A stretch of DNA of 64,000 bases from Ophelia neglecta (taxonomy: Eukaryota), in contig OZ260667.1 in the NCBI GenBank assembly GCA_965285935.1, forward strand, positions 63,674,001 through 63,738,000. Direction: 5' to 3'. The position numbers were made by a program, and so were the translations under genes. Below the pieces are notes generated by a model that had not been told where the DNA came from, did not search any database, and saw only the letters and a list, made by a program, of their open reading frames with translations. This document shows, in pieces, positions 1 through 64,000 of this stretch. Numbering within the stretch: position 1 is the first letter of the stretch; every line of letters begins with the position of its first letter.

Positions 1-748
1 TCTATGTGACCTTATACTGCTATCTGACCTGCATACTTTTATCCAAACCTTACACTAGGAGCCAGTAACCCAAATATCCTGTCTCAATATTCCAAACATT
101 TGGCTGCATACCAACACTTCTGTCCTTAATAAAACTTTCTTTAAACCGAAAGTGTATCTAAAAATATAAATCTGGAAAACCTTGCCGGTAAACTATTTCC
201 CGAGACCGACTGACACCTTGAAGGTCTCAGAAAATATTGGACAGTTAACTCCCTCGGGATAAATTGTTTGGCCTAGTTGTCCAATCAATTTCCATATTTG
301 TATTATCATACATTTATGAAAAAATTTAATTAGCAGTCTCTAGATTTGCCTAAAAACCCTAACACCACTTGGTCAAATCACGTTTACATTGCACAATTTT
401 ATTGGCTTGTTTAAAAGCACAATATAAACTATTATCGTTCATGTCGGAAAAACTGCCGAGTGCAAGCATGTAATGGTCTACAGCCATTCCCACGAGAGCA
501 AAGCACTTGCTATACACTAGTTTCTACAACGTTCCCGGGGCACTAGTTGATACAACTAGTGCAAGCACCAATCTAGCCAAGACTAGTCCACAACACTCTA
601 CCTATCCAATAGCCGGATTTTGTACGGATAAATTATAATGACATATATGAAATGGTTCTGCAAATAACCATCAGTGTTTTAATCATAGATCATTTGTGAC
701 TAAACAAAATAGTAATAAATCAAGAGTAAATATTTTATTGCTTTGCAG

Positions 749-876
749 GTGGTGGAAGGTCGACGGTATGAGGTGGTAGTGACATCTAGCGGACTGTACA
801 GATACCGAACAGGAATCATTATCATGATAACTGGGAGCTGGAATGACTGCCCACTTTATGTCATTTGGAAGAAAAT
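749..876 (+). pseudogene. Exon of a GH3-domain (GHDC-like) gene, probably degenerate
   Basis: After acceptor ttgctttgcag it translates VVEGRRYEVVVTSSGLYRYRTGIIIMITGSWNDCPLY, matching the GH3 motif YELVxTxxxGLYRYRxGDxxxxxGxxNxxP. The conserved GD is GI here, the donor is weak, and no downstream exon was found. Confidence 0.65.
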
Positions 877-979
877 GTGCGCCTTAGTACTGTGGCCAAA
901 TAGTGTATAGTTGTGACAGGTGGTGCTAAGGGAACGTAATTTCGTAATACGTTTACACCAATAAAATCGTTTTTTGGAG

Positions 980-3900
980 CATTTTTTGGAGCATTAATCT
1001 AAGATCAGTGCATTTGAAATGGTTGTTGGAGGCAGGTATCCAATTAGCCTACGTTAAGAAAAAACAACTTTTACATTTAATATCCTTATTTCTGTACTAA
1101 AATGGCTTTCTCGTGTCACAATAAAACCTTTGCATTTTGCAAACAATTATTCTGATTCTTCACCTTTATTGGATACTAGAACCCTGACTACCTTTTAGAA
1201 TTTTTGGTCTTGAAAGAACCGACTGATCAGATTGAGCAAATTTTGTTTCTGAAGCACTACGTAAATGTTAGAACAGTAGAACCAATGGTAACACAAACTC
1301 ATTTGTTTAGATATATTCTATATTATACTCTGATATTAAATTTCTACAGCAAAAATTTAGAGATCTGAAGGACGAAAACCGCAGTTTGACTGTCATTCAA
1401 AGATAATCACACGCAGACGGCGAAGTCAAAAATTTGAGGCAGTCATTGCAGAAGTTAAAGCAGCAGTTTACAAAGAAAAGTTACCACGCTGATTAACAAG
1501 CTAAGCAAATACTTGTCCACAAAAAAGAAATAAACCGACTTGAAAATGTTATCTCAGAACTGCGGGCAGATGAACCCGAATTTACACCCACATCGCGGTT
1601 CAGTTCTTTAGCGTATGTGGATGAGGTGGAAAGCCGAGAACAAAAGCTACTGTGATAAACGCGGCCGGGCTTATGAAGGTAACACCAGCCTGTACCCGCA
1701 CGGCTAAGCTTAATGCTGACAAGCTCCCGCAAAGGAGTCCGGCCAAAACAACCTTCGAGCCAGCTGTGCCTGATCCTTCTGATACTGCTGCATCTTCTGC
1801 CATGTCATCACAAAGCTCAAGTGAGCCATTGGATGCGCCGCTCAGTGATCAACGTGTGTCTACACCAGGCTCAGAATCCCCCTCTCGTATCCAGGCAGCA
1901 GCGACCAATTCAAACTGTCCCCCATCGGCAAAACCTCCCACCACTGTGGTAATTGGTACATCTATGGTCCGTGGTATTGGAAACACTTGTCTGGGGAGTG
2001 TATAGTATATATAAATAAAGGCCGTACGGTACGACAACTTGAGGGAAGTGTCCTGGGCATGTTATATAAAGACCAGCCAAGAACAATTGTACTACAAGCC
2101 GGCACCATTGACATTGAAAAAGATCGTTCGCCAGTCGACATATTTTTTGACTATACCGACTTAGTGGACACAGTACGTCGTGTGTCACCACAGTCCGACA
2201 TCCTCATCTCCGCATTACCTCTGCGTTGCTACAACACACAAAAGAACAACATCAAATCTGTGAATCGGTATCTCAAGGAGTACGCGGCCAAGTGTTCCTA
2301 TGCTAAATTTGCGGACTGCACGCCAGCTGTGATTGAAGGGAACTACCGACGGGACCGACTTCACTACAATAACTACGGCGCCCGTCAATTTGCCCATAAA
2401 CTTAAGAGTTCCCCAGGCTTCGTGCGTGGTAAAAGAGGAAAATTTAAATGTAATCGCCTGGAATATCCAAGGCCTTAGCCAGCACAAACTAGACTTACAC
2501 CATAATTTATTGTTGTCATATGATATTATTGCTCTAAGCGAAAGTTGGTGTAGCCCCGAGAGTGATATTTCACTGCCTGGGTACAAGTTTTATAATTATT
2601 GTGAAACTATAAACATGTGAATGCCCGACGTTGGTCGGGAGGCCAGGCTATTTTCATCAAAACCATTCTGGTTCTACTTATTTCAATGATGTGTCTTAAT
2701 AATGTTTCTTATAGTGACAATTTGGTTTAGTTAAAACTAGATCCTGTTTGGCCCAGAACTTTATATTTTTGCTCTGTTTATATACCCCCAGCGTGCTCCA
2801 CGCATGCTGTACAAAACCAGTATGACACATTTCTTGAAAATTTGGTGGCCGTCCGCCAAAAGCAATTGTACATTTTTGGTGATTTTAATGCTAGGACTAA
2901 TGTTACGTCCGATATTATTACAAACGTTCATGCCTGTGCCCGTGATATAGATGATCACGATTTACATTGGTACGCAGAGAATGTGTACGATAGTATGTTA
3001 CCCCCACGTAAGTCACAGGACAAGGCCGCTATAAATGAGCATGGACACAATTTATTATTCTTTGTAAATCAGCTGGTCTGATAATAGCTAATGGTAGATC
3101 TAGTCAAGACAAAGACGGCCGATTTACCCGTGTTGATACAACGGGAAACAGTGTCGTGGACTATTTGTTTATAAAGAAAGCTTGTCATGATCCAGATTTC
3201 TGTTCATTTAATGTTGGAAAGTCTATCCCCGAATCAGATCATCGGCCATTGTATTTTATTGTAAAAACAGCCGGCAGCTTCGATCGTATTTAGGCACTTG
3301 GTGAGACCGAGTGTAGTAAATGGACAACTGTGTGACCGAGTGTAGTAAATAGACTACTGTGGACAAATATAAAACAAACGGTTGTCCGGGGTTAATGTTG
3401 CTCTTTTCTTCTCATTTAGAGGAACGGCTAAACAGCTGTTATGATTGTATTTTAGAACTTTGTCACCCAGAGGAAGTAACTGAAACTCTAATTGAGTGTA
3501 TCATAGATTCTGTTGATTGTTGCTTCTCCAAGATAAACAAGAGGAGAATAAGGCCTAATAAAAAAACCCTGGTTTGATAGCGAGCTCCGCGCCGCGCGCA
3601 GTCGCGCATGCAGCGCCGGCCTCAGTGATGATCTAAGCACTATAGCTCAGCATACAACCATTTATCGTTCCTTGAAACAGCGCAAGAAACGAGAATACAA
3701 ACTGAAAAATTTAAGTGAACTGTGCAATTTATACAAATTAGACAGGTGCATTATATATCGAAAATTAAAAACATTTTCTGGTAAATCAGATCTCATTGTT
3801 CCCAATGGCGAGCAATTTTATTAATATTTTCAGAGTTTAGCAATAGCTACTCCAGCCCCATATTTCAACAGGTCACTTGAGAAAGAAGCAATCTATTTTT

Positions 3901-6080
3901 TAAAGCGCTACGATGACGGATCACTAGATTACCTGTATAGTAATAAGCTTGAATTGGAAGTTTTGAACTCTATGTTTACTGATGATGAAATATCATCAGC
4001 CAACCTTAAGCCAAATAAAGCGACAGGTTACGACTCTATACCCGCAGAGTGGCTGAAGGGCGCTAAGTTTATACCAAGCTTGAGGTGCTTGTTTAATTAT
4101 ATTATCCATCACAAATACTTTCAAGAATGTTTTGGATAAGGCGTGCGTGTTCCCGTGCCAAAGGCGGGTGATAGGTCTATTGTCACGAATTACAGGCCGA
4201 TCACTATCCTGCCGACAATTGAGAAAATATTTGAAATTATTGTTAGTCGCTGATTAAGGTTTATAATAGAGGCATACAATCGTACAGTTATCTATAATGG
4301 TGGTTTTCTAAAGGACTCCCAGACATCTGACAATAAGTTTATCTTAATGGGGCTAATTCAGAAATAACTATCTCTAGGTAGAAAACTATATGTATGTTTT
4401 GTATACTTTTCTAAAGCTTTTGACCTCATAAACAGGCATATTCTTTTTATAAATTAATTGAATCGGGATTTCATGGTGAAGTCATCGATACTCTACGTGT
4501 TTTGTATTCTAAAACAAATTTCAGGGTAAAAGGTTCCAACGGCATCAGCGATTTAGTTGAAAATTTGATTGGTGTGAACCAGGGTGGGAATATCAGTACA
4601 GACCTATTTCGAAGATATTTGGCTGATATGGGTAAATATTTCGTAGACGAGCACGGTATCGTGTTGGATGATAATGTGATCCTGCTGCACCTGCTGTGGA
4701 CGGACGACCTCATTTTTTATCAGACTCCTTAAAAGGCATGCAGTCCCAGGTGGACGGTTTATATTCTTTCTGTTCTGACAATCTCATGATTGTGAATGAA
4801 GTCAAAACTAAATATATGATATTTGGTAGGCAATATAAGGCAGATGGGTCTACTGAGATAACCTTTGGTGAAGAAATAATCGAGAGAGTCTCACAGTATA
4901 AATACCTCGGCAATCTCTTTCACGAGACACTGTCTGTAGCTGGCGATATATTTAAAACCAGTTACCAATATTTAACAGACAAGGTTCTTAAAGCAACTTT
5001 TGCAACAAGAGAGTGTACAAAGGCGGTTGGTAAATTACCACTTGTCATCTCTATCTCTGTTTATAATTGATGTGTTAAGCCAATATTACTATACGGTTGT
5101 GAGCTATGGGGTTTCCGTTGACTTGGTGGAGAACACGCATTTACAGTTTCTTAACCAAGAGTTGTCTGTCAAACAGTCAACTAATACCCTGGCAGTGTAC
5201 GGTAAATGTGGGGCTTTCCCACTTCATTTAGATATGTTTATTCCGGTTCTATTCTAGGCTGCTGACTATGCCAAAGCACAAAATAGCCTCGAAAGTCTTT
5301 GACATGCTTAGTGTTCTCAATTCATGTGGTTATAGGACATGGATAACTGATGTAACGCGTATATTTAACATGTTTAATGTCGATCTACAGTGTATACATG
5401 TCGGGAATACCCGTTCAAGAGTTGATGGTTTTAAACGGCACTTACAATCTCATTATGTCAATGTATGGCTCTCTTCAATTAGCTCTCTAATTGACCAACC
5501 TAAGCTTAGAACGTATAATTTATTTAAGTCTTCTTTCGAACTCGAATTGTACACCAGTTGTATCACTCACTGATTGCAAGTTACGCAATATATTGTCAAG
5601 GTTTAGACTGAGTAGCCACGACTTGGAAATTGAAAAGGGTCGCTATAATAAACCAAAAACGCCTCCTGAACTTCGAATATGTCGTCTATGCCGATTGGGT
5701 ATTGAGGACGAAAAACACTTTCTTTTAAAATGTGTAAAACTAGATAACGTGAGACAGACTTTTCTTTCAATAATACATACTGTAATGCCAAATTTAAATA
5801 TCTTTGAGGATGAACAACGTTTGGTTGCCATTCTTTCATCTAAGGAAAAATATGTTATAACAACCCTTTCTAAAATGCTATGTGCAATGTTTGAGGAGAG
5901 GGAGCGTATGTTAAATATAAATCATCGTAGTTGATTAATTTGAGTATGTACTCATTTTTATATAAATGAAGATGTGCGTATTGTATTTATCTATATTTTA
6001 TTTATGTACATATTTTTACAATGTTGTATATACAAGTCAGCAATGACTTTTTAAACCTGAATAAACTAAAAAAAACTATA
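980..6080 (+). mobile_element. Decayed near full-length non-LTR retrotransposon (RTEX-like; esterase ORF1, APE-RT-CCHC ORF2)
   Basis: ORF1 remnants carry SGNH esterase blocks (VVIGTSMVR, LQAGTID, DRLHYN). ORF2 remnants show endonuclease (AWNIQGL, ALSESW, GDFNART, SDHRPL), RT (YRPITILP, FSKAFD, GVNQGG, LLWTDDL) and C-terminal RLSSHDLEIEKGRY..CRLC..EDEKHFLLKC. AATAAA and an A-rich tail lie at ~6060-6076. Many stops and frameshifts; 5' end approximate; clade is inferred. Confidence 0.9.
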
Positions 6081-6959
6081 AAACATATAGCACTTTCATT
6101 TTGTAATAGCTTGATCATCAGTTTTAGTCAATAAAACTAGGTATACTTTTATTTCAAAGTTTTTCTATTATAATTATTAATCTTACATTTAAAAGTTTGG
6201 TATCATCAAGTTTGTTTCTATTGCTAATCGCCACTGGTATTAATGTTTGGGGCACATTTATCATTTATTAAGATTCCTTGGCGGTGAAACACTTTGTGAG
6301 GGGTGTTAAAAGAAAATGGATATAATTTAAATATGGGTTATGAAATTTAATTTTAAAAAAGGATCTTAGAGAACTGTTTTCCTAATATGAGGATATTATA
6401 TTATTGAGCTCAAAGCAAAAAGTTATATTTTTGAACAGCGTTTGCTTTTGCGTACCAAGGAAAGAAAAATACAAGTAGATTTTGGATTTAAGGAAACCGC
6501 GTAAGATTCTTTCAGTACTTTTCTTCTTTAGAATGGATGCAGGAACCTTTTACATCATTTTGATATTGTATTTATTGACACAGTTTCATCTGTACCTTCA
6601 TAAGAGAGAGAGCTCCTATATTTCATTTCTGTCTCAAGTTGACCACCGACTCGTTTTTATTTTGTGCTCGGACTCGCATCATGTAAAACTGTGGACTACT
6701 TTTTATTGCAAGTTATGTAAATTTCGTATTTTAATTTCATTAAAAGTTTTTTTTTACTGTTGGGAAACTTGGGATTGATATTTGCGGGCCTGCAGTTGGT
6801 GTATCCTGTTGATTTCACAGTTCAAACACCTGCTCTCATTGACCAATGTAGTACTTAAAGATTTAAAGAGCAGGCCTGTGAAGCCTCCCCATTCGCCAAG
6901 GGACTTCCACATTTTGGTCACATGCTCGTTAGGCTAACTCCACAAGTGGCCATTACACT

Positions 6960-7780
6960 GCAGGGAAGCACCTTGTAGATGGATACCTTGCATGTAGACG
7001 TTCCGTAGGTAGGCACTGTGTGGGTACACCCTGTAGGTAGATACCCTGTAGGTAGACACCATGCATGTAGAAGCCCTGTACATACACAACCTGTACGTTG
7101 ATACCCTGTTGGTAAAAGACCCCTGTAATTAGACATTCTCTATGTAGACACTCTGTAGGTTACTAATATACTAAGGCACCATACGGCTAGACACCCTGTA
7201 CGTAGACAACAGCTGTAGGTAGATACCCTGTATGTAAATACCCTGTAGGGTGACTCTCTGTAGTAAGACACCCTGAAGGTTGACACACTGTGGTTAGCTA
7301 CCCTGCAGGTCTGTAGGTTGACACCCTGTAGGTACACACCATGTAGGTAGACCCCCTGTAGGTAGGTACATGCTCTGTAGGTAGATAGACCAACCAGTAG
7401 GTAGACACCCTGAAATAGACGCTCCGTAGAAACTCGCCCTTTAGGTAGATTCCCTGTTGGTAGGTAGATATCATTTTAAAAGGAAAAACACATTGTAGGT
7501 AGACACCCTCTAGGTAGAAACTCTTTAGGCTGACATCCTAAAGGTAGGCACCCTATGCGTAGATAGACACTATAGGTAGACAGCCTGTGCGTAGATAGAC
7601 AGTGTAGGTAGACAGCCTGTGCGTAGATAGACAGTGTAGGTAAACACCCTATGCGTAAAAATACACTGTAGGTCGACACGCTGTGCGTAGATAGACACTG
7701 TAGGTAGACAGCCTGTGCGTAGATAGACACTGTAGGTATAGGTAAACACTTGGCGCATAGATAGACACTGTAGGTAGACA
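6960..7780. repeat. Minisatellite, ~15 bp unit (ctgtaggtagacacc) grading into a ~32 bp dimer
   Basis: Dozens of degenerate gtaggtagacaccct copies; the right part repeats ctgtgcgtagatagacagtgtaggtagacagc. Confidence 0.9.
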
Positions 7781-10700
7781 ATTATAGCTAATAATATAGT
7801 AAAATAGTGAATTTTTATCAGTCTAGCTGGACTAATCAAGATGACGTCGTTCTCCTGCACATTAATGAAAAGTGATTCTTATAACAAGTTTTGTCGACGG
7901 CGACAGGAATCATTCCAATTTAGTGATCAATAACAGGCCGTTTCTTATAGCTCCGACAGGATGTTAGGATTCAAAGACGGGGTGTAATATTTTAATGGCC
8001 CTTCAATCTAAGGTCCCCCGAATCCGCAACCCTAGACTCCTTAAAGGAATATTGCTGTATGTTTAATGTGATTTAGCCCAGCCAGGCCCTTTCATCTCTA
8101 TTGGATACATAATAGAACTCCCACGTTATACACCCCCTAACACTATGTGTGCACATTCCTTAAGTTACACAGCTATTTAGAAGACTATGCTAAGCCTCGT
8201 GCTATTCTGAAACTCATCTCTATCTTGAACAAATATTGCATTTCAACAAAATCAGCAACTTTAAAATAACTTTGCATAATGTATTGACTTTATCGGTCCC
8301 GCCAGACAAACGGTAAACACTACAGACGAGCAGACGAGATCATTTTACTTGATTGTATCCGCCGATTTATCTTCTTTTGAATGAGCGTGGGAAATGCAAA
8401 TAACGAGAAACTTGTTAATATGAAGCCTCACATTTCAAGGCCACTACTTTCAATTCCATTTTTTTCCCCTCAACAATTTATAAGATTCACCTTGCCTTGC
8501 ACATCTTGAAGTTCTTTCATCGACGTATAAAGAGTATTGAATTTATCCGCGCATGCCAGAGAGAACTACATACTCTATAGGTTAACAGCGTGGGGGGGGG
8601 GGGGGGGGTCTTCTGACCCTTGGATCTGCCTATTTAATTGACGATGATATCGGATGTTAAGGTTTATTTATCAGTTACTTGGGATTACCCACTTGTCCTT
8701 CATTGAGACAAGCGATTTCTCAATTCGGTCAACATCTAAAGTCCCAGTTTTAGATGTTCTAAATTAATTTATCGGATTTCAGAAAATAGCTTGTTCCTTA
8801 TTTCACGATAAATCCAGAGATGTCCGTGATATGGATATTTTCAAATTTGGAACTGGCGCCCCACTAACCATCTCCCCAAAATATCCGTCTCCGCCCCACC
8901 ACGTTTATTTGCGTTTATGTTACGTATGACTGAATTTCAATGCATTAGTTTTCACTGAATGTTGTTCTTCTTTCACATGTTGACATTAATGCGAGCTCCC
9001 CTCGCGAGGCTTTGCCCATCACATATTGTGCATAAATTCACACCAAGGGATGAAACACTGCGGAGGAACGATTTTGCTTCGCATAACATCGGGTACCTCA
9101 TAAAATGGACGCCAAAAAGGTAATTTTATCGTTATCGTTTAGACTCTTTACCATAATATCATAAAGCAGATGATAGTGCATGTATTCAATGTTCCAAAGT
9201 CGATTTCAATGCAGAAGCTATCTACGTCAGTGAATTTCTTGCTACATATATGATTTATGTGTGTCTCGATCAGAGGCAAAACCTGCTTAGGTTAAAAGTA
9301 ATCGGTTATGTGTGTATGGAATACATGAATCATAAATGTATACAGCCATAAATGCGTACTTTCAGGGGACATGGGGGGGGGGCACTCAAGGGACGCTAGA
9401 CCCTGTCGACATTGGATAGGCACAGGGGGAAGCATAGCTAAATGAAAACCAAATGAATGGTAGGCCCTATAAGACATATGGAGAGAAAATGATTTCTGAA
9501 GTGATTAATACGAATGGAAAAAGTAACTCGGCTCATTGAAAAATATAAATCCAATCCGCCTGTTATCTATAGTTTGGATTTCGGATTTGGGACGTCATTG
9601 ACTAGATGGGATTGCTAGAATGAAAACTTTTCCAAGTGCCACTTCTCCGCGTTCCCTTAATGATCCACGTACAAATATCTATATAACAATCACAGTAAAA
9701 ACTTTTCTGATTAAATGTCATTCTATTTCCGAATATGAAACAACAATCATTACAACATTGAACAGCGGAGTAATTGCCAAATCTAGATATCTAGGTTAAA
9801 TGACCATTTTTCACAGCCAAAACTCGTTTTATAATAAGCAATCAACACAAATACCGACTGCACGTGATGACATTATTTACCTTTAATGAACAATGACTTG
9901 TTCATCGTGCTTGCAGCTGCAAATAAGCAACTAAATGCAACGATCCCAGGGAACATCGGGCTTTTTCGTGTAAGGTTATCCTAACTTGTAAATGCTTTGT
10001 AGATAATAAGCATAAGGTAAGCGCATGGGCAATTTCCTATATGCTCATATCGGGCCCTTACAAAACATTTACACATAACACAAGCGTGTCAATTTGTTTT
10101 AATTCAAGGATTGTTAAAGAGAAAGGCAGCAGAGGGGGTAAGGGGGGGGGGGCTATGCCGCGTCCGCCCCTTGCGCCCGCCCTGCCGCCTAGGTACACCA
10201 TTAACAAACTGGAACCACCACAGAAACAAATAACTTTTCAAATCAAAATTCTAGGTAAATACTCTTCTCATTCTTGTCATTTATAGATAAAATGAAAGAG
10301 GCAAATCATAAGATGCGAAGATTATCTTAAATCATATTAACAGGGGGAGTACTCTAATTTTTATTTGGGTCCACATAAAAGTTACACAATTGAATTGAAA
10401 TGCATACGAGCTAGGGTGTACATAATATTGAATAAAAATCGTAGACGTAGGCTAACCGTAATAAATAAAATGATTGATTCGTGAGAGTAGATAAGCCTAA
10501 TAGAAAGTTTTAAAAAGAATAATATTATTATGCTATGTGCTTAGATACGATTTGCGGTTTTTTTTATGTTACCTGCGGCCTCTACATCACAGGGAGTCAA
10601 TAATTATATCAGAATCCGAGGAACATGTAGACAAAACTCTTCCAAAATAGAAGCATTTATGAAAGTATCAGCCCTGCTACAAGTAAAATTAAGCCATTTT

Positions 10701-12122
10701 CGTCACGTCGCTTTTTACATACAAACCCACCGATATGCGGCAGTAAGGCCCCACACAAATATAAATAAATATATATCGGGCTTTTTAAATATAAAACGTG
10801 CTTTACTCGTTGCACTTTATTCAGTCCGCCGTGAAGAAGCGATAAGATTTTATTTTCCGAAGTCGGCCCAAAACCATAAGCTGACTAGAAATTGTATCTA
10901 TAATTATGGTTTATGTGTGTTTGCGTATGTGTGACGTTAAGTCATGGCCGTGTGTAGATTCACTATTCAATACAACACAGTGATTAATGAAAACATGGGA
11001 GGTCTAGTGATATAAAATCAATAACGACAAAATCGATTTAAATAGCAAACAGTCTTATCATGTTAAGAAATCTCGAGTGTATATTCAATGGCTTTTTAGT
11101 GTCAGTCTGTCGAGCGTTATTAAGTAGAGAAGGATTAAGGGGACGCGATTCGGTGGCAAGTTTACTTTTAAGGATCATGTTTCAGCCAGCGCAATATTGA
11201 ATAAATGTGTTCTGTCTCGCTTACTATGCTCGGGAAATGCCTTGTATAAGTTTGAACTTTAATGGTCACGGAAGAAGCTTTGCTATATAGGGTAGAGTCG
11301 GGTTATTGTGCCCTTCATCTAATTGCGTGCAGAATGTGCCGACGATACGACACTTTACGTTATTCCGTGGAATAAGCCTACTCTCTGCCAGGAATAAACC
11401 AAAGCGCAAAATTATGAATTTGTCCAACGTTCCCCGACGTTTCCCGACAATCCCCGACATTCCCCGACGTTACCCTATATCCTCACCTTGTTCATAAGTC
11501 AGGGACAGTTAATTTGTTTGCCCAATGGCCTCAAATAAAATGTTTCCTGTGTGTTGGGGGGGGGGGGGGGAGGGTGACACCGAAGCTAGGACCTACCGTC
11601 TCTCGCATCTCCGTGGGGGGGGGGGGGAGAGAGACAGAAAGGGGACGACACGCCAACACTTTTTCTTACCTTGAAATTGGGGACTATTTCTGCCCAGTTT
11701 CTTAAAACAAATGTTAGACTCCCCCATATTTCAAATGAACCGGTATGTCGGAACTCAGAATTGCCCATCGCTTCCCACCATTACTAATAATGGGTCATTA
11801 TATGATGGCAGTTGTTTTGTTTTAAATTTGCGTCATATATCAAATATTAATATTATGTCTCCTGCTCCATTTCTAATGTCAGATGAAATCTTAAATTATT
11901 TCTTATAGCCAGAAAATATGCCAATAAAAAGTTAGTAGTAGTAAACTCTACAAAATATTTTCGACACAAAAAAAGGAAATTTTCAACTACTTCAGAGAAT
12001 TCTTTCTATTGCCACATTCTGACCTGACTTCGGTGCATTATCCTGTCCCTTAGAGTATTTTTTTCTTGAAAAGAAGATTTTAGAAAACGATGCTCATCAT
12101 ATATTTTACAAAAATACAAATG

Positions 12123-12301
12123 CAGAAACCTGTTTTGAAGACCACCTCAATATTCAGACCACCTGCCAATTCAGACCAGAAATATTAAGACCATACAGTA
12201 CACACACAATGCAATGCAAACTAACTTTCGATAACAGACCACCTCAATAACCAGACCAGTATTATTCGGTCCTCGGTAGTGATAATTCACAGGTTCCAGT
12301 G
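12123..12301. mobile_element. Degenerate Tc1/mariner-type MITE
   Basis: cagaaacctg...aagaccacct...cagaccacctg...aattcacaggttccagtg; same internal motifs as the copies at 46.6-48.8 kb and 56.5-57.2 kb. Confidence 0.7.
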
Positions 12302-12534
12302 TAGTGTGACCTTACTCAATTTAATCAGAGCTACATGATTATACACTGGGGGAAACAAACCGGGCTCAATTTTAGAGTTTTAGCTTAGAGTAATGTGGAG
12401 TGTAGATTTGGCCAAACAAAATCTCTCAACAGTCAGGTTTGCCTAGTGAGACATTTTCGATTTTCGGTAACAAATTAGGCAAATTCTTTGATGCTAGAAT
12501 ACTTTGTTTGAGATACAATTCAAATAAACCTGAT

Positions 12535-12549
12535 CTCTCTCGCTCTCTT

Positions 12550-12587
<38 letters not shown>
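12535..12587. repeat. (CT)n microsatellite
   Basis: Visible CT dinucleotide run. Confidence 0.9.
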
Positions 12588-12590
<3 letters not shown>

Positions 12591-13384
12591 TTATTGTGCG
12601 AATCGTCTAATTGCGCCCAGATAGTAGCCTCATTTTGCTCGCAATGTGCAGAAACCACTTCCTTGTGGCCTGTAAATATCTCTATCGCTATTTTTATATT
12701 TTGTATTATTGTAAATAATGGTTGAGCATAAACAATATGTGTTGACAAGCTCCCTTAGCTACTGCGCATTGTTATTTTGTACTTTATAGGTAATTTGTAT
12801 ACATGTACATGTAGCCAAGTAGCGGCTGTTAACATACTTTGAATTGAATTGAATTGAATTAAAGGCTGGAATATGTCTCTCCTCCGGTGGTGTGTGTGTA
12901 TGAGTGGGGAGGGGGGGAGGGGGTGTTCCACCACATCTTCTCCGGAAATGAGGGACGGAGGATTTAGGACCCACCCTCCGGGAACTGTGTAACTGGGGGA
13001 GGGGACACTATGGTCTCCCTGTCTGTCTTCAAAGAGAGGGGAGGGAGGGACGCTTAGGTTAGAAACTACCGTCTATTAACTAGAGGACGGGGACACATGA
13101 CCTGGTATCATTCTTATAAGTTTAATTATAAGGATTATATCTCATACCTAAGGATTACACATTTAGAATGCAGTCGACACTGGGAGAAAATTAAAAATTG
13201 GCTGCATTTAATCAGAAAAGCTTAGTTTTAATTATAAAGATATTTTTCTTAAAAACATGACAGAGCATATTTAGAAATGTAAGTGCATTAAGTGCGTGGA
13301 CGTCTAGCGACAAAATCAATAATGAAAACTTTATCAGAATAATAAACAGATATCTGGGGGACGCGAAGATATGACCGGCCATCT

Positions 13385-13940
13385 CTTCTCCGGGGGAAGG
13401 GAACTAGGAGGTTGTAACTCACCCTTTCTCTACTGGTGACGGGGACTAGTAGGTAAGCATACACCCTATCTCTACCGGGGAGGGGACTAGGAGGTAAGAA
13501 TACACCCTATCTCTACCGGGGACGGGGACTAGGAGGAAAGAATACATCCTATCTCTACCCGGGAGGGGGACTGGGAGGTAAGAATACACTCTATCTCTAC
13601 CGGGGAGGGGACTAGGAGGTAAGAATACACTCTATCTCTACCGGGGAGGGGGACTAGGAGGTTAGACCCCACCCTATTTCTACCGGGGAGAGGGCTAGGA
13701 GGGAAGAATACACCCTATCTCTACCGGGGAGGCGCACTAGGAGGTTAGACCCTACCCTATCTCTACCGGGGAGGGGGACTAGTAGGTAAGAATACACCCT
13801 ATCTCTACCGGGGAGGGGGACTAGGAGGTAAGAATACACCCTATCCCTACCGGGGAGGGGGACTAGGAGGTAAGAATACACCCTTTCTCTACCGGGGAGG
13901 GGGACTAGTAGGCAAGAATACACTCTATCTCTACCGAGGA
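13385..13940. repeat. G-rich minisatellite, 41-42 bp unit, ~13 copies
   Basis: Unit ccggggagggggactaggaggtaagaatacaccctatctcta; it explains the 14-aa repeat in ORF 13654..14151. Confidence 0.95.
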
Positions 13941-16900
13941 GGCAACCCATCCCTTGGGGGGGGGGGGGGGTGAGTAGGGTTGCCACGGGTGCTAGGGCCG
14001 ATTTCCTGTGGTGGTGGAGGGAGGGCGGCCACAGGGGCCATGACCCATCCTCTGAGGGTGGGGGGGGGGGAGAACGAGAGGGAATGTGGACACCAGGATT
14101 CGCCCCTTGTTGGGTGTGCGGGGGGGGGGAATAAAAAATGACCACAACCAATTGATTTGCCTAAATAGAAGGGCCAGTATAGTATGGCTAGCATTTGTGT
14201 GAAATAAAAAAAAACGAACTCTAAAAACTGTGATATGTCAGGTTTGCTGTAAGCATGACCGACATTTAGCAAAGGGGCCTTTTTAATAATATGCAATTGG
14301 TTCCAATGTGTCATTCGAATGGGCCAGCTTGAGTCAGCATTCATGAGTCAGCTAATAATACATTTCAACTGTAATAAAATCCGTGTTTTCACATTCCCAT
14401 CACAAACGGATTAAAAAACAAGAAAATGTTTGATTACATTCCAGGACGTGTGTGCAGCATGCCGTGACGATCATGAGGGGTTAGGACACGTGATAAACAG
14501 AGTTAGTGTTAACAAAAAGGACGCTGATGGTTGTACGCCCCTCCATTACGCTTGTTATAGAGGTCATGTGGATTGCTGTCGTGTTTTGATAGACCACGGT
14601 GCATCCGTTAATGTCTAAGAGTACCAAGGGGTGACACCCCTTTACCGGGCGAGTGCAGATGGCCATGTTGACTGTTGTAAACTTTTACTGGAGAATGGCG
14701 CCTCCATCGATATGCAGGACAACACAGGCCAGACTTCCCTATTTACAGCAAGTCTTAATGGCCATGTTGGCTGTTGTTCCCTTTTATTAGAGAAAGGGGC
14801 TTCATTTGTTATTCCATGTAAGACAGGTGATACTCCACTTCATGTCGCTTCTCAGATAGGTTATATAGATTGCTGTCGTGTTATGATAGAACACGGTGCA
14901 TCCGTTAATGTCCAAGAGTACCAAGGGGTGACACCTCTTTACCGGGCAAGTGCCAACGGCCATGTTGACTGTTGTAAACTTCTACTGGAGAATGGCGCCT
15001 CCATCAATATGCAGACCAACAAAGGCACGACCTCCCTGTGGACAGCTTGTTTTAACGGCCATGTTGACTGTTGTAAACTTTTACTGGAGAATGGCGCCTC
15101 CATCGATATGCAGGACAACAAAGGCGCAAGAGCCCTATACATGGCTTGTTTGAATGGCCATGTTGACTGTTGTAAACTTTTACTGGAGAATGGCGCCTCC
15201 ATCGATATGCAGACCAACACAGGGAGGACATCCCTATACAGAGCTTGTTTTAACGGCCATGTTGACTGTTGTAAACTTCTACTGGAGAAGGGGACTTCAA
15301 TTGACATTCCATGTAATATGGGTTATACTTCCCTCCAAGTCGCTTCTCAGAAAGGTCACGTTGATTGCTGTTGCTGTCTGATTGAAAATGGTGCCTCCAT
15401 AAATGTCCACAAGAAAAACACATTAACCCCTCTTTCCCTCGCTTGTGGGGGCGGCCACACTAAGTGTGTTGAGGTGTTGTTGGAGAAAGGAGCTGATCCA
15501 TCTCTAGCTGATTCAGTGCGAAATGGGCCGATAGATATTGCAAGGTCAAAGGGTCATGTGGACATTGTCAGAATATTAGAGAAATATAAGGCCAACCTGG
15601 CTGAGAGGAATAAGCGGGTCGTCGCTGATACCGCGAAAGTCTCTACATCGGCGAGTGCACCTATATCTGAATTAAAGAAACTAAAAAATGTCTTCGAGAA
15701 ATCACCTAGACCCAGCACGTCCCCTGTGGAAACAGTCATTTGTACACACACTACTCTCTGTCGACTGTTTATACAAAGCTTGGATTTGAAAGGTGAGTGA
15801 GTCAATCTAAGTCAGTGCTGTATATTAGCTATTGCATTAACTTGGGAATCAGTTGTGTTTTTTTGTTAATGGTGTAATGTAAATGAATATCAATAGTACA
15901 AAAACCTACCCATAATACTGTACTTACCTCCCAAGATGCCTACTTTAATCCACAATATGACGTGTGTTTCTGTGAGAGTTGCCACCGTGAGAGAGGAGAC
16001 AATCTCTACTACACCCGTGGACAACCTCCCAAGGACTACGGTCTTCCCATAGGATGGTTCAAGTTCGGACTGGTGTGAGTATCCCATATGTTTTTCCTCC
16101 TATATGGCATTACTAACACAATGAATACATTTCTAACAAGCAGGATTATTATTTATTTCAGAGCCCCAGCTAAAGCAGCTGGTGAGGATGCCTTTACGAA
16201 GTGGCACGTCGCCTTTCACGGCACCCGAGTTGACTGTGTCGGACAAATTCTGAAAACTGGTGACCTTCTGATGCCAGGCAAGGATACCTGTATTCACACC
16301 CGTTGACTTATTTCAATAAGCAATACTTAATAGCATCCATATATTGCAATCAATTTCTTTGTGTAATGAAAATTATTAATACCAACAAAACGTTTATAGT
16401 TTTCTGAATAAACGACAAAAAAGTGCAAAAATATCTAGGTATATGAATTTAGCCAGTTAATCATATCAATTACAATAAATCCGTAGACAAGCGTTAGTTA
16501 TAGGAATAATAAGAGTTTACCTGGGAGATTTCTGTTTAATACAAGACTCAGCATTCGTTTCATTTCAGGCGATTTCACACCTACTGGGGCCTTTTTAAAA
16601 CCGCCATCTAACCACTATGACGAGGAAAATCCTAAACTGAAGCCACCTCCCGGTCATGACGTCAACAAGATTTACCTATCTCCGTCTATTAGATATTCTG
16701 GGCTAGAAGTGTATGCCCCCAAATCAACGTAAGTATGCCTGATACTAGTATATAGAAAATACAGTGCAATATGGAGTTGAAGCATCTACTCTGATAACAA
16801 CTTTAACACTATCAACCATTTATGCAACTAAAGGGGGAACTGTCCTCTGTAGAGGGCTGTAGTGTGTAATACCTTTAACTTTAAGAGTAAATTACGTTCG

Positions 16901-18079
16901 GTAAAACGATTGTTGTGATAAACTTCAATATTGAGCTATAGCAATTACAATTTCAACATTTTCAACCCTGAATATCTGTAATTAAAGGTCAATCTGTAGG
17001 GATGATAGGGTTATTTACAATAGTTTAAGGTTATTGACAAGTTGAAATAGTGCATTGTGTGGTCCCTTATGCTGTTTGGCCTTCCAATAGATCCAAGGTA
17101 AATTCAGGACCATGGTTTAGTTTTATAAGCAGTAGGGAAATCAAGTTGTATATGGAATGTTGACGGTTCAGTAGGGACATCAAACTGTCTGCTGACTGTT
17201 TAAGGGTCCAGGTGGATTATGACAGAATTTATAATTTTGCGATTTTGCGATTCGACTGGAAGTAAATACAATGTGAGGGTTGCATTCCAAGTCCATATAA
17301 GACCAGTGCCTGCTATTCGTATTTAAATTATTAAACTTTGTTTATTTATTGTTGACAGTTCAGTAAGGAAATTTTTTACGGTTCAGTTAGGAAATCAAGC
17401 CATCTATTTATTGTTGACGGTTTCTGGTGAATTGAGCCACGTTTTATTGATTTGTTCTTCTTGATCCATGATTTCGTTTTGCATGACGGCCAACAATAAC
17501 CGTTATTATTACCATTTTGACAATCTTCAACCTCACATCAGGTACAAAGATCCGAGAACTGGACGTATTTACAATGCGAGGGTGGCGTTCCAAGTTCGAA
17601 TAGCGCCAGGAACATACGACGTAGGTGACCAGACCATTGGAGCCAAAACTCAGATCGACCCCAAGTTTCCTAATAGTGAACTGGAGTGGTCCACCAAGAG
17701 AAGAGGGGTCACCATTCTAGTTGGGCTCCTTGTCAAGATGGAAAACCCGATGGCGGGCCTTTCATTTCTTGACAAGAGCTCACTTGGAACTACTATACCA
17801 CAAAATATAAAATTTTGAAGAATTTAGTTTTTATTACCCTATAGCACGTATGAGCAAAGAAACACAAGCAAAAATAACTGTTTTAATTGTCTGTATGAAT
17901 ATAAATGTATCCCTATAGCTTGTAATATGTCTCATCTGTATTACTATGTTGCTTGTATTCCATAGTGGATATATATGTGCTATCACGTATAATGAGAAGA
18001 AAGTGAATGTAGCTAGACATTTTTTATAGTTCATGCATTTTCCAAAACATAAGAATGTAACTACAAATTAACTTGTGCT

Positions 18080-18572
18080 TATGACGTGAAATGTCAATTT
18101 TTGTGCTGTCGCGGTCTTTATTAGAGAGCTTGTTAGAAACAAAACACCCCTTGATATAAACAGCTATGTATGCTATGAGGCCTTTATTGGAGATCTGGTT
18201 GCAAACAAAACACGCCTTTTTATAGCTTACACTATGGGTTTTTAATCAGTAGGCAGAAGTGACCAATTGACTTGGCGGTAGCTGCAAAAACTTGACGTGA
18301 AATGTCACTGTGAGGTCGAGGTCTCTATTAGAGAGCTGGTGAGAAATAAAACACGCCTTTATATAAATTGCTGTGTATGCTGAGTTCTTTTTTAGAGAGC
18401 TGGTTGGAAACACAATACGCTTTTTTTATAAAATTGCTGTGTATGCTACGCCTGTTTTAGCATGAATATTATTTTATGCATTTGTCATATCCCTTAATAT
18501 AAAACAAAAGCTTACACTATGGGTTTTAATCAATAGGCAGAAGTGACCCATTGACTTGGTTGAAGCTGTAAA
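18080..18572. repeat. Local compound tandem duplication
   Basis: About four copies of ttattagagagct(g)gttagaaacaaaacac and two copies of agcttacactatgggtttt..ggcagaagtgacc.attgacttgg (~18223 and ~18509). Confidence 0.75.
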
Positions 18573-19597
18573 ACTTTTAAATAAGGATTATGCCACCTTT
18601 ACTATACATTTTATCAATCTTATTTTTGTTGCCGTGGCCTAAAACGTTTATTTATATGATATTTCTGCTTTGGTTTTATATAGTTTGTTATTATCTATCA
18701 GTGTTTTAGACATGTATTTCAGTATTGTTTCATAAATTGATATCACTTTGTCTTTATTGAGCGGTGCCTTTCAATTGTATCGAGTAATTAATACGAGTTG
18801 CGCAGAAATAGTGAAGTATAAAAATCATCATTGTTATGATAAGTTTATATTATGCATGATGTATCGTTAAATCAAATGTTACATTTCCATCGAATTTGTC
18901 AAATTCTTAATTGAGAACGGTAATGTGAAAACTAATGATATTCCTGGTGATTGTGTTCTGTCATACACGTGAAAGATTTAAAACAGCCGTTGCATTTTAA
19001 GCTTGCCAAAGACAAAAGATTTGATGACGTTAACATATTTGTTATTTTGATAAATATTACAACGTACAATTACTGGAGTGTGATATGTATAATATGGCAA
19101 GTGGTCCAAGGGAAATGTTTATATATGCATGATAGTTCTTAATGCAGCCAGGAATATATAAATTGCCTGTCCTTGATGCTATATGGACTATTGCATAACA
19201 ATATTTAGTTATATAACCCGATATCTTAGTGGGTTTATATGATAGATGGCCCATATAGTAAACTTTGAGCTATAGGGTAAGACTGTACAGTTTGTTTCCC
19301 ATAATAATCTAGGGCCCAACAGGTGTCAGCTCAAGATTATTACCCACAAGGCACTGCTTTAATGGTGAACCCTGTAATACTAATATTGGCACTTAAGACC
19401 AAAACATGTAGTTGAATACATAGTTGATTAAATATTTGGATAAAAGTAGCTAGATACTGAAATGATTAGAGTACCCAGCCTATATAAGCTGTCCCTATAA
19501 CATAAACGTCTTCTTTGGAACGAAACAATTAGAACATATTCCTGTCTACAAGTTTATGTTATATTCAATTTGATCCAAAATTTCACTGGCTTGTATC

Positions 19598-19607
19598 GTC
19601 ACGTGAC
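19598..19607. promoter_or_regulatory. Palindromic E-box/CLEAR-type motif GTCACGTGAC
   Basis: Perfect 10-bp palindrome 4 bp upstream of the ATG of a candidate first exon. Confidence 0.3.
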
Positions 19608-19611
19608 TGAG

Positions 19612-19732
19612 ATGGCACAGCACAAGGAAGGGCAGGCGACGCTGTTCGGCTTTTGTCTGAGCGTCATCGCCGCTATGACCTTCGCCAATGGCGTCCACGT
19701 CAGATACTACTTACTGGGCAGTGTTATGACAG
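19612..19732 (+). other. Candidate first coding exon with a hydrophobic signal/anchor (possible 5' end of a GHDC-like remnant)
   Basis: GC-richer ATG-initiated frame MAQHKEGQATLFGFCLSVIAAMTFANGVHVRYYLLGSVMT ends at donor ACAG|gtaact; no intact downstream exons were found. Confidence 0.35.
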
Positions 19733-22700
19733 GTAACTATGCCTTCACTACTCTCAAGCCAACTCTATCCATATTTATAATATGCTAATGAGAATGTTGG
19801 GCGATGTCTGCCCCCATTGAAGAAAGTCAAATAACTGTGAATTTGTAATTTGAAATTAATCATAAGGTGGGCATTGTTACTCATTTAAAAGAATATGACT
19901 ACTGCTTTATGCCAGGTCATTGCAGGTGCCCTGTACTGCTTTCGCTCTATCACCAGTTATTAAATCACAGTGTGTATCATGTTTATATTACATTGAAACA
20001 AAATCAAAATTTCTGATGACTGTGAATACCGTTTTGTAAGAAACGATTTATGGTTCAGTGGTTGGTTGGTTTATAACACCTTAATAAGAAGGTTAGCAGA
20101 TCAACTTAAGACCGTCCCTTTGTTCTTATTCCGGAAATTGCTGTCTATTTTTCATTATAGAGAGAATACTTTGGATTCCTGATGAATTTAAACAGAAGTA
20201 GCAGCACTAACTATCGATATCTCGCTGTATATAATTTATCTGAGCTACTATTATTTGATCTGCACACTCTACCAACTCATCATATTATCTAACTTTATAT
20301 TCTACCGACACATCATACTACTCTCTGACCTGTATACTGTACCCATGCTTCATACTACAATGTAACCTGTATAATGTACCCACACCTTATACTGCTATCT
20401 GATCTGCATACTTTTATCCAAACCTTACACTAGGAGCTAGTAACCCAAATATCAATGGCATAAAAAGAATACCTTACCTTCCAAGGAGTATACAATTGCT
20501 GCACCTTTTCTTTAAAACAAGGGTCAATTTGCTATAATACTGGGCTTCACATACACAAATGGAAACAGATATGCTCTAAGCATGGTGCTTGAAAATTTCG
20601 TAACAAATTTTAGTTTTTACTTTTATTTGTTATTACATTACGCTGCAGCAAATTGGCCAGTGACTTTAAAGAGAAGGCTGAATTGTATCTCTAATAATAC
20701 AATGACTCACAAGATAACTCACATTACCCGTTACTTAAGGTCATAATTATTAAAGCATTATTATCAGACTCAGATTTTATTTTGACCAACACAAAATAAT
20801 ATACAAACATTCTATGAAAAAGTAAAAAAAAAGTAAATAATTACTTAATGTGTACAAATCATAAGTAGTCAAATAATTAAATAATAGGTCAGGGAGACCA
20901 TTTTAAGATCAGAATTGATCGCTATCAAATGGCCACCCTTAAGAAAATTTAAGTTGAAAATGAAAAATGAAAAATGAAAGGTCAATTTATAATCAACAAT
21001 ATTTAAAGATCCAAGAGCATGAATAACAGATAAATTACATTAAATTAAATTAAATTGACTTAAAATAACCCGCGGCCTTAAACAATCACATCCAGACAAA
21101 CATTATATATAAATAAACAGTAAATTATATAACTGATAACAAGAGAGCAGATTAAAGGAACAGACATTACATACAGGAAATAACATAATGAGCAGAACAA
21201 CATCTCACGGAAACCTCAGAGAACAATGCAGGAACAAAAACACAGCGCCAACACCGTGTCACACGCCTGCGACTTCGATATGGTCAGCACCGACCCAATG
21301 ACGTACAAGTACGCGAAGCGCCCACCCGCCAACACCCACAGCAACCACAAACTGGTTACTATAGGCAGTAGCGGATAGACCCCACGCGCACCCGCGCAAC
21401 GACGGGCCAAAAAAGTCAAGAGCCAAAAACATCGGAACTCATACATAAGTGTGTGCCCATTAAAGGGATTAAACACTGGAAATAACAAGCATAGCCCCTC
21501 CAATTCATTAGAGTTTATATTAGGAGTCAAGCACTCATCTCTTGACAGCTATAACAATCAAAAACAATGCAGTCCTCGGAGTAGTCATTAAGAAAATAAT
21601 GTTTAATATAACAGGAGTAACCTTTTAGACTGTGTGTCTCTACCTTACTTACAATAAATTTTGGCGTTTCATTTAATAATATGGAGACATTTTGTCTTAT
21701 ACATCTCTCCGCAAACTTGTGAGCCACCCTTGGGACATAGATATCTTTACTCTGCCTAGTGTTATACGTGTGTATTTCGCTGCGAGGAACTATCCGAAAA
21801 TGATCCCCAAAATAAGTTGGAAGATCTTTGTGTTTAAATTTATAATAAAACTTGAAAATATGTTGTTTGTGTAAGTCCTCCGCCTTAAGGAGTTAGAATG
21901 CCTCAAATAGTGGCTCTGAATGTGCATAAAAGCTACTTCTTGTTATAATCCTCACAGCCATTTTCTGTAGTTAATAAACTCTATCTGCTACGTTACCCCA
22001 TGCAAGTATACAATAATTTAAGTGAGGTAAAATTTGGGTTGAGTAAATCATTTTTAGGATGTTGAGGGGAACCATATTCTTTATTCTGTTGATTATGCCC
22101 AAAGACCTTGATATTTCATTGCAAATTTTACTGGTATGACCCTTCCAGATAAGGTGTTTGTCCAGAGTAAGGCCCAGAAAGTCAAACTCCTCAATGTAAT
22201 CTATTGGTACGCCGTTAATCTGTATAAAAGGTACAGATATTTTTTTCTGTGGCGTGTGAAGATTGAATTTCGTTTTCTTAATATTTAGAGATAATTTGTT
22301 TATTTTTAACCATTCAATAACTTTACCCAATTCATTGTTCAAGTTAATATCTAGAGGAGAAGCGTGTTGAAATGTGTGTAGTGTGCTAATGAGCGAGGAG
22401 TCATCTGCGTAAATAATTGATTTAAACATGTTGGTTGCATAACAAATATCATTCATATAAATTATGAATAGGAGGGGTCCTAAAATAGAGCCTTGAGGTA
22501 CACCAGTAGTTATTGGTAACTAACTGACAGATCCATGAATATACTAAGGGGGATTTTGCCATTATCCATTTCTTGTACAATCCGGTCCACCATTTCAAGT
22601 GATGCCAATTCAGTACTGTGCTTTTCCCTAAAACCATATTGGCTATTGTAAAATAATTTGTTTTTATCAAAATAAGAGTAAATTTGATTATAAATAACCT

Positions 22701-23229
22701 CTTCAAAAAGTTTTGAAATTGCACAGAAACAGGCCTGTAGTTGTTTAAATTTGCATCATCATCTTTCTTGAATAAAGGGATTATCTTTCCGACTTTTAGG
22801 TTGTCAGGAAAATGCCAGACATAAGTGACTAATCAATTATGCGTGCTAAGGCAGGGCTCAATTCCACACTCATTGATTTCCAAACTTTAACTGATAGGCC
22901 ATCAACACCGCAACTTGTTTTTGGTTTCAATTTATTTATAATGTTCTCTACGGTTTAATTATTAATTAGTTCAATTTTGAAAAGAGAATTGGGTGGCGCT
23001 CTTAGATAATCAGAAAATATTTATTGGTGTCAGATGTGATTTTTTTCGGCTAATTTAGGTCCAATTCCAGTAAAGAATTCATTGAAGCTTTTTGCAATAT
23101 CATTTTTGTTAGAGACTAGTTTACCATCAATATTTAAAGTTTGTTGGTGATCCTTTATATTATGAGACTTGTTTAATACCTCCTTTATTATTTTCCATGT
23201 GTTCTTCATATCATTAGCATGCTTAGTAA

Positions 23230-25154
23230 CGGTCCGACGATTCACCGTACCGGGACCGTGCCGGGCGAAAACACCGTACCGGGACCGTACCGGGCGACTA
23301 ATCACCGATTCGGGCAACGTTGGATGTACCCAAGACCACAACATCACTGGAAAAGGCAGGAAGCCTCCAGAATGATAGCTTCTCCCGTCGGGATAGTCCT
23401 CGCTCGTGCAGTGTTACCCTAACAGGGTATCTACTTGGGCGGGCTAGCCGACGGTGCCACTGGTATAGGTACCCTGCACAGAAGGCGAAATGCTCAGCAC
23501 CGTAGTCACGGGGGGCATATTTCTTAGCCTTTCCGACTGCATGATCGTAGTCAGCCTTGCTCATGCTTTCAGATGCCAAATGCTGATCTAACTTCTCGCA
23601 AAACTCCATTTCGCGGGTCTCGTGCATTAACGGCAGGCCGCGCGTCTTCAAGCTGTTCAGGTAGTGTTTCAGCGCTCTGAAAAGGAGCTTCGCCAGTACA
23701 TTCGCAGGGTGATCAGGTGATGAGTAGTGGTCGGCCATGGTGAGGTGATTGAACTGACCTTCTAGATTTCTGACTACCCTGTTTTATGTGTGCCTGTCTT
23801 GACTGTTAGGCGGGTCTGGATTATGATTGCATTTCATTTTGCGCACACACAATAAAGCTGTCAAGAAGCCACAGCCATCTTTCAACCACTTCAAAGAATA
23901 TCACGAAGCCACTACGCTTTGAACAGAAGCTACAACGCCTCTCAGGGAAGCTACTTTCGCTTCGTTGACCTCGATCACAGAAATTTATGAAGCCACTTCC
24001 AGTTTCTCGGAAGCCACTACCAGCCTTCAATCTTTAACTTGACCAACCAACTTTATGAAGAATGAAGCTAGTCTATTTAAAAGTTAACTGAGCAAGAAAC
24101 AGATTCTTGGTCTGCTGCTGATATTAAAAACACAGCAACTAACCACTAATCTGCTCATCGCAATTTTGCGACCCATGAACACACAATGTGGAAGAATACT
24201 ATTGTGCAATTTTTCTGAACATTGCGATCACCCAGCTTTTTCATGCTGATAATTTCATCGATCAAAGGCTAATTTCTGGTCATCTATAAACACTCTACAA
24301 GCTGTATGTACATGCTACTAAAACTAGTTTGGTGATCTGGTAATCAAAAAATGAAATCATATACAGACTGTTTTTTACGGGCAGCTCTGTAACTAAAAAC
24401 TCTACTCACTATACATGTATATACATTTTGGTTCTGAGTGTTCACCTATGGAGAAATTATTCTTGTCCCAAATTATTATCAGTTAATCTGTACTGTTATG
24501 TAAAAGTAGGTGAGTCATGGTAATTTAAGCTTGGTGCCAAAGAGATTTATCGTGAAAGCTGGGTGTGCATATTATACTTACAGCAGTATTTATCAAATAT
24601 GAGTAAAGATATACATGTATGCGCTTGGCACAGGCATCTGAAAATAAACTAAACATATATAAAGTATTTTACTGAATAACAACTAAATTATTTTTTGGAT
24701 ATTTTTACTTTATTTGACATGATAAGACAGAATTAATATATTAACATATGTACATATATACATTTTGCCCCTGGTACATAGACTAGCCTTCTACCTGAGT
24801 TCTGACAACCTAGGGAATCAATTGTCACTGGTCTGAAGATGAGCCTTCACCACCAGAAATCTGCACCTTCAATTTTTGCGAATCACATGTAAAGCGCACC
24901 CGTTTTCTAATAGATGTTGTCTTATCTGACCTTGGTCGTCTCCTCTGGCCCTTCTTTTTCCCGCCACGGCTGAGAAATGTTTGAATAATTCAACTTTGGA
25001 TGGAAGGTGTCGACTTGAAGTCGCACCTTTCGCTAGACAAACATGCACTCTTGTGAATTGAAATTTAACAAATTAATCTATTTAATCCAGGAGTTTGGCA
25101 ATGCTCGAAGGCAATGTCCTTTTTTGCAATTTATTTTTCAGTTTGTCAGTTTGT
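23230..25154 (-). mobile_element. Unclassified 1.9 kb insertion with 8-bp target-site duplication CTTAGTAA, containing ORF 23298-23738
   Basis: cttagtaa occurs at 23222-23229 and 25155-25162. Removing the insert and one copy restores LINE ORF2 AKRIYYHTCFTKHANDMKNTW. No terminal inverted repeats. Confidence 0.8.
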
Positions 25155-26732
25155 CTTAGTAAAGCATGTGTGATAATATATTCTCTTGGCGATCCTAATA
25201 TTGCTCTTCAATAGTATTGTATGTTTTGAGGCTAATTTTGCAATTATCGTAGTTAACTGAAGTATACGGTGTTGCCCTTGCCTCTTTATAAAGCTTATCT
25301 CTAAATGAAATTGACCTTATGATACCCGCCGTGATCCACTTTGTCTTTTTATGTCTGTGTTTTTTTAATTTAACTGTCTTAGGAGCCAAAAATGTATCAT
25401 AGGCAGTCTTTATCACCGTCTCTAATTTGTTATAGTTGACATTTGGATCTGTTTCCTGAGAAGCATTAATTTCCACAATAGTGTTAGACATTATTATTGT
25501 CTCCCTGAAATTTTGAATGGCTGCAGGACTTGACCGATTTATCTTTATATATTTTGGTACAGATGGGAAGGTGAAGAAATTGTCCAAGACCGTAAAACAT
25601 GGTTGGTGATCTGAAATATTGTTATTCAAAATACCACTCCTCATATTCTCTGTGCGTGTACTTAGCTTACAAAAACAATTGTCAATGAGAGTACCACGTT
25701 TCTTAGAGAAACGAGTTGGTAGAGTTATTTTAGGGAAGAAACTATTAGTGGTCATCTCATCAATGAATTCGCTTATCATCGTATTTACATTTATGTCTAA
25801 TAAATTTATATTAAAATCTCCAGCTATTATTGCCTCGGTGTTTGACTTATCTAGTTTCTTTAGAACTGGGGATATTTATTCCCAGAACCTCCGATAGTTG
25901 TCGTAGACATTTCTAGGTGGTCGATAAATGTTCCCCAGTATTAAGTTTTTTTGATAATTATGTCCCATTACCTCGATAAGGGAGACCCTCCTACACAGTA
26001 TTATCCTTAACTAAATCCATCAGTTTAAATCTTAACCCATCACGTAAGTAAATTGCTAGACCTCCATGTTTGGAGAAAGTTTTTCCTCGGTGAATTAGCT
26101 GATAACCCTCTATTTGTAGTAACGATATGTCAGAAGCGCTATCCAACCAAGTCTCTTGTAGGCAAATTGCCTCAAAGAAACAATTTTCCAACCTGAATGT
26201 TTCTATCAAAATCACCAATTGTTCAAATTTTGCATGAATACTTTGAATATTCAGGGTAAGTACAGGAAAAACACTCCTAGTAACCGACATCAAATCGATG
26301 AGTTGATTATCATCCAAATAAGATAATTGAAAAATACCAGGTTCATTCTCAGAATTATTATCGTCATCGTTAATATTGTCACTCAAAATGCTCAAAAGTG
26401 AATTCCCCACAATGCCCCCGAAAGCGCTCAAAACATCATTATCCGCCATTATAGTGCACCAAGTTATTAAAGCGCTTAGTCATGGTTCCCAACTGAGTAT
26501 GCCCACTGTCATAGATTATGTGTAGATGAAACAAAAGTGCGTTTGTGCCGCCATGTACATGCAATTTACGCAAGCCACAAGTCAACATACATTTAAGGAT
26601 ATCATCTTTTAAGTTGATAACATAGTATTTTGTCCAGCCCGAAACAATCATGCAAAGAAAGTCAAAAAGGAAAAAAATCATTCCATACATACCACCGCTC
26701 CAAAATCATAACCCGAAGTTCATGCTTAGGGA

Positions 26733-26935
26733 GGGGATCTATACCTTAAACATTCTATCGGTGACTTTTACATTAAGACAAAGCAAAAACTTAGAAATAT
26801 ACCTTATAATATGCATTCATGGCCTCAATGTCAATGGGGATCTGTACCTTATACATTCTATCGATGCCTTTTACATAGAGACAAAGCAAAACTTAGAAAT
26901 ATACATTATAATATGCATTGATGGCCTCAATGTCA
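26733..26935. repeat. ~104 bp tandem duplication in the LINE inter-ORF region
   Basis: Two copies of ggggatct.tacctta.acattctatcg...cttagaaatatac.ttataatatgcatt.atggcctcaatgtca. Confidence 0.85.
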
Positions 26936-29900
26936 CCATCTTAAATATTAAGCTACACCCTTATACATTACCCCATTGTATTATGACTGTGTACTATATT
27001 GTGAACTCCAGGCTAAATACCTTGTCCTGTTATACAGTCTGTTCCCCAAACTGGTCTCCACAGATCAATTGTACACCGAGTCCAATCTGTTGGCCATTGT
27101 TCTATTTTCATACAATGCCTCAATAAACTTAATGCCAACCTACTACGAACATGTATCTACCGATACAAGATATAAAGGGGGGCTCCAGTATTATCGGAGG
27201 AGGATCAAATGTTACATTTATTCTCCTGATATTCCCTGTTTGTAACATGCGTCCTCCACCTCCTAAGGAAGCCTGTATGTCTTTAAAGGCCCTTGTCCTG
27301 GTTCGTCTCTATATTTCAGTATACGTGGAACACTGAAAGGAACAAATGCTATTTGGTGGTCAGATCTGTATTTCCTCATTTCCACCTTCAGTTTGAGCTC
27401 AATGTTCCTCGTCACAGGGTCCACATCATCTGTTATGAAGATGCCTGTTTTTGCCATCTTTTCGGGGGAATTCTTAAAACATTGTCCCTTTGGTGTTATT
27501 TTACCATCCTGGTGTGTATAAGCCGAGGTCTCTTGTTTTCCTCTGATTCCTGGTTGGCCATAAACGTTGGGGTGCGATGTATAATATCAATTTAAGCATC
27601 CTCTTTTTGCACCCCCAATTTTTCATCAAATAGTTTATATATAGTTTCTGTCAAACACGCCTGGTTCTCTGCCCTGTTTTCGGGCATGCCATGAATAACT
27701 AAACTGTTTCTTCTATTTCGATTGCTGAGATCTACTAGTTTCTTTTGCAAGGCGAGAATGCCATCTTTACCTGCCATATGTTGTTGTATTTTCTCTATAC
27801 TCTGTTTGAGTCTCTTCCATGTTTGTAAGTCCCTGCTATACGTTGAATCATTTGAAACATATCATAATGGGGGGTAATGTTCATTAAAATGGCTGACATA
27901 AGTGAACAGCTGACCTTTATTCATCGGTTATATTTATATGAATTTAAAATTGTGCCATTTCTGGCACTACATCGAACTTACACACATTTTCAACCCTCTT
28001 TAATCACCCGTCCATCGACTTCTGACAAGTTAATAATGGAAAATAAGGTATTGGTTACAAGCCGCATAACAAAAATATCAATGAATCAATATGTAACGTT
28101 ACCATTGTAACTGTGAATGTAAATTATCACCTAAATGCTATCTAGAGCTGGTAATGGTTTACGATTAGATTTCTCTCCTATATATTAACCTCATATTCAG
28201 CTTCACACGGTTTCAAAATAACAACAATTATATTTAAATCATCAATAACCCATAAGATATCATCGGACTGATTTAAAAGTAACATGCTTCTCTGGAACAG
28301 TACAGTTCATTCAGAAATATTTATGTTTTAACATTAAGCAGCAAGTATGTTTTAACATTAAGCAGCAAGTATTCGTTAAGTGGAGGAGGCAACGGGTAAG
28401 TCAAAATGCAGCAAACTATATAAGATGAATACTTGTTAAAAATTCCTAACAGAAAATGTCTAACAGAGCGACACAAATGGCTATTCCTCCTCGGAACTTT
28501 GTCTAATGATAAATATTTACTTGTATTGCCTTTTCAAGATATTATTGGGTACTAAATGTACTGGTTGCATTGTCAATTTCATTTTTTATTGTATTGTGTT
28601 TTGTATCAAGGTTGCCCCAGGTTTCTAGATTTTACATTGTCACACATTCTGAGGGCTAACTTTAAAATCGAGACACGTGTTATCAGTTAACGTTGGTGGA
28701 AGTAGTGTGATGAAGGTAGATGGAGGTGATTGAGGGGTGAAGGCTTTCCCTCAGCCTGCCGGAGATCTAGCGTTATCCTTCAAACTATGGGTGTTACGTG
28801 GTCTGTGCCAAAAAAATCCTAGGCCACCGACCTTCACCCACTAACACCCACATCCCGCCTATAAATGTTTTCATGTCGCCAATTCCAGCTTTGATCGTCA
28901 CAACAGGAGCTCTGCTGTCAGCCTCCTCATCGCATGAATCTCTAGCGAATCACGGACCTCAATGTTCGGTTCTGGGAGTCCCTACACCTTCTGACTGTTT
29001 CAGCACTGCATGGAGTTCAGCTCTTCCGTTGGTCAATGATTGGATACAGGTGAGCTGATATTAGACTGTGAAATGTAATTTTAATACTATTTAGTCATTT
29101 AGCGGCAAACACGTTGTCTATGTGGGTTATATATAGGTGAAGGGTTCGGGTTGTGCCTTGCGGGTAGGTCTATTTTTGAAGCTATGGGTTAGCATTGTGA
29201 GAAGTGTTGGAGAAATGTTAACGCTCAATTGTTAGTTATGATTATTTCCATGTGCTAATAAACAGAGGCAGGGCTTGTAATTATAGGCTTGTAAGATGGA
29301 AACGGTTTTCTTTTTGTTATTCATGCTTGGTAGTAGTAGAGGATAAGTACTCTTTGATTCCGATATGACAATTAAGGTAAATGGACATTGAAGGAAGAAA
29401 ATGGGTCTGGAATGATAAGTGTGGTAAGGCGATGTGAATGTTTACGGACAAGGGGTGAGGTGAGAAAAAGGGGGGTGAAGGGTGACGTGTCAGGTGTGTA
29501 TGCTGAGGACTGTGATGTATTAGGGTTAAGATTATGCTGATTATTTTCACTTATACCAAGGGGTGATGTACCTTATTACATGTTATTAATGTATAATAAA
29601 TAGAGATGACGGGTGGTGTGTATACATATAAATATATATATGATCATAAACTTATATATTATAATTATATAATTGTTATTAATGTGATACAGATCGTGAT
29701 TGTTTTTAATTCATATAGTAGTATATGACAGGTGGACCTGGTAGTTTCTTACGGAATCGTCGCCGTTGCTACACTGGGCCGTAAAACTAGATACTTACAG
29801 TGGGTAACGTCGTTTAAGTTGGCCAGCTTTGATCGAAGTGACGTCATATTCTACCCCACTGGCGCAGAACAAACTGTTAAGGTGAGCCACACAAAACTTG

Positions 29901-30169
29901 TCTGGAAAATCTCAATTATTATCACTAATATAATACGTCTAGGAGTCAAAATCAGCGTCGGTTTATACATTATTGGCAAATAAACTGTTGTCCGTATACG
30001 AGCTGGCTGCTAAGGTACTCTCAACTACAATCGAGCAATGCCGTAGTGGTCTAAAGGAAGTTACTCAGTGTCTCAGAATGTTTATCCTCCCAGTAGTTTT
30101 CAGCACATGGAACATAAAACGTTTACAGCGTACCAGTGATATTACTGGATATAAGTGGTTATTTCAGTG

Positions 30170-30600
30170 GTATCGCAGTTTAGCAAAAGAAGTTGAAATA
30201 CAACAACCACTATTGCAGTGGCCCGCCACTGAATAAGTGGACGGCAGAAAAACGTTATTACCGTCTTTACAACACCAAGTTATCCTTCTGGTAACGCCCT
30301 AGTAACTGAGAATAATGTGCAATAGGAAAATGATATAGGATTATAAGCGAAAAACATAACGGTAGTGATCAACAACATCATTACAATGCCATTATTAGCT
30401 GTGGAAGTTATTGGGGTAAAGCTAGATATTCGTGAGAATGGTGGGTCTCTTCGTTTTTTCTTTTCTTTTCCAAAATGGCTCATAACTGTGGAGGTTACTA
30501 AATCGATGTATGGATACCAAATTGTTCTTATGTATCGCTATCATAATTCTAGTGTTGCAATCACGGAATAATAAGCGTGACGAACATTAAATCGGCTACT
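30170..30600 (-). pseudogene. Possible decayed class A GPCR fragment (TM5-TM7)
   Basis: Across shifting frames, in GPCR order: FVTLIIP / CNTRIMIAIHK (TM5-like), IVMMLLITTVMFFAYNP (TM6-like), CNSG..FNFFC* (TM7 NFxxY-like). Several stops and frameshifts. Confidence 0.35.
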
Positions 30601-31078
30601 AATGACACACTCTTCCACACGTCAACTAACCCTTTGTTTATATTAGTTATTTGCGCAAACTGTCTGTATAAAAGCTTCTGAGGGAAACCGTATTTGGACA
30701 ACCAAACTATAATGGCCGGTGGATATATTTTTAAAAATATTTCTGTTCGTTGCGAAATACTTCAGTTTATTGATTTTTTTTCCAGATATTTATTGGAAAC
30801 TTTGACCAGAACACGGAGGTTAAAAACATCCTGTGTCCCCCTCTAGTGGCCAGGAGAGTAAGACTGTATCCTATGACGTACTACGGTGCCTGCAGTCTCT
30901 GGTTGGAGCTGTACAGCTTCGGCGCTGTATAATTTGAATCGAGCAAAATTCTAATATATAAATGGATGAACCTGACATAGGAAACAAACTATTGTGATGA
31001 ACTCCATGTGAAAAGCGCTGTCAGTTAGCTCTTTTGTTCATATACTACTTAATATCAAAATTTAAAAGAATAGCCATA

Positions 31079-31257
31079 CAGTTAAACCTGTCTAATTAGG
31101 TCAGTCAAAGGACTGGAAAAAACTAACCACATTATGTAAAGACCTTAATATGCAGGTCAGTTAACACAGGAATATAATGGGGGTTGGATTATTATTTAGT
31201 GACCTTAGTGGGAAGGTGACCTTATCACAAAGGTGACCACAAACACAGGTTTCACTG
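31079..31257. mobile_element. Tc1/mariner-type MITE (divergent subfamily)
   Basis: TA|cagttaaacctgt ... acaggtttcactg|TA, 179 bp. Confidence 0.8.
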
Positions 31258-32071
31258 TATTTAAATATCGAAGTTTTCTGTGCATTGAGGCTTTATTCAC
31301 TTAATAATATTTGTGCAGTATAATGTATATAATCATGGAAAAAATGGAAAATAGTCACAAATATATATGACGAACATGTACATCAGTTGTTTCCAAAGGA
31401 AAAGGAAACCATTTTGTCGATCTGTTCTTCAATAAACCTCTTCAAGCACACTATGTGTTCGACGTTTGATGATTATTTGGTAACAGATACTACTCCTCTA
31501 CTGTGTGACTCCAAGTTTATCTTTAATATTTTTAATTGTTTGAGCCCCCATAGAATGTACGGGTTCAACAGTACAGCCAACTAACTACGAATGTTGTTAT
31601 TCAGTTTAAGGCGAATCATTTAAATAACAAACCGTGTTATACAAACATAGATCACGTAAAAGAGATCAAACTTATGCTTACTAGGACAGTGTAATACAAA
31701 TGGAAATTATACTATATCTAGTATATTGCCATATAAATGTGTTGCCTTATGTAGAGATAAATATGTATCCTAGGTCACCCGGATGTATACACCTTGTTTA
31801 TACATCCTGTCCTAACGAATGACGTCACAACAAGGATAATTGTTTAGATATTAAACAGATAACCTATAATCATTTTCAGAAATCCAAGCACCTTCGGATT
31901 ATGTTTTTTTATGGGTAGGACGGGATACCTATAACTGTAGTTGCTATTATATAAAGCAATATAGGTATACTTCACTGTATACCTATGTGTAACAATGGGT
32001 TAAGTAGAATATGATTTACACAAAGGAGGTTGTAGCAAAGTTAACTTTTGCGCCACGTTTATCCACAATAG

Positions 32072-32250
32072 TAGAGATTTTTAGATTTATCTGACGTGTC
32101 TCTCCGGTACACGTGGAGCTCAGCCGACTTGGCAATAAAGTTGATGTTAGCATCGGGACTTTTTGTGTTCACAGAAGTGGCAACCTTTGCCTGGTTGGCT
32201 GGGCCCCACGGCTCTCAGACGCACACGTCACAATAATCTAAAACTGTCTA
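32072..32250. mobile_element. MITE with ~28 bp imperfect TIRs (possibly PIF/Harbinger-like)
   Basis: Left end tagagatttttagatttatctgacgtgt; right end reverse complement tagacagttttagattattgtgacgtgt. Superfamily is inferred. Confidence 0.6.
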
Positions 32251-33233
32251 TATCTGTCTAACTTTGATTCCTGTCGCGCTTTCTTTAAGCTGTGAACTAA
32301 CACAGTTTAGGTAGTAGTTCGGTTGTGATGTTTAGACTTAGTCCGCTCAGCGATCCCCCCTCCCCCTCCCGTTTAGTGAGGTAATACATTGCATTAATAA
32401 GGCTAGGTTAACTTCGAGTACAATCAAAAAAAACATTGCTATATACAACGATCGAAACTCCACCAGCATTGGAGGTTACGATAGGTTTGTAATCGCCTTT
32501 CAGCACCACCGCGGTAATAGAATTCAAAAAAGGAGGCTGGTAATCTTTGTCCAGTTCCGAAATATTGTAAAATTTAGAAACAGGTTGGGAAAAAGCTAAG
32601 GAACAACAGAAACATACGCCATGTGGGTTGGGTTGGGGGGAAAATGTTGCTTACGCCCCTCCCTCCATCGTGACCTCCCCTCGCCAGGACCCCCCCCCCC
32701 CCTAAATCCGCAAATGAAATACGGATTGGAACTACCACAACAACAGATAACTTTTCAATTTATAATTACATTCAAAATAATTGTGCTATTTAGGGCAATG
32801 ATAGATAGAATAAAAGAGGCAAACCATTAGATTAAAAATATAAAAAATCACAATATAAACCGGCAGAAGACTCTAAGTTGGAGTTGGGTCCACACAATTA
32901 AAATGTACACGACCAAGGGTGTACATAGCACTGAATCAACATCAATAAAGTCCGGTATAGCCTTCACGCAGACGTATAATATATAACAAGGACTGCTTGA
33001 GAAAGTAGCTCAGAGTATTAGAGTGTTTCAAATGCAATTGTATCAATTAAACTCTTGATTTTGCATTTCATTTCACGCACAACTCAAGCTCGGGCGTACA
33101 GCGTGCCGTCAAGTGGCGATAATCAATGAAAGTCCGAAGTCTACGTTCATATCTTATCAACGAGTGTGCAAAACACGGGTTGAATCACGGCCCAGACGCG
33201 GTTGTGTATCTACTGCTGTTGTTCATTCTTAAA

Positions 33234-36200
33234 ATGGCCGCCACAAAGGTATGCTTATCTTATGTGTTAATTAATATAGCTGGTAACATTATAACATAAA
33301 TGAAGGGCATTAACTCTAAGGTTGTTTTGAATGCCGTAAATGCCTAGGTCATTGAACGCCTTGCAAAAAATATGTTTTATTTACATTTAGTGTCGACTAG
33401 CAGCAAAACCTGGTTTAGGTAACCGGACCACAAGAACATTAAATACATAAATTAAACACTGTATAATAGTATATAATACTGTATAACACTGTAATACCAC
33501 AATAAGAACCTTTGTATAGGAGGGAATTAAATTGATTAAAATTAAGAACGAGGAAGGCTTTGGTCACGTCCTTATTACCACTAAATACCACACTACAATA
33601 TCTAGTGTCGATTATAATATTGTAAGTGCGCCAAGTCTAGTCTTGTCTAGTCTTGTCACGAATCCACCCGTTCTTTCTCCGGGGAAGGAAGACAGGCACC
33701 TATTTTTCACCACACATTCCCATCTGGAGACGGGGGGGGGGGGGGGGGGAGAGAGAGAGACTAAGGGCCCCGTCCTGAGGATCCACACTCCCCGGGAGTT
33801 TCATAGAGCTTGGCAAGGAAACGTGTTGAGTGTCTCCCCCTGGAGGAGGGGGGGGGGGGAAGTTGTGGGACTGAATTATAACATGTGTTTGCTATATTGA
33901 AATCGGCCAGTTCTAACTGTATAGTAATCACACAGTAAGGCATCGAGTCAACATGTACCAGAAGCTCAGTGGTCCCCCAAGAGTGCAACGGCACAAACTG
34001 ATGACTCGCCCCCCCCCCCCCCCCCCCCCCCAAATTGCCTTGCTTTATTATGAAATTTCCATCTTTCTCAGCGGAGAATAGTGGAGAATAAATCTTATGA
34101 TATGAATTCAGATTGTGGTCGACGAAGGGCTTGTGTAACGTGTCTGGGACATGATTATATTGTTATATATGTGTGGAGTTGTGTCAGCCATATTGGTTCA
34201 AAGGTTGAGGTTAGTTTCCCTGTTCAATAAGCCACAGCGATAGATGTGATACAGCGGTCTTGTGATATTAAATCAATAATGGCAAAGCCAAATTCGAATG
34301 TAAACAGACGTACCATGTAATGAACTGTCGAGCATACAGTCACCATCTATATATAAGGTAAAGTCCAGTTATTGTGCGTATCTTGTGTGCATCGTGTAAA
34401 ACCAGCCTTATTCTAAGCACGATGTTCGCATAAATAGATAGATTACCTAGTCAAATAAAACTACTGTGTGGGAGGATTAAACGATGTGCAGAAATGACTG
34501 ATTATATAACGTATCCTCTGCCTCTTCATTATTAACCGACGTTATTATATATCCTCTGCCTATTCATATTCAACCGACGTTACCACATATCCTCTGACTG
34601 TTCATTATTATTTGACGTTACCATTCATCCTTTGCATGGTCATAATTACCTGACTGTGACACTCTGCCTGTTCATAATTAACCGACATTACCATATATTC
34701 TCTGCGTGTTCATAATTAACCGACATTACCATATATTCTCTGCGTGTTCATAATTAACCGACGTTACCATATATTCTCTGTGTGTTCATAATGAACCGAC
34801 ATTACTATATATTCTCTGTGTGTTCATAATTAACCGACGTTACCATATATTCTCTGCGTGTTCATAATTAACCGACGTTACCATATATTCTCTGCGTGTT
34901 CATAATTAACCGACATTACCATATATTCTCTGCGTGTTCATAATTAACTGACGTTACCATATATTCTCTGTGTGTTCATAATTAACCGACGTTACCATAC
35001 ATCCTCTGCGTGTTCATTGTTATCCGAAGTTACCATTTATCATCTGCCTATTCATAATCAACTGACGTTACTATATATCCTCTGCCTTTTCATGATAAAC
35101 CGGCGTTACTATATATCCTCTGCCAGTTCATAATCAACGGACGTTACCATATATTCTCCGCCTGTTTAAAATTAACCGACGTTACCATTTATCATCTGCG
35201 CGTTCATTAATATATGATGTTACCATATATATTCTGCGTGTTCATAATTAACCGACGTTGCCGTTATACGTTGCGTGTTCATAATTAACCGACAGTACCA
35301 TATATCCACTGGTTGTCCATAATGTGACCAAAGATCATCTGCCGGTTTATATTTAACCGACGTTACCATATATCCTTTGCCTGTTGATAGAGCTAGGACT
35401 TTTCATTGCCAAATGGCATTTATTGAAATGGTTTGTCCGACCCGTCTACACTACCCCCTGATAGGCTCCAGTACATTTTCCCGCCCTCCCCCCCCCCCCC
35501 CCGGAGGCGTGGATAAAAGCTCATATCGATGCCAAAACTTTGCTCTGCTTTAAAGATTGATAGCTTTTATTGAACACGATTTGAAGATAATACATTTTTA
35601 TAGCCCTGAGTTATTTTTAAGACGAAAATTCGGGTTCTTAACATGTAATTTTGTGATTTTATTTCATAAATTTAACACTTTTTGTAATTTTGAGTTTTAT
35701 AAAGACAAAGTTTCGAGATCTATGTCAATAAATATCGTAATTTCGAGTGTTCATGTTAGTTTGCTCCTGACACACTAGCAGACTTCCGTAAAACGATCTT
35801 TCATCATCCTTGTAACAATCTCCTTTTTTGATATCTACAATAATGCAATGAGCACACCTATAAAACTGTCAAAGCTATTTCAGATCATTATTTGTTTACA
35901 CAAATCCTGTTCTGATGTAAGTGAGAATTTCATACCCGATATATCAATTGACATAATAAGGATTAGATCGCCTGAGGTATTCAGGCTAATTTAGCCCTAA
36001 ATATTCCGAATAAGAGAAATTCAGATATTATGAACGTGCTCAGACAAGCATCGTCGCCGTGCGTAGACTGGGAAAATTATTTTGATGCGTTTTGATAATA
36101 TGAATGTTAGTTTTCTTGAATCATAAGTCTAATACCATTGTTGTTTAATACATTTATAGTTTATATATAATGTAAATAATCAGTTACTTTCCCTAAAACG

Positions 36201-39200
36201 ATGTGCATCTTCCAGGAAGAATTTACCACACCCAGCGTGCCTAATAAATTTAATAAATAATGATAAATTAATTGTTTGGGTGTCAATTTAATTTTAGTTA
36301 CAAATGGGACCTGATGAAGAAAAAAAGCCTCATAAACTTATAACCTGTGCAGTTCTCCTCATCCCTAATCCCGTTTTTATTTCGATTATCATGGAATGCA
36401 TGTCAAACAAGCACCAAGAGCTTGCCCTCTAGATGTCACACACATTCGATTGATCACATATATCTATTGGTTCAAATCGATATAGAAAGAAGTATTTTTC
36501 AAATTTTCGTGTTTTTGTATTTTATTGTAATGTGTCATTATTAATGTATTACCAAACAAAATCTATAATACTTTAATTTCAGAGCCTCCTCCGAGCATGC
36601 CAAAGTGGCGATCTTAAAACGTTGAAGCAGGTGATAGGCAAGGGGAATGTAAATACTAAGTTCAACGACGACGATACTCCCCTCCACATCGCGTCGGCAA
36701 GAGGTCATGTCAGTTGCTGTCGTGTATTGCTAGGCCAGGGGGCCTACATTAACGCCCAGAACTGCAGAGGCGCTACCCCCCTTCGCCGAGCAAGTAACAA
36801 CCGCCATGTTGCATGTTGTAAACTTTTGCTAGAGAATGGCGCGTCTATCGATTTGCAGGACAACACAGGTCAAACCTCTCTATGGGGAGCTTGTTATAAC
36901 GGTTATGATGACTGTTGTAAACTTTTACTGGGGAATGGGGCTTCCTTTGATATAGCGCCTAAGAACGGCGCTACCCCCCTCCATGTCTCTGCCCAAGAAG
37001 GTCATGTAGGCTGCTGTCGTATTTTGATAGATAACGGCGCCTCCGTCAATAACCAGAACTGCGAAGGGGTAACACCCCTTCGTCGAGCGAGTTACAAAGG
37101 CCATGTTGACTGTTGTAAACTTTTACTGGAGAATGGCGCCTCCATTGATTTGCAGGACAACGCAGGTCAGACCGCCTTATACGCAGCTTGTTATAACGGC
37201 CATGTTGACTGTTGTAAGCTGTTACTAGAGAATGGGGCTTCCCCTGATAAAGCATCTAAAAACGGTGCTTCTCCCCTGCATGTCGCTGCCCAGGAAGGTC
37301 ATGTAGGTTGCTGTCGTATTTTGATAGACAACGGTGCCTCTGTTAACACCAAGTGCTGCGAAGGGTTAACACCCCTTCGCCGAGCTAGTAACAATGGTCA
37401 TGTTGACTGTTGTATTTATTTGCTGGAGAATGGCGCCCTCATTAATATGCAGGACAACACGGGCCGGACCTCTCTATGGGGAGCTTGTTCCAATGGCCAT
37501 GTTGAGTGTTGTAAACTTTTACTACAGAATTGGGCTTCCGTTGATATTCCAAATGTGAACGGGTTCTATCCACTCCACATAGCTTCTCAGGAAGGTCATG
37601 CAGATTGCTGTGGCTCTCTGATAGAAAATGGTGCATCCATTACTGCCCTAAGCAAAGAGGGATTAACCCCTCTTTTCCTTGCATGTAAGAGCGGTCACAT
37701 TAAATGTGTTGAGGTATTGTTGGAAAAAAGCGAAGAGCTATGCCTTGATGATTCTGTACCTATAGATACTGCAAGGTCAATGGGTCATTCCGAAATTGTT
37801 AGACTATTAGAAGAATATAAGGTCAAGGTGGGTGAAAGCAAAAAGAGACTGAAGAACCTCTCCACAATAGGACCTAACTCGAGCAAGTCCGAACTGAAAA
37901 TAGACACGTGTACAAACACCAAGCTCTGCCAGCTGTTTATTCAAAGCTTAGAGTTGAGTGGTGAGTCTATCAAACTTAATCATTGTGTTAGTTTAGCTGT
38001 GGTGTTTACTTGTTGTTCAGTAGTGTTCTGTTGTAAATGGCAAAAATAATGTAAATGAAAATCAAAATATCGTCTTAAGGTTTGGACCTATATAAGTAAA
38101 CGTAATACAATTTCTAACCTGTACTAATGTTTTTACCTCCCCAGATGCCTACTTTAATCCACAATATGACGTTTGTTTCTGTGAAAGTTGTCACCGTGAG
38201 AGAGGAGACAATCTTTACTTCACCCGTGGAAAACCTCCCAAGGACTACGGCCTTCCTATAGGATGGTTCAAGTTTGGGCTGGTGTGAGTATTCCCATTAT
38301 ATTTCTAGTCTCCTATGATATTAATGAAATGATGAATGTACCTTAAACAACAAATTTTTCAATTTTTTCAGAGCCCCAGCTAAAGCAGCAGCCGAGAGAG
38401 CATTTGATGAGTGGCATGTGGCGTTTCACGGCACTCGAGCTGAATGCGTCGGACAAATTCTGAAGACGGCTGATCTACTAATGCCAGGCAAATATACCTG
38501 CATTCATCAGTTGAATTATTACAATAATCAGTGTTAAGGATGAATAATGAATAAAATTATTAGGTATTGTTAGTAACAACAATAAAGAGTAATATAAATA
38601 GTTAAGAGCTTGTGAATTAATGAAACTAAGGGGGCATAAAAGAAAAATAAGGGATGTTAGACAGGTACAGAGCCATAGGTTTATTGAGCACATCTCTCAC
38701 TAGGAACTTGGTAAAGTTGTCTGCTACAAGCAATATGCCAGATTCCTTATTAGATATTCTAAACAAAAATATCGAAACATTTTTCTCACTTTCAGGTGAT
38801 TACACACCCGAGGGAGCCCGTCTAAAACCGCCACCCAACCACTTTGATGACGACAATCCAGCAATGACGCCACCTGCCGGTCATGACGTCAGCAAGATAT
38901 ACCTCTCTCCGTCCATCAGATATTCAGGGCTAGAAGTGTATGCCCCCAGATCAACGTTAGTGTGCCCGGTACTAGTATCTAAACAATTAAAGGCACCTAG
39001 GTGTTAATACTTTAACTAGGGGTTCATCGTCGGACAAGACGATTGGTTGATTTAAATTAGTGTTTTACGTGCTCTTGCACTGTTGTACATTACGTGTTGC
39101 CAGCCAGTTCAGGTCAGTAGTTGGTATTTTTAACCATAAGGAAATCAAAATGTCAACATAACTGGCGGTGGAGGTAGCAAATCAAGAAGTCTATTGTTTG

Positions 39201-39660
39201 TTGACGGTCCAGTCATAAAATCAAAGAGTGTGTTGATTGTTGAAGGTTAAGTAAGCATAATGAGATGTCGATTTATAGATGACAGTTCTTAGTAAATGTG
39301 GGCATTTTTTTTTCTTGTTCTTTATACACAATTTTGCAATGGCTTCTTGTAAATCATCTCCGTTATTATTTCTCGTTTCACAGATACGAAGACCCGAAAA
39401 CTGGAAGGATTTACAACGTGCAGGTTGCATTCCAAGTCCGAATAAGGCGGGGAACATACGACGTAGGGGACCAGACAGTCGGAGCCAAAGCTGAGATCGA
39501 TCCCAAGTTTCCTAACACTGAGCTGGAGTGGTCCACCAAGAGGAGAGGGGTCACCATCCTAGGTGGGCTCCTTGTCAAGATAAAAGAACCGATGGCGGCT
39601 CCTTCGTTTCGTGCACTGGGCTCACTTGCACCTACTGTACAACAAAATCTGCAATTATGA
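33234..39660 (+). CDS. Ankyrin-repeat + NEURL4-type ADP-ribosyltransferase, copy 2 (apparently intact, ~694 aa)
   Basis: Inferred exons 33234-33248 (MAATK, tentative), 36583-37960 (~12 ANK), 38145-38283, 38372-38487, 38796-38955 and 39384-39660 total 2085 nt with no stop. The last four exons have the same lengths as in copy 1 (139, 116, 160, 277 nt). AFHGT, IYLSPS and ELEW motifs are present. Confidence 0.88.
34500..35385. repeat. Minisatellite, 38 bp unit, ~23 copies
   Basis: Unit cataattaaccgacgttaccatatattctctgcgtgtt; homogeneous in the centre, degenerate at the edges. Confidence 0.95.
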
Positions 39661-40184
39661 AGAATTTGTATTTTCTCACTGTAATACGTGCATGAACTAA
39701 TACAAACAATTCCACAAACTCTCTATAATGACACCTCGTAGCTAGTTCACTGATCATTGTCCGTATGAATTAAAATGTATCCTTGTAGATTATCAACTAC
39801 AGGGGGAAGGAAGTGGGGTTACTGGAATATTTCCTGCAATGCCCAAAACCTATGAATATTACTGAAAAATTAACATGTTCTAATGATTTGACATTTAATA
39901 TTCCACTGAGGTCTTTTATACGAAACATAAATACACGTTTTGTAGATAGTTCTATTTGATTTCTCTATTCTTTCCAAAAAAAGAACTAAGTGTAAAACGA
40001 TTGGTTTTCAACATTGACAGAATTACCTCTTGAGCTGATTAAATCTGTATACAGTTCTTATATGGTTCATTGTGTTAAACTAATTTTTGCGTTTTATTAA
40101 TGTGATATAACTGATCAAAGCGTGTTATGTCTATGTGTATGTTATCATTATTCATTTTTTTACACATTCTGTTTTTTAGATATA

Positions 40185-40361
40185 CAGTGAAACCTCACAA
40201 TAAGGGACAGCCAAGGGACTGGGAAATCTGTCCTCTTTTCTCCGTTGTCCTTATTTCACAGGTTACTTTACATGTAAATTATTACAACTGTACTAAAAAC
40301 AATTTCCTTCATAGTCAGTGTGTCCCTAATTGTCAGGTGTCCTTTAGGCTAGGTTTTACTG
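40185..40361. mobile_element. Tc1/mariner-type MITE (divergent subfamily)
   Basis: TA|cagtgaaacct ... aggttttactg, 177 bp. Confidence 0.7.
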
Positions 40362-40825
40362 TGATTACTTTAAACGTATTCAAATACCGCATCATGAACA
40401 TATTTCCCTTTATCTACATTATGTGATGCCCCTAAATCAGATCGATTGTTTAAAGCAAGCAGCACATGTATAGAAATGTGTGAATATTATTTGAATACTA
40501 ATTTTTTTCAGCCTTATATTTGTGACATAAGATATCTAAACCAGCGTTATATATCTTTAGAATTTATTGTTTAAGAATCGCTAGCGTAATACCTGATTCC
40601 TGTTGTGTCATCTATAGCTTCTGATTTATTGAGAACTTAGCATCAGCTGAAATAATGACGCATCTGTATCTCGAGTTTATGAAATCCTTTCATACGATAA
40701 TAGTTGTACCAGATATTTATACATTTTAAGTTGCTTCCCAGTCTTAGTTAAAGATACCAGTAGAATAGATTTCATTGTGTAAAGCATCCTATACTGTTCC
40801 ATATTTCAATCGTATCGATCATCAC

Positions 40826-41011
40826 CAGTGGCGGATTCAGGGGGGGGGGGGGGGCGGGCAGCCCAGCAAAAGTGGGCCTGGATCAGGGCCTATTTCTGGA
40901 ACCACTCAAGGTGCTTTCAGAGGGTTAGTAACGGGGACAATCCAGATATTTGCCTTGTTAGCCTTGGAAAATTTAGGGCCCCCTCTTTCTGAAATCCTGG
41001 ATCCACCACTG
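40826..41011. mobile_element. MITE with a poly-G tract and 5-bp TSD ATCAC
   Basis: TIRs cagtggcggattcagg / cctggatccaccactg; atcac at 40821-40825 and 41012-41016. Confidence 0.85.
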
Positions 41012-42327
41012 ATCACCATTTTGCATTCCGAAATTTGTAAATATACATGATAGAATGAAGAAACAAAATCCTCTTGTGTTTATCAGCATCAAGTTTAAAA
41101 GGCTATAGTTCATTTAATTGTTTTGTAATTAACATATTTTGACAATAAGAGCAAAGTGTGCTTAGGCCTATATCATTCAATCAGTATTAGCTCTAGCAGA
41201 AAGTAAAGTAATTCGTTTTATAATAAACAGCAAAGTGTGGTTATATACTTAATAAATAAATTTTGTGATGATAATTTGTTGTTAATCCTGAGCCAAAAAA
41301 AAAGAAAGAAATTACATCAATAAGGAGCATTGGTTAATTTTTTTGTATAGATATGACTTAATGACTAAATAATTCTCGGTAAATCAGCCACATTTTATGC
41401 CAGTATAAAAGTAGCAAAACTCTCTTTGAGATAGAGGCAAATTACAGGCATGCACAAGCTATTACTCTAAATTTCCTCAGCCCTTCATTTGAATTAGCAG
41501 TCACTAATCTACAATGAGTACCTGTACTTTGGAATCTTTTGTCCTAAGAGCGACCGACTTAAGCCACACTATTCATGTGCTCTCCTAGCTTATTTACATT
41601 AAACTACTCGAGTCACAGTTAATTTGATATGCGTCAACAAAACATGAAAACGTGACGCGTTGAGATTGTATAAAGTACCGTCTATGTTGACACAGTGGCA
41701 GTTCGCATGGTCTCCATACGAGCTATAATTACCCAGGTAATGGACCATTGAATTATCTAATGTACATGTATGAAGCATTATCTGAGACTTTTTATTAAAC
41801 TTCAATGACCAGTCAGTTTAATCATGATCATACAAGGCCTTTTATCGAGTTTTAATCTATACCGCCTGCCAGGGGGAGGGGGGGGGAGGGGGTGTCTATA
41901 GCGGTAATTAACATTCAATAGGTGGGTACTTTTGGTGATAAAACTTTCCGTCTTTCTGTAGGTAAGGAAATTATATAGAACAAAGCAACCTATATGTTAG
42001 GTTTAAAGTAAATGTTATCATACGGGAGTAGGGCGGGGGGGGGGGGGGGGAGGAGCTACAGGTGTTAGAGCGAGCCCTCTGTTTGCCGAGGGAGGGGGAC
42101 ACGTTTAAGACCCATCCTCTCCTCCGGGGGAAGGGTGACAGGGAGTTTTCAACCCACCATCTATCCTCCAGAGGGGAGGGGACAAGGCTACTAAGATAAC
42201 ATCCTATTTCTGCAGGAGACAGATACAAATACAAGACAGAACGTATTGAGGACAAGGGGGGAACTGTACGGGGCAGCGAGGAGAGGACACGAGTCACAGA
42301 GGGGCTGACTTCCTGGGCTTTTAACGG

Positions 42328-42331
<4 letters not shown>

Positions 42332-42363
<32 letters not shown>
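42332..42363. repeat. (GA)n microsatellite
   Basis: Visible GA run. Confidence 0.9.
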
Positions 42364-42368
<5 letters not shown>

Positions 42369-43665
42369 TGGCTGAGGGTAAAGCGTATGAGGGGCTGGAC
42401 CTATACTAGCCTTTTCCATTGAAGCTTCAGAGAGTTTGTAGTTATTTGTGGAACTATACTTAGTTTTTACAGAGGCAGAAATGAAAGATTCGCGCTATTA
42501 CTGGCTTAACCCTATATGACCTATGTTTCTTACCTGCATCACGGCCTACTCTCACTATCATTTTTGCTATTCTCTTACTTGTATTCGAAAAGCTTACTTT
42601 CTTGAAATAATTACTGGAGAAGAAGTTTTGTGATATGATTTCACAATATAATTATGAAAGGAGTTAAGCTCTTGTAAGAAACACCTGCTTAGGTTTGTAT
42701 ACGTGACGTTAACTCGGCCATACTTCTTCAAAGGTTGTTGTCGGCGATTGTTTCATTGTTTTTAAGATAATATAGTGACATGAAATCAGTAATGGCAAAG
42801 CTAATTATAATAATAGAAAACTCTCTATACCCACTGTAATTAATGCTTAGTACCAATCGGTCGAGAGTAGTTAAACGCAGAGGGATCCAGGGGAGTGGAG
42901 GACACATGTCCTGTTATTTAATTAAACTGGATCTATATGTAGGTTATCAAACAAACAGGAACAATGTATTTAAAGTGTTGTATAGTGTATGTACTTTGTA
43001 TCTACTTTGTATCTACTGAGTATCCACTTTGTATCAACTAAGTATCTACCCATAATATTTATTGCCAGAATCTTGTCAACATTTCTATCCAAACTATACC
43101 CTCAACATACAGATGCAGATTTTCCTGAGACTCAGACATATTTAGTTTTCCACCGAGTTTTGTTAAGACAATGTTGTTAGAGTGTACCAAAGATCAAATG
43201 ATAAAGCACCCCCTCCCCCCCGCTCTCTCTCTCTCTCTCTCTCTCTCACTTCGACTTTGAGGGCTTGTCATGTAAAAAAGTACAAGGTCCTTATCAACTT
43301 TTTTTGGCTGTTGGGCCCGTCAGTATACAACGATTAACGCCATGGAAATCAGGTATAACAACTACAGTGGAGATACAAAGATGGGGGGTTGAGGACCTTG
43401 GGGTCTCCCAATTACCCTCAAACCTGTAAAAATAATTAAAATAATTTCTGAATGGTATTGTGACTACTCATGAAAAAGTAGTATTGCGTTCGACAGGTCT
43501 GAAACAAGTTAATCTAAACGTAGGTTTGATGTGAGCCAGAATGGCCTATTTTCTAGTATTATTATTGCAAGACATATTAAGTATTAGAATGAATGGGATC
43601 ATCGTATACTTGTTGGATATCTCGTGTATCATTAGTAGTCATCATATTATAAGTACTAATTCATA

Positions 43666-44922
43666 TCAGTCTTTTTTGTCATTTCCAGCCATCCAACAAT
43701 GGTCAAAGCTCCACCAGGACTGGAGGTTATCATATAATTGCGGTGTTTCCGGCGGATGGTGGGCGTATTGGCAGACCTTACACCAGGCCAGGGACTTAGG
43801 GCTGGGAATGTCCCACTCACCCTGCCGTATAACATATGATTTCTTCCAATGTAAATACTCCAAATAAGCCGTGTCATTCTTATTAAGATATTCTAAATAC
43901 TCTGCGAGCTTCTTGACATCCGGGTACTGTTGAATGTGGATAAACGAATGCGGTGGCGCAACCTTCAGGTACTGCTCTATCGGCGGTCCGTCGACTACTG
44001 GTACTACTCCATCGGCCAAAGTTTTCCAGAACTTCTCTGTGATATATTCGTCACAATGAGCGTTCTCCAGAGCCATATAAAACTTAAAGGTCTTCCTCAA
44101 AGCCGTCGAACAAGCTTGATTGCGTCTGCAGGGATGTGGCTTGCCACACTTTCCGTATATAGTAACAGAGAGCTTTGAGACTCTTTTGAATTTATTGATC
44201 CATATAAACCTACGGTGGGCCTGGGTGTTGGGGTTGTTACAGTTACTAGCCACCCACAAGACCTGGCCCGTCCTGAGGGACATGTCCATCCAGTCGCTGT
44301 CCTGTTCCCCGGCCATCTCGGACGTCCTGGCTAACATGAACCCGTATGGGAAATGAATATCAGACTTGCTCATATAAGTCATGGACAGATTGAACGTCTT
44401 ATCCAACTGTCGGTAGGCGGCGCCTCTGGTCTTCAAGTGCATTTTACCACTCGTCCCCAGAATGTGGCCATAGACAGGAGTCTCTTTTGTCATAAAAACC
44501 CACAGTTGGTTCCTTGGTCGACTGAATATCATAGACAAATCATGAAATTGGCCCCAAGGAAGATGAAACATGACAATGTCGCTTTTATAGAAAAGTGATC
44601 GTTCTTTTGTTATATGACATCGGTAAGGACAGAAGCTCTGGTTTATGTCCGGCTGTACATCCGTCCGCACGAATGGCCAGTTTTCGAAGTCATACCAGTT
44701 ATTCCAAGTCAGAATGTACTTGTATTCGCTCTCCGGTGCTGCCGAGGAAGTGGAATTCATAGACAGATATTTGAAATGTTCAGCGTTGACCAAAGTGGGT
44801 TGATAACTGTTTGTCCCATTTCGAAATATTGTCAAGTATAAAAATGTACTGACAATAAAACTAAGAGCCACACAGAGCTGAGTCATTTGCCGGGAACATT
44901 CCAGATTGACCGTACCAACCAT
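43666..44922 (-). CDS. Alpha-(1,3)-fucosyltransferase, GT10 family, copy A (single coding exon)
   Basis: Type II TM anchor (LCVALSFIVSTFLYLTIF); motifs ILTW, CHIT.ERS, DIVMFH, WVFMTKETP, FNLSMTY, WVASNC, FKFYMALENAHCDEYITEKFW, GVVPVV, YLEYLHW. Start placed at the ATG shared with copy B; another in-frame ATG lies at 44928. Confidence 0.93.
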   Translation of the reverse strand: MVGTVNLECSRQMTQLCVALSFIVSTFLYLTIFRNGTNSYQPTLVNAEHFKYLSMNSTSSAAPESEYKYILTWNNWYDFENWPFVRTDVQPDINQSFCPYRCHITKERSLFYKSDIVMFHLPWGQFHDLSMIFSRPRNQLWVFMTKETPVYGHILGTSGKMHLKTRGAAYRQLDKTFNLSMTYMSKSDIHFPYGFMLARTSEMAGEQDSDWMDMSLRTGQVLWVASNCNNPNTQAHRRFIWINKFKRVSKLSVTIYGKCGKPHPCRRNQACSTALRKTFKFYMALENAHCDEYITEKFWKTLADGVVPVVDGPPIEQYLKVAPPHSFIHIQQYPDVKKLAEYLEYLNKNDTAYLEYLHWKKSYVIRQGEWDIPSPKSLAWCKVCQYAHHPPETPQLYDNLQSWWSFDHCWMAGNDKKD

Positions 44923-46578
44923 TTCCATAAGCCCAGGTTTGTATATCACTAACCCAAAGTCTATTTTTTCTTACCCCAGGTCAATATTTCACTAGTCCTA
45001 TGTCTGTGTTTTTCGTCAGAAATACATGTTTCTTCCGGGCCTTAAGATCTGTAGGTGTATTACGGAGGTCTGCAGTCCACTTGTTCACTGCTGTGAGTCA
45101 ATCAAAGGACATGGAAACAACCTGCATTGAGAACATTACAATGGTGTGTATTGCGGAAGACACCTATGGACTTGACGGTGCTGTATGGCCCCGGCGAGGG
45201 AGCAAAACATGTAAAATGGCAACTTGTTCATAAGCCTCTAGCAAAAAAAAATTTACATTTTCAATGCCGATTTTTTTTTTCCTTAATATTTAGGCCATAG
45301 AACTTGGGCGGATATTTGTTGCTAATATGTGATAAAAGGGCCCAATCGCCTTGATTTGACAAATAAAAGATATGAATTAATCTAGTTCCTTGTCACCACA
45401 TGGCGGACCAGGATTAATCCATATTTACATGGACCGCTTAATGATTCATGTCAAAGACATTTAGTGAAGTATTTCCGAACATTGATTGAAAATGGATCAT
45501 TTACAAAAGATCTAGTTACACATTTGATAATGATGTTCATAAATTGATTATTTTTTCTATTGTAGTCTCAATATGTGTTGCCAATCTTAAGCGCCAACTA
45601 TTGCTAGCAACAAACTTGTCATTATTGTCTGCGATAGCTCGGACCTCAGATATTTGTCCCTGACGGTACCAAATCCCGTTGTCGGCCCGACTACTGCCCT
45701 CCTCCCCACCCCCGATTGTTGACCACGGCCCCTTCCGACACTGTGCGCCCCCTGCGATATGTAGGAACGCGGATATATGGCTTTGAACAATGACCGTTGA
45801 ATATAACACAGAGTGATAGTTCCCCGCTCACTCACATTGTCAGCTATTTCCCACTATATTTCATAAAAGGGATATTTTTAAACAACCATGCCTATCTTTA
45901 TCGCAACATATATATGTTGCCATGCAAACACCAGCTTATTAACCATCTGTGGACACCCGATAGCTCAAAAAACGGCAAATAATTCCCCCCACAATGCCAC
46001 GGCCAGAACTTGACAACCCTGTTATACATTATTGTACAAAATTGAGGATCCGGGCTGTATCTCAGAAAGTCCACCTACCTTTATTTTGAATTCGCTAGAT
46101 TGTATGCCCTTATGCGCATGCGTACAAGTGTATATCTCGGCCCGTTTGCGGGACCCTGTTGTACATTAATCAACATGGCTGATCCGGTCCATATGTCAGG
46201 AATTCCATCTACCTTTATTCTGAATTCACTCCACACCAGGTAGCTAATGTATCGGAGACTATGGCTGTACACACGGACCTAAAGACAATGACTGGTACAG
46301 TGCCGCTTACATTGGGCGGTCCATTTGGTGAAGTAAATATCTCAAGTCTATGGGTATTAAAAATAGTCACGTTCTGTTAGGTGAACTAAGCGCTAGCTCT
46401 ACAGTACGTGGCCTACCAGCCGAGGTAAGTAGCCAGGGACCAGTCTGTGGATGTCCCCGGGGCGGCGAGAGCGCTATCTTTGTATTTAATTTTAGTATGT
46501 GCGTGTGAGCGCATGTGTTGCATGACGTTGTAACGGATAGGTGTTCATGTGTGCTAGGTACATGCTTTTTATTTGATA

Positions 46579-47297
46579 CAGTGAAACATGCTCTACATAC
46601 CACCTCTATAATCAGACCAGCTGTCCATTCAGACCACTGATATGAGGACCATGCTGTATGCTTTCAATGTTAAATAACCTGTCTAAACGGACCACCTCTG
46701 AAATCAGACCATTATTTTATAGTCCTTTTGGTGGTCTTAATTCACAGGTTTCACTGTACAGTGAAACCTGAATTAAAGACCACCTCTATTTTCAGACCAC
46801 CTGTCCATTCAGACCACTAAGAGTAAGGTCTGTGCTGTATACTTTCAATGTTAAATAACCTGTCTAAAATGACCACCTCTGAATTCAGACCAGTATTTTC
46901 CAGCCCATTTGGTGGTCTTAATTTACAGGTTTCACTGTATTTATATTGTTTAATGTGTTGCTTATAAATTGTATAGACGTCCATAAAAACAGGACTATAT
47001 GTACGGGAGTGTGCTTGTGTATGCTTGAGTGTGTAAATGCGACAATTGTATTTTTAGAATGTACATTATAAGTCAGTGATGACTTCAATAAATTATTAAA
47101 CCTAGACCTATAAAGACTACAGTGAAACCTGCCTTAAAGACCACCTCTTTAATCAGACCACCTGGCAATTCAGACAACTAATATGAGAACCGTTATGTAC
47201 ATTTTCAATGTTGAATGACCTGTCCAAACAGACCACCTCTGAAATCAGGCCAATATTTCCTAGTCCCTTGGGTGGTCTTAATTCACAGGTTTCACTG
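46579..47297. mobile_element. Three Tc1/mariner-type MITEs (46579-46756, 46759-46937, 47120-47297)
   Basis: Each is ~178 bp, TA|cagtgaaacctg...caggtttcactg|TA; the first two share one TA. Confidence 0.9.
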
Positions 47298-48669
47298 TAG
47301 TAGTCCTATAGAGAAATCTCAGTAAGAGAAAATTAGGAACAACAGCTCTATGATTTTTTTATCCCAACTTTGGTATTATATGAGAATGCACTCAGGCTGT
47401 CGGGTACGAGATTGAACAAGTCGGTAGGCCATTTATGATCAATTCATAGTTCACGCTAATCCTTCGAACTCGGTAGAGTCTAACTATATGGTAGACGACG
47501 GCTTTTGATTAAAAGCGGAAGCGGGGAGCCTTGCGGAATTAAATCCCGAAATTAGAACAGAGCATAAGACCTATTAAGCTTGCCCCTAACCCTTCTGTGA
47601 ACTTCCAAGAAGTAAATCACACTAATTTCTTTGTATCTGTTTATTATTTCCCTTGGGTTTTACACAGGATGATCTGGTAATAACTGTAACAAATTAAAAC
47701 ACTACTTACTACATGGATCAAGTGTTTTTAATCTATAGAATTTCAGTTCACTTTAAATTAGTTTATATCTGAACATTTCGGCGAAATAATGTTATTGCAT
47801 CAAGAGCAAACTCCTCAAAGTTTATTTTCTTACCATGCTGGGAATACACAAATGTGGTGATTTTTTGTTGTTAAGTCTTTCCTTGTCTGGCTGAGAGACG
47901 TGACAGAGCTCATGGATGAACGATAAAACAGTGCTTCCGGTCACCCAGAGATGCCAAGCGTACTTTAGAAACCAACAGAACTGAATGTCTCGGGAACTTG
48001 TCCCAGGACAACCTAGTAGCATACTAAAGTAGAGCAATGCCACTACACCTTCCCCTAACCGTGAAATTAACCCTCAGCCCTAATCCTGGCCTTGCCAACG
48101 CCTCTTTGCTTCCTGTCGCTCAGAAATACCCATGACCTCCGCGTCCGCATGGCTTCCGCACGTCCGCCTTTATTCAATAGCACAGACGAAGTTACGGTAC
48201 GAGAGCACTCGCTAACCGTCGTATAACAATAAATACACATTAGGATCACATTACGCACAACTACCATTATAAAATCCATGTTAACGTCGTCTTGCTCCCA
48301 CCAGGGTACAATTGACAGTACTGTGAAGAAATTTGCCCACGTATTTGGAACTGACTAGACGTTGACGAAAGTAGAGGTTAGACGAGGTGAGGGCCTCCAA
48401 GCAAAGGGGTTACATCGCTTGACCTTACATTCACTGCGACGGCTGGTACTCGCTACTATTATTTCAAAAACAATGTTAATATAATATACCTCTAAGAAAT
48501 TAGATTCATCGAATCTGAATCTCTGTTTATAAAAATGCACGTACGCACAGATTAAATGAAGATAACCGGTTGATGTTTGGCTGTCCAGTCATGACCATGG
48601 ATCGGGCCTGTATACCAAGAATCCCATTGTGACAATTCAACATAATTAAAAGACCTCCCTACCTATATA

Positions 48670-48847
48670 CAGTGAAACCTGTGAATTAAGACCACCCAAG
48701 GCACCGGGAAATGCTGGTCTGATTTTGGAGGTGGTCTGTTTAGATAGGTTATTTCACATTTAAAGTTAACAGCATTGTCCTCATATTAGTGGTCTGAATT
48801 GACAGGTGGTCTGATAATAGAGGTGGTCTTTAAGGCAGGTTTCATTG
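48670..48847. mobile_element. Tc1/mariner-type MITE, inverted relative to its neighbours
   Basis: TA|cagtgaaacctgtgaattaagaccacc ... gtggtctttaaggcaggtttcattg|TA. Confidence 0.9.
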
Positions 48848-49526
48848 TATAAGGGAGTGTCCCCCCCTCGCCGACAATACTGCAGTAGTGTGAACAGGAC
48901 CGAGGGCCCCCTGCAGCCGAGCTTGCTCATATCGTCTACTTAGACTGTTTTACATTACTACAGGCCCCCCAAACACCCCTGGCTTTGAATTTGTTGGATC
49001 GCGCTCATCCTGAATATTAACCATTTTTTCGTGAAATTTGGATTGATGGTGCAGTCCCTTAGTTTCCCTCGCACCCGCCCCCCCCCCCCTTTCATGACCC
49101 CCTCAATCCTTTAGCGGCGCGATTATCGTATCGCAGGCATACGTAATTTCACTGTCAGAACTACCCTGTTCAATAACGTTTAAATCAAATCAAAGCGCCG
49201 TGACTATAGCACCAATCTTTTATTCACATTGCTTGTTATCATTTTCGATTTCTAATTTTTGCGTATTTAAAGGCTATTTTGCCAGTGTATAAAACCGCGG
49301 CTGGTTGCGGAGGGCCCGAGCGCAAACAGCCGCAACGGCGACCCAAATAATGTATCAACTTTTAAATAGCCTGTCAAATCTAAATCAAACCATAGATATG
49401 TATAATCCATAGATTCGCAGCTGCCATTAGCGCCATTATAAGGCCTTAACCTCACTCTAGCAGTTTGGAAAATTTCCGCTAGGTGTCGCCTCTTGTATCC
49501 AAAACACACAAACCAGATAGTTATGG

Positions 49527-49908
49527 CTGAACTAAAGGTGGGAGGAAAATGGCCAAATTAGACTGACTATAGACAAACGTTAATATCTTAATAGCATATT
49601 CTATTCTTATTATTATAATTCTTTAATAATTGAGGAAAATGATTCAAAAGACTGCATGAGGCTAGCTATTTTATCTTTTTTTCTGTAACATATATTGTGG
49701 AACATACATTTGAGGATTTGCTCGGCCAGGAAGGCTTGACTGAACTAAAGGTGGGAGAAAAATGGCCAAACGAGAATGACTATAGACAAAAGTTAACATC
49801 TTAATAGCATATTCTATTCTTATTATTATGATTCTCTAATAATTGAGGCAAATGATTCAAAAAACTACATGAGGCTGGCTATTATTTATTCTTTTCTGTA
49901 ACATATAT
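49527..49908. repeat. ~212 bp-period tandem duplication
   Basis: ctgaactaaaggtggga...ctgtaacatatat at ~49527-49695 and ~49740-49907. Confidence 0.9.
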
Positions 49909-50293
49909 CCTGGATTCGTGTGTTCATATCTACATGTACATGTATGTGCAGTTGAAGCCATTGACATCGCATCGTAGCGAAATTGTCCTTTGACTGCTGT
50001 TAAATTGGAGTAAAATCTTGAATTTTATCTTGTCTGTAAGCTGTTTTATATGCTGATGTGAATAACCTAACTTTTAACTGCGATCATCCGTCATATCCAT
50101 CGGAAATGTTGATGAAAGTGATGAATTATTGGCTGGAACAGAAGCTATGTTATGTTTCAATCAATGGTCCCTAAATGGTCTCGTAGCCGTATCTCGCGAA
50201 ACCCCGTTCAAATCTCGCAGCCATAATACTACTTGCTGCGAATCTATGTATTCTCTATATCTATGATCGAACTAAGCGTCTATTACTCTGTAG

Positions 50294-51499
50294 TCAATGT
50301 TTGTTCAATAGTTTATCTCGTTTTGGACTTTCCAGTGTGTTATTTATCCATTCCGGTCTCATGCATGGCAAACCTCGTGCGATTTGGAATTCCCTCGGCT
50401 GGCATCTCCGTTTCGGGACTGTCCTCTTCTGTAACTCGATTGTTTTGTTTAGTGTACGGACTGTCCGCCAGGGGGCGCACATTGACCTCCCGTGTGAGAT
50501 GTAGTATTTCCCGATCAGGTCTTTATTAATACACACATCGGTGGAATTCCATCCAGTCTTATTGCCCTCACTTCCGGTTTGATGAAGGTCAAGGATGGTG
50601 GAGGAGGCGTCGATTAAAGTGAAATTCCAATATAAAGTCTTGGCAATCAGCCAATTATCATAACCCGGGCGACCTAGCACAAACTCAGGAACCTCTTTCC
50701 ATGGAAACTTGCCCGGTGACGTAATGAAATAGTCGTGTGCGTACGCACCCCCCGGTATCCCCTGTTCAGAAATGGTCCTAATACCGTCAAGGTTACCTGC
50801 GTCCACAGTGGTATTTGTTATATTCAAATTAGTTCTGAGACCGACCAAAAGAAACGATTTTGTCGTCATATTAAGGATACTTTTCAGTGTCTCCACCAGG
50901 CTAAGGTCAAAGAGGTTATCAGCGTTAGCAAACCCATAGAAAGGCGTGGGGTCGTCTTTATCACTCATGGCATCAATAAACAGCTCCTTTAAGACCGGAA
51001 TTCCCCGGATTTCCTTCGGCGCAGTCCGTACACCCCAACCCGGATGCTGTAGCGCCACCTTCCGCCACTTCTCGCTGTCCGTACTGGACATGTACAACAC
51101 AGGTTTTATCCACGGACTTAGAGCAGCCCAGTTTTTTATCGTATTGCGATGTATTTCATCCCTATCTGGCGTATCTTTAATGGTGGTAATCAGTGTCAAC
51201 AGAGGGCGCCCTTCCGTGTTAAATACACCAATCGGCATCCGGTTCCTAATATTAGTATTTATAACTTCTAACACACTTTTTACATACATCCTATCAGGCT
51301 GTTCAACTCTGTCCGAATCAGACAGTTCCTTAACTCGAAGTTTATTGGAACTCCTAATAACACCTGCGTAGAAGTTAAATATCACAACAAACGTGACAGC
51401 AAACACTACTCCGGTCCTCTTCCTAGTAAAGCAGACGTGTAGAGTATTTGTGAAACAAACACACCACCTCCCGTACACACTGGTCATCCGGTAAGACAT
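50294..51499 (-). CDS. Uncharacterised type II membrane protein, putative GT-A-like glycosyltransferase
   Basis: ~400-aa single-exon ORF. Basic residues precede a TM segment (GVVFAVTFVVIFNFYAGVI), then a stem and a globular domain with FYGFANADNLFD, LLVGLRTN, DYFIT, GRPGYDNWL and IDASxTIxxLHQ. First ATG at 51499. Function is inferred. Confidence 0.75.
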   Translation of the reverse strand: MSYRMTSVYGRWCVCFTNTLHVCFTRKRTGVVFAVTFVVIFNFYAGVIRSSNKLRVKELSDSDRVEQPDRMYVKSVLEVINTNIRNRMPIGVFNTEGRPLLTLITTIKDTPDRDEIHRNTIKNWAALSPWIKPVLYMSSTDSEKWRKVALQHPGWGVRTAPKEIRGIPVLKELFIDAMSDKDDPTPFYGFANADNLFDLSLVETLKSILNMTTKSFLLVGLRTNLNITNTTVDAGNLDGIRTISEQGIPGGAYAHDYFITSPGKFPWKEVPEFVLGRPGYDNWLIAKTLYWNFTLIDASSTILDLHQTGSEGNKTGWNSTDVCINKDLIGKYYISHGRSMCAPWRTVRTLNKTIELQKRTVPKRRCQPREFQIARGLPCMRPEWINNTLESPKRDKLLNKH

Positions 51500-52836
51500 G
51501 CTTGATGAGAATGAAAGGGCGCGTCTTAACAACAGAAATATTCTAACCACGATCCTGGTGTCTTCAAACTGGGACTGTCTAGATTAAATGATGTATTGTG
51601 CCGACAGTCCAGTCTGCCTCGAAGTCGGTGGCTTCGCCTGGTGATTGAGATACTGTCTGTGGCTAGTATTAGACTCTCAATGAAACTCCTGACACAGTTA
51701 TGAAAGCCGTCGTGTTGGTCGGTAAGGTCAATATATTGTCTCGACTTCCACTAGAACAATCTCCTCCGTAAAACGTATCTCTGACGCTTTATTATAATAG
51801 CTCCAAGCAATTTGGGGATAATTGACATAATACTGGCAAGTTTAATACACCGTGAACCATGACGCTGTGAAGCCAGGCGGATTATGGGTACGGAGGGGAA
51901 GGCGTGGCAAGAAAGGGGGATGGGAGGCGGCGGAGAGAGGAAGGGCGGGGGAGGGACGGTGAGAAGGGGGGGGGAGGAGGGTTTCTGGGGAAGGAGGGGG
52001 CGGGGGGGGGGGCGGTGAGAAGGGGGATAGGAGGGTGATTGGGGGAGGAAGGGGCGCTGGGAGGGGCCTTTTCCATGATAGATGGAGAGATGTTACACCC
52101 TATAGAAGTAAACACCAGCCTCACACTTCCCGGCCTTCCCACTCAACATAGAAGCGCCCACCTCATCACTTCGCCCTTGGCCTCCCTGTCGACAGCCTAG
52201 CTCCACATGTTGCAAACAAACACTAACCTTCTATGCTCTATTGTCAACCATTTAACGTGAGCAGCCAACCGTGACGCCCACAGTGCTAATAACTAGACCT
52301 GATACATGCTGAACAGAACCGCGGTCACTGTGTCTATTGTCTCCCAACTAATTAGAATTGACATTTCGTAATTGCAATCTGCGCTGTATAGGAACAATAC
52401 TAGAAATTCGGCGCGGGAGGGAGGGGGGGGGGTTAATCGTGCGTGCGTGTGTAATTTACGAACAAGAATTCTGAAATGACATGCATATACTAAAATTGTG
52501 TTTGAAATTTTTGTCAAATAGACAGCCTTGTTGAATAGCAAATAGCAATTTTGCATCTTTTCCATGTATTATCGATGTTTCGACCCTACCATTTAATTAA
52601 ATTGTGTGCAAATAAGCTGCTTGTAGGGAGGTGCTAGTTTTGTTGCTACAGAGGCTACAATATCGCCCCTAACCCCCCCCCCCCCCTCCACCACCACAAC
52701 CACCACCCACCCAACCGCCAACCGCCCCCAACCCGACACCTACCAGGCATCCAATGGCGCGTAGTCATTTATCATGCTTATACCATAGATATAGAGAATA
52801 TATGGATTATACATACCTATGCTTATACCGCAGTGT

Positions 52837-55800
52837 GCAGGAATGAAAATTCGCGCTATTACTGGTTTAACCCTATATGCCCTATGTATCTTACCTGCAC
52901 TCACGGCCTACTCTCACTCTCCTTTTTGCTATTCTCTTACTTGTATTCGAAAAGCTTACTTTTTTGAAAAAATTACTGGAGAAGAAGTTGTGTGATATGA
53001 ATTCACAATATAGTTATGAAAGGAGTTAAGGCCTTGTAAGTAACTCCTGCTCAAGTTTGTATACGTGACGTTAACTCCGCCATACTTGTGTAAAGGTAGT
53101 TGTCGGCGATTGATTCATTGTTTTAAGATGATATAGTAACATGGAATAATGGCAAAGCTAATTATTATAATAGAAAACTCTCTATACTAACTGTGCTTGA
53201 TGTTAAGTACCAATCAGTCGGGAGTAGTTAAACGCAGGGGATCCAGGGGAATGGAGGACACATGTCCTATTATTTCATTAAACTGGATCTATATGTAAGT
53301 AATCACACAAACAGGTACAATGTATTTATAGTGTTGTATAGTGTATGTACTTTGTATCGACAGGTCTGAAACAAGTGAGTCTAGACCTAGAATTGGTGTG
53401 AGCCAGAATGGCGTATTTTATTTATCATAATTATCACATAGTATAGTGATTGCAAGACATATTAAGTATAAGAACGAATGAGATCATCGTATACTTGTTG
53501 GATATCTCGTGTATCATTTGTAGTCATCATATTATAAGTAGAAATTCATATCAGTCTTTTTTGCCATATCCAGCCATCCGACAATGGTCAAAGCTCCACC
53601 AGGACTGGAGGTTATCATAGACTTGCGGTGTTTCCGGCGGATGGTGGGCGTATTGGCAGACCTTACACCAGGCCATGGACTTGGGGCTGGGAATGTCCCA
53701 CTCATTCTGCCGTATAACATATGATTTCTTCCATTGTAAATACTCCAAATAAGCCGTGTCGTTTTTATTAAGATATTCTAAATACTCAGCGAGCTTATTG
53801 ACATCCGGGTACTGTTGAATGTGGATAAACGAATGCGGTGGCGCCACCTTCAGGTACTGCTCTATCGGTGGTCCATCAACTACTGCTACTACTCCAGCGG
53901 CCAAAGAGTTCCAGAACTTCTCTGTGATATATTCATCACAATGAGCGTTCTCCAGAGCCATATAAAACTTGAAAGTTCTCCTCAAGGCCCCCGAACAAGC
54001 TTGATTCCGTCTGCAGGGATCTGGCTGGCCACACTTCCCATATATAGTGACCGTCAGCCGTGTAACACTTTTGAACTTGTTGATCCACATGAATCTGCTA
54101 TGGGCCAGTGTGTTTGGATTGTTACAGTTACTGGCCACCCACAACACATTGCCCGTCCTGAGGGACATGTCCATCCAGTCGTTATCCTGTTCCCCGGCCA
54201 TCTCGGAGGTCTTAGTTAGCATGAACCCGTATGGGAAATGAATATCAGACTTGCTCATATAAGTCATGGACAGATTGAACCTGTTAACCAACTGTCGGTA
54301 GCCGGCGCCTCTGGTCTTCATATGCATTTTACCACTCGTCACCAGAATCCGGCCATAGACAGGAGTCTCTTTTGACATAAAAACCCACAGTTGGTTTCTT
54401 GGTCGACTGAATATCATGGACAAATCATGAGATTGGCCCCAAGGAAGATGAAACATGACAATGTCGCTTTTATAGAAAAGTGATCGGTCTTTGGTTATAT
54501 GACATCGGTAAGGACAGAAGCTCTGGTTGATGTCTGGCTGTACATACGTCCGCACGAATGGCCAGTTTTCGAAGTTATACCAGTTATTCCAAGTCAGAAT
54601 GTACTTGTACTCGCTCTCCGGTGCTGCCGAGGAAGTAGAATTCACAGTCAGATATTTGAAATGTCCAGTGTTGACCAAAGTGGGTTGATAACTGTTGGTC
54701 CCATTTCGAAATATTGTCAAGTATAAAAATGTACTGACAATAAAACTAAGGACCACACAGAACTGAGTTGTTTGCCGGGAACATTCCAGATTGACCGTAC
54801 CAACCATTTCCACACGCCCAGGTCTGTATATCACTCACCCAAAGCCCATTTTTTTCTGACCCCAGGTCAATATTTCACTAGTCCTATGTCTGTTTTTTTT
54901 CTTCAGAAATACAGGTTTCTTCCGGGCCCTTAAGATCTGTAGGTGTATTATGGACGTTTTCATTCCTCTTGTACACTGCTGTGCGTCAAGCAAAGGACAT
55001 GGAAACAACCTGCATTGAGAACATTACAATTGTGTGTATTGCGGTATACACCTATGGATTTGATGGTGCTGTATGGCCCAGCGAGGGAGCAAAACATGTT
55101 AAATCGCCACTTATCCATGAGCCTCTAGCAAAATAAAGTTTACATTTTCAATGCCGATTTTTTTCTGCCTTAATATTTAGGCCATAGAAGTTGGTGCGGA
55201 TATTTGTTGTGAATATGTGATAAAAGGGCCCAATCGCCTTGATTTGACAAGATAAAGATATGAATAAATTTAGTTCCTTAACACCACATGGCGGACCAGG
55301 ATTAATCCCTTGGATATTTACATGGACCGCTTAATGAATTAATTTCACAAAGATTTAGTGATGCATTTCCGAATACTGATTGAAATTGGATCATTTACAA
55401 GAGATCTAGTTACACATTTGATAATGATGTTCATTAATTATTTATTTATTTCTATTCCAGTCTCAATATATGTTGCCAATCTTAAGCGCCAACTATTGCT
55501 AGCAACAAACTTGTCATTATTGTCTGCGATAGCTAGGACCTCAGATATTTGTCCCTGAACAATAACAGTTAGGTCAGACACGGAGGTGTATTACCTGACA
55601 TTTGTATACATTGATTAACATTGAGTATTCGGGCCATACCTCATGCCGAAAGTCCACCTACCTTAATTCTGAAATCGCTAACAACCATGCCTATCTTTAT
55701 CGCAAATATATCTCAGGAAGTTCACCTACTTTAATTCCGAAATCGCTATATAGTATACTCTTATGTGCATGTGTACTAGCGTTTACTTTGCCAGATCCAC

Positions 55801-57181
55801 CCCCATTGTCGGGCCGACTGTTGTCCCCCCCCCCCCCCCGCGACTGTGGGCCCTTCCCCCATTGTGGGCTCCCTGCGATGTCTAAGACCGTAGATACGTG
55901 GCATTGAACAATGACCGTTAGATATAACTTGAACTTGACAACCCTATTATACATTAGTGTACAAATTGTGGATCCGATCCATATGTCAGGAATGCCACGA
56001 CCCGAATTTGACAACCCTGTTAAAGGTTACTTTACAAAATTGAGGATCAGCGCCATATCTCAGGATGTTCACCTACCTTTATTCTGAATTTACTAGATTG
56101 TACGCTATTTTGTCTCAGACGGTGTACATGCCGGCCTTCCCGCCTGCCACACCAGGTAGCTAGTGTATCGGAGACTATGGCTGTACATACGGACCTCGAG
56201 ACAAGGACTGGTATAGTGTCGCTTACAATGGGCGGTCCATCTGGTGAAGCAAATATCTCAAGTCAATGGGGATTCAAAATAGTCACGTTCTGTTAGGTGA
56301 ACTAAGCGCAACCTCTACAGTACGTGGCCTGCAAGCCGAGGTTAGTAGCCACAGCCCAGTCTGTGGATGGCGCCCGTGGCAGCGAGAACGCTATCTTTGA
56401 ATTTAATTCTAAGTAAGTTCGTGTGTGTGCACGTGTTGCAAGACGTTGTAGCGGATAGGTGAAACAGTGAAACCTGCCTTACAGACCACCTCTATAATCA
56501 GAACACCTGTCAATTCAGACCACTGATATGAGGACCATGTTGATGCTTTCAATGTTTAATAACCTGTCTAAACGGACCTCCTCTGAAATCAGACCATTAT
56601 TTTATAGTTCCTTTGGTGGTCTTAATTCACAGGTTTCACTGTACAGTGAAACCTGCCTTAAAGACCACCTCTTTTATCAGACCACCTGTCAATTTAGACC
56701 ACTAAGACTAAGGCCTGTGCTATATACTTTCAATGTTAAATAACCTGTCTAAAAAGACCACCTTCAAAATCAGACCAGTTTTTTCCAGTCCTTTTGGTGG
56801 TCATAATTCAAAGATTTCACTGTCCTTATATTGTTTAATGTGTTGTTTGTAAATAGTATGGACGTCCATAAAGACAGGCCTATATGTACGGGAGTGTTCT
56901 TGTGTATGCTTGTGTGTGTAAATGCGACAATTGTATTTTTAGAATGTACATTATAAGTCAGTGATGATTTCAATAAATATTCAACCTAGACCTATAAAGA
57001 CTACAGTGAAACCTGCCTTAAAGACCACCTCTATAATCAGACCACTGGTCAATTCAGACCACTAATATGAGGACTGTTATGTACATTTTCAATGTTAAAT
57101 GACCTGTCTAAACAGACCACCTCTGAAATCAGACCAATATTTTCAAGTCCCTTGGGTGGTCTTAATTCACAGGTTCCATTG
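52837..57181. repeat. Segmental duplication copy B (paralogous to ~42474-47297)
   Basis: Co-linear with copy A but lacks the ~43004-43490 block. Confidence 0.9.
53551..54807 (-). CDS. Alpha-(1,3)-fucosyltransferase, GT10 family, copy B (single coding exon)
   Basis: Same length and motifs as copy A with an open frame (FKFYMALENAHCDEYITEKFW, WVASNC, DIVMFH). Confidence 0.93.
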   Translation of the reverse strand: MVGTVNLECSRQTTQFCVVLSFIVSTFLYLTIFRNGTNSYQPTLVNTGHFKYLTVNSTSSAAPESEYKYILTWNNWYNFENWPFVRTYVQPDINQSFCPYRCHITKDRSLFYKSDIVMFHLPWGQSHDLSMIFSRPRNQLWVFMSKETPVYGRILVTSGKMHMKTRGAGYRQLVNRFNLSMTYMSKSDIHFPYGFMLTKTSEMAGEQDNDWMDMSLRTGNVLWVASNCNNPNTLAHSRFMWINKFKSVTRLTVTIYGKCGQPDPCRRNQACSGALRRTFKFYMALENAHCDEYITEKFWNSLAAGVVAVVDGPPIEQYLKVAPPHSFIHIQQYPDVNKLAEYLEYLNKNDTAYLEYLQWKKSYVIRQNEWDIPSPKSMAWCKVCQYAHHPPETPQVYDNLQSWWSFDHCRMAGYGKKD

Positions 57182-57211
57182 TATATACAATGAAACCTGC
57201 CTTCAAAACCA
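56465..57211. mobile_element. Three Tc1/mariner-type MITEs (56465-56641, 56644-56822, 57004-57181) plus a truncated fourth (57188-57211)
   Basis: Same arrangement as 46579-47297, followed by caatgaaacctgccttcaaaacca. Confidence 0.88.
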
Positions 57212-57223
57212 TAGACTTTGAAA

Positions 57224-57974
57224 ATGGCACGCAGACATCCTAAAACATATCGACTTATTGATATAACTGACCACGACATTAACATACCTCGACCAAATAG
57301 TGTAATACCTTATCAAACACTTACAAAAGAAGACTTTAGAGAATTCACTGACAAATTAGACTACACACCAAAATTTATGCGAGATCTCGATCTCGATGCG
57401 GCTAAAAGATACGATGAGGTTAAAAAGAGAATTGTGATGAATCCAACTTTGTCAGATGCGGATAAAAATTTCTTGTTTAATCAAGCAGATTATAACTTTG
57501 GGTTATTCAAGACTAAGGCACAGGGTAACATAGCTAATACTCCGGGGATTTCAACTGTCGGGAAAGAGAAAAATCGTACAGACTTATTGGCAGTTTTGAA
57601 TAAGAAACAGAGGATAAGACATGAAAACTTATTAGATGAAATAAAGCGGGCAGGAATAGATTGGAACGATAGAGGTTAAATCATTAACCCTCAAATTGGA
57701 AAAACCCATCCCGAATTCTAGCTTGACAGAAATAATCCGATTTCACATGTTAGCCAACAAAAGAGGTACAACAACTCCAAGAGGATTAGAGGTTGTAATT
57801 GGTAAAATAGGGAAGAAGAAAAAAACAAATCGTATTGAAGATTTAGGAGAAGTTCGCGTGGCACGAGCATTAGAAGACAGATTGTTAGATCAAGCAGCAG
57901 CAGCATCCACATCTGGCAAGGACAAGAAGAGGAAAAAACGAGGCAAAGCAAAGAGTCTAGCTGATCTATTATGA
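57224..57974 (+). pseudogene. Maverick accessory ORF upstream of the integrase (one internal stop)
   Basis: ORFs 57218..57679 and 57696..57974 join around IDWNDRG*..GKPIPNSSLTEII..TPRG, a pattern I associate with Maverick accessory proteins; basic C-terminal tail. Confidence 0.55.
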
Positions 57975-57978
57975 TAAA

Positions 57979-59100
57979 ATGCCTCCCAGGAAAAACATAT
58001 ATGTTTCATTTGAAAGGAGATTGAAAAATACATTTTCCAACCCTGCAAGTGCAGGTAGTTTTGGGGGAGTGGATTCTGTTTTTAGAGCGGTCAACTCAGA
58101 TGGAAATAAAAAACATATTTCTCGAGCAAGAGTAAAGAAGTGGCTTTCGGCACGTGACGCATACACTCTTCATAAACCAGCAAGGCGTAAATTCCAAAGA
58201 CGCAAAGTCATTGTTGGAGGAATAAATCAACAATTTTAGGCTGACTTGGTTGATATGAGCTCTGTTGCCAAGAGTAATGACAATAATACATTTATTTTAA
58301 CAGTTATAGACGTCTTGTCTAAATACGCTTTTGTCAAGCCTTTGCTAAACAAAAAAGGAGTGACTGTAACTAAGGCATTCGAGAAAATAATAGACGAAAA
58401 CCTAAATCGAAAGCCCCTCTCTATTCAAACATACAAAGGTTTTGAATTCAATAATTCGACCTTTCATTTGTGGTTGAAAAGAAACAATATCAGCCATTTC
58501 ACGACGCAGGACGAAATTACTAAGGCATCCATTGTTAAAAGATTTAACCATACTCTTAAAAATAAAATGTTTAGAATGTTTGAATCTAAAGCTAATGTTA
58601 GATGGATAGATGATATTCAAAACCTAGTAGATAGCTACAATAATAGTTATCATTCAACATTAAAAATGGCTCCTTCCAATGTCAACAAAAACAATCAACA
58701 TGTGATTTTAGACAGATTATACCCGCCTATTTACAGACTCAGCAAACCTCATTTATACGGCCTGAAGATAGGTGATCAAGTGAGGCTTTTATTTAAAAAC
58801 AGTGTGTTTAGGAAAGGATATTCATAAAATTGGACTAGGGAATTGTTTTAAGTCTCGAACATTAAAACAGATGCACAAGGCATACCGTATTTTATGGTAA
58901 AAGACGTAAAAGGTGAACCCATTCAAGGTACGTTCTATAGAGAAGAAATTCAAAAGACTGAAAAACCGAATTTTTATGCGATTGAAAAGATAATTAAATC
59001 AGAAGGAGATAATCATTATGTTCGATGGTTAGGTTATTCACATCACTTTGACAGTTGGGTGCATGATAGAGCACTGAGAATTTTCAAAAAACACAACATT
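57979..59100 (+). pseudogene. Maverick-type retroviral-like integrase with C-terminal chromodomain (inactivated)
   Basis: YTLHKPARRKF, (Q)ADLVDM, ILTVIDVLSKYAF, YNNSYHSTLKMAP, IGDQVR, chromodomain YAIEKII..YVRWLGY..FDSWV. Stops at 58237 and 58825; catalytic QTD is QTY and VERFN is VKRFN. Confidence 0.92.
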
Positions 59101-59393
59101 AATCTGTATTGTATAATAATAAAAATAGTGCGTTATATCTACATCATTGGAGTTATTGCATTAATTACCAAGGCATTGGGGGAAAGGTGAGGTATATAAA
59201 TATACAGTAAAGAGATACCTACAGTCAGTGCGCTTCCTGTTGCAACTGAGAGTATTACTTTATTCATCTTATAAATGGACAACATAAACTATGTAAAAGC
59301 ACAGAGCGGAACATAGGTATATTTAATACGTTTCCTATTGCCACTCAACGTTCAAAGGTTTCTTCACAAGAAGACTGATTCGGAATAAGAAAT

Positions 59394-61278
59394 ATGAGTA
59401 AGGAAAGTTTTAACGTCATTGTAAAATCTAACGCTTCAGGCACAAGATTTCCGGATAACAGAATATCACACTTTTATAACGAACTAGCAGCAAATATACA
59501 TCTTGAAGGTGACTGGGAAGTAGGATTGAGTTCGGTGGCTTACCCTAAATCATGGACAAATATTCCTGATGATAAAGGGACAGCTATTCAATTAATTCCT
59601 AACATAAAGTACAAACTACACGTTTCTGGACATACTTGGCAACCTGATTACGATTCATATTCAATTGTTTGTGAAAGACGATGGCCATCCGGATCGTATA
59701 CTACTGCTGCGTCTGTTATAGAGACAATGTACATGGTCGGTTCCAAGATCGCAATTGCACGACATCCTGAATTTCCTGCAGACAAATTTTTATCTATAAG
59801 TCTTACTGATGTCTTCACAATGGATTACGATAAGAATAAATCTAAATTCGCCTACAAAATGAAAAAAAAACTATAATATTCCTAGAAGCTTTCATTTTAA
59901 CAGTTTGCTGATTGTTATCCCTCTAAGAAACACCTACGATAAGGAGTATGAAAGTGCTGTGCTTTTAGGAGAACTGTTGGGCTTTGAACGAAAGGATGAT
60001 AGATATTAATTCAGGGTTAGGAGAAGGGAAGAACTTAGTCCAAATGTATGTCTGTTGAAACATGATATCGATAATTTATTGTTAGAATGCTCTGGCATTG
60101 TCACTCCGTGGTCAGTAGGGGATCGATATAGACCTCTCCTAGCTGTAGTACCAGCAAAAATGGGTAGTGATGGAGATTATATACATCAAGTTATTAAGTC
60201 ACCTATGTTCACACCGGTTCTTGCCTAATTTTTTACCCAAGTAGAGCTCAAGGTGCACGACAGAAAAAATCGAAGAATACCTTTCGGACATTATTCTGGG
60301 CCTTTTGTGGCAAATTTAATATTTAGACAAGTTTCCCAACACGATATACCTAGATCACTGTCTGCTAAAGAACTTTACATATATCTACTCTCCGATTCGA
60401 GTACTCTTCACTACCCAAAATATACAAAAACTAATTTCACCAACGTTCTATATAATCAAATGGTACTTGCAGGACTTTGGAAAGTGGCTATAGCTAGTAT
60501 TGGTTATCAACAATCTTGGTTACATTTAAAGAAAAACCATACAATACTTATCAAAATATATACAGAACATGCTGATTTCACCCCTGCGTCTGAACCGAAA
60601 ACAAACACAGTAATAATATCTAAAGGACAATATTATGACACGAATTCAGTTGAACAACAATGGAATCAATCAAAGGTTAGCATTTTTCAGGAAACTGACT
60701 TAGGAAAACCACTACAAGAGAATACAGTGAGTCTAGGAAGTTTAGTGAAAATGAGATACTTAGAGGGTTCAAGAAGGTTTTGTTTAGCTATTGTAGGCGA
60801 TCCTACATTCAGAGTCAGTAAAGTTGATATTAATTTCAATCTGTACTCTGAAAAAGGTGTTTTGGAAAAAAGACAGTTTAGAAGTTATGGATCTGTTAGG
60901 TATTTATAACTACGCCGATTATGAAAAGCCTATTAATCAAATTACAGTTCAATCAATGGTCAATCCAATTTACATTATCGACGCACCACCAGATGTGCAA
61001 GATAATACTTACAATATATTGATTACATGTGAAATTTAGTTGAACCTATGTTGGTGGGAGACGACTTTAGGTCATTAATGAACGGAGTGCCTATTAAATC
61101 CTGAGAAAATTCCTATATACATTACTCTTTTAAACATAGGCAATACAGGAAAGTTCTTCAGAAAACAATTGATGAAATAAGGGTGAAAATTGTAGACGGC
61201 TCTGGTAATACTATTGACGTTGAAGGAGAGAAACCTACACGGATAGCTCTACATTTTAAACAAGAAGGACAAATATGA
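59394..61278 (+). pseudogene. Two fused minor capsid (penton-like) domains, disrupted
   Basis: Domain 1: KSNASGTRFPDNRISHF..LEGDWEVGLSSVAYPKSWTN ... LLGF ... VGDRYRPLL ... IPFGHYSGPFVANLIFR. It continues in frame into domain 2: LLSDSSTLHYPKYTKTNF..LAGLWKVAIASIGY ... VGDDFRSLM ... IALHFK. Several stops and frameshifts. Confidence 0.8.
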
Positions 61279-61285
61279 GGTAAAG

Positions 61286-61735
61286 ATGAATGTTACAAAT
61301 ATTACTTTAACCAATTCTCACGGAGAGTCGCCCTCTCATTTCACCGTCAATTTCCAGGACGGACTAGATTTAAAAGTAGGAGAATGGTTCGTAGCCCTAA
61401 CTACAGCATCATTTTCTTTCAAATTAATTCCACAAACAATGATAATAGTGTTAGATATTATCAAACCACTTCAGTTTGGAGACAGTTTACGCCCTATACT
61501 TAGGAACGTAGAATTTACAAATAAGGAGAAGGGAGCTGATATAGAACTTTACGATTCGGAACTGGTATATGTTAAGACCTTTGCCGATAATTACGAACAT
61601 ATTTCTGTGACAATAAGAGATATTAAAGGCCACATCCTTGAAATAAACCCTGATACAACACACTCAACAAATCTAACTTTTAGGCTGAAACAAAAACCAC
61701 TCTTTCACGAGGAAAATAATTTAGAATGGACCTAA
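61286..61735 (+). CDS. Third, minimal penton-like protein (149 aa)
   Basis: SPSHFTVNF..LDL..GEWFVAL followed almost directly by DIIKPLQFGDSLRPILRNV..ISVTIRDIKG..LTFRLK: both halves of the penton motif with no central insertion. Confidence 0.7.
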   Translation: MNVTNITLTNSHGESPSHFTVNFQDGLDLKVGEWFVALTTASFSFKLIPQTMIIVLDIIKPLQFGDSLRPILRNVEFTNKEKGADIELYDSELVYVKTFADNYEHISVTIRDIKGHILEINPDTTHSTNLTFRLKQKPLFHEENNLEWT

Positions 61736-61777
61736 AAAACAACAAACCGGCTTGAGAGTGTTTGGTGTTAAGTCGTA

Positions 61778-62134
61778 ATGGAATTAGAGGAAACACACCA
61801 GGAGACAGAAACGGCTTACATCGGGAATGACAAAACCGATGACATAAACAATTTACTCTTGATGAATGATAACGACGGAATTGAACACGGAGAGTGGGAA
61901 TGGAGTAGCAGAGATCCTAAAAGGAATTTATGGGTTTTCATACTCCAATTTCTAGTCATATACGGAATGCTAGCAGCCGTTACAGTTACAAGTCTGATAA
62001 ATTTGTCTACCAAATCAGATGGACGTGAAATATGGGTTGGCCTCCTCAGTTGGGTGATCGGAATTATTTGCCCTACCCCAACACAAATGAAACAACTAAA
62101 CCACGCGAACGCTGGAGTGAAACACAAACAATAA
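61778..62134 (+). CDS. Small two-TM membrane protein of the Maverick segment
   Basis: Acidic N-terminus, then LWVFILQFLVIYGMLAAVTVTSLINLS and IWVGLLSWVIGIICPTP. Confidence 0.6.
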   Translation: MELEETHQETETAYIGNDKTDDINNLLLMNDNDGIEHGEWEWSSRDPKRNLWVFILQFLVIYGMLAAVTVTSLINLSTKSDGREIWVGLLSWVIGIICPTPTQMKQLNHANAGVKHKQ

Positions 62135-62149
62135 TAGAACAATAGCTGT

Positions 62150-62607
62150 TAAAACAATCGATCAAGTAAAACCTTTGTCAAATCATCAAATTGTAAGAAA
62201 AGTGAAGAGACTGACTAAGCGATTTAGGGGCGTGTATGACATGGATTCTTTACCCAAGAAAAAACTATAAATTACCTTGGGCAATAATTGTTAACACAGA
62301 GCTGGATGACAATGAAAATGGAGGACATTGGATTGTTATGGTATTCGATATTTTTGGACTTGGCCATTACTACGATTCTTATGGAAAACCACTCCTTTAT
62401 AAAAGGTGGAAAAGATTTTTAGACAAAAATAGTCCCAACGGATGGAGCTATGTAAGAACTATATCTCAAAGATTTAATACAGCTACTTGCGGTTATTTAT
62501 GTATTGATTATATCAGACAAAGACTTGCAAAACCTTTAGTTAGTGATAAGTCTATTGTTAGTGATCTAGAAGGAATGAAATCATATAGAAAATATTTAAG
62601 ATATTAG
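62150..62607 (+). pseudogene. Adenovirus-type cysteine (maturation) protease, one frameshift
   Basis: FRGVYDMDSLP in one frame, then IIVNTE..GGHWIV..YYDSYG..Q..TATCGYLC with catalytic H, D, Q and C; frameshift near the A-run at ~62258. Confidence 0.85.
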
Positions 62608-62949
62608 ATATATGTGGTGTAATATTACGAAAACAATAAATCGTTTAAATAACACATACAAATTGTGCTTTTTATTGATAACACAAGCATAGTTTTTTAC
62701 ACATACAACTTTTTTAGATGGTTATATTGTACTAAATTCGTGTACTACAAAAGTAAAACAATAGACTCGACAGTTGGTCTGGAGTGAATTACAGAATATG
62801 TGAACAAAATTATTCATTGATCATACAAACACAGGACTAACGACAATGAGCACAAACTACTGATTTTCCAATATTACTAGCAATATGAAAATGTTACTTT
62901 TATATAGCAGATAATTACATCAACCTATTAGCTGTGTCGGACGCAAAAG

Positions 62950-63252
62950 TCAAGCTACAAAAACTATGCAACCATAACCTATTATACGAATGGAAAGAGA
63001 CATGCTGAAACAAGTTTCACTTACTGTTGTATGAGAGTAGCCTGAACTATCAAATATGCTTTCTATATCTAATTGAACATTCTCCAGACCTCTTTTGACC
63101 GAGGTAGTTAGCCTATGCAACTGATTCAAACTGTCACCTCCCTCAAAAGGCTTTGATACGCAGTTAGTGGATTGAAGTTTTTCCACTATAATAACAAGCA
63201 TACTGGATATTTTAGTGCCTAGGCACAGAATATCTTCAGTCACCTCTTCCAT
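62950..63252 (-). CDS. Hypothetical 100-aa ORF convergent on the protease, possibly part of the Maverick segment
   Basis: ATG-initiated ORF; opposed AATAAA (~62635) and TTTATT (~62671) lie between it and the protease. No recognised motif. Confidence 0.25.
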   Translation of the reverse strand: MEEVTEDILCLGTKISSMLVIIVEKLQSTNCVSKPFEGGDSLNQLHRLTTSVKRGLENVQLDIESIFDSSGYSHTTVSETCFSMSLSIRIIGYGCIVFVA

Positions 63253-63419
63253 AGCTATCTTATCTCTATGAGTCTAAGAGGCCATGGTCTGTCTTTCTAA
63301 AACTTTTATAATGTAATGAAAACTTTTTATACTGCTTCAGAAGATGAAATCAGTCCGTTTAAATAGAAAACAGAATTCAACGACTTCCAACACTTATTTC
63401 GCCCAACTACGGCTTTCAC

Positions 63420-64000
63420 TATAAATTTCTTGGTATTTGGTATTTGGTTTGACCAGCACCTAAATTGGCAAACAAATACAGATATTAAATGCAAAAAGCT
63501 TGCTCAACTTAACGGTATTCTAAATCGACTCAAATTCCAGCTCCCAGGTGATGTCCTAAAAATTATTTATTCTGCCTTGATTCAACCACACCTTACATGT
63601 GGCCTTCTGGTGTGGCACAATGACTATTCATCTAACACAAACCGATTATCGTCTTTGCAAAAGAGGTCCATGCGTATCATCGATAAGGCACATTTCATTT
63701 CTCATACCGACCCTATTTTTAAAAGACTTCGCATCCTTAAACTTGAAGACTTGTTTATAAAACAGTGTGTTTCCCTGTACAATAAGGCCTTGGTTGGTGA
63801 CTGCCCCAGGTTTCTTGTCCAGCGTCTAGTGACCAATGCGACTTCTCACAGGTATAACACTAGGAACAGAACTGGTATTGAATTGCCAAACATGAGAACG
63901 AATGTTCTGCGACAGTGTATTTCCTATAAAATACACCTTGTGAATAGTTTCATCACTGCTAAGAAGTGGTGCAACAAAAACATAACTGAACTTAAAAAGG
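63420..64000 (+). mobile_element. 5'-truncated L2/Crack-type LINE, C-terminal part of ORF2
   Basis: KFLGIW..FDQHLNW..GILNRLK..LKIIYSALIQPHL..LQKRSMRII..HTDPIFKRLRILKLEDL..HRYNTR; runs off the window. Confidence 0.85.

Follow-up and report, generated by a model that had tools for sequence, protein, structure and literature searches.

The window, by which we mean the whole 64,000-nucleotide stretch of Ophelia neglecta DNA that was analysed, carries two paralogous genes on the forward strand, each of which consists of one large ankyrin-repeat (ANK) exon followed by four small exons (Table 1). An earlier note on this DNA had described both genes as an ankyrin array fused to a NEURL4-type ADP-ribosyltransferase (ART), and that observation is confirmed in the sequence, with the joining of the exons predicted. 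Every exon has an AG acceptor, and the donors are GT, GT, GC and GT in the same places in both genes. Phases of 1, 2, 1 and 2 take the ANK frame to the terminal stop codon, and exons 2 to 5 of either gene are free of internal stops. In both genes, exons 2 to 5 carry, in that order, the motifs CFCESC, HVAFHGT, KIYLSPS and ELEW. The pair of paralogues with small in-frame 3′ exons that the note had proposed is borne out by these conserved splice sites and phases and by a frame that closes on a stop codon, and the CxCxxC, HGT, IYLSPS and ELEW motifs lie where it had placed them. Such a pattern is not attributable to chance, since the exon DNA of the two genes is 85% identical while the introns scarcely align, and since true NEURL4 proteins match exons 2, 3 and 5 of the window colinearly in tblastn (E 1e-11 to 1e-17).

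Table 1. Features of the two genes and their flanks, in positions of the window
Feature	Positions	Strand	Content and evidence
Gene 1 upstream non-coding blocks	10210-10440 and 10955-11077	+	blastn/tblastx
Gene 1 large exon	14445..15792	+	11 ankyrin repeats, linker, start of ART module (C-x5-C...F...L.L); Pfam ANK E 1e-74; acceptor and frame
Gene 1 exon 2	15936..16074	+	CxCxxC(H) element and start of ART core; AG acceptor, GTGAGT donor; phase 1 in, 2 out; tblastn matches from NEURL4 proteins and P0019
Gene 1 exon 3	16162..16277	+	WHVAFHGT strand with catalytic His; GC donor; tblastn
Gene 1 exon 4	16569..16728	+	IYLSPSIRYSG, Tyr position of the triad; tblastn
Decayed partial duplicate of exon 5 start	17249..17305	+	Inside gene 1 intron 4; tblastn HSP, P0019 residues 204-222
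Gene 1 exon 5	17542..17818	+	ELEW strand, C-terminus, stop codon
Gene 2 upstream matching blocks	32727-32943 and 34212-34332	+	blastn/tblastx
Gene 2 large exon	36583..37960	+	11 ankyrin repeats, linker, C-x5-C ART start; open throughout
Gene 2 exon 2	38145..38283	+	CxCxxC; tblastn
Gene 2 exon 3	38372..38487	+	HGT; GC donor; tblastn
Gene 2 exon 4	38796..38955	+	IYLSPS; tblastn
Gene 2 exon 5	39384..39660	+	ELEW and stop codon

The count of 11 repeats in gene 1 comes from a custom ANK profile, Pfam giving nine downstream of the stop codon described below. A low-complexity linker of ~90 aa follows the repeats, and the ANK exon then reads on into C-x5-C, the conserved element with which the ART module begins and which aligns with public homologues; the ANK and ART halves therefore share one exon. 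This arrangement bears on the possibility that ANK and ART exons are transcribed separately and that the fusion is an artefact of reading neighbours together. Free-standing ART-only proteins (~210–270 aa) do exist in other animals. The three public sequencing runs that contain this DNA, all from one sample, consist of genomic contigs, which on gene 2 extend across the introns and show no joints. However, the ANK frame passes the last repeat into the ART start and ends at a phase-matched GT donor, the arrangement recurs at 93 loci with fixed spacing, and the stretch between the halves contains no start codon or first exon that could serve a gene for the ART alone. Separate ANK and ART genes are rejected on the shared exon, the matched phase and the recurrence, and we regard separate transcripts as highly improbable.

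Gene 2 appears intact from its sequence. Gene 1 is broken by an in-frame TAA at positions 14616–14618, a site in its second ANK repeat that is occupied by Q in other repeats. Comparison of the two upstream regions by blastn and tblastx found no coding first exon or start codon for either gene, so that the proteins may begin with a signal peptide or another N-terminal domain. The upstream blocks of Table 1 are colinear between genes 1 and 2, are 67–71% identical and have stops in all frames; they are candidates for promoter or 5′-UTR sequence. The earlier note had let the family start at position 9105, but 9105–14444 yielded no coding sequence, only the two short non-coding blocks in common with the upstream region of gene 2; the large exon of gene 1 begins at 14445. 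Debris of LINE elements lies between the genes.

Assignment and fold of the ART domain

Homology to the C-terminal ART domain of NEURL4, as the earlier note had claimed, is upheld by profile and by tblastn searches with NEURL4 proteins that bear NHR repeats. A profile of exon 5 matches 639 protein clusters, NHR-repeat NEURL4 proteins among them, and reaches E values of about 1e-18 to 1e-19 against P0098 and against P0089, a cluster that includes Argiope NEURL4. Spider and lizard NEURL4 match the window in tblastn at E 1e-14 to 1e-17. The domain family is reportedly to be credited to de Souza and Aravind in 2012.

The fold was approached through P0019, a public homologue of 267 aa that is colinear with the ART exons of the window and has an AF2 model of pLDDT 84.9. 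When this model is compared with structures (Foldseek, VIA), the top matches are all PARP catalytic domains, the best having Z 10.5 and an rmsd of 3.2 Å over 135 residues. These values describe a proxy that is ~47–63% identical over the tblastn segments, and not the spliced protein of the window itself. Through this close homologue, a PARP-like ART fold is supported for the C-terminal region, in keeping with the earlier prediction.

Likeness to PARPs is at the level of fold only. The A3 family profile matched no PARP chain among solved structures at the sequence level, and exon 5 alone and the A3 profile gave chance matches only against solved structures (GntR, xanthine oxidase; E above 0.3). 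In a Pfam search run on one exon at a time, both terminal ART-exon ORFs from gene 2 and the terminal one from gene 1 matched no family at all, PARP (PF00644) included. In the large exons, Pfam recognises ANK families alone and no NHR repeat (PF07177), and there is no Pfam match to a SAM domain at E up to 1. The reading of ANK repeats in place of NHR repeats, with no SAM domain, is therefore sustained by the Pfam results, to which the missing PARP domain can be added.

The catalytic residues are well preserved. Alignment A3 shows no variation at the H, in the SPS..Y element or at the second E of ELEW. Conservation across 30 paralogues is 26 of 27 for HGT, 27 of 28 for YLSPS and 30 of 30 for LEW. 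Both window genes retain HGT, IYLSPS and ELEW, so the full H-Y-E triad that had been reported for them holds. In NEURL4, mutation of the HGS and ELEW residues abolished in vitro activity (PMC8932523).

Size, turnover and selection of the family

The last exon occurs in at least 150 copies genome-wide. In 93 of the 150 copies scored, a match to the ANK-linker part lies upstream on the same strand, at a median distance of 2,057 bp, and 79 copies fall within a 1.9 Mb cluster around the window. The tandem expansion that the earlier note had drawn from two paralogues thus extends far beyond two copies. Across the family, ANK arrays vary from 11 repeats, as in both window genes, to 48, and at 12 sampled loci with 24–48 repeats all four ART exons are open and keep their motifs. 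Searches for annotated proteins with the ANK-linker part (490-aa and 1020-aa queries) returned only generic ANK proteins; the family, or its species, seems to be absent from the protein collection searched.

Selection acts differently on the parts of these genes. The ART exons are under purifying selection, with a pooled dN/dS of 0.29 and a value of 0.21 when the two window genes are compared with each other. Predicted ANK binding positions evolve about three times faster than the framework, relative to silent change: dN/dS is 1.47–1.68 at positions 2, 3, 5, 13, 14 and 33 and 0.47–0.50 elsewhere, compared at equal dS (Fisher p 2.6e-6). Over independent pairs, dN at the predicted binding positions does not significantly exceed dS (p 0.06). 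Variation within the repeat is greatest at positions 5, 13, 1, 10, 14, 3 and 2, and framework positions are constrained. ANK proteins in general are hypervariable at binding positions.

Many copies are possibly dead, given that gene 1 is broken and that 27 of the main cluster's 72 ANK exons, about one in three, have an open frame of less than 450 aa. Taken further, the cluster could be mainly recent segmental duplication, with most copies decaying and the family functionless, at most a few members being used. The short ANK frames fit this account, as do the nonsense codon of gene 1, which recurs in a 100%-identical copy 567 kb away, the stops in several copies of exon 5, the LINE debris between the genes and the low dS among copies (0.07–0.23). 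Yet dN/dS of the ART exons is 0.2–0.3 over many pairs, a range that also holds when the two subfamilies are compared (dS 0.47). Catalytic motifs survive in nearly all copies, the ANK framework is constrained, and 12 of 12 sampled long-array genes are open through every exon. Wholesale decay is, in our judgement, unlikely.

A predicted recognition-plus-effector repertoire

Because duplication and decay keep changing its membership and repeat number varies widely, and because predicted binding positions evolve fast while the enzyme domain is conserved, the family may be read as a diversified repertoire that couples recognition to an effector. We think it probable, on balance, that this very large tandem ANK-ART family serves as such a repertoire in biological conflict, most likely in innate defence. 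The concave face of each ANK array would bind a protein partner, and the C-terminal ART would use NAD+ to ADP-ribosylate that partner, or itself. The parallel for this model is tankyrase, in which the PARP domain is offered its substrates by the ANK clusters. On sequence grounds, a defence role is plausible.

Tankyrase acts on axin and telomere proteins. Its layout resembles that of the genes described here, and NEURL4 acts on mitochondrial and centrosomal proteins (PMC8932523); the ANK-ART proteins might accordingly be housekeeping regulators that mark endogenous partners for turnover or organise organelles, with no part in defence or conflict. Such regulators, however, are normally single-copy and conserved, whereas this family has at least 93 copies with 11–48 repeats, its binding positions evolve fast, and its ANK-linker part has no close annotated public counterpart. 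A housekeeping role consequently strikes us as rather improbable. Another option is that the ART is active not on ANK-bound proteins but on nucleic acids, or as an NAD+-consuming enzyme, and that the ANK array serves only for localisation or regulation. NEURL4 activity is reported to be stimulated by DNA (PMC8932523), but a PARP-like site with a conserved E is in keeping with modification of proteins and elongation of chains (PMC8932523), and we consider this option quite unlikely.

The preferred reading of a repertoire in conflict can be extended, more tentatively, to immunity proper. The ~100 genes of the family could possibly form a germline-encoded receptor-effector repertoire of a new kind, in which the arrays recognise pathogen or parasite molecules directly and the ART ADP-ribosylates the non-self target or signals by self-modification; we hold this to be conceivable rather than likely. 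If true, defence would work by recognising the target and modifying it directly, unlike in NLR, TLR or PARP14-type systems. If the proteins are active, they would offer dozens of natural variants for studying how ANK arrays choose the targets of ADP-ribosylation, and invertebrates would have in them a concrete candidate for a defence based on ADP-ribosylation.

Comparison with NEURL4, other ART fusions and tankyrase

NEURL4-type ADP-ribosyltransferases are known so far from one experimentally studied human protein. The window genes share with NEURL4 a homologous ART domain with the same order of elements (C-x5-C, CxCxxC, HG[ST], LSPS, ELEW) and a PARP-like fold; also the same are the residues at which mutation inactivated NEURL4. 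They differ in what precedes the domain and in number: NEURL4 is a conserved low-copy gene with five or six NHR repeats before the ART, whereas the present family numbers at least 93 copies and has ANK arrays but no NHR repeat. The Y of the triad, present in the window genes, corresponds to L in human NEURL4 (PMC7955679). Although they have NEURL4's domain in common with it, an identity as NEURL4 orthologues proper is rejected on the missing NHR repeats (no PF07177).

Other public proteins place the same module behind further partners: NHR, SPRY, ARM, LRR, ZU5, ZZ, WWE and SH2 domains, a GT4 glycosyltransferase, a kinase and, in one protist, ANK repeats. Examples are LRR-ZU5-ART, GT4-ART and SH2-ART proteins in amphioxus, a SPRY-NHR-ARM-ART protein in a brachiopod, WWE-ART, and the ANK-ART of Gefionella (P0127). 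Like the window family, these carry a C-terminal ART module behind a recognition or repeat domain, an arrangement that points to a mobile effector domain, its many partners being masked by the blanket annotation "neuralized-like protein 4". The earlier note had left it undecided whether the ANK and ART architecture was already described. Among 33 scanned matches of more than 300 aa it has one case, the Gefionella protist transcript. The linker of the window family has no match in any of these scanned proteins, and no tandem expansion on a comparable scale was seen or found described for other NEURL4-type ART fusions. At this locus, a huge ankyrin-array family that is diversifying rapidly would have the NEURL4-type module as its predicted effector.

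With tankyrase (PARP5a/b), the window genes share an ANK array N-terminal to a PARP-fold ART with an H-Y-E triad, a likeness that suggests, by analogy, capture of a substrate by the ANK array followed by its modification. An identity as tankyrase orthologues is rejected, in view of the missing SAM and Pfam PARP domains. Unlike tankyrase, the window genes have no SAM domain and a catalytic domain that matches PARPs only by fold, and their family combines a single uninterrupted run of 11–48 ANK repeats with massive copy number. Since SAM, NHR and Pfam PARP matches are all missing, the predicted ANK-ART proteins represent a tankyrase-like layout built from a non-PARP ADP-ribosyltransferase, and the family would stand beside tankyrase as a natural counterpart of independent construction.

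Exon structure and linkage of the ankyrin and ART parts

The window (G000:C12:63674001-63738000) contains no N and belongs to a 762 Mb genome of invertebrate type with introns and LINEs. Two large ORFs within it consist of ankyrin (ANK) repeats (Pfam Ank and Ank_2, E 1e-74 to 1e-109), and each is followed on its 3' side by four small exons. When the 3' regions of the two genes are aligned as DNA, four blocks approximately 85% identical emerge, separated by introns that barely align. Exon borders are identical in both genes, acceptors are AG throughout, and the donors are, in order, GTGAGT, GTGAGT, GC (CAG/GCAA), and GTAAGT or GTTAGT. Under the predicted splicing, exon phases 1, 2, 1, 2 would bring the ANK frame to the stop codon, and exons 2-5 of gene 1 and gene 2 carry no internal stops. 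Both genes contain the motifs CFCESC, HVAFHGT, KIYLSPS, and ELEW, as the earlier note had reported. The GC-AG border of intron 3 (16278-16568 and 38488-38795) is conserved in both subfamilies, and intron 4 of gene 1 holds a decayed partial copy of the exon 5 start (17249-17305).

Exons of the two ANK-ART genes and transposon remains in the window
Feature	Gene 1	Gene 2	Other sequence	Strand	Location
Exon 1 (ANK)	14445-15792	36583-37960		+	
Exon 2	15936-16074	38145-38283		+	
Exon 3	16162-16277	38372-38487		+	
Exon 4	16569-16728	38796-38955		+	
Exon 5	17542-17818	39384-39660		+	
LINE with GDSL-esterase ORF, transposon remains			1-6000	+	Start of window
Degraded LINE (endonuclease and reverse transcriptase)			21971-26449	-	Between the two ANK-ART genes
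Integrase-bearing element, transposon remains			57200-63000	+	Near window end

The public sequencing runs with this DNA are all genomic contigs, continuous through the introns and free of splice joints. The sequence itself argues that the ANK and ADP-ribosyltransferase (ART) parts belong to one gene. The ANK exon extends beyond the repeats through a linker of ~90 aa into a C-x5-C...F...L.L element, which lies directly before the CxCxxC motif in public full-length homologues. Because this element is encoded in the ANK exon, the ART module starts within that exon, whose donor phase agrees with the acceptor phase of exon 2. A match to the gene 1 linker occurs upstream of 93 of the 150 scored exon-5 copies, on the same strand and within 8 kb (median distance 2,057 bp), and all sampled loci with a long ANK frame (12/12) possess four open downstream ART exons with intact motifs.

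No coding sequence was found in 9105-14444, the first part of the interval given earlier. In both genes, the ANK exon begins at an acceptor with no ATG close by, which requires a short coding exon further upstream; comparison of the upstream regions of gene 1 and gene 2 revealed only two short common blocks, both stop-ridden. Immediately 5' of the gene 1 ANK exon lies a Pro/Gly-rich minisatellite (13654-14344), the minus-strand units of which read LLVPLPGRDRVYSY. The gene 2 ORF is uninterrupted. The ANK frame of gene 1 is interrupted by a TAA (14616-14618) where other repeats carry Q, and a copy 567 kb away (G000:C12:64257136-64259453; linker 100% and exon 5 99% identical) has the same 393-aa ORF, the nonsense codon appearing common to both. 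Gene 1 is thus likely to be a pseudogene or to encode an N-terminally truncated protein. Gene 1 and this copy arose by a large segmental duplication of very recent date, or else the assembly contains the stretch twice.

Identity, fold, and motifs of the C-terminal domain

Exons were searched one by one. An exon 5 profile built from 15 paralogues matched 639 of 1.84 billion cluster representatives at E up to 0.001. In a Pfam scan of 33 matches longer than 300 aa, the NEURL4-type domain lies at the very C-terminal end of proteins with diverse architectures. It follows five Neuralized (NHR) repeats in P0089 (1242 aa), whose cluster holds an Argiope "neuralized-like protein 4", and six in P0098; other preceding partners are SPRY-NHR-ARM, LRR, LRR-ZU5, NHR-ZZ, WWE, SH2, CCCH, GT4-conflict, and thioredoxin-kinase. 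ANK repeats precede it in only one scanned protein, P0127 of the protist Gefionella. Spider and lizard NEURL4 matched exons 2, 3, and 5 of the window in order (tblastn, E 1e-11 to 1e-17). Among the public proteins P0168, P0055, P0108, P0119, and P0144, some carry a tandem pair of NEURL4-type ART domains, and P0144 has a poly-ADP-ribose-binding WWE domain N-terminal to its ART domain.

The fold was assessed by proxy on P0019, a Ptychodera protein of 267 aa labelled "neuralized-like protein 4 isoform X2", which corresponds colinearly to exons 2-5 together with the end of exon 1 (47-63% identity in tblastn segments). For its AF2 model (mean pLDDT 84.9), Foldseek returned 41 matches at E up to 0.001, every one of them a PARP catalytic domain (PARP4, 2, 1, 3, 10, 16, 14). 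VIA-align likewise returned PARPs in 50/50 rows, with PARP10 and PARP16 at Z up to 10.5 (rmsd 3.2-3.3 A, 135-138 residues). In the model, H closes a strand that leads into a helix, and E opens a late strand, as in ARTD enzymes.

Cardamone et al. (PMC8932523) showed in vitro ADP-ribosylation by the C-terminal domain of NEURL4, and its loss when HGS was changed to AGA together with ELEW to ALAA. In the window genes, the corresponding motifs are HGT and ELEW. The family alignment is invariant at H-G-T, at P and Y within SPS..Y, and at the second of the two E residues in ELEW. The triad position that is Y in the window genes is occupied by L in human NEURL4 (PMC7955679); hence, the full H-Y-E triad described earlier is upheld. 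The domain is a putative active transferase. In P0168, a spider NEURL4, YGT replaces the family HGT, so the catalytic His may be lost.

Family expansion and constraint

From 230 first-look candidates, 150 exon-5 matches were scored, all at E 7e-17 or better. The main cluster, on the window's contig (C12, 62.53-64.44 Mb), holds 79 copies, 73 on the + strand, at a median spacing of 18.8 kb; another 31 lie on contig C2 at 4.0-4.75 Mb, with smaller groups elsewhere. Sampled C2 genes are likewise ANK-ART (e.g., L056, 39 repeats). The ANK array is always a single exon, comprising 11 repeats in gene 1 and gene 2, against 24-48 in the paralogues sampled. Within the main cluster, the ORF of the ANK exon measures 50-1763 aa and is shorter than 450 aa in 27/72 cases, indicating that many copies are damaged. 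Two subfamilies are interleaved, gene 1 type with ~70 copies and gene 2 type with about ten, the latter ~71% identical to gene 1 in exon 5.

The window also contains two intact GT10 fucosyltransferase genes (43666-44949 and 53551-54834, both -; Pfam E 1e-52), between which lies a 418-aa ORF (50294-51550, -) with no Pfam match. The GT10 subfamily comprises ~16 copies, 81-100% identical, all within the ANK-ART cluster (C12 62.57-64.45 Mb). Seven are located 3-10 kb 3' of an ANK-ART gene of the gene 2 type and in opposite orientation to it, so GT10 and ANK-ART genes were co-amplified. A Branchiostoma gene model, P0087 (C3YQJ2), unites GT10, SH2, and a NEURL4-type ART in one protein.

The enzyme and the scaffold are constrained, and the predicted binding face evolves no slower than neutral. 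For ART exons 3-5, 26 paralogues pooled against gene 1 gave dS 0.129, dN 0.037, and dN/dS 0.29 (gene 1 versus gene 2: dS 0.47, dN/dS 0.21), and paralogues retain HGT in 26/27, YLSPS in 27/28, and LEW in 30/30 cases. Across 485 ANK repeats, framework positions are near-invariant and variability is highest at positions 5, 13, 1, 10, 14, 3, and 2. Typical ankyrin repeats have aliphatic core residues at positions 19-20; exon 1 of both genes and of paralogous loci L046-L061 has Cys-Cys there in nearly all repeats (469 and 430 of 485), reading GHVDCCKLLL. The most variable positions cover 5/6 of those reportedly randomised in designed ankyrin binders (Binz et al., 2003). Reciprocal-best repeat pairs 85% to under 100% identical gave dN/dS 1.47 at positions 2, 3, 5, 13, 14, and 33 versus 0.47 elsewhere, with equal dS; five disjoint gene pairs gave 1.68 versus 0.50 (Fisher p 2.6e-6), the excess of surface positions over neutrality reaching only p 0.06. 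Positive selection on the binding face is thus suggested but not proven.

Proposed function and relation to known systems

In the best-supported reading, a partner would be captured in the ANK groove, and the ART domain would ADP-ribosylate this partner, or itself. The family may then serve as a diverse repertoire deployed in a biological conflict, putatively in defence.

The NEURL4 ART family is already known (PMC3417536; PMC8932523). The literature searched, which lay outside the Aravind-group architecture papers, gave no account of ANK fusions or a comparable expansion, and none of the annotated proteins has the linker of the ANK-ART family. Sequence searches with exon 5 and with the family profile matched no solved structure, and Pfam found neither a PARP nor a SAM domain. 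The layout thus resembles that of tankyrase, with an ART domain of a different family.

What the first reader, a model, noticed from the sequence alone, without database searches (positions are those of the whole stretch)
14631..15300. Ankyrin repeats with a constant DNA scaffold and variable binding positions (DARPin-like cassette array)
Seen: ggccatgttgactgttgtaaactt.tactggagaatggcgcctccatc.atatgcag (GHVDCCKLLLENGASIDMQ) recurs almost verbatim within and between both genes. The hairpin and first helix vary: DNTGQTSLFTASLN, TNKGTTSLWTACFN, DNKGARALYMACLN, TNTGRTSLYRACFN; in copy 2 NCRGATPLRRASNN, DNTGQTSLWGACYN, DNAGQTALYAACYN. Known: these positions form the concave binding face of ANK arrays and are the ones randomised in DARPins. 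Inference: repeat shuffling or gene conversion plus diversifying selection generates new target specificities for the ART.
Basis: partly seen in the sequence, partly recalled or inferred. Interest (0 to 1): 0.8.

Follow-up and report, generated by a model that had tools for sequence, protein, structure and literature searches.

The report
Diversifying ankyrin repeats in ANK-ART genes
Two neighbouring genes of a family with at least about 80 copies join an ankyrin-repeat array to a PARP-like enzyme domain, and one repeat class changes mainly on its predicted binding face, a pattern already known from fungal immune receptors.

Summary
Gene 1 has four 99-nt repeat units whose first 57 nt differ at 0-2 sites, while the next 42 nt (hairpin and first helix) differ at 8-14 sites.

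The repeats are not one class. Both arrays follow a grammar of three unit types, alpha, beta (1-6 copies) and gamma, and only beta carries the quoted scaffold.

The window lies in a ~1.9 Mb tandem cluster. It holds at least 79 copies of the gene's last exon, and the 18 distinct arrays sampled have 6 to at least 28 units.

Across 117 beta units, synonymous diversity is the same in scaffold (0.18) and variable part (0.20). The scaffold is therefore not specially constant as DNA. The extra differences are amino-acid changes (0.23 against 0.05).

The most variable positions are ankyrin positions 1, 3, 5, 9, 10, 13 and 14. These overlap four of the six DARPin library positions. There piN/piS is 1.8 and the maximum-likelihood omega is 3.4-4.5, against about 0.3 in the framework.

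Recent in-register duplications, absent linkage and mosaic ancestry show unequal crossing-over and conversion in the germline. Nothing points to a somatic cassette system.

Gene 1 carries an in-frame stop codon.

The closest precedent is the highly conserved ANK repeats of fungal NLRs. The scan had already noted this ANK-ART family on other DNA of this genome.

The parts
14445..15792 (+). Gene 1, ankyrin-repeat exon. Unit order is alpha-beta-gamma-alpha-beta-beta-beta-h-d, followed by a non-repeat tail.
   Evidence: Acceptor and donor sites read; translation; Pfam Ank families at E 1e-74; unit typing.
14616..14618 (+). In-frame TAA in gene 1, where alpha units mostly have a Gln codon (Lys in a third). 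Gene 1 is probably a pseudogene.
   Evidence: The same stop is present in the 99.7% identical copy at C12:64.256 Mb.
14661..14759 (+). Gene 1, beta unit 1: 57-nt scaffold plus 42-nt hairpin and helix 1.
14958..15254 (+). Gene 1, three tandem beta units (14958, 15057, 15156). This is the core of the finding.
   Evidence: Tandem repeat finder period 99, 3.4 copies.
15936..16074 (+). Gene 1, exon 2: start of the PARP-like domain, with a C-x-C...C-H motif.
   Evidence: Read. Collinear with the 267-aa homologue P0134.
16162..16277 (+). Gene 1, exon 3: WHVAFHGT motif (candidate His of the H-Y-E triad). The donor appears to be GC.
   Evidence: The same GC donor is present in gene 2.
16569..16728 (+). 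Gene 1, exon 4: IYLSPSIRYSG motif (candidate Tyr).
17542..17818 (+). Gene 1, last exon: ELEW motif (candidate Glu) and the stop codon.
   Evidence: at least 150 copies in the genome.
36583..37960 (+). Gene 2, ankyrin-repeat exon, open throughout. Unit order is (alpha-beta-gamma) x3 then d. Units start at 36703+99k.
   Evidence: tandem repeat finder period 297, 2.9 copies.
38145..38283 (+). Gene 2, exon 2 of the PARP-like domain.
38372..38487 (+). Gene 2, exon 3 (HGT motif, GC donor).
38796..38955 (+). Gene 2, exon 4.
39384..39660 (+). Gene 2, last exon. It was the query for the family census and the homologue search.

Best explanation
The stretch is part of a germline multigene family that evolves by gene birth and death.

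Gene structure. Each gene has one large exon encoding an ankyrin solenoid. Four short exons follow and encode a NEURL4-type, PARP-like ADP-ribosyltransferase (ART) fold.

Array structure. The solenoid is built from 99-nt units of three classes, in the order alpha, beta (1-6 copies), then gamma or h. This order repeats and ends in a terminal unit.

How arrays change. They grow, shrink and exchange units by in-register unequal crossing-over and gene conversion, both within and between paralogues.

Selection. Purifying selection holds the outer helix and loop (the 'scaffold'). The finger-loop tip and the groove-facing side of the inner helix of beta units accumulate amino-acid changes at or above the neutral rate.

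Inferred, not shown: the family offers many alternative concave binding faces to one enzymatic domain. This fits a conflict or immune-type role.

The near-identity of scaffold DNA in gene 1 is a local effect of recent homogenisation. It is not a property of the family.
For: Anatomy.

Family size:
- At least 106 matches to one 99-nt unit.
- At least 150 copies of the last exon, 79 of them in C12:62.53-64.45 Mb.
- 22 of 23 sampled arrays have a last-exon copy about 1.7-3.7 kb downstream on the same strand.

Grammar and size: 6 to at least 28 units per array.

Recent duplications: unit pairs with 0-3 differences at lags of 1, 2, 3, 7, 11-12 and 18 units.

Exchange:
- 243 of 276 pairs of common polymorphic sites show all four gametes, and r2 is about 0.02-0.05 beyond 10 nt.
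- The nearest relative of a unit lies in another array for 150 units and in its own array for 79.
- The nine units of gene 1 have their nearest relatives in eight different paralogous arrays.

Selection in beta units:
- piS is 0.18 in the scaffold and 0.20 in the variable part; piN is 0.05 and 0.23.
- piN/piS on the surface set is 1.8 (bootstrap over arrays 1.57-2.05). With sites chosen on one half of the data and tested on the other it is 1.65-1.87. The scaffold gives 0.27.
- Disjoint nearest-neighbour pairs give omega 2.0-5.6, P 0.0001-0.008.
- Codon maximum likelihood gives omega 3.4-4.5 on the surface set and about 0.35 on the framework. The same codons give 0.6-1.4 in alpha units and 1.1-1.9 in gamma units.

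Gene 1 local effect: scaffold dS 0.04 against 0.42 in the variable part, P = 0.0002 against random sets of four beta units.

Enzyme domain:
- Homologues of the last exon end proteins that carry Neuralized, SPRY, ARM, LRR, kinase, ZU5 or GT4-conflict domains.
- A homologue that covers all four exons folds at pLDDT 91, and all its top structural matches are PARP ART domains.

The concave face is formed by finger loops and inner helices: PMC4358367.
Against: - The surface codon set was partly chosen after seeing the data (positions 1, 9, 10).
- For the DARPin set chosen beforehand, piN/piS measured against local piS is 0.89 and nearest-pair omega is 1.0-1.4, not significant.
- Tree-based omega and its likelihood-ratio tests are inflated by the recombination shown.
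- About 4 of the 18 arrays are disrupted, gene 1 among them, so part of the signal could come from decaying copies.
- No expression data, no population data, no structure of the array and no target are available.
- Only 18 arrays of a larger family were sampled.
Confidence: 0.68

Rival explanations
1. Relaxed constraint only. The surface residues of beta repeats have no specific ligand and drift neutrally, helped by many decaying copies. The scaffold is kept only because the fold needs it.
For: - DARPin-set piN/piS is 0.89 against local piS.
- Nearest-pair omega for that set is 1.0-1.4, not significant.
- Gene 1 has a stop codon. Arrays at C12:63.545 and 64.356 Mb have frameshifts, and one at 63.409 Mb is truncated.
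Against: - The bootstrap interval for surface piN/piS excludes 1 (1.57-2.05), and the cross-validated values are 1.65-1.87.
- The same pipeline gives about 1 for alpha and gamma units.
- Residue choice at hypervariable sites is narrow. ANK position 9 is Tyr, Trp, Phe or Leu in 115 of 117 units.
- Most arrays stay open for 400 to over 1000 codons.
Confidence: 0.22
2. A dedicated diversification system. Either somatic assembly or conversion of repeat cassettes on a constant scaffold, as in lamprey VLR genes, or mutation targeted to the variable 42 nt.
For: - Gene 1 combines near-identical scaffolds with variable parts that are old at synonymous sites.
- Polymorphisms are almost unlinked within 99 nt.
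Against: - Synonymous diversity is even along the unit across the family, so there is no sign of targeted mutation.
- Every array sampled is a complete in-frame exon, and 22 of 23 have their own enzyme exons downstream. There is no incomplete gene flanked by loose cassettes.
- The available reads showed no joints in the repeat region, but they are short contigs from one sample and carry little weight.
Confidence: 0.04
3. Assembly artefact. The repeat order and the near-identical gene copies come from mis-assembly of a hard tandem region.
For: - Several arrays are duplicated almost exactly, for example four identical 12-unit arrays and two 17-unit arrays differing at one residue.
- The family is long and repetitive.
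Against: - The copy of gene 1 at C12:64.256 Mb differs at 5 sites and 2 gaps in 3.1 kb, so it is a separate locus.
- Arrays keep frame and grammar throughout.
- The statistics were computed after dropping duplicate arrays.
Confidence: 0.05

Closest known systems
[quoted passage not shown] 2014, PMC4986451; Podospora nwd/het genes)
   Same: - Tandem repeats with a conserved framework.
- Repeat-number variation and exchange of repeats within and between paralogues.
- Positive selection at a handful of positions on the concave face (inner helix and hairpin loop) of ANK repeats.
   Different: - This is an animal-type genome.
- The partner domain is a PARP-like ART domain, with no NACHT or NB-ARC domain.
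- Repeats form a three-class grammar in which only one class is expandable and hypervariable.
- Identity between repeats is lower (about 79% between the two gene 1 beta units compared by eye, against the 85% criterion).
- Variation between individuals was not tested.
DARPin libraries (consensus ANK module with six randomised positions; review PMC9611651)
   Same: A constant framework with variable residues in the hairpin and at the end of helix 1. ANK positions 3, 5, 13 and 14 are highly variable here and position 2 moderately.
   Different: - Position 33 is invariant here.
- Positions 1, 9 (the His of TPLH) and 10 are hypervariable, whereas DARPins keep them fixed.
- Cysteine is abundant here and excluded from DARPins.
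- This is natural evolution, not a designed library.
- The numbering of the six DARPin positions is from my own knowledge of the Binz/Plueckthun design. The review confirms only that there are six.
NEURL4 C-terminal ART domain (de Souza and Aravind 2012 prediction; Cardamone et al. 2022, PMC8932523; nomenclature review PMC9027952)
   Same: - The C-terminal exons are homologous to the C-terminal domain of proteins that carry Neuralized repeats.
- A homologue covering all four exons has a PARP-like predicted fold.
- Candidate H, Y and E motifs are present in both window genes.
   Different: The N-terminal partner is an ankyrin array instead of six NHR domains, and the gene is massively amplified. 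Activity is unknown.
Tankyrase (ANK repeat clusters plus a PARP catalytic domain)
   Same: The same logic: an ankyrin array that recruits substrates, fused to an ART domain.
   Different: Pfam's PARP and SAM domain models do not match the four exons scanned. The ART domain belongs to the NEURL4 branch. Tankyrase is a conserved gene with one or two copies, not a diversifying family.
Plant NLR leucine-rich repeats and lamprey VLR cassettes
   Same: Solenoid repeats with hypervariable solvent-exposed residues. Diversity is generated by recombination among repeats.
   Different: The repeat fold differs. There is no evidence of somatic assembly here.

Membership tests
Ankyrin repeat (Pfam Ank, Ank_2) | Profile match above the curated threshold, with 33-residue periodicity. 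| tested here: met
   Ank E 2e-74 (gene 1) and 1.5e-89 (gene 2), 8 and 11 stretches. Exact 99-nt phasing.
Ankyrin repeat (Pfam Ank, Ank_2) | TPLH motif at the start of helix 1. | tested here: inconclusive
   Alpha and gamma units keep TPL followed by Tyr or His. Beta units mostly have T-S-L followed by Tyr, Trp or Phe.
DARPin-like design | Variation confined to positions 2, 3, 5, 13, 14 and 33 on an otherwise fixed module. | tested here: not met
   Entropy in beta units at those positions is 0.83, 1.33, 2.78, 2.42, 1.62 and 0.37. Positions 1, 9 and 10 reach 1.72, 1.84 and 2.04.
Fungal-NLR-type highly conserved repeats | At least 85% identity between repeats over at least 100 residues. | tested here: not met
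   The window arrays alternate three classes. A by-eye comparison of two gene 1 beta units gives 7 differences in 33 residues. The window arrays have no unit pair with 3 or fewer differences; such pairs occur only in some paralogues.
Fungal-NLR-type highly conserved repeats | Variation in repeat number and exchange of repeats. | tested here: met
   Between paralogues: 6 to at least 28 units, recent duplications, no linkage. Variation between individuals could not be tested.
Fungal-NLR-type highly conserved repeats | Positive selection at concave-face positions. | tested here: met
   for beta units, with the caveats on recombination and on site choice.
Fungal-NLR-type highly conserved repeats | A NOD (NACHT or NB-ARC) domain in the same protein. 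| tested here: not met
   Only Ank-type Pfam families were found in the large exon and none in the four later exons scanned. The 5' exons were not found.
NEURL4-type ART domain | [quoted passage not shown] | tested here: met
   The last exon matches the C-terminal ends of proteins with 1-6 Neuralized domains, with whole-library E-values from 2e-15 to 9e-10.
NEURL4-type ART domain | PARP-like ART fold. | tested here: met
   Tested on homologue P0134, which is 48-67% identical to the window exons: pLDDT 91. The top Foldseek hits are PARP4, 2, 1, 3, 16 and 14 ART domains, probability 1.0, TM about 0.35. The spliced window protein itself was not folded.
NEURL4-type ART domain | H-Y-E catalytic triad in place. 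| tested here: inconclusive
   HGT, Y-x-S-P-S and E-L-E-W motifs are conserved in both genes and in the family consensus. They were not mapped residue by residue onto a PARP structure.
Tankyrase | Pfam PARP catalytic domain and a SAM domain. | tested here: not met
   No Pfam match in the four post-ANK exons scanned.
VLR-like somatic cassette system | An incomplete germline gene flanked by donor cassettes. | tested here: not met
   Arrays are complete exons, and 22 of 23 are followed by their own enzyme exons.

The most novel reading that the evidence does not exclude
The ~1.9 Mb cluster is an animal, germline-encoded recognition repertoire. Many ANK-ART genes would each offer a different concave surface, built from expandable, positively selected beta repeats. 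Each surface would direct ADP-ribosylation at a different target, perhaps a pathogen or selfish-element protein. That would be an enzymatic counterpart of the diversifying repeat receptors of fungi and plants.
Probability: 0.25. Interest if true: 0.75.

Novelty: new member of a known kind. Interest (0 to 1): 0.5.

Why it matters
Repeat arrays that keep a fixed framework while varying their binding face are how several lineages build large recognition repertoires. Examples are plant and fungal NLRs and lamprey VLRs.

Here the same evolutionary pattern appears in an animal-type genome, joined to a PARP-like enzyme rather than to a NOD switch, and amplified to about a hundred genes. This suggests a family that could match substrates to an ADP-ribosyltransferase.

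If the genes are expressed and active, the family would be a natural library of ankyrin binders with a built-in readout. It would also be a candidate invertebrate conflict or immunity system.

If they are not, it is still a clear example of unequal crossing-over acting on a three-class repeat grammar.

Tried and rejected
- **Word-indexed protein search with the gene 2 ANK exon.** It returned only generic ankyrin proteins at 26-42% identity. It gave no close relative and no help on the family.
- **Fetching more arrays from the genome.** The statistics therefore rest on 18 non-duplicate arrays.
- **Sequencing runs.** Only three runs were found, all from one sample and held as short contigs, with no RNA. 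No variant or joint was reported in the repeat region. The contigs are too short and the paralogues too similar to say anything about the TAA, repeat-number alleles or expression.
- **AlphaFold on the gene 1 ANK reading frame without an alignment.** The model reached only pLDDT 52. It is unusable, so variable sites were mapped by repeat position and the literature, not on a model.
- **ESM Atlas look-up of the last exon.** Best score 0.76, not informative.
- **Upstream exons.** Comparing the upstream regions of genes 1 and 2 found no shared coding exon, only a conserved ~230 nt at 10210-10440 and 32727-32943. The 5' ends of the genes are unknown.
- **Partitioned codon model in IQ-TREE.** It did not report omega, so it was replaced by separate runs with scaled branch lengths.
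- **Reverse-strand ORF at 14939-15307.** It is a by-product of the repeat.
- **Spliced gene model.** The exons were not joined for any search or fold. Exons were searched singly by reference, and a database homologue (P0134) stood in for the whole domain.
Full report
**What is at the coordinates.** The finding lies in the large exon of the first of two tandem paralogous genes on the + strand.

Gene 1's exon runs from an acceptor at 14445 to a donor after 15792. Gene 2's runs from 36583 to 37960. Both exons match the Pfam ankyrin families very strongly (E 2e-74 and 1.5e-89).

At that codon, units of this class mostly have Gln.

Four short exons follow each ANK exon:
- Gene 1: 15936-16074, 16162-16277, 16569-16728, 17542-17818.
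- Gene 2: 38145-38283, 38372-38487, 38796-38955, 39384-39660.

The eight exon segments scanned are open and have no Pfam match. Each was searched by reference.

**The observation.** The 24-mer that opens the quoted scaffold occurs ten times with at most 3 mismatches, against none expected by chance.

The arrays are exactly phased at 99 nt. In gene 1 the units at 14661, 14958, 15057 and 15156 differ at 0-2 of their first 57 nt and at 8-14 of the last 42 nt.

It is weaker between the genes. Gene 2's corresponding scaffolds differ from gene 1's at 4-10 sites.

**Repeat classes.** The repeats are not one population. Cut at the Gly-His that starts the outer helix, the units fall into classes:
- alpha
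- beta, which carries the quoted scaffold
- gamma, with a variant h
- a terminal unit d

Every array reads alpha, then 1-6 beta, then gamma or h. This order repeats and ends in d. Gene 1 is a-b-g-a-b-b-b-h-d. Gene 2 is (a-b-g) x3 then d, which is why the tandem repeat finder reports a 297-nt period there.

Part of the apparent variability is therefore a fixed difference between classes.

**Context.**
- One 99-nt unit has at least 106 matches in the 762 Mb assembly, nearly all in C12:62.5-64.4 Mb.
- The last exon has at least 150 copies. Of these, 79 lie in C12:62.53-64.45 Mb and about 40 on C2.
- From the 30 loci fetched plus the window I extracted 345 units in 23 arrays, of which 18 are non-duplicate.
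- Arrays have 6 to at least 28 units.
- 22 of 23 arrays are followed within about 1.7-3.7 kb by a last-exon copy on the same strand.
- About four of the 18 arrays are disrupted by a stop, frameshifts or truncation.
- Gene 1's region has a 99.74% identical copy about 568 kb away that carries the same TAA. The stop is therefore real and older than that duplication.

**Is the scaffold constant as DNA?** Not across the family. In 117 beta units, synonymous diversity is 0.18 in the 19 scaffold codons and 0.20 in the 14 hairpin and helix-1 codons. Non-synonymous diversity is 0.05 and 0.23.

The excess of differences in the variable part is therefore entirely amino-acid change. Nothing suggests targeted mutation or scaffold-only homogenisation as a general rule.

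Gene 1 is the exception. Its four beta units have scaffold dS 0.04 but variable-part dS 0.42. Random sets of four beta units reach that contrast with P = 0.0002, which is still about 0.004 after allowing for 18 arrays. I read this as local homogenisation of the scaffold halves in that gene.

**Which positions vary.** Numbering the repeat from the hairpin Asp, so that Gly is 4, T-P-L-H is 6-9 and G-H is 15-16, beta units are hypervariable at positions 1, 3, 5, 9, 10, 13 and 14. Entropy there is 1.3-2.8 bits. Positions 2, 26, 32 and 12 vary moderately. Position 33 is fixed.

Finger loops and inner helices form the concave groove, and outer helices form the convex back (PMC4358367). The variable segment is therefore the groove side.

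Four of the six DARPin library positions coincide. That there are six randomised positions is confirmed in PMC9611651. Their numbering is from my own knowledge. Positions 1, 9 and 10 are extra.

Residue choice at these sites is narrow. Position 9 is Tyr, Trp, Phe or Leu in 115 of 117 units.

**Selection.** Three approaches were used.

| Approach | Beta surface set (8 codons) | DARPin set (chosen beforehand) | Framework / scaffold |
|---|---|---|---|
| Diversity ratio, bootstrap over arrays | 1.8 (1.57-2.05) | 1.37 (1.17-1.57) vs unit-wide piS; 0.89 vs local piS | 0.27 |
| Diversity ratio, sites picked on one half and tested on the other | 1.65-1.87 | not done | not done |
| Disjoint nearest-neighbour pairs | omega 2.0-5.6 (P 0.0001-0.008) | 1.0-1.4, not significant | 0.24-0.36 |
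| Codon maximum likelihood, fixed topology | omega 3.4-4.5 (2dlnL 31-75) | 1.5-4.1 | about 0.35 |

The first approach is robust to recombination. With the maximum-likelihood pipeline, the same codons in alpha units give 0.6-1.4 and in gamma units 1.1-1.9. The pipeline therefore does not produce high values by itself.

Caveats:
- Three of the eight surface codons were added after seeing the data.
- Recombination inflates the likelihood-ratio tests.

My reading is that beta-repeat groove residues evolve at or above the neutral rate inside genes that are otherwise constrained. Diversifying selection is the more likely cause and neutral drift the main rival.

**Shuffling.**
- Unit pairs with 0-3 differences occur at lags of 1, 2, 3, 7, 11-12 and 18 units within arrays. 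These are recent in-register duplications of single units and of blocks.
- Of 276 pairs of common polymorphic sites within the 99-nt beta unit, 243 show all four gametes, and r2 is about 0.02-0.05 beyond 10 nt.
- Scaffold and variable-part distances barely correlate (rho 0.12).
- A unit's nearest relative lies in another array twice as often as in its own (150 against 79).
- Gene 1's nine units have their nearest relatives in eight different paralogous arrays.

This is what unequal crossing-over and short-tract conversion among paralogues produce over evolutionary time. The two window arrays themselves contain no recent internal duplication.

**The enzyme domain.** A full scan of 1.84 billion representative proteins with gene 2's last exon found 349 proteins. 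Many carry the match at their extreme C-terminus.

Pfam shows that those proteins carry Neuralized repeats (up to six, the NEURL4 layout), SPRY, ARM, LRR, kinase plus thioredoxin, ZU5 or a 'GT4-conflict' glycosyltransferase.

A 267-residue homologue (P0134) is collinear with all four window exons. With a 38-row alignment it folds at pLDDT 91. All its top Foldseek matches are PARP ART domains, with probability 1.0 and TM about 0.35.

NEURL4's C-terminal domain was predicted to be an H-Y-E type ART domain and has been reported as active (PMC8932523, PMC9027952). Candidate H, Y and E motifs are present in both window genes. I did not map them onto a structure, and activity is unknown.

This agrees with two earlier notes of this scan on the same genome (s1-732029, s1-745675).

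[quoted passage not shown] Those show repeat-number polymorphism, exchange between repeats, and positive selection at five ANK positions on the concave face, in the inner helices and hairpin (PMC4986451). [quoted passage not shown] - the host is an animal-type genome;
- the partner is an ART domain, with no NOD found;
- the repeats follow a three-class grammar in which only beta is expandable and hypervariable;
- identity between repeats is lower.

Tankyrase shares the ANK-plus-ART logic but not the domain family or the dynamics. There is no sign of a VLR-like somatic system.

**Verdict.** This is a new member of a known kind of diversifying repeat array, and its function is inferred only.

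**What could not be done.** Population variation, expression, a usable structure of the array and the 5' ends of the genes all remain open.

Noticed in passing
window 14616-14618: In-frame TAA in gene 1's ankyrin exon. It is shared by a 99.7% identical copy at C12:64.256 Mb. Gene 1 is probably a pseudogene, although its later exons are open.
   Followed up: partly
window 16278-16283 and 38488-38493: The intron after exon 3 appears to start with GC (cag|gcaagg and cag|gcaaat) in both genes. This would be a conserved GC-AG intron. There is no transcript evidence.
   Followed up: no
window 17255-17310: A degenerate partial copy of the start of the last exon lies inside gene 1's last intron.
   Followed up: no
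window 16740-16973: This intronic stretch has 20-100 times the contig depth of its surroundings, and reads run off into unrelated sequence. It is probably a dispersed repeat or small transposon.
   Followed up: no
window 13393-13942 and 34512-35323: Minisatellites lie just upstream of the two ANK exons: a 42-nt unit in 13 copies (G-rich) and a 38-nt unit in 21.6 copies.
   Followed up: no
window 10210-10440 and 32727-32943: This is the only stretch conserved between the upstream regions of gene 1 and gene 2 (67% over 235 nt). It may be a 5' exon or a promoter.
   Followed up: no
window 43666-44949 (-) and 53551-54834 (-): Two paralogous single-exon ORFs of 427 residues. The first matches the Pfam fucosyltransferase families (GT10, E 5e-53). 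181-nt direct repeats lie at 46577-46939 and 56464-56823.
   Followed up: partly
window 50294-51550 (-): A 418-residue open reading frame without any Pfam match, between the two fucosyltransferase genes.
   Followed up: no
window 21971-26449 (-) and 57218-62607 (+): Transposon remains. The first is a set of ORFs that looked like a non-LTR retroelement to me by eye; two of them had no Pfam match. The second is a block with a weak integrase-core match (E 1e-5, below the Pfam cut-off).
   Followed up: partly
all units, for example window 14673-14678: The repeats are unusually rich in cysteine. Almost every unit has a Cys-Cys pair in the outer helix, and beta units often have one or two more at the end of the inner helix.
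   Followed up: no
C12:63409460-63412970 (L024, L025): Two copies of the same 12-unit array lie 2.3 kb apart. The first is truncated after the terminal unit. Identical 12-unit arrays also occur at 63.166 and 63.511 Mb.
   Followed up: no

Follow-up and report, generated by a model that had tools for sequence, protein, structure and literature searches.

How could an element whose penton region encodes three penton-like domains, two of them joined in one protein, build a vertex of five-fold symmetry? The question is raised by the window analyzed here, a stretch of 64,000 nucleotides from Ophelia neglecta (contig OZ260667.1, positions 63,674,001 to 63,738,000 of the forward strand), in which an earlier note had read an endogenous Maverick-like virus with a fused tandem pair of pentons followed by a minimal third copy. 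From this layout, the note had proposed a lineage with a hetero-oligomeric or protease-processed vertex. The genome that we searched comprises 762 Mb in 223 contigs, and the window lies on the contig designated C12.

A decayed Maverick copy with three penton domains

The following features were identified in the window.

57212..62964, + strand: decayed remnant from the interior of a family A Maverick, with 89-97% DNA identity to other copies
57215..57974, + strand: broken gene 5' of the integrase, positional counterpart of a 282/285-aa ORF in families B and C
57961..59190, + strand: stop-interrupted gene of a retroviral-type integrase with a chromodomain at its C-terminus (Pfam rve E 8.6e-6, Chromo E 0.02)
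59394..60327, + strand: broken first half of the double gene, penton domain D1, whose jelly roll carries a central insertion (tblastn with the natural 616- and 652-aa proteins)
60328..60372, + strand: in-frame linker of about 15 residues without glycine or stop (frame reading)
60373..61278, + strand: broken second half of the double gene, penton domain D2, whose jelly roll also carries a central insertion (tblastn with sister proteins)
61286..61735, + strand: D3, minimal penton jelly roll without insertion, separate open gene of 149 aa (AlphaFold, VIA)
61778..62134, + strand: small predicted membrane protein of 118 aa (hydropathy peak at residues 50-77)
62130..62607, + strand: putative adenain-like cysteine protease gene, broken by frameshift (motifs GGHW, YYDSYG and QRFNTATCG)

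Gene content and shared family copies bear out the assignment to a Maverick-type element, of which the window copy is a truncated fossil of about 6 kb. According to the ORF list, no protein-primed DNA polymerase B (pPolB), ATPase or major capsid gene lies within this copy, and no long inverted repeat was found across positions 55000-64000 of the window, so that the copy is without a terminal inverted repeat. What is left reads, on the + strand, as a broken gene, an rve integrase-chromodomain, the penton region, the small membrane protein and the protease-like gene. The integrase shares 65% DNA identity with that of family B, and the broken gene 5' of it gave no Pfam match. Neither did the small membrane protein, whose position is kept in families A, B and C and whose homologs in B and C match each other at E 5e-24. 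Pfam searches with the protease-like genes were also without a match; the three motifs listed are those that we take to be typical of adenain-like proteases, and the window gene occupies the same position as the 156/153-aa genes of families B/C.

A tandem repeat of about 180 bp (window 56463-57211) adjoins the left end of the Maverick fragment. On its 3' side lies an open frame (63367-64000, +) that has no Pfam match and presumably resembles the tail of a LINE reverse transcriptase. Elsewhere, the window holds two intronless fucosyltransferase genes at 43666-44970 and 53551-54834 (both - strand; Pfam Glyco_transf_10, E 5e-53 and 1e-51), with a 429-aa ORF without Pfam match between them (50294-51583, -). 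Beyond the window end, at a distance of 3-20 kb (G000:C12:63741047-63758107), lies a Maverick copy of family C that has a long pPolB-like frame (46% to the family B pPolB), a major-capsid-like gene and an open double.

Three penton-like units do indeed stand consecutively at 59394-61735 (+). The double gene extends over 59394-61278 and is broken by stops at 59874, 60007, 60226, 60907, 61037 and 61102 and by several frame changes, and an open frame at 60229-60909 joins D1 and D2 in frame across the linker. D3 starts 7 bases 3' of the end of the double gene. The 616-aa protein of a sister family aligns to the window copy over residues 6-616 (E 9e-82) and D1 matches D2 at E ~1e-17; the penton repeat is thus not due to chance.

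Eight family A copies beyond the window were compared at the D1-D2 junction, which is covered in six of them and falls in a region absent from the other two. It is open and in frame in four of the six and carries a frameshifting indel in two, and none of the six has a stop at the in-frame junction. The stop after D2 is present in the window and in six of the eight other copies, the remaining two having a 1-nt indel in one case and no stop in the other. A whole open double gene was found in none of the nine family A copies examined. The junction comparison rules out a frameshift artefact as the source of the fusion, and an assembly artefact is ruled out because doubles with open frames occur on many contigs and among public proteins. 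We also considered whether D3 belongs to a triple fusion; such a fusion was found in one decayed copy only (L004/L024), and we reject this reading. The locus holds three jelly-roll penton domains, with a real in-frame fusion of D1 to D2 and a separate D3.

Double pentons in sister families and public sequences

The fusion was confirmed in sister families in which the double gene is unbroken. A genome search with the first 160 residues matched 10 places with an open frame of 662 codons, one of which has a stop within the matched part, and 7 places with a frame of 618 codons. Among copies read directly, the double is open in all four of family B and in five of eight of family C, the other three C copies being broken. 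Family C has the order integrase, 616-aa double, 144-aa minimal penton, membrane protein and protease, and family B the order integrase, 327 aa, 327 aa, 652-aa double, 148-aa minimal penton, membrane protein and protease. Both 327-aa proteins match the domains of the double (E ~1e-8) and both halves of the penton profile, which would give family B five penton-like domains in total. The first of these genes is unchanged in five family B copies and mostly lost together with the integrase in others. Families A, B and C are only ~30% identical, and D3 follows the double in all three.

Upstream, the sister elements carry an A32-like ATPase, a tandem repeat, three genes that run on the opposite strand, one of them major-capsid-like, and pPolB. 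Pfam matches in family B were obtained for the polymerase (DNA_pol_B_2, E 2e-5, just under the cut-off), the retroviral-type integrase (rve, E 7e-9) and the packaging ATPase (Pox_A32, E 7e-7); ATPase-like frames also lie 5' of another family A copy (L046). The 504/540-aa ORFs, candidates for the major-capsid-like gene, gave no match in Pfam and PDB sequence searches and match, at E 1e-11 to 1e-14, an ORF of a metagenome contig that we take to be MCP-like from a motif and its position. No RNA holder was found for the family C genes. In several family B copies (L072-L075, L013, L015 and L018), internal deletion has removed the integrase together with some or all of the penton cluster; that such deletions take the same form at different places suggests non-autonomous derivatives. 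Families B and C also have a short-tandem-repeat array of 1.5-1.8 kb between gene modules (L041:7739-9201, L043:4942-6715).

Ten other Maverick loci of the genome, chosen from 78 matches via the major-capsid-like gene, served for comparison. In nine of them an insertion-less penton is the only penton match, a stand-alone frame of 145-165 codons between the integrase and the major capsid gene, and in the tenth a penton motif lies inside the integrase frame; none of the ten has a double penton. The minimal penton is an ordinary, common Maverick form. At two places (G000:C2:108026626-108039358 and L054), segments of Maverick copies are tandemly repeated ~6 kb apart.

Comparison of seven pairs of double genes gave pN/pS values of 0.09-0.18 in the five pairs with both types of change, one other pair being identical and one having 2 synonymous changes only; for D3, the values were 0.11-0.38 in families B and C (3 pairs) and 0.61 and 1.89 among dead family A copies, all of these pairs sharing a reference copy and being underlain by few changes. 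Judging from these ratios, the copies are under purifying selection.

Fused doubles are not confined to this genome. A profile made from six penton domains matched 9489 representatives at E <=0.001 among 1.84 billion, and the two-domain pattern was seen in 28 of the best 150 public matches, a proportion that overstates the share of doubles, since doubles sum the scores of both domains. In the Atlas, the two clusters nearest to the double (617 and 640 aa; 169 and 139 members) are mostly viral, which we take as a lead only, and 20 cluster look-ups of public doubles yielded no informative names. No double-penton locus was found in the viral contigs scanned, and a metagenome scan gave two loci, neither with a fused double. 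In one metagenome contig (L051:197-4657), four separate penton-like genes follow one another, three of them clear and one weak. In four public doubles (P0040, P0052, P0059 and P0064; 293-417 aa), one or both halves are minimal. A word-indexed search of 426 candidates returned no relative of the three D3 proteins.

An unrooted FastTree tree of 179 domains, on which any number of origins is tentative, placed the D1s and D2s of 11 doubles, including those of families B and C, in two clades (98/98 SH-like support), and such separate clades argue that the two halves are old and specialized. Sixteen other doubles form their own separate D1 and D2 groups, P0017/P0018 and P0022 are placed among single pentons, and the picture is similar on 124 core columns. 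This suggests that fused doubles arose three or more times. Thus the fusion noted earlier is real and, as fused doubles occur in several unrelated lineages, does not mark a single odd lineage.

In the tree on the 124 core columns the three D3s form a clade of their own, with longer branches than the stand-alone minimal pentons. They also lack a strand B-C loop pattern that is present in all nine stand-alone pentons, in 26 of 31 D1s and 29 of 31 D2s, and in only 66 of 114 public single pentons; having been made by hand after inspection of the data, this pattern is a weak criterion.

Predicted folds and proposed assembly of the vertex

The penton domains gave no match in Pfam and PDB sequence searches. 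We modeled the natural 616-aa double by AlphaFold with 27 aligned doubles, which gave a pLDDT of 86.6 and a pTM of 0.84; nowhere but at residues 1-4 and in the linker, residues 302-309 (linker pLDDT <50), was confidence low. Since pTM reached 0.84 despite the low linker score, the model suggests a defined packing of D1 against D2. Its structural matches span either residues 4-300 or 301-616; the halves matched chain 6ncl_a6 of PBCV-1 (Z 14.8, rmsd 3.1, 141 aligned), the penton of mavirus (Z 13.2), that of Sputnik (Z 12.7) and adenovirus penton bases (Z 10-12). The model of the window D3 (pLDDT 91.9) matched the mavirus penton in VIA with Z 13.9 (rmsd 2.2, 131 aligned), followed by Sputnik (Z 13.3) and 6ncl_a6 (Z 12.8), with non-penton chains at 5.9 or below. 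D1, D2 and D3 are all penton jelly rolls, each matching solved pentons (Z 12-15). The strand D-E insertion domain, an optional element of such pentons, is present in D1 and D2 and absent in D3, and the alignment agrees with the earlier description of D3 as devoid of the variable central insertion. Both halves of the double keep the outer insertion and the same core.

Such a double might be cut by the neighboring viral protease to release two single pentons, as the earlier note had envisaged. The putative protease gene lies two genes 3' of the double, the linker is flexible by prediction, and that of family C contains G-K-G, a motif that the mavirus protease is also described as cutting. However, Gly-Gly occurs in only 1 of 31 linkers and the adenain motif, (M/I/L)xGG or (M/I/L)xGxG, in none of the 31; the linkers of family A, the window copy included, and of P0008, P0009 and P0010 have no glycine, and 16 doubles are nearly linker-less. 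The proposal is further weakened by the mavirus protease, which, in the available text, cleaved the major capsid protein and not its own penton (PMC6048507). We consider cleavage of the linker very unlikely, and this part of the earlier proposal is not upheld. In the 16-double lineage, the profile envelopes of the two domains almost touch (0-4 residues), and such near-zero linkers require close packing of D1 and D2.

The reading that we prefer, with a probability of about one in two, is that the window holds a broken copy of a Maverick whose lineage combines the fused double and the separate minimal penton in a mixed five-part vertex. D1 and D2 would remain joined and take two neighboring positions, side by side, of the five-fold ring; that both lie within the ring we infer from the short linkers, the retained crowns and the confident packing. 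As paired domains cannot add up to the five of the ring, a single-domain subunit would be needed to fill it. In families A and C, D3 is the only single found, and the ring could be 2+2+1 or 2+1+1+1. Being without the outer insertion, D3 would make the crown incomplete at its position. The probable benefit would be a vertex of fixed order with several distinct outer surfaces for receptor or fibre binding. The position of D3 after the double in three families of such low identity supports the mixed ring, as do, weakly, the longer branches of D3 and its missing loop pattern. Against it counts the insertion-less penton as the sole penton match in nine of ten other loci, a form that presumably can build a vertex alone.

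Family B, with exactly five domains (1+1+2+1), might even form a fully asymmetric ring, although its count of five may be a coincidence. A bolder version holds that doubles, having evolved repeatedly in animal Mavericks and related viruses, force an ordered asymmetric vertex, and that the family B vertex consists of five different domains, a fully hetero-pentameric form that is not known from eukaryotic viruses; we put this forward tentatively, as possible and rather less probable than not.

The main rival to the mixed ring is a pattern like that of PBCV-1, with small and large pentons at different vertices, which we judge doubtful yet a serious contender. D3 would be an ordinary homo-pentameric penton, and five doubles would form a special two-tier vertex in which one domain lies in the shell and the other is stacked above it or hangs below. 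Minimal pentons do stand alone in other Mavericks of the genome, an archaeal virus has a turret protein of several jelly rolls (4ind), and in PBCV-1 P1v1 occupies the unique vertex and P1 the other 11 (PMC9617893). Yet both halves of the double retain full outer insertions on the same core, and the near-zero linkers of the second lineage would leave little room for stacking. Moreover, 4ind matched one half only (Z 5.1-5.5), no solved chain among the top 50 matches aligned across both jelly rolls, itself a weak absence, and D3 appears more diverged than the stand-alone pentons.

Major capsid proteins are built with two jelly rolls per chain, and a ring made of three doubles would be closed without leftovers. 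The double resembles that architecture in its two-jelly-roll chain and could form a penton-derived pseudo-hexamer, as a decoration or in a specialized facet, with D3 building the vertices. Capsomer variants exist in PBCV-1 (PMC9617893) and in Trimcap viruses (10.64898/2026.06.19.733378). Nevertheless, Foldseek comparison with the double-jelly-roll proteins D13 and that of faustovirus was poor (probability 0.08-0.28, TM ~0.1), no double-jelly-roll protein was among the top VIA matches, and the elements retain a separate major-capsid-like gene, which makes the pseudo-hexamer improbable.

Finally, the extra domains might serve a non-structural function or be non-functional debris of duplication. 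The window copy itself is dead, and Maverick virions are described as never observed (10.64898/2026.06.19.733378, 10.1101/2023.08.22.554363). Open frames in many B and C copies, the purifying selection, the confident penton folds and the layout conserved over three distant families speak against this explanation, which is very unlikely and, as far as debris is concerned, largely excluded.

For adenoviruses, virophages and giant viruses, the penton is described as a ring of five identical subunits. Since a two-domain penton cannot close a ring of five alone if both domains are inside, such pentons point to a vertex that is asymmetric or to some other use of the fold not yet described. The strong selection on elaborate vertex genes lends support to the idea that animal Mavericks form real particles, so far unseen. 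As the double and D3 proteins are small and model well, the vertex question is testable with recombinant proteins.

Comparison with known penton systems

We found no fused tandem penton in the passages of the literature covered, and the fused form may be on record elsewhere, as among the 282 penton entries of Buck et al., in other supplements, in Repbase or in subscription journals. It was equally absent from the available parts of 10.1101/697771, PMC11131425, PMC11161782, 10.64898/2026.10.13.758929, PMC9952930 and 10.1101/2022.07.28.501842. Duplication of pentons as separate genes and the minimal form are already known, so that the earlier description of an unusual three-domain set stands for the fusion and was overstated for the rest. 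Within the literature covered, what is new is that two pentons are fused, that this probably happened repeatedly, and that family B has five penton-like domains.

One of the closest systems is the Maverick/Polinton (adintovirus) itself, with its single penton PX (PMC4028283, Krupovic et al. 2014) and the gene order described in vertebrates (PMC8097293, Barreat and Katzourakis 2021). The likeness extends to the single-jelly-roll penton fold, the gene directly 3' of the integrase, and an element with pPolB, ATPase, major-capsid-like gene and protease-like gene (PMC4028283, PMC8097293). There are three to five penton domains here, two of them fused, and one there (PMC4028283). Unlike in those elements as described, the major-capsid-like gene here lies on the opposite strand near pPolB, outside the integrase-penton-protease module.

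Among adintoviruses, Buck et al. 2024 (10.1101/2024.03.25.586562, PMC11071296) describe two penton genes per genome in Adinto18043 and Adinto10012 and pentons without the DE-loop insert, and Adeno7806 pairs a short penton with a long one. Two penton genes per genome and insertion-less pentons thus have a parallel there, whereas the duplicates are separate ORFs, and a fused pair or a third penton label was not found in the available text. Several members of Trimcap group B of the Polinton-like viruses likewise have two penton copies, and their paralogous capsid proteins are modeled as mixed capsomers; these are, however, protist viruses with three major capsid genes, and their pentons are not described as fused in the part available (10.64898/2026.06.19.733378).

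PBCV-1 resembles the present system in having a small and a crowned penton (P1/P1v1) in one virus, and its chain 6ncl_a6 was among the top structural matches (Z 12.8-14.9). It differs in that its two pentons are unfused homo-pentamers, which occupy different vertices (PMC9617893). For two paralogous jelly-roll subunits in one five-fold ring, as proposed here, the parallel is the tectivirus PR772, whose penton is a hetero-pentamer of 3 P5 and 2 P31 (PMC6750898). In that bacterial virus the subunits are separate chains and a trimeric spike, not a fusion of domains, sets the stoichiometry.
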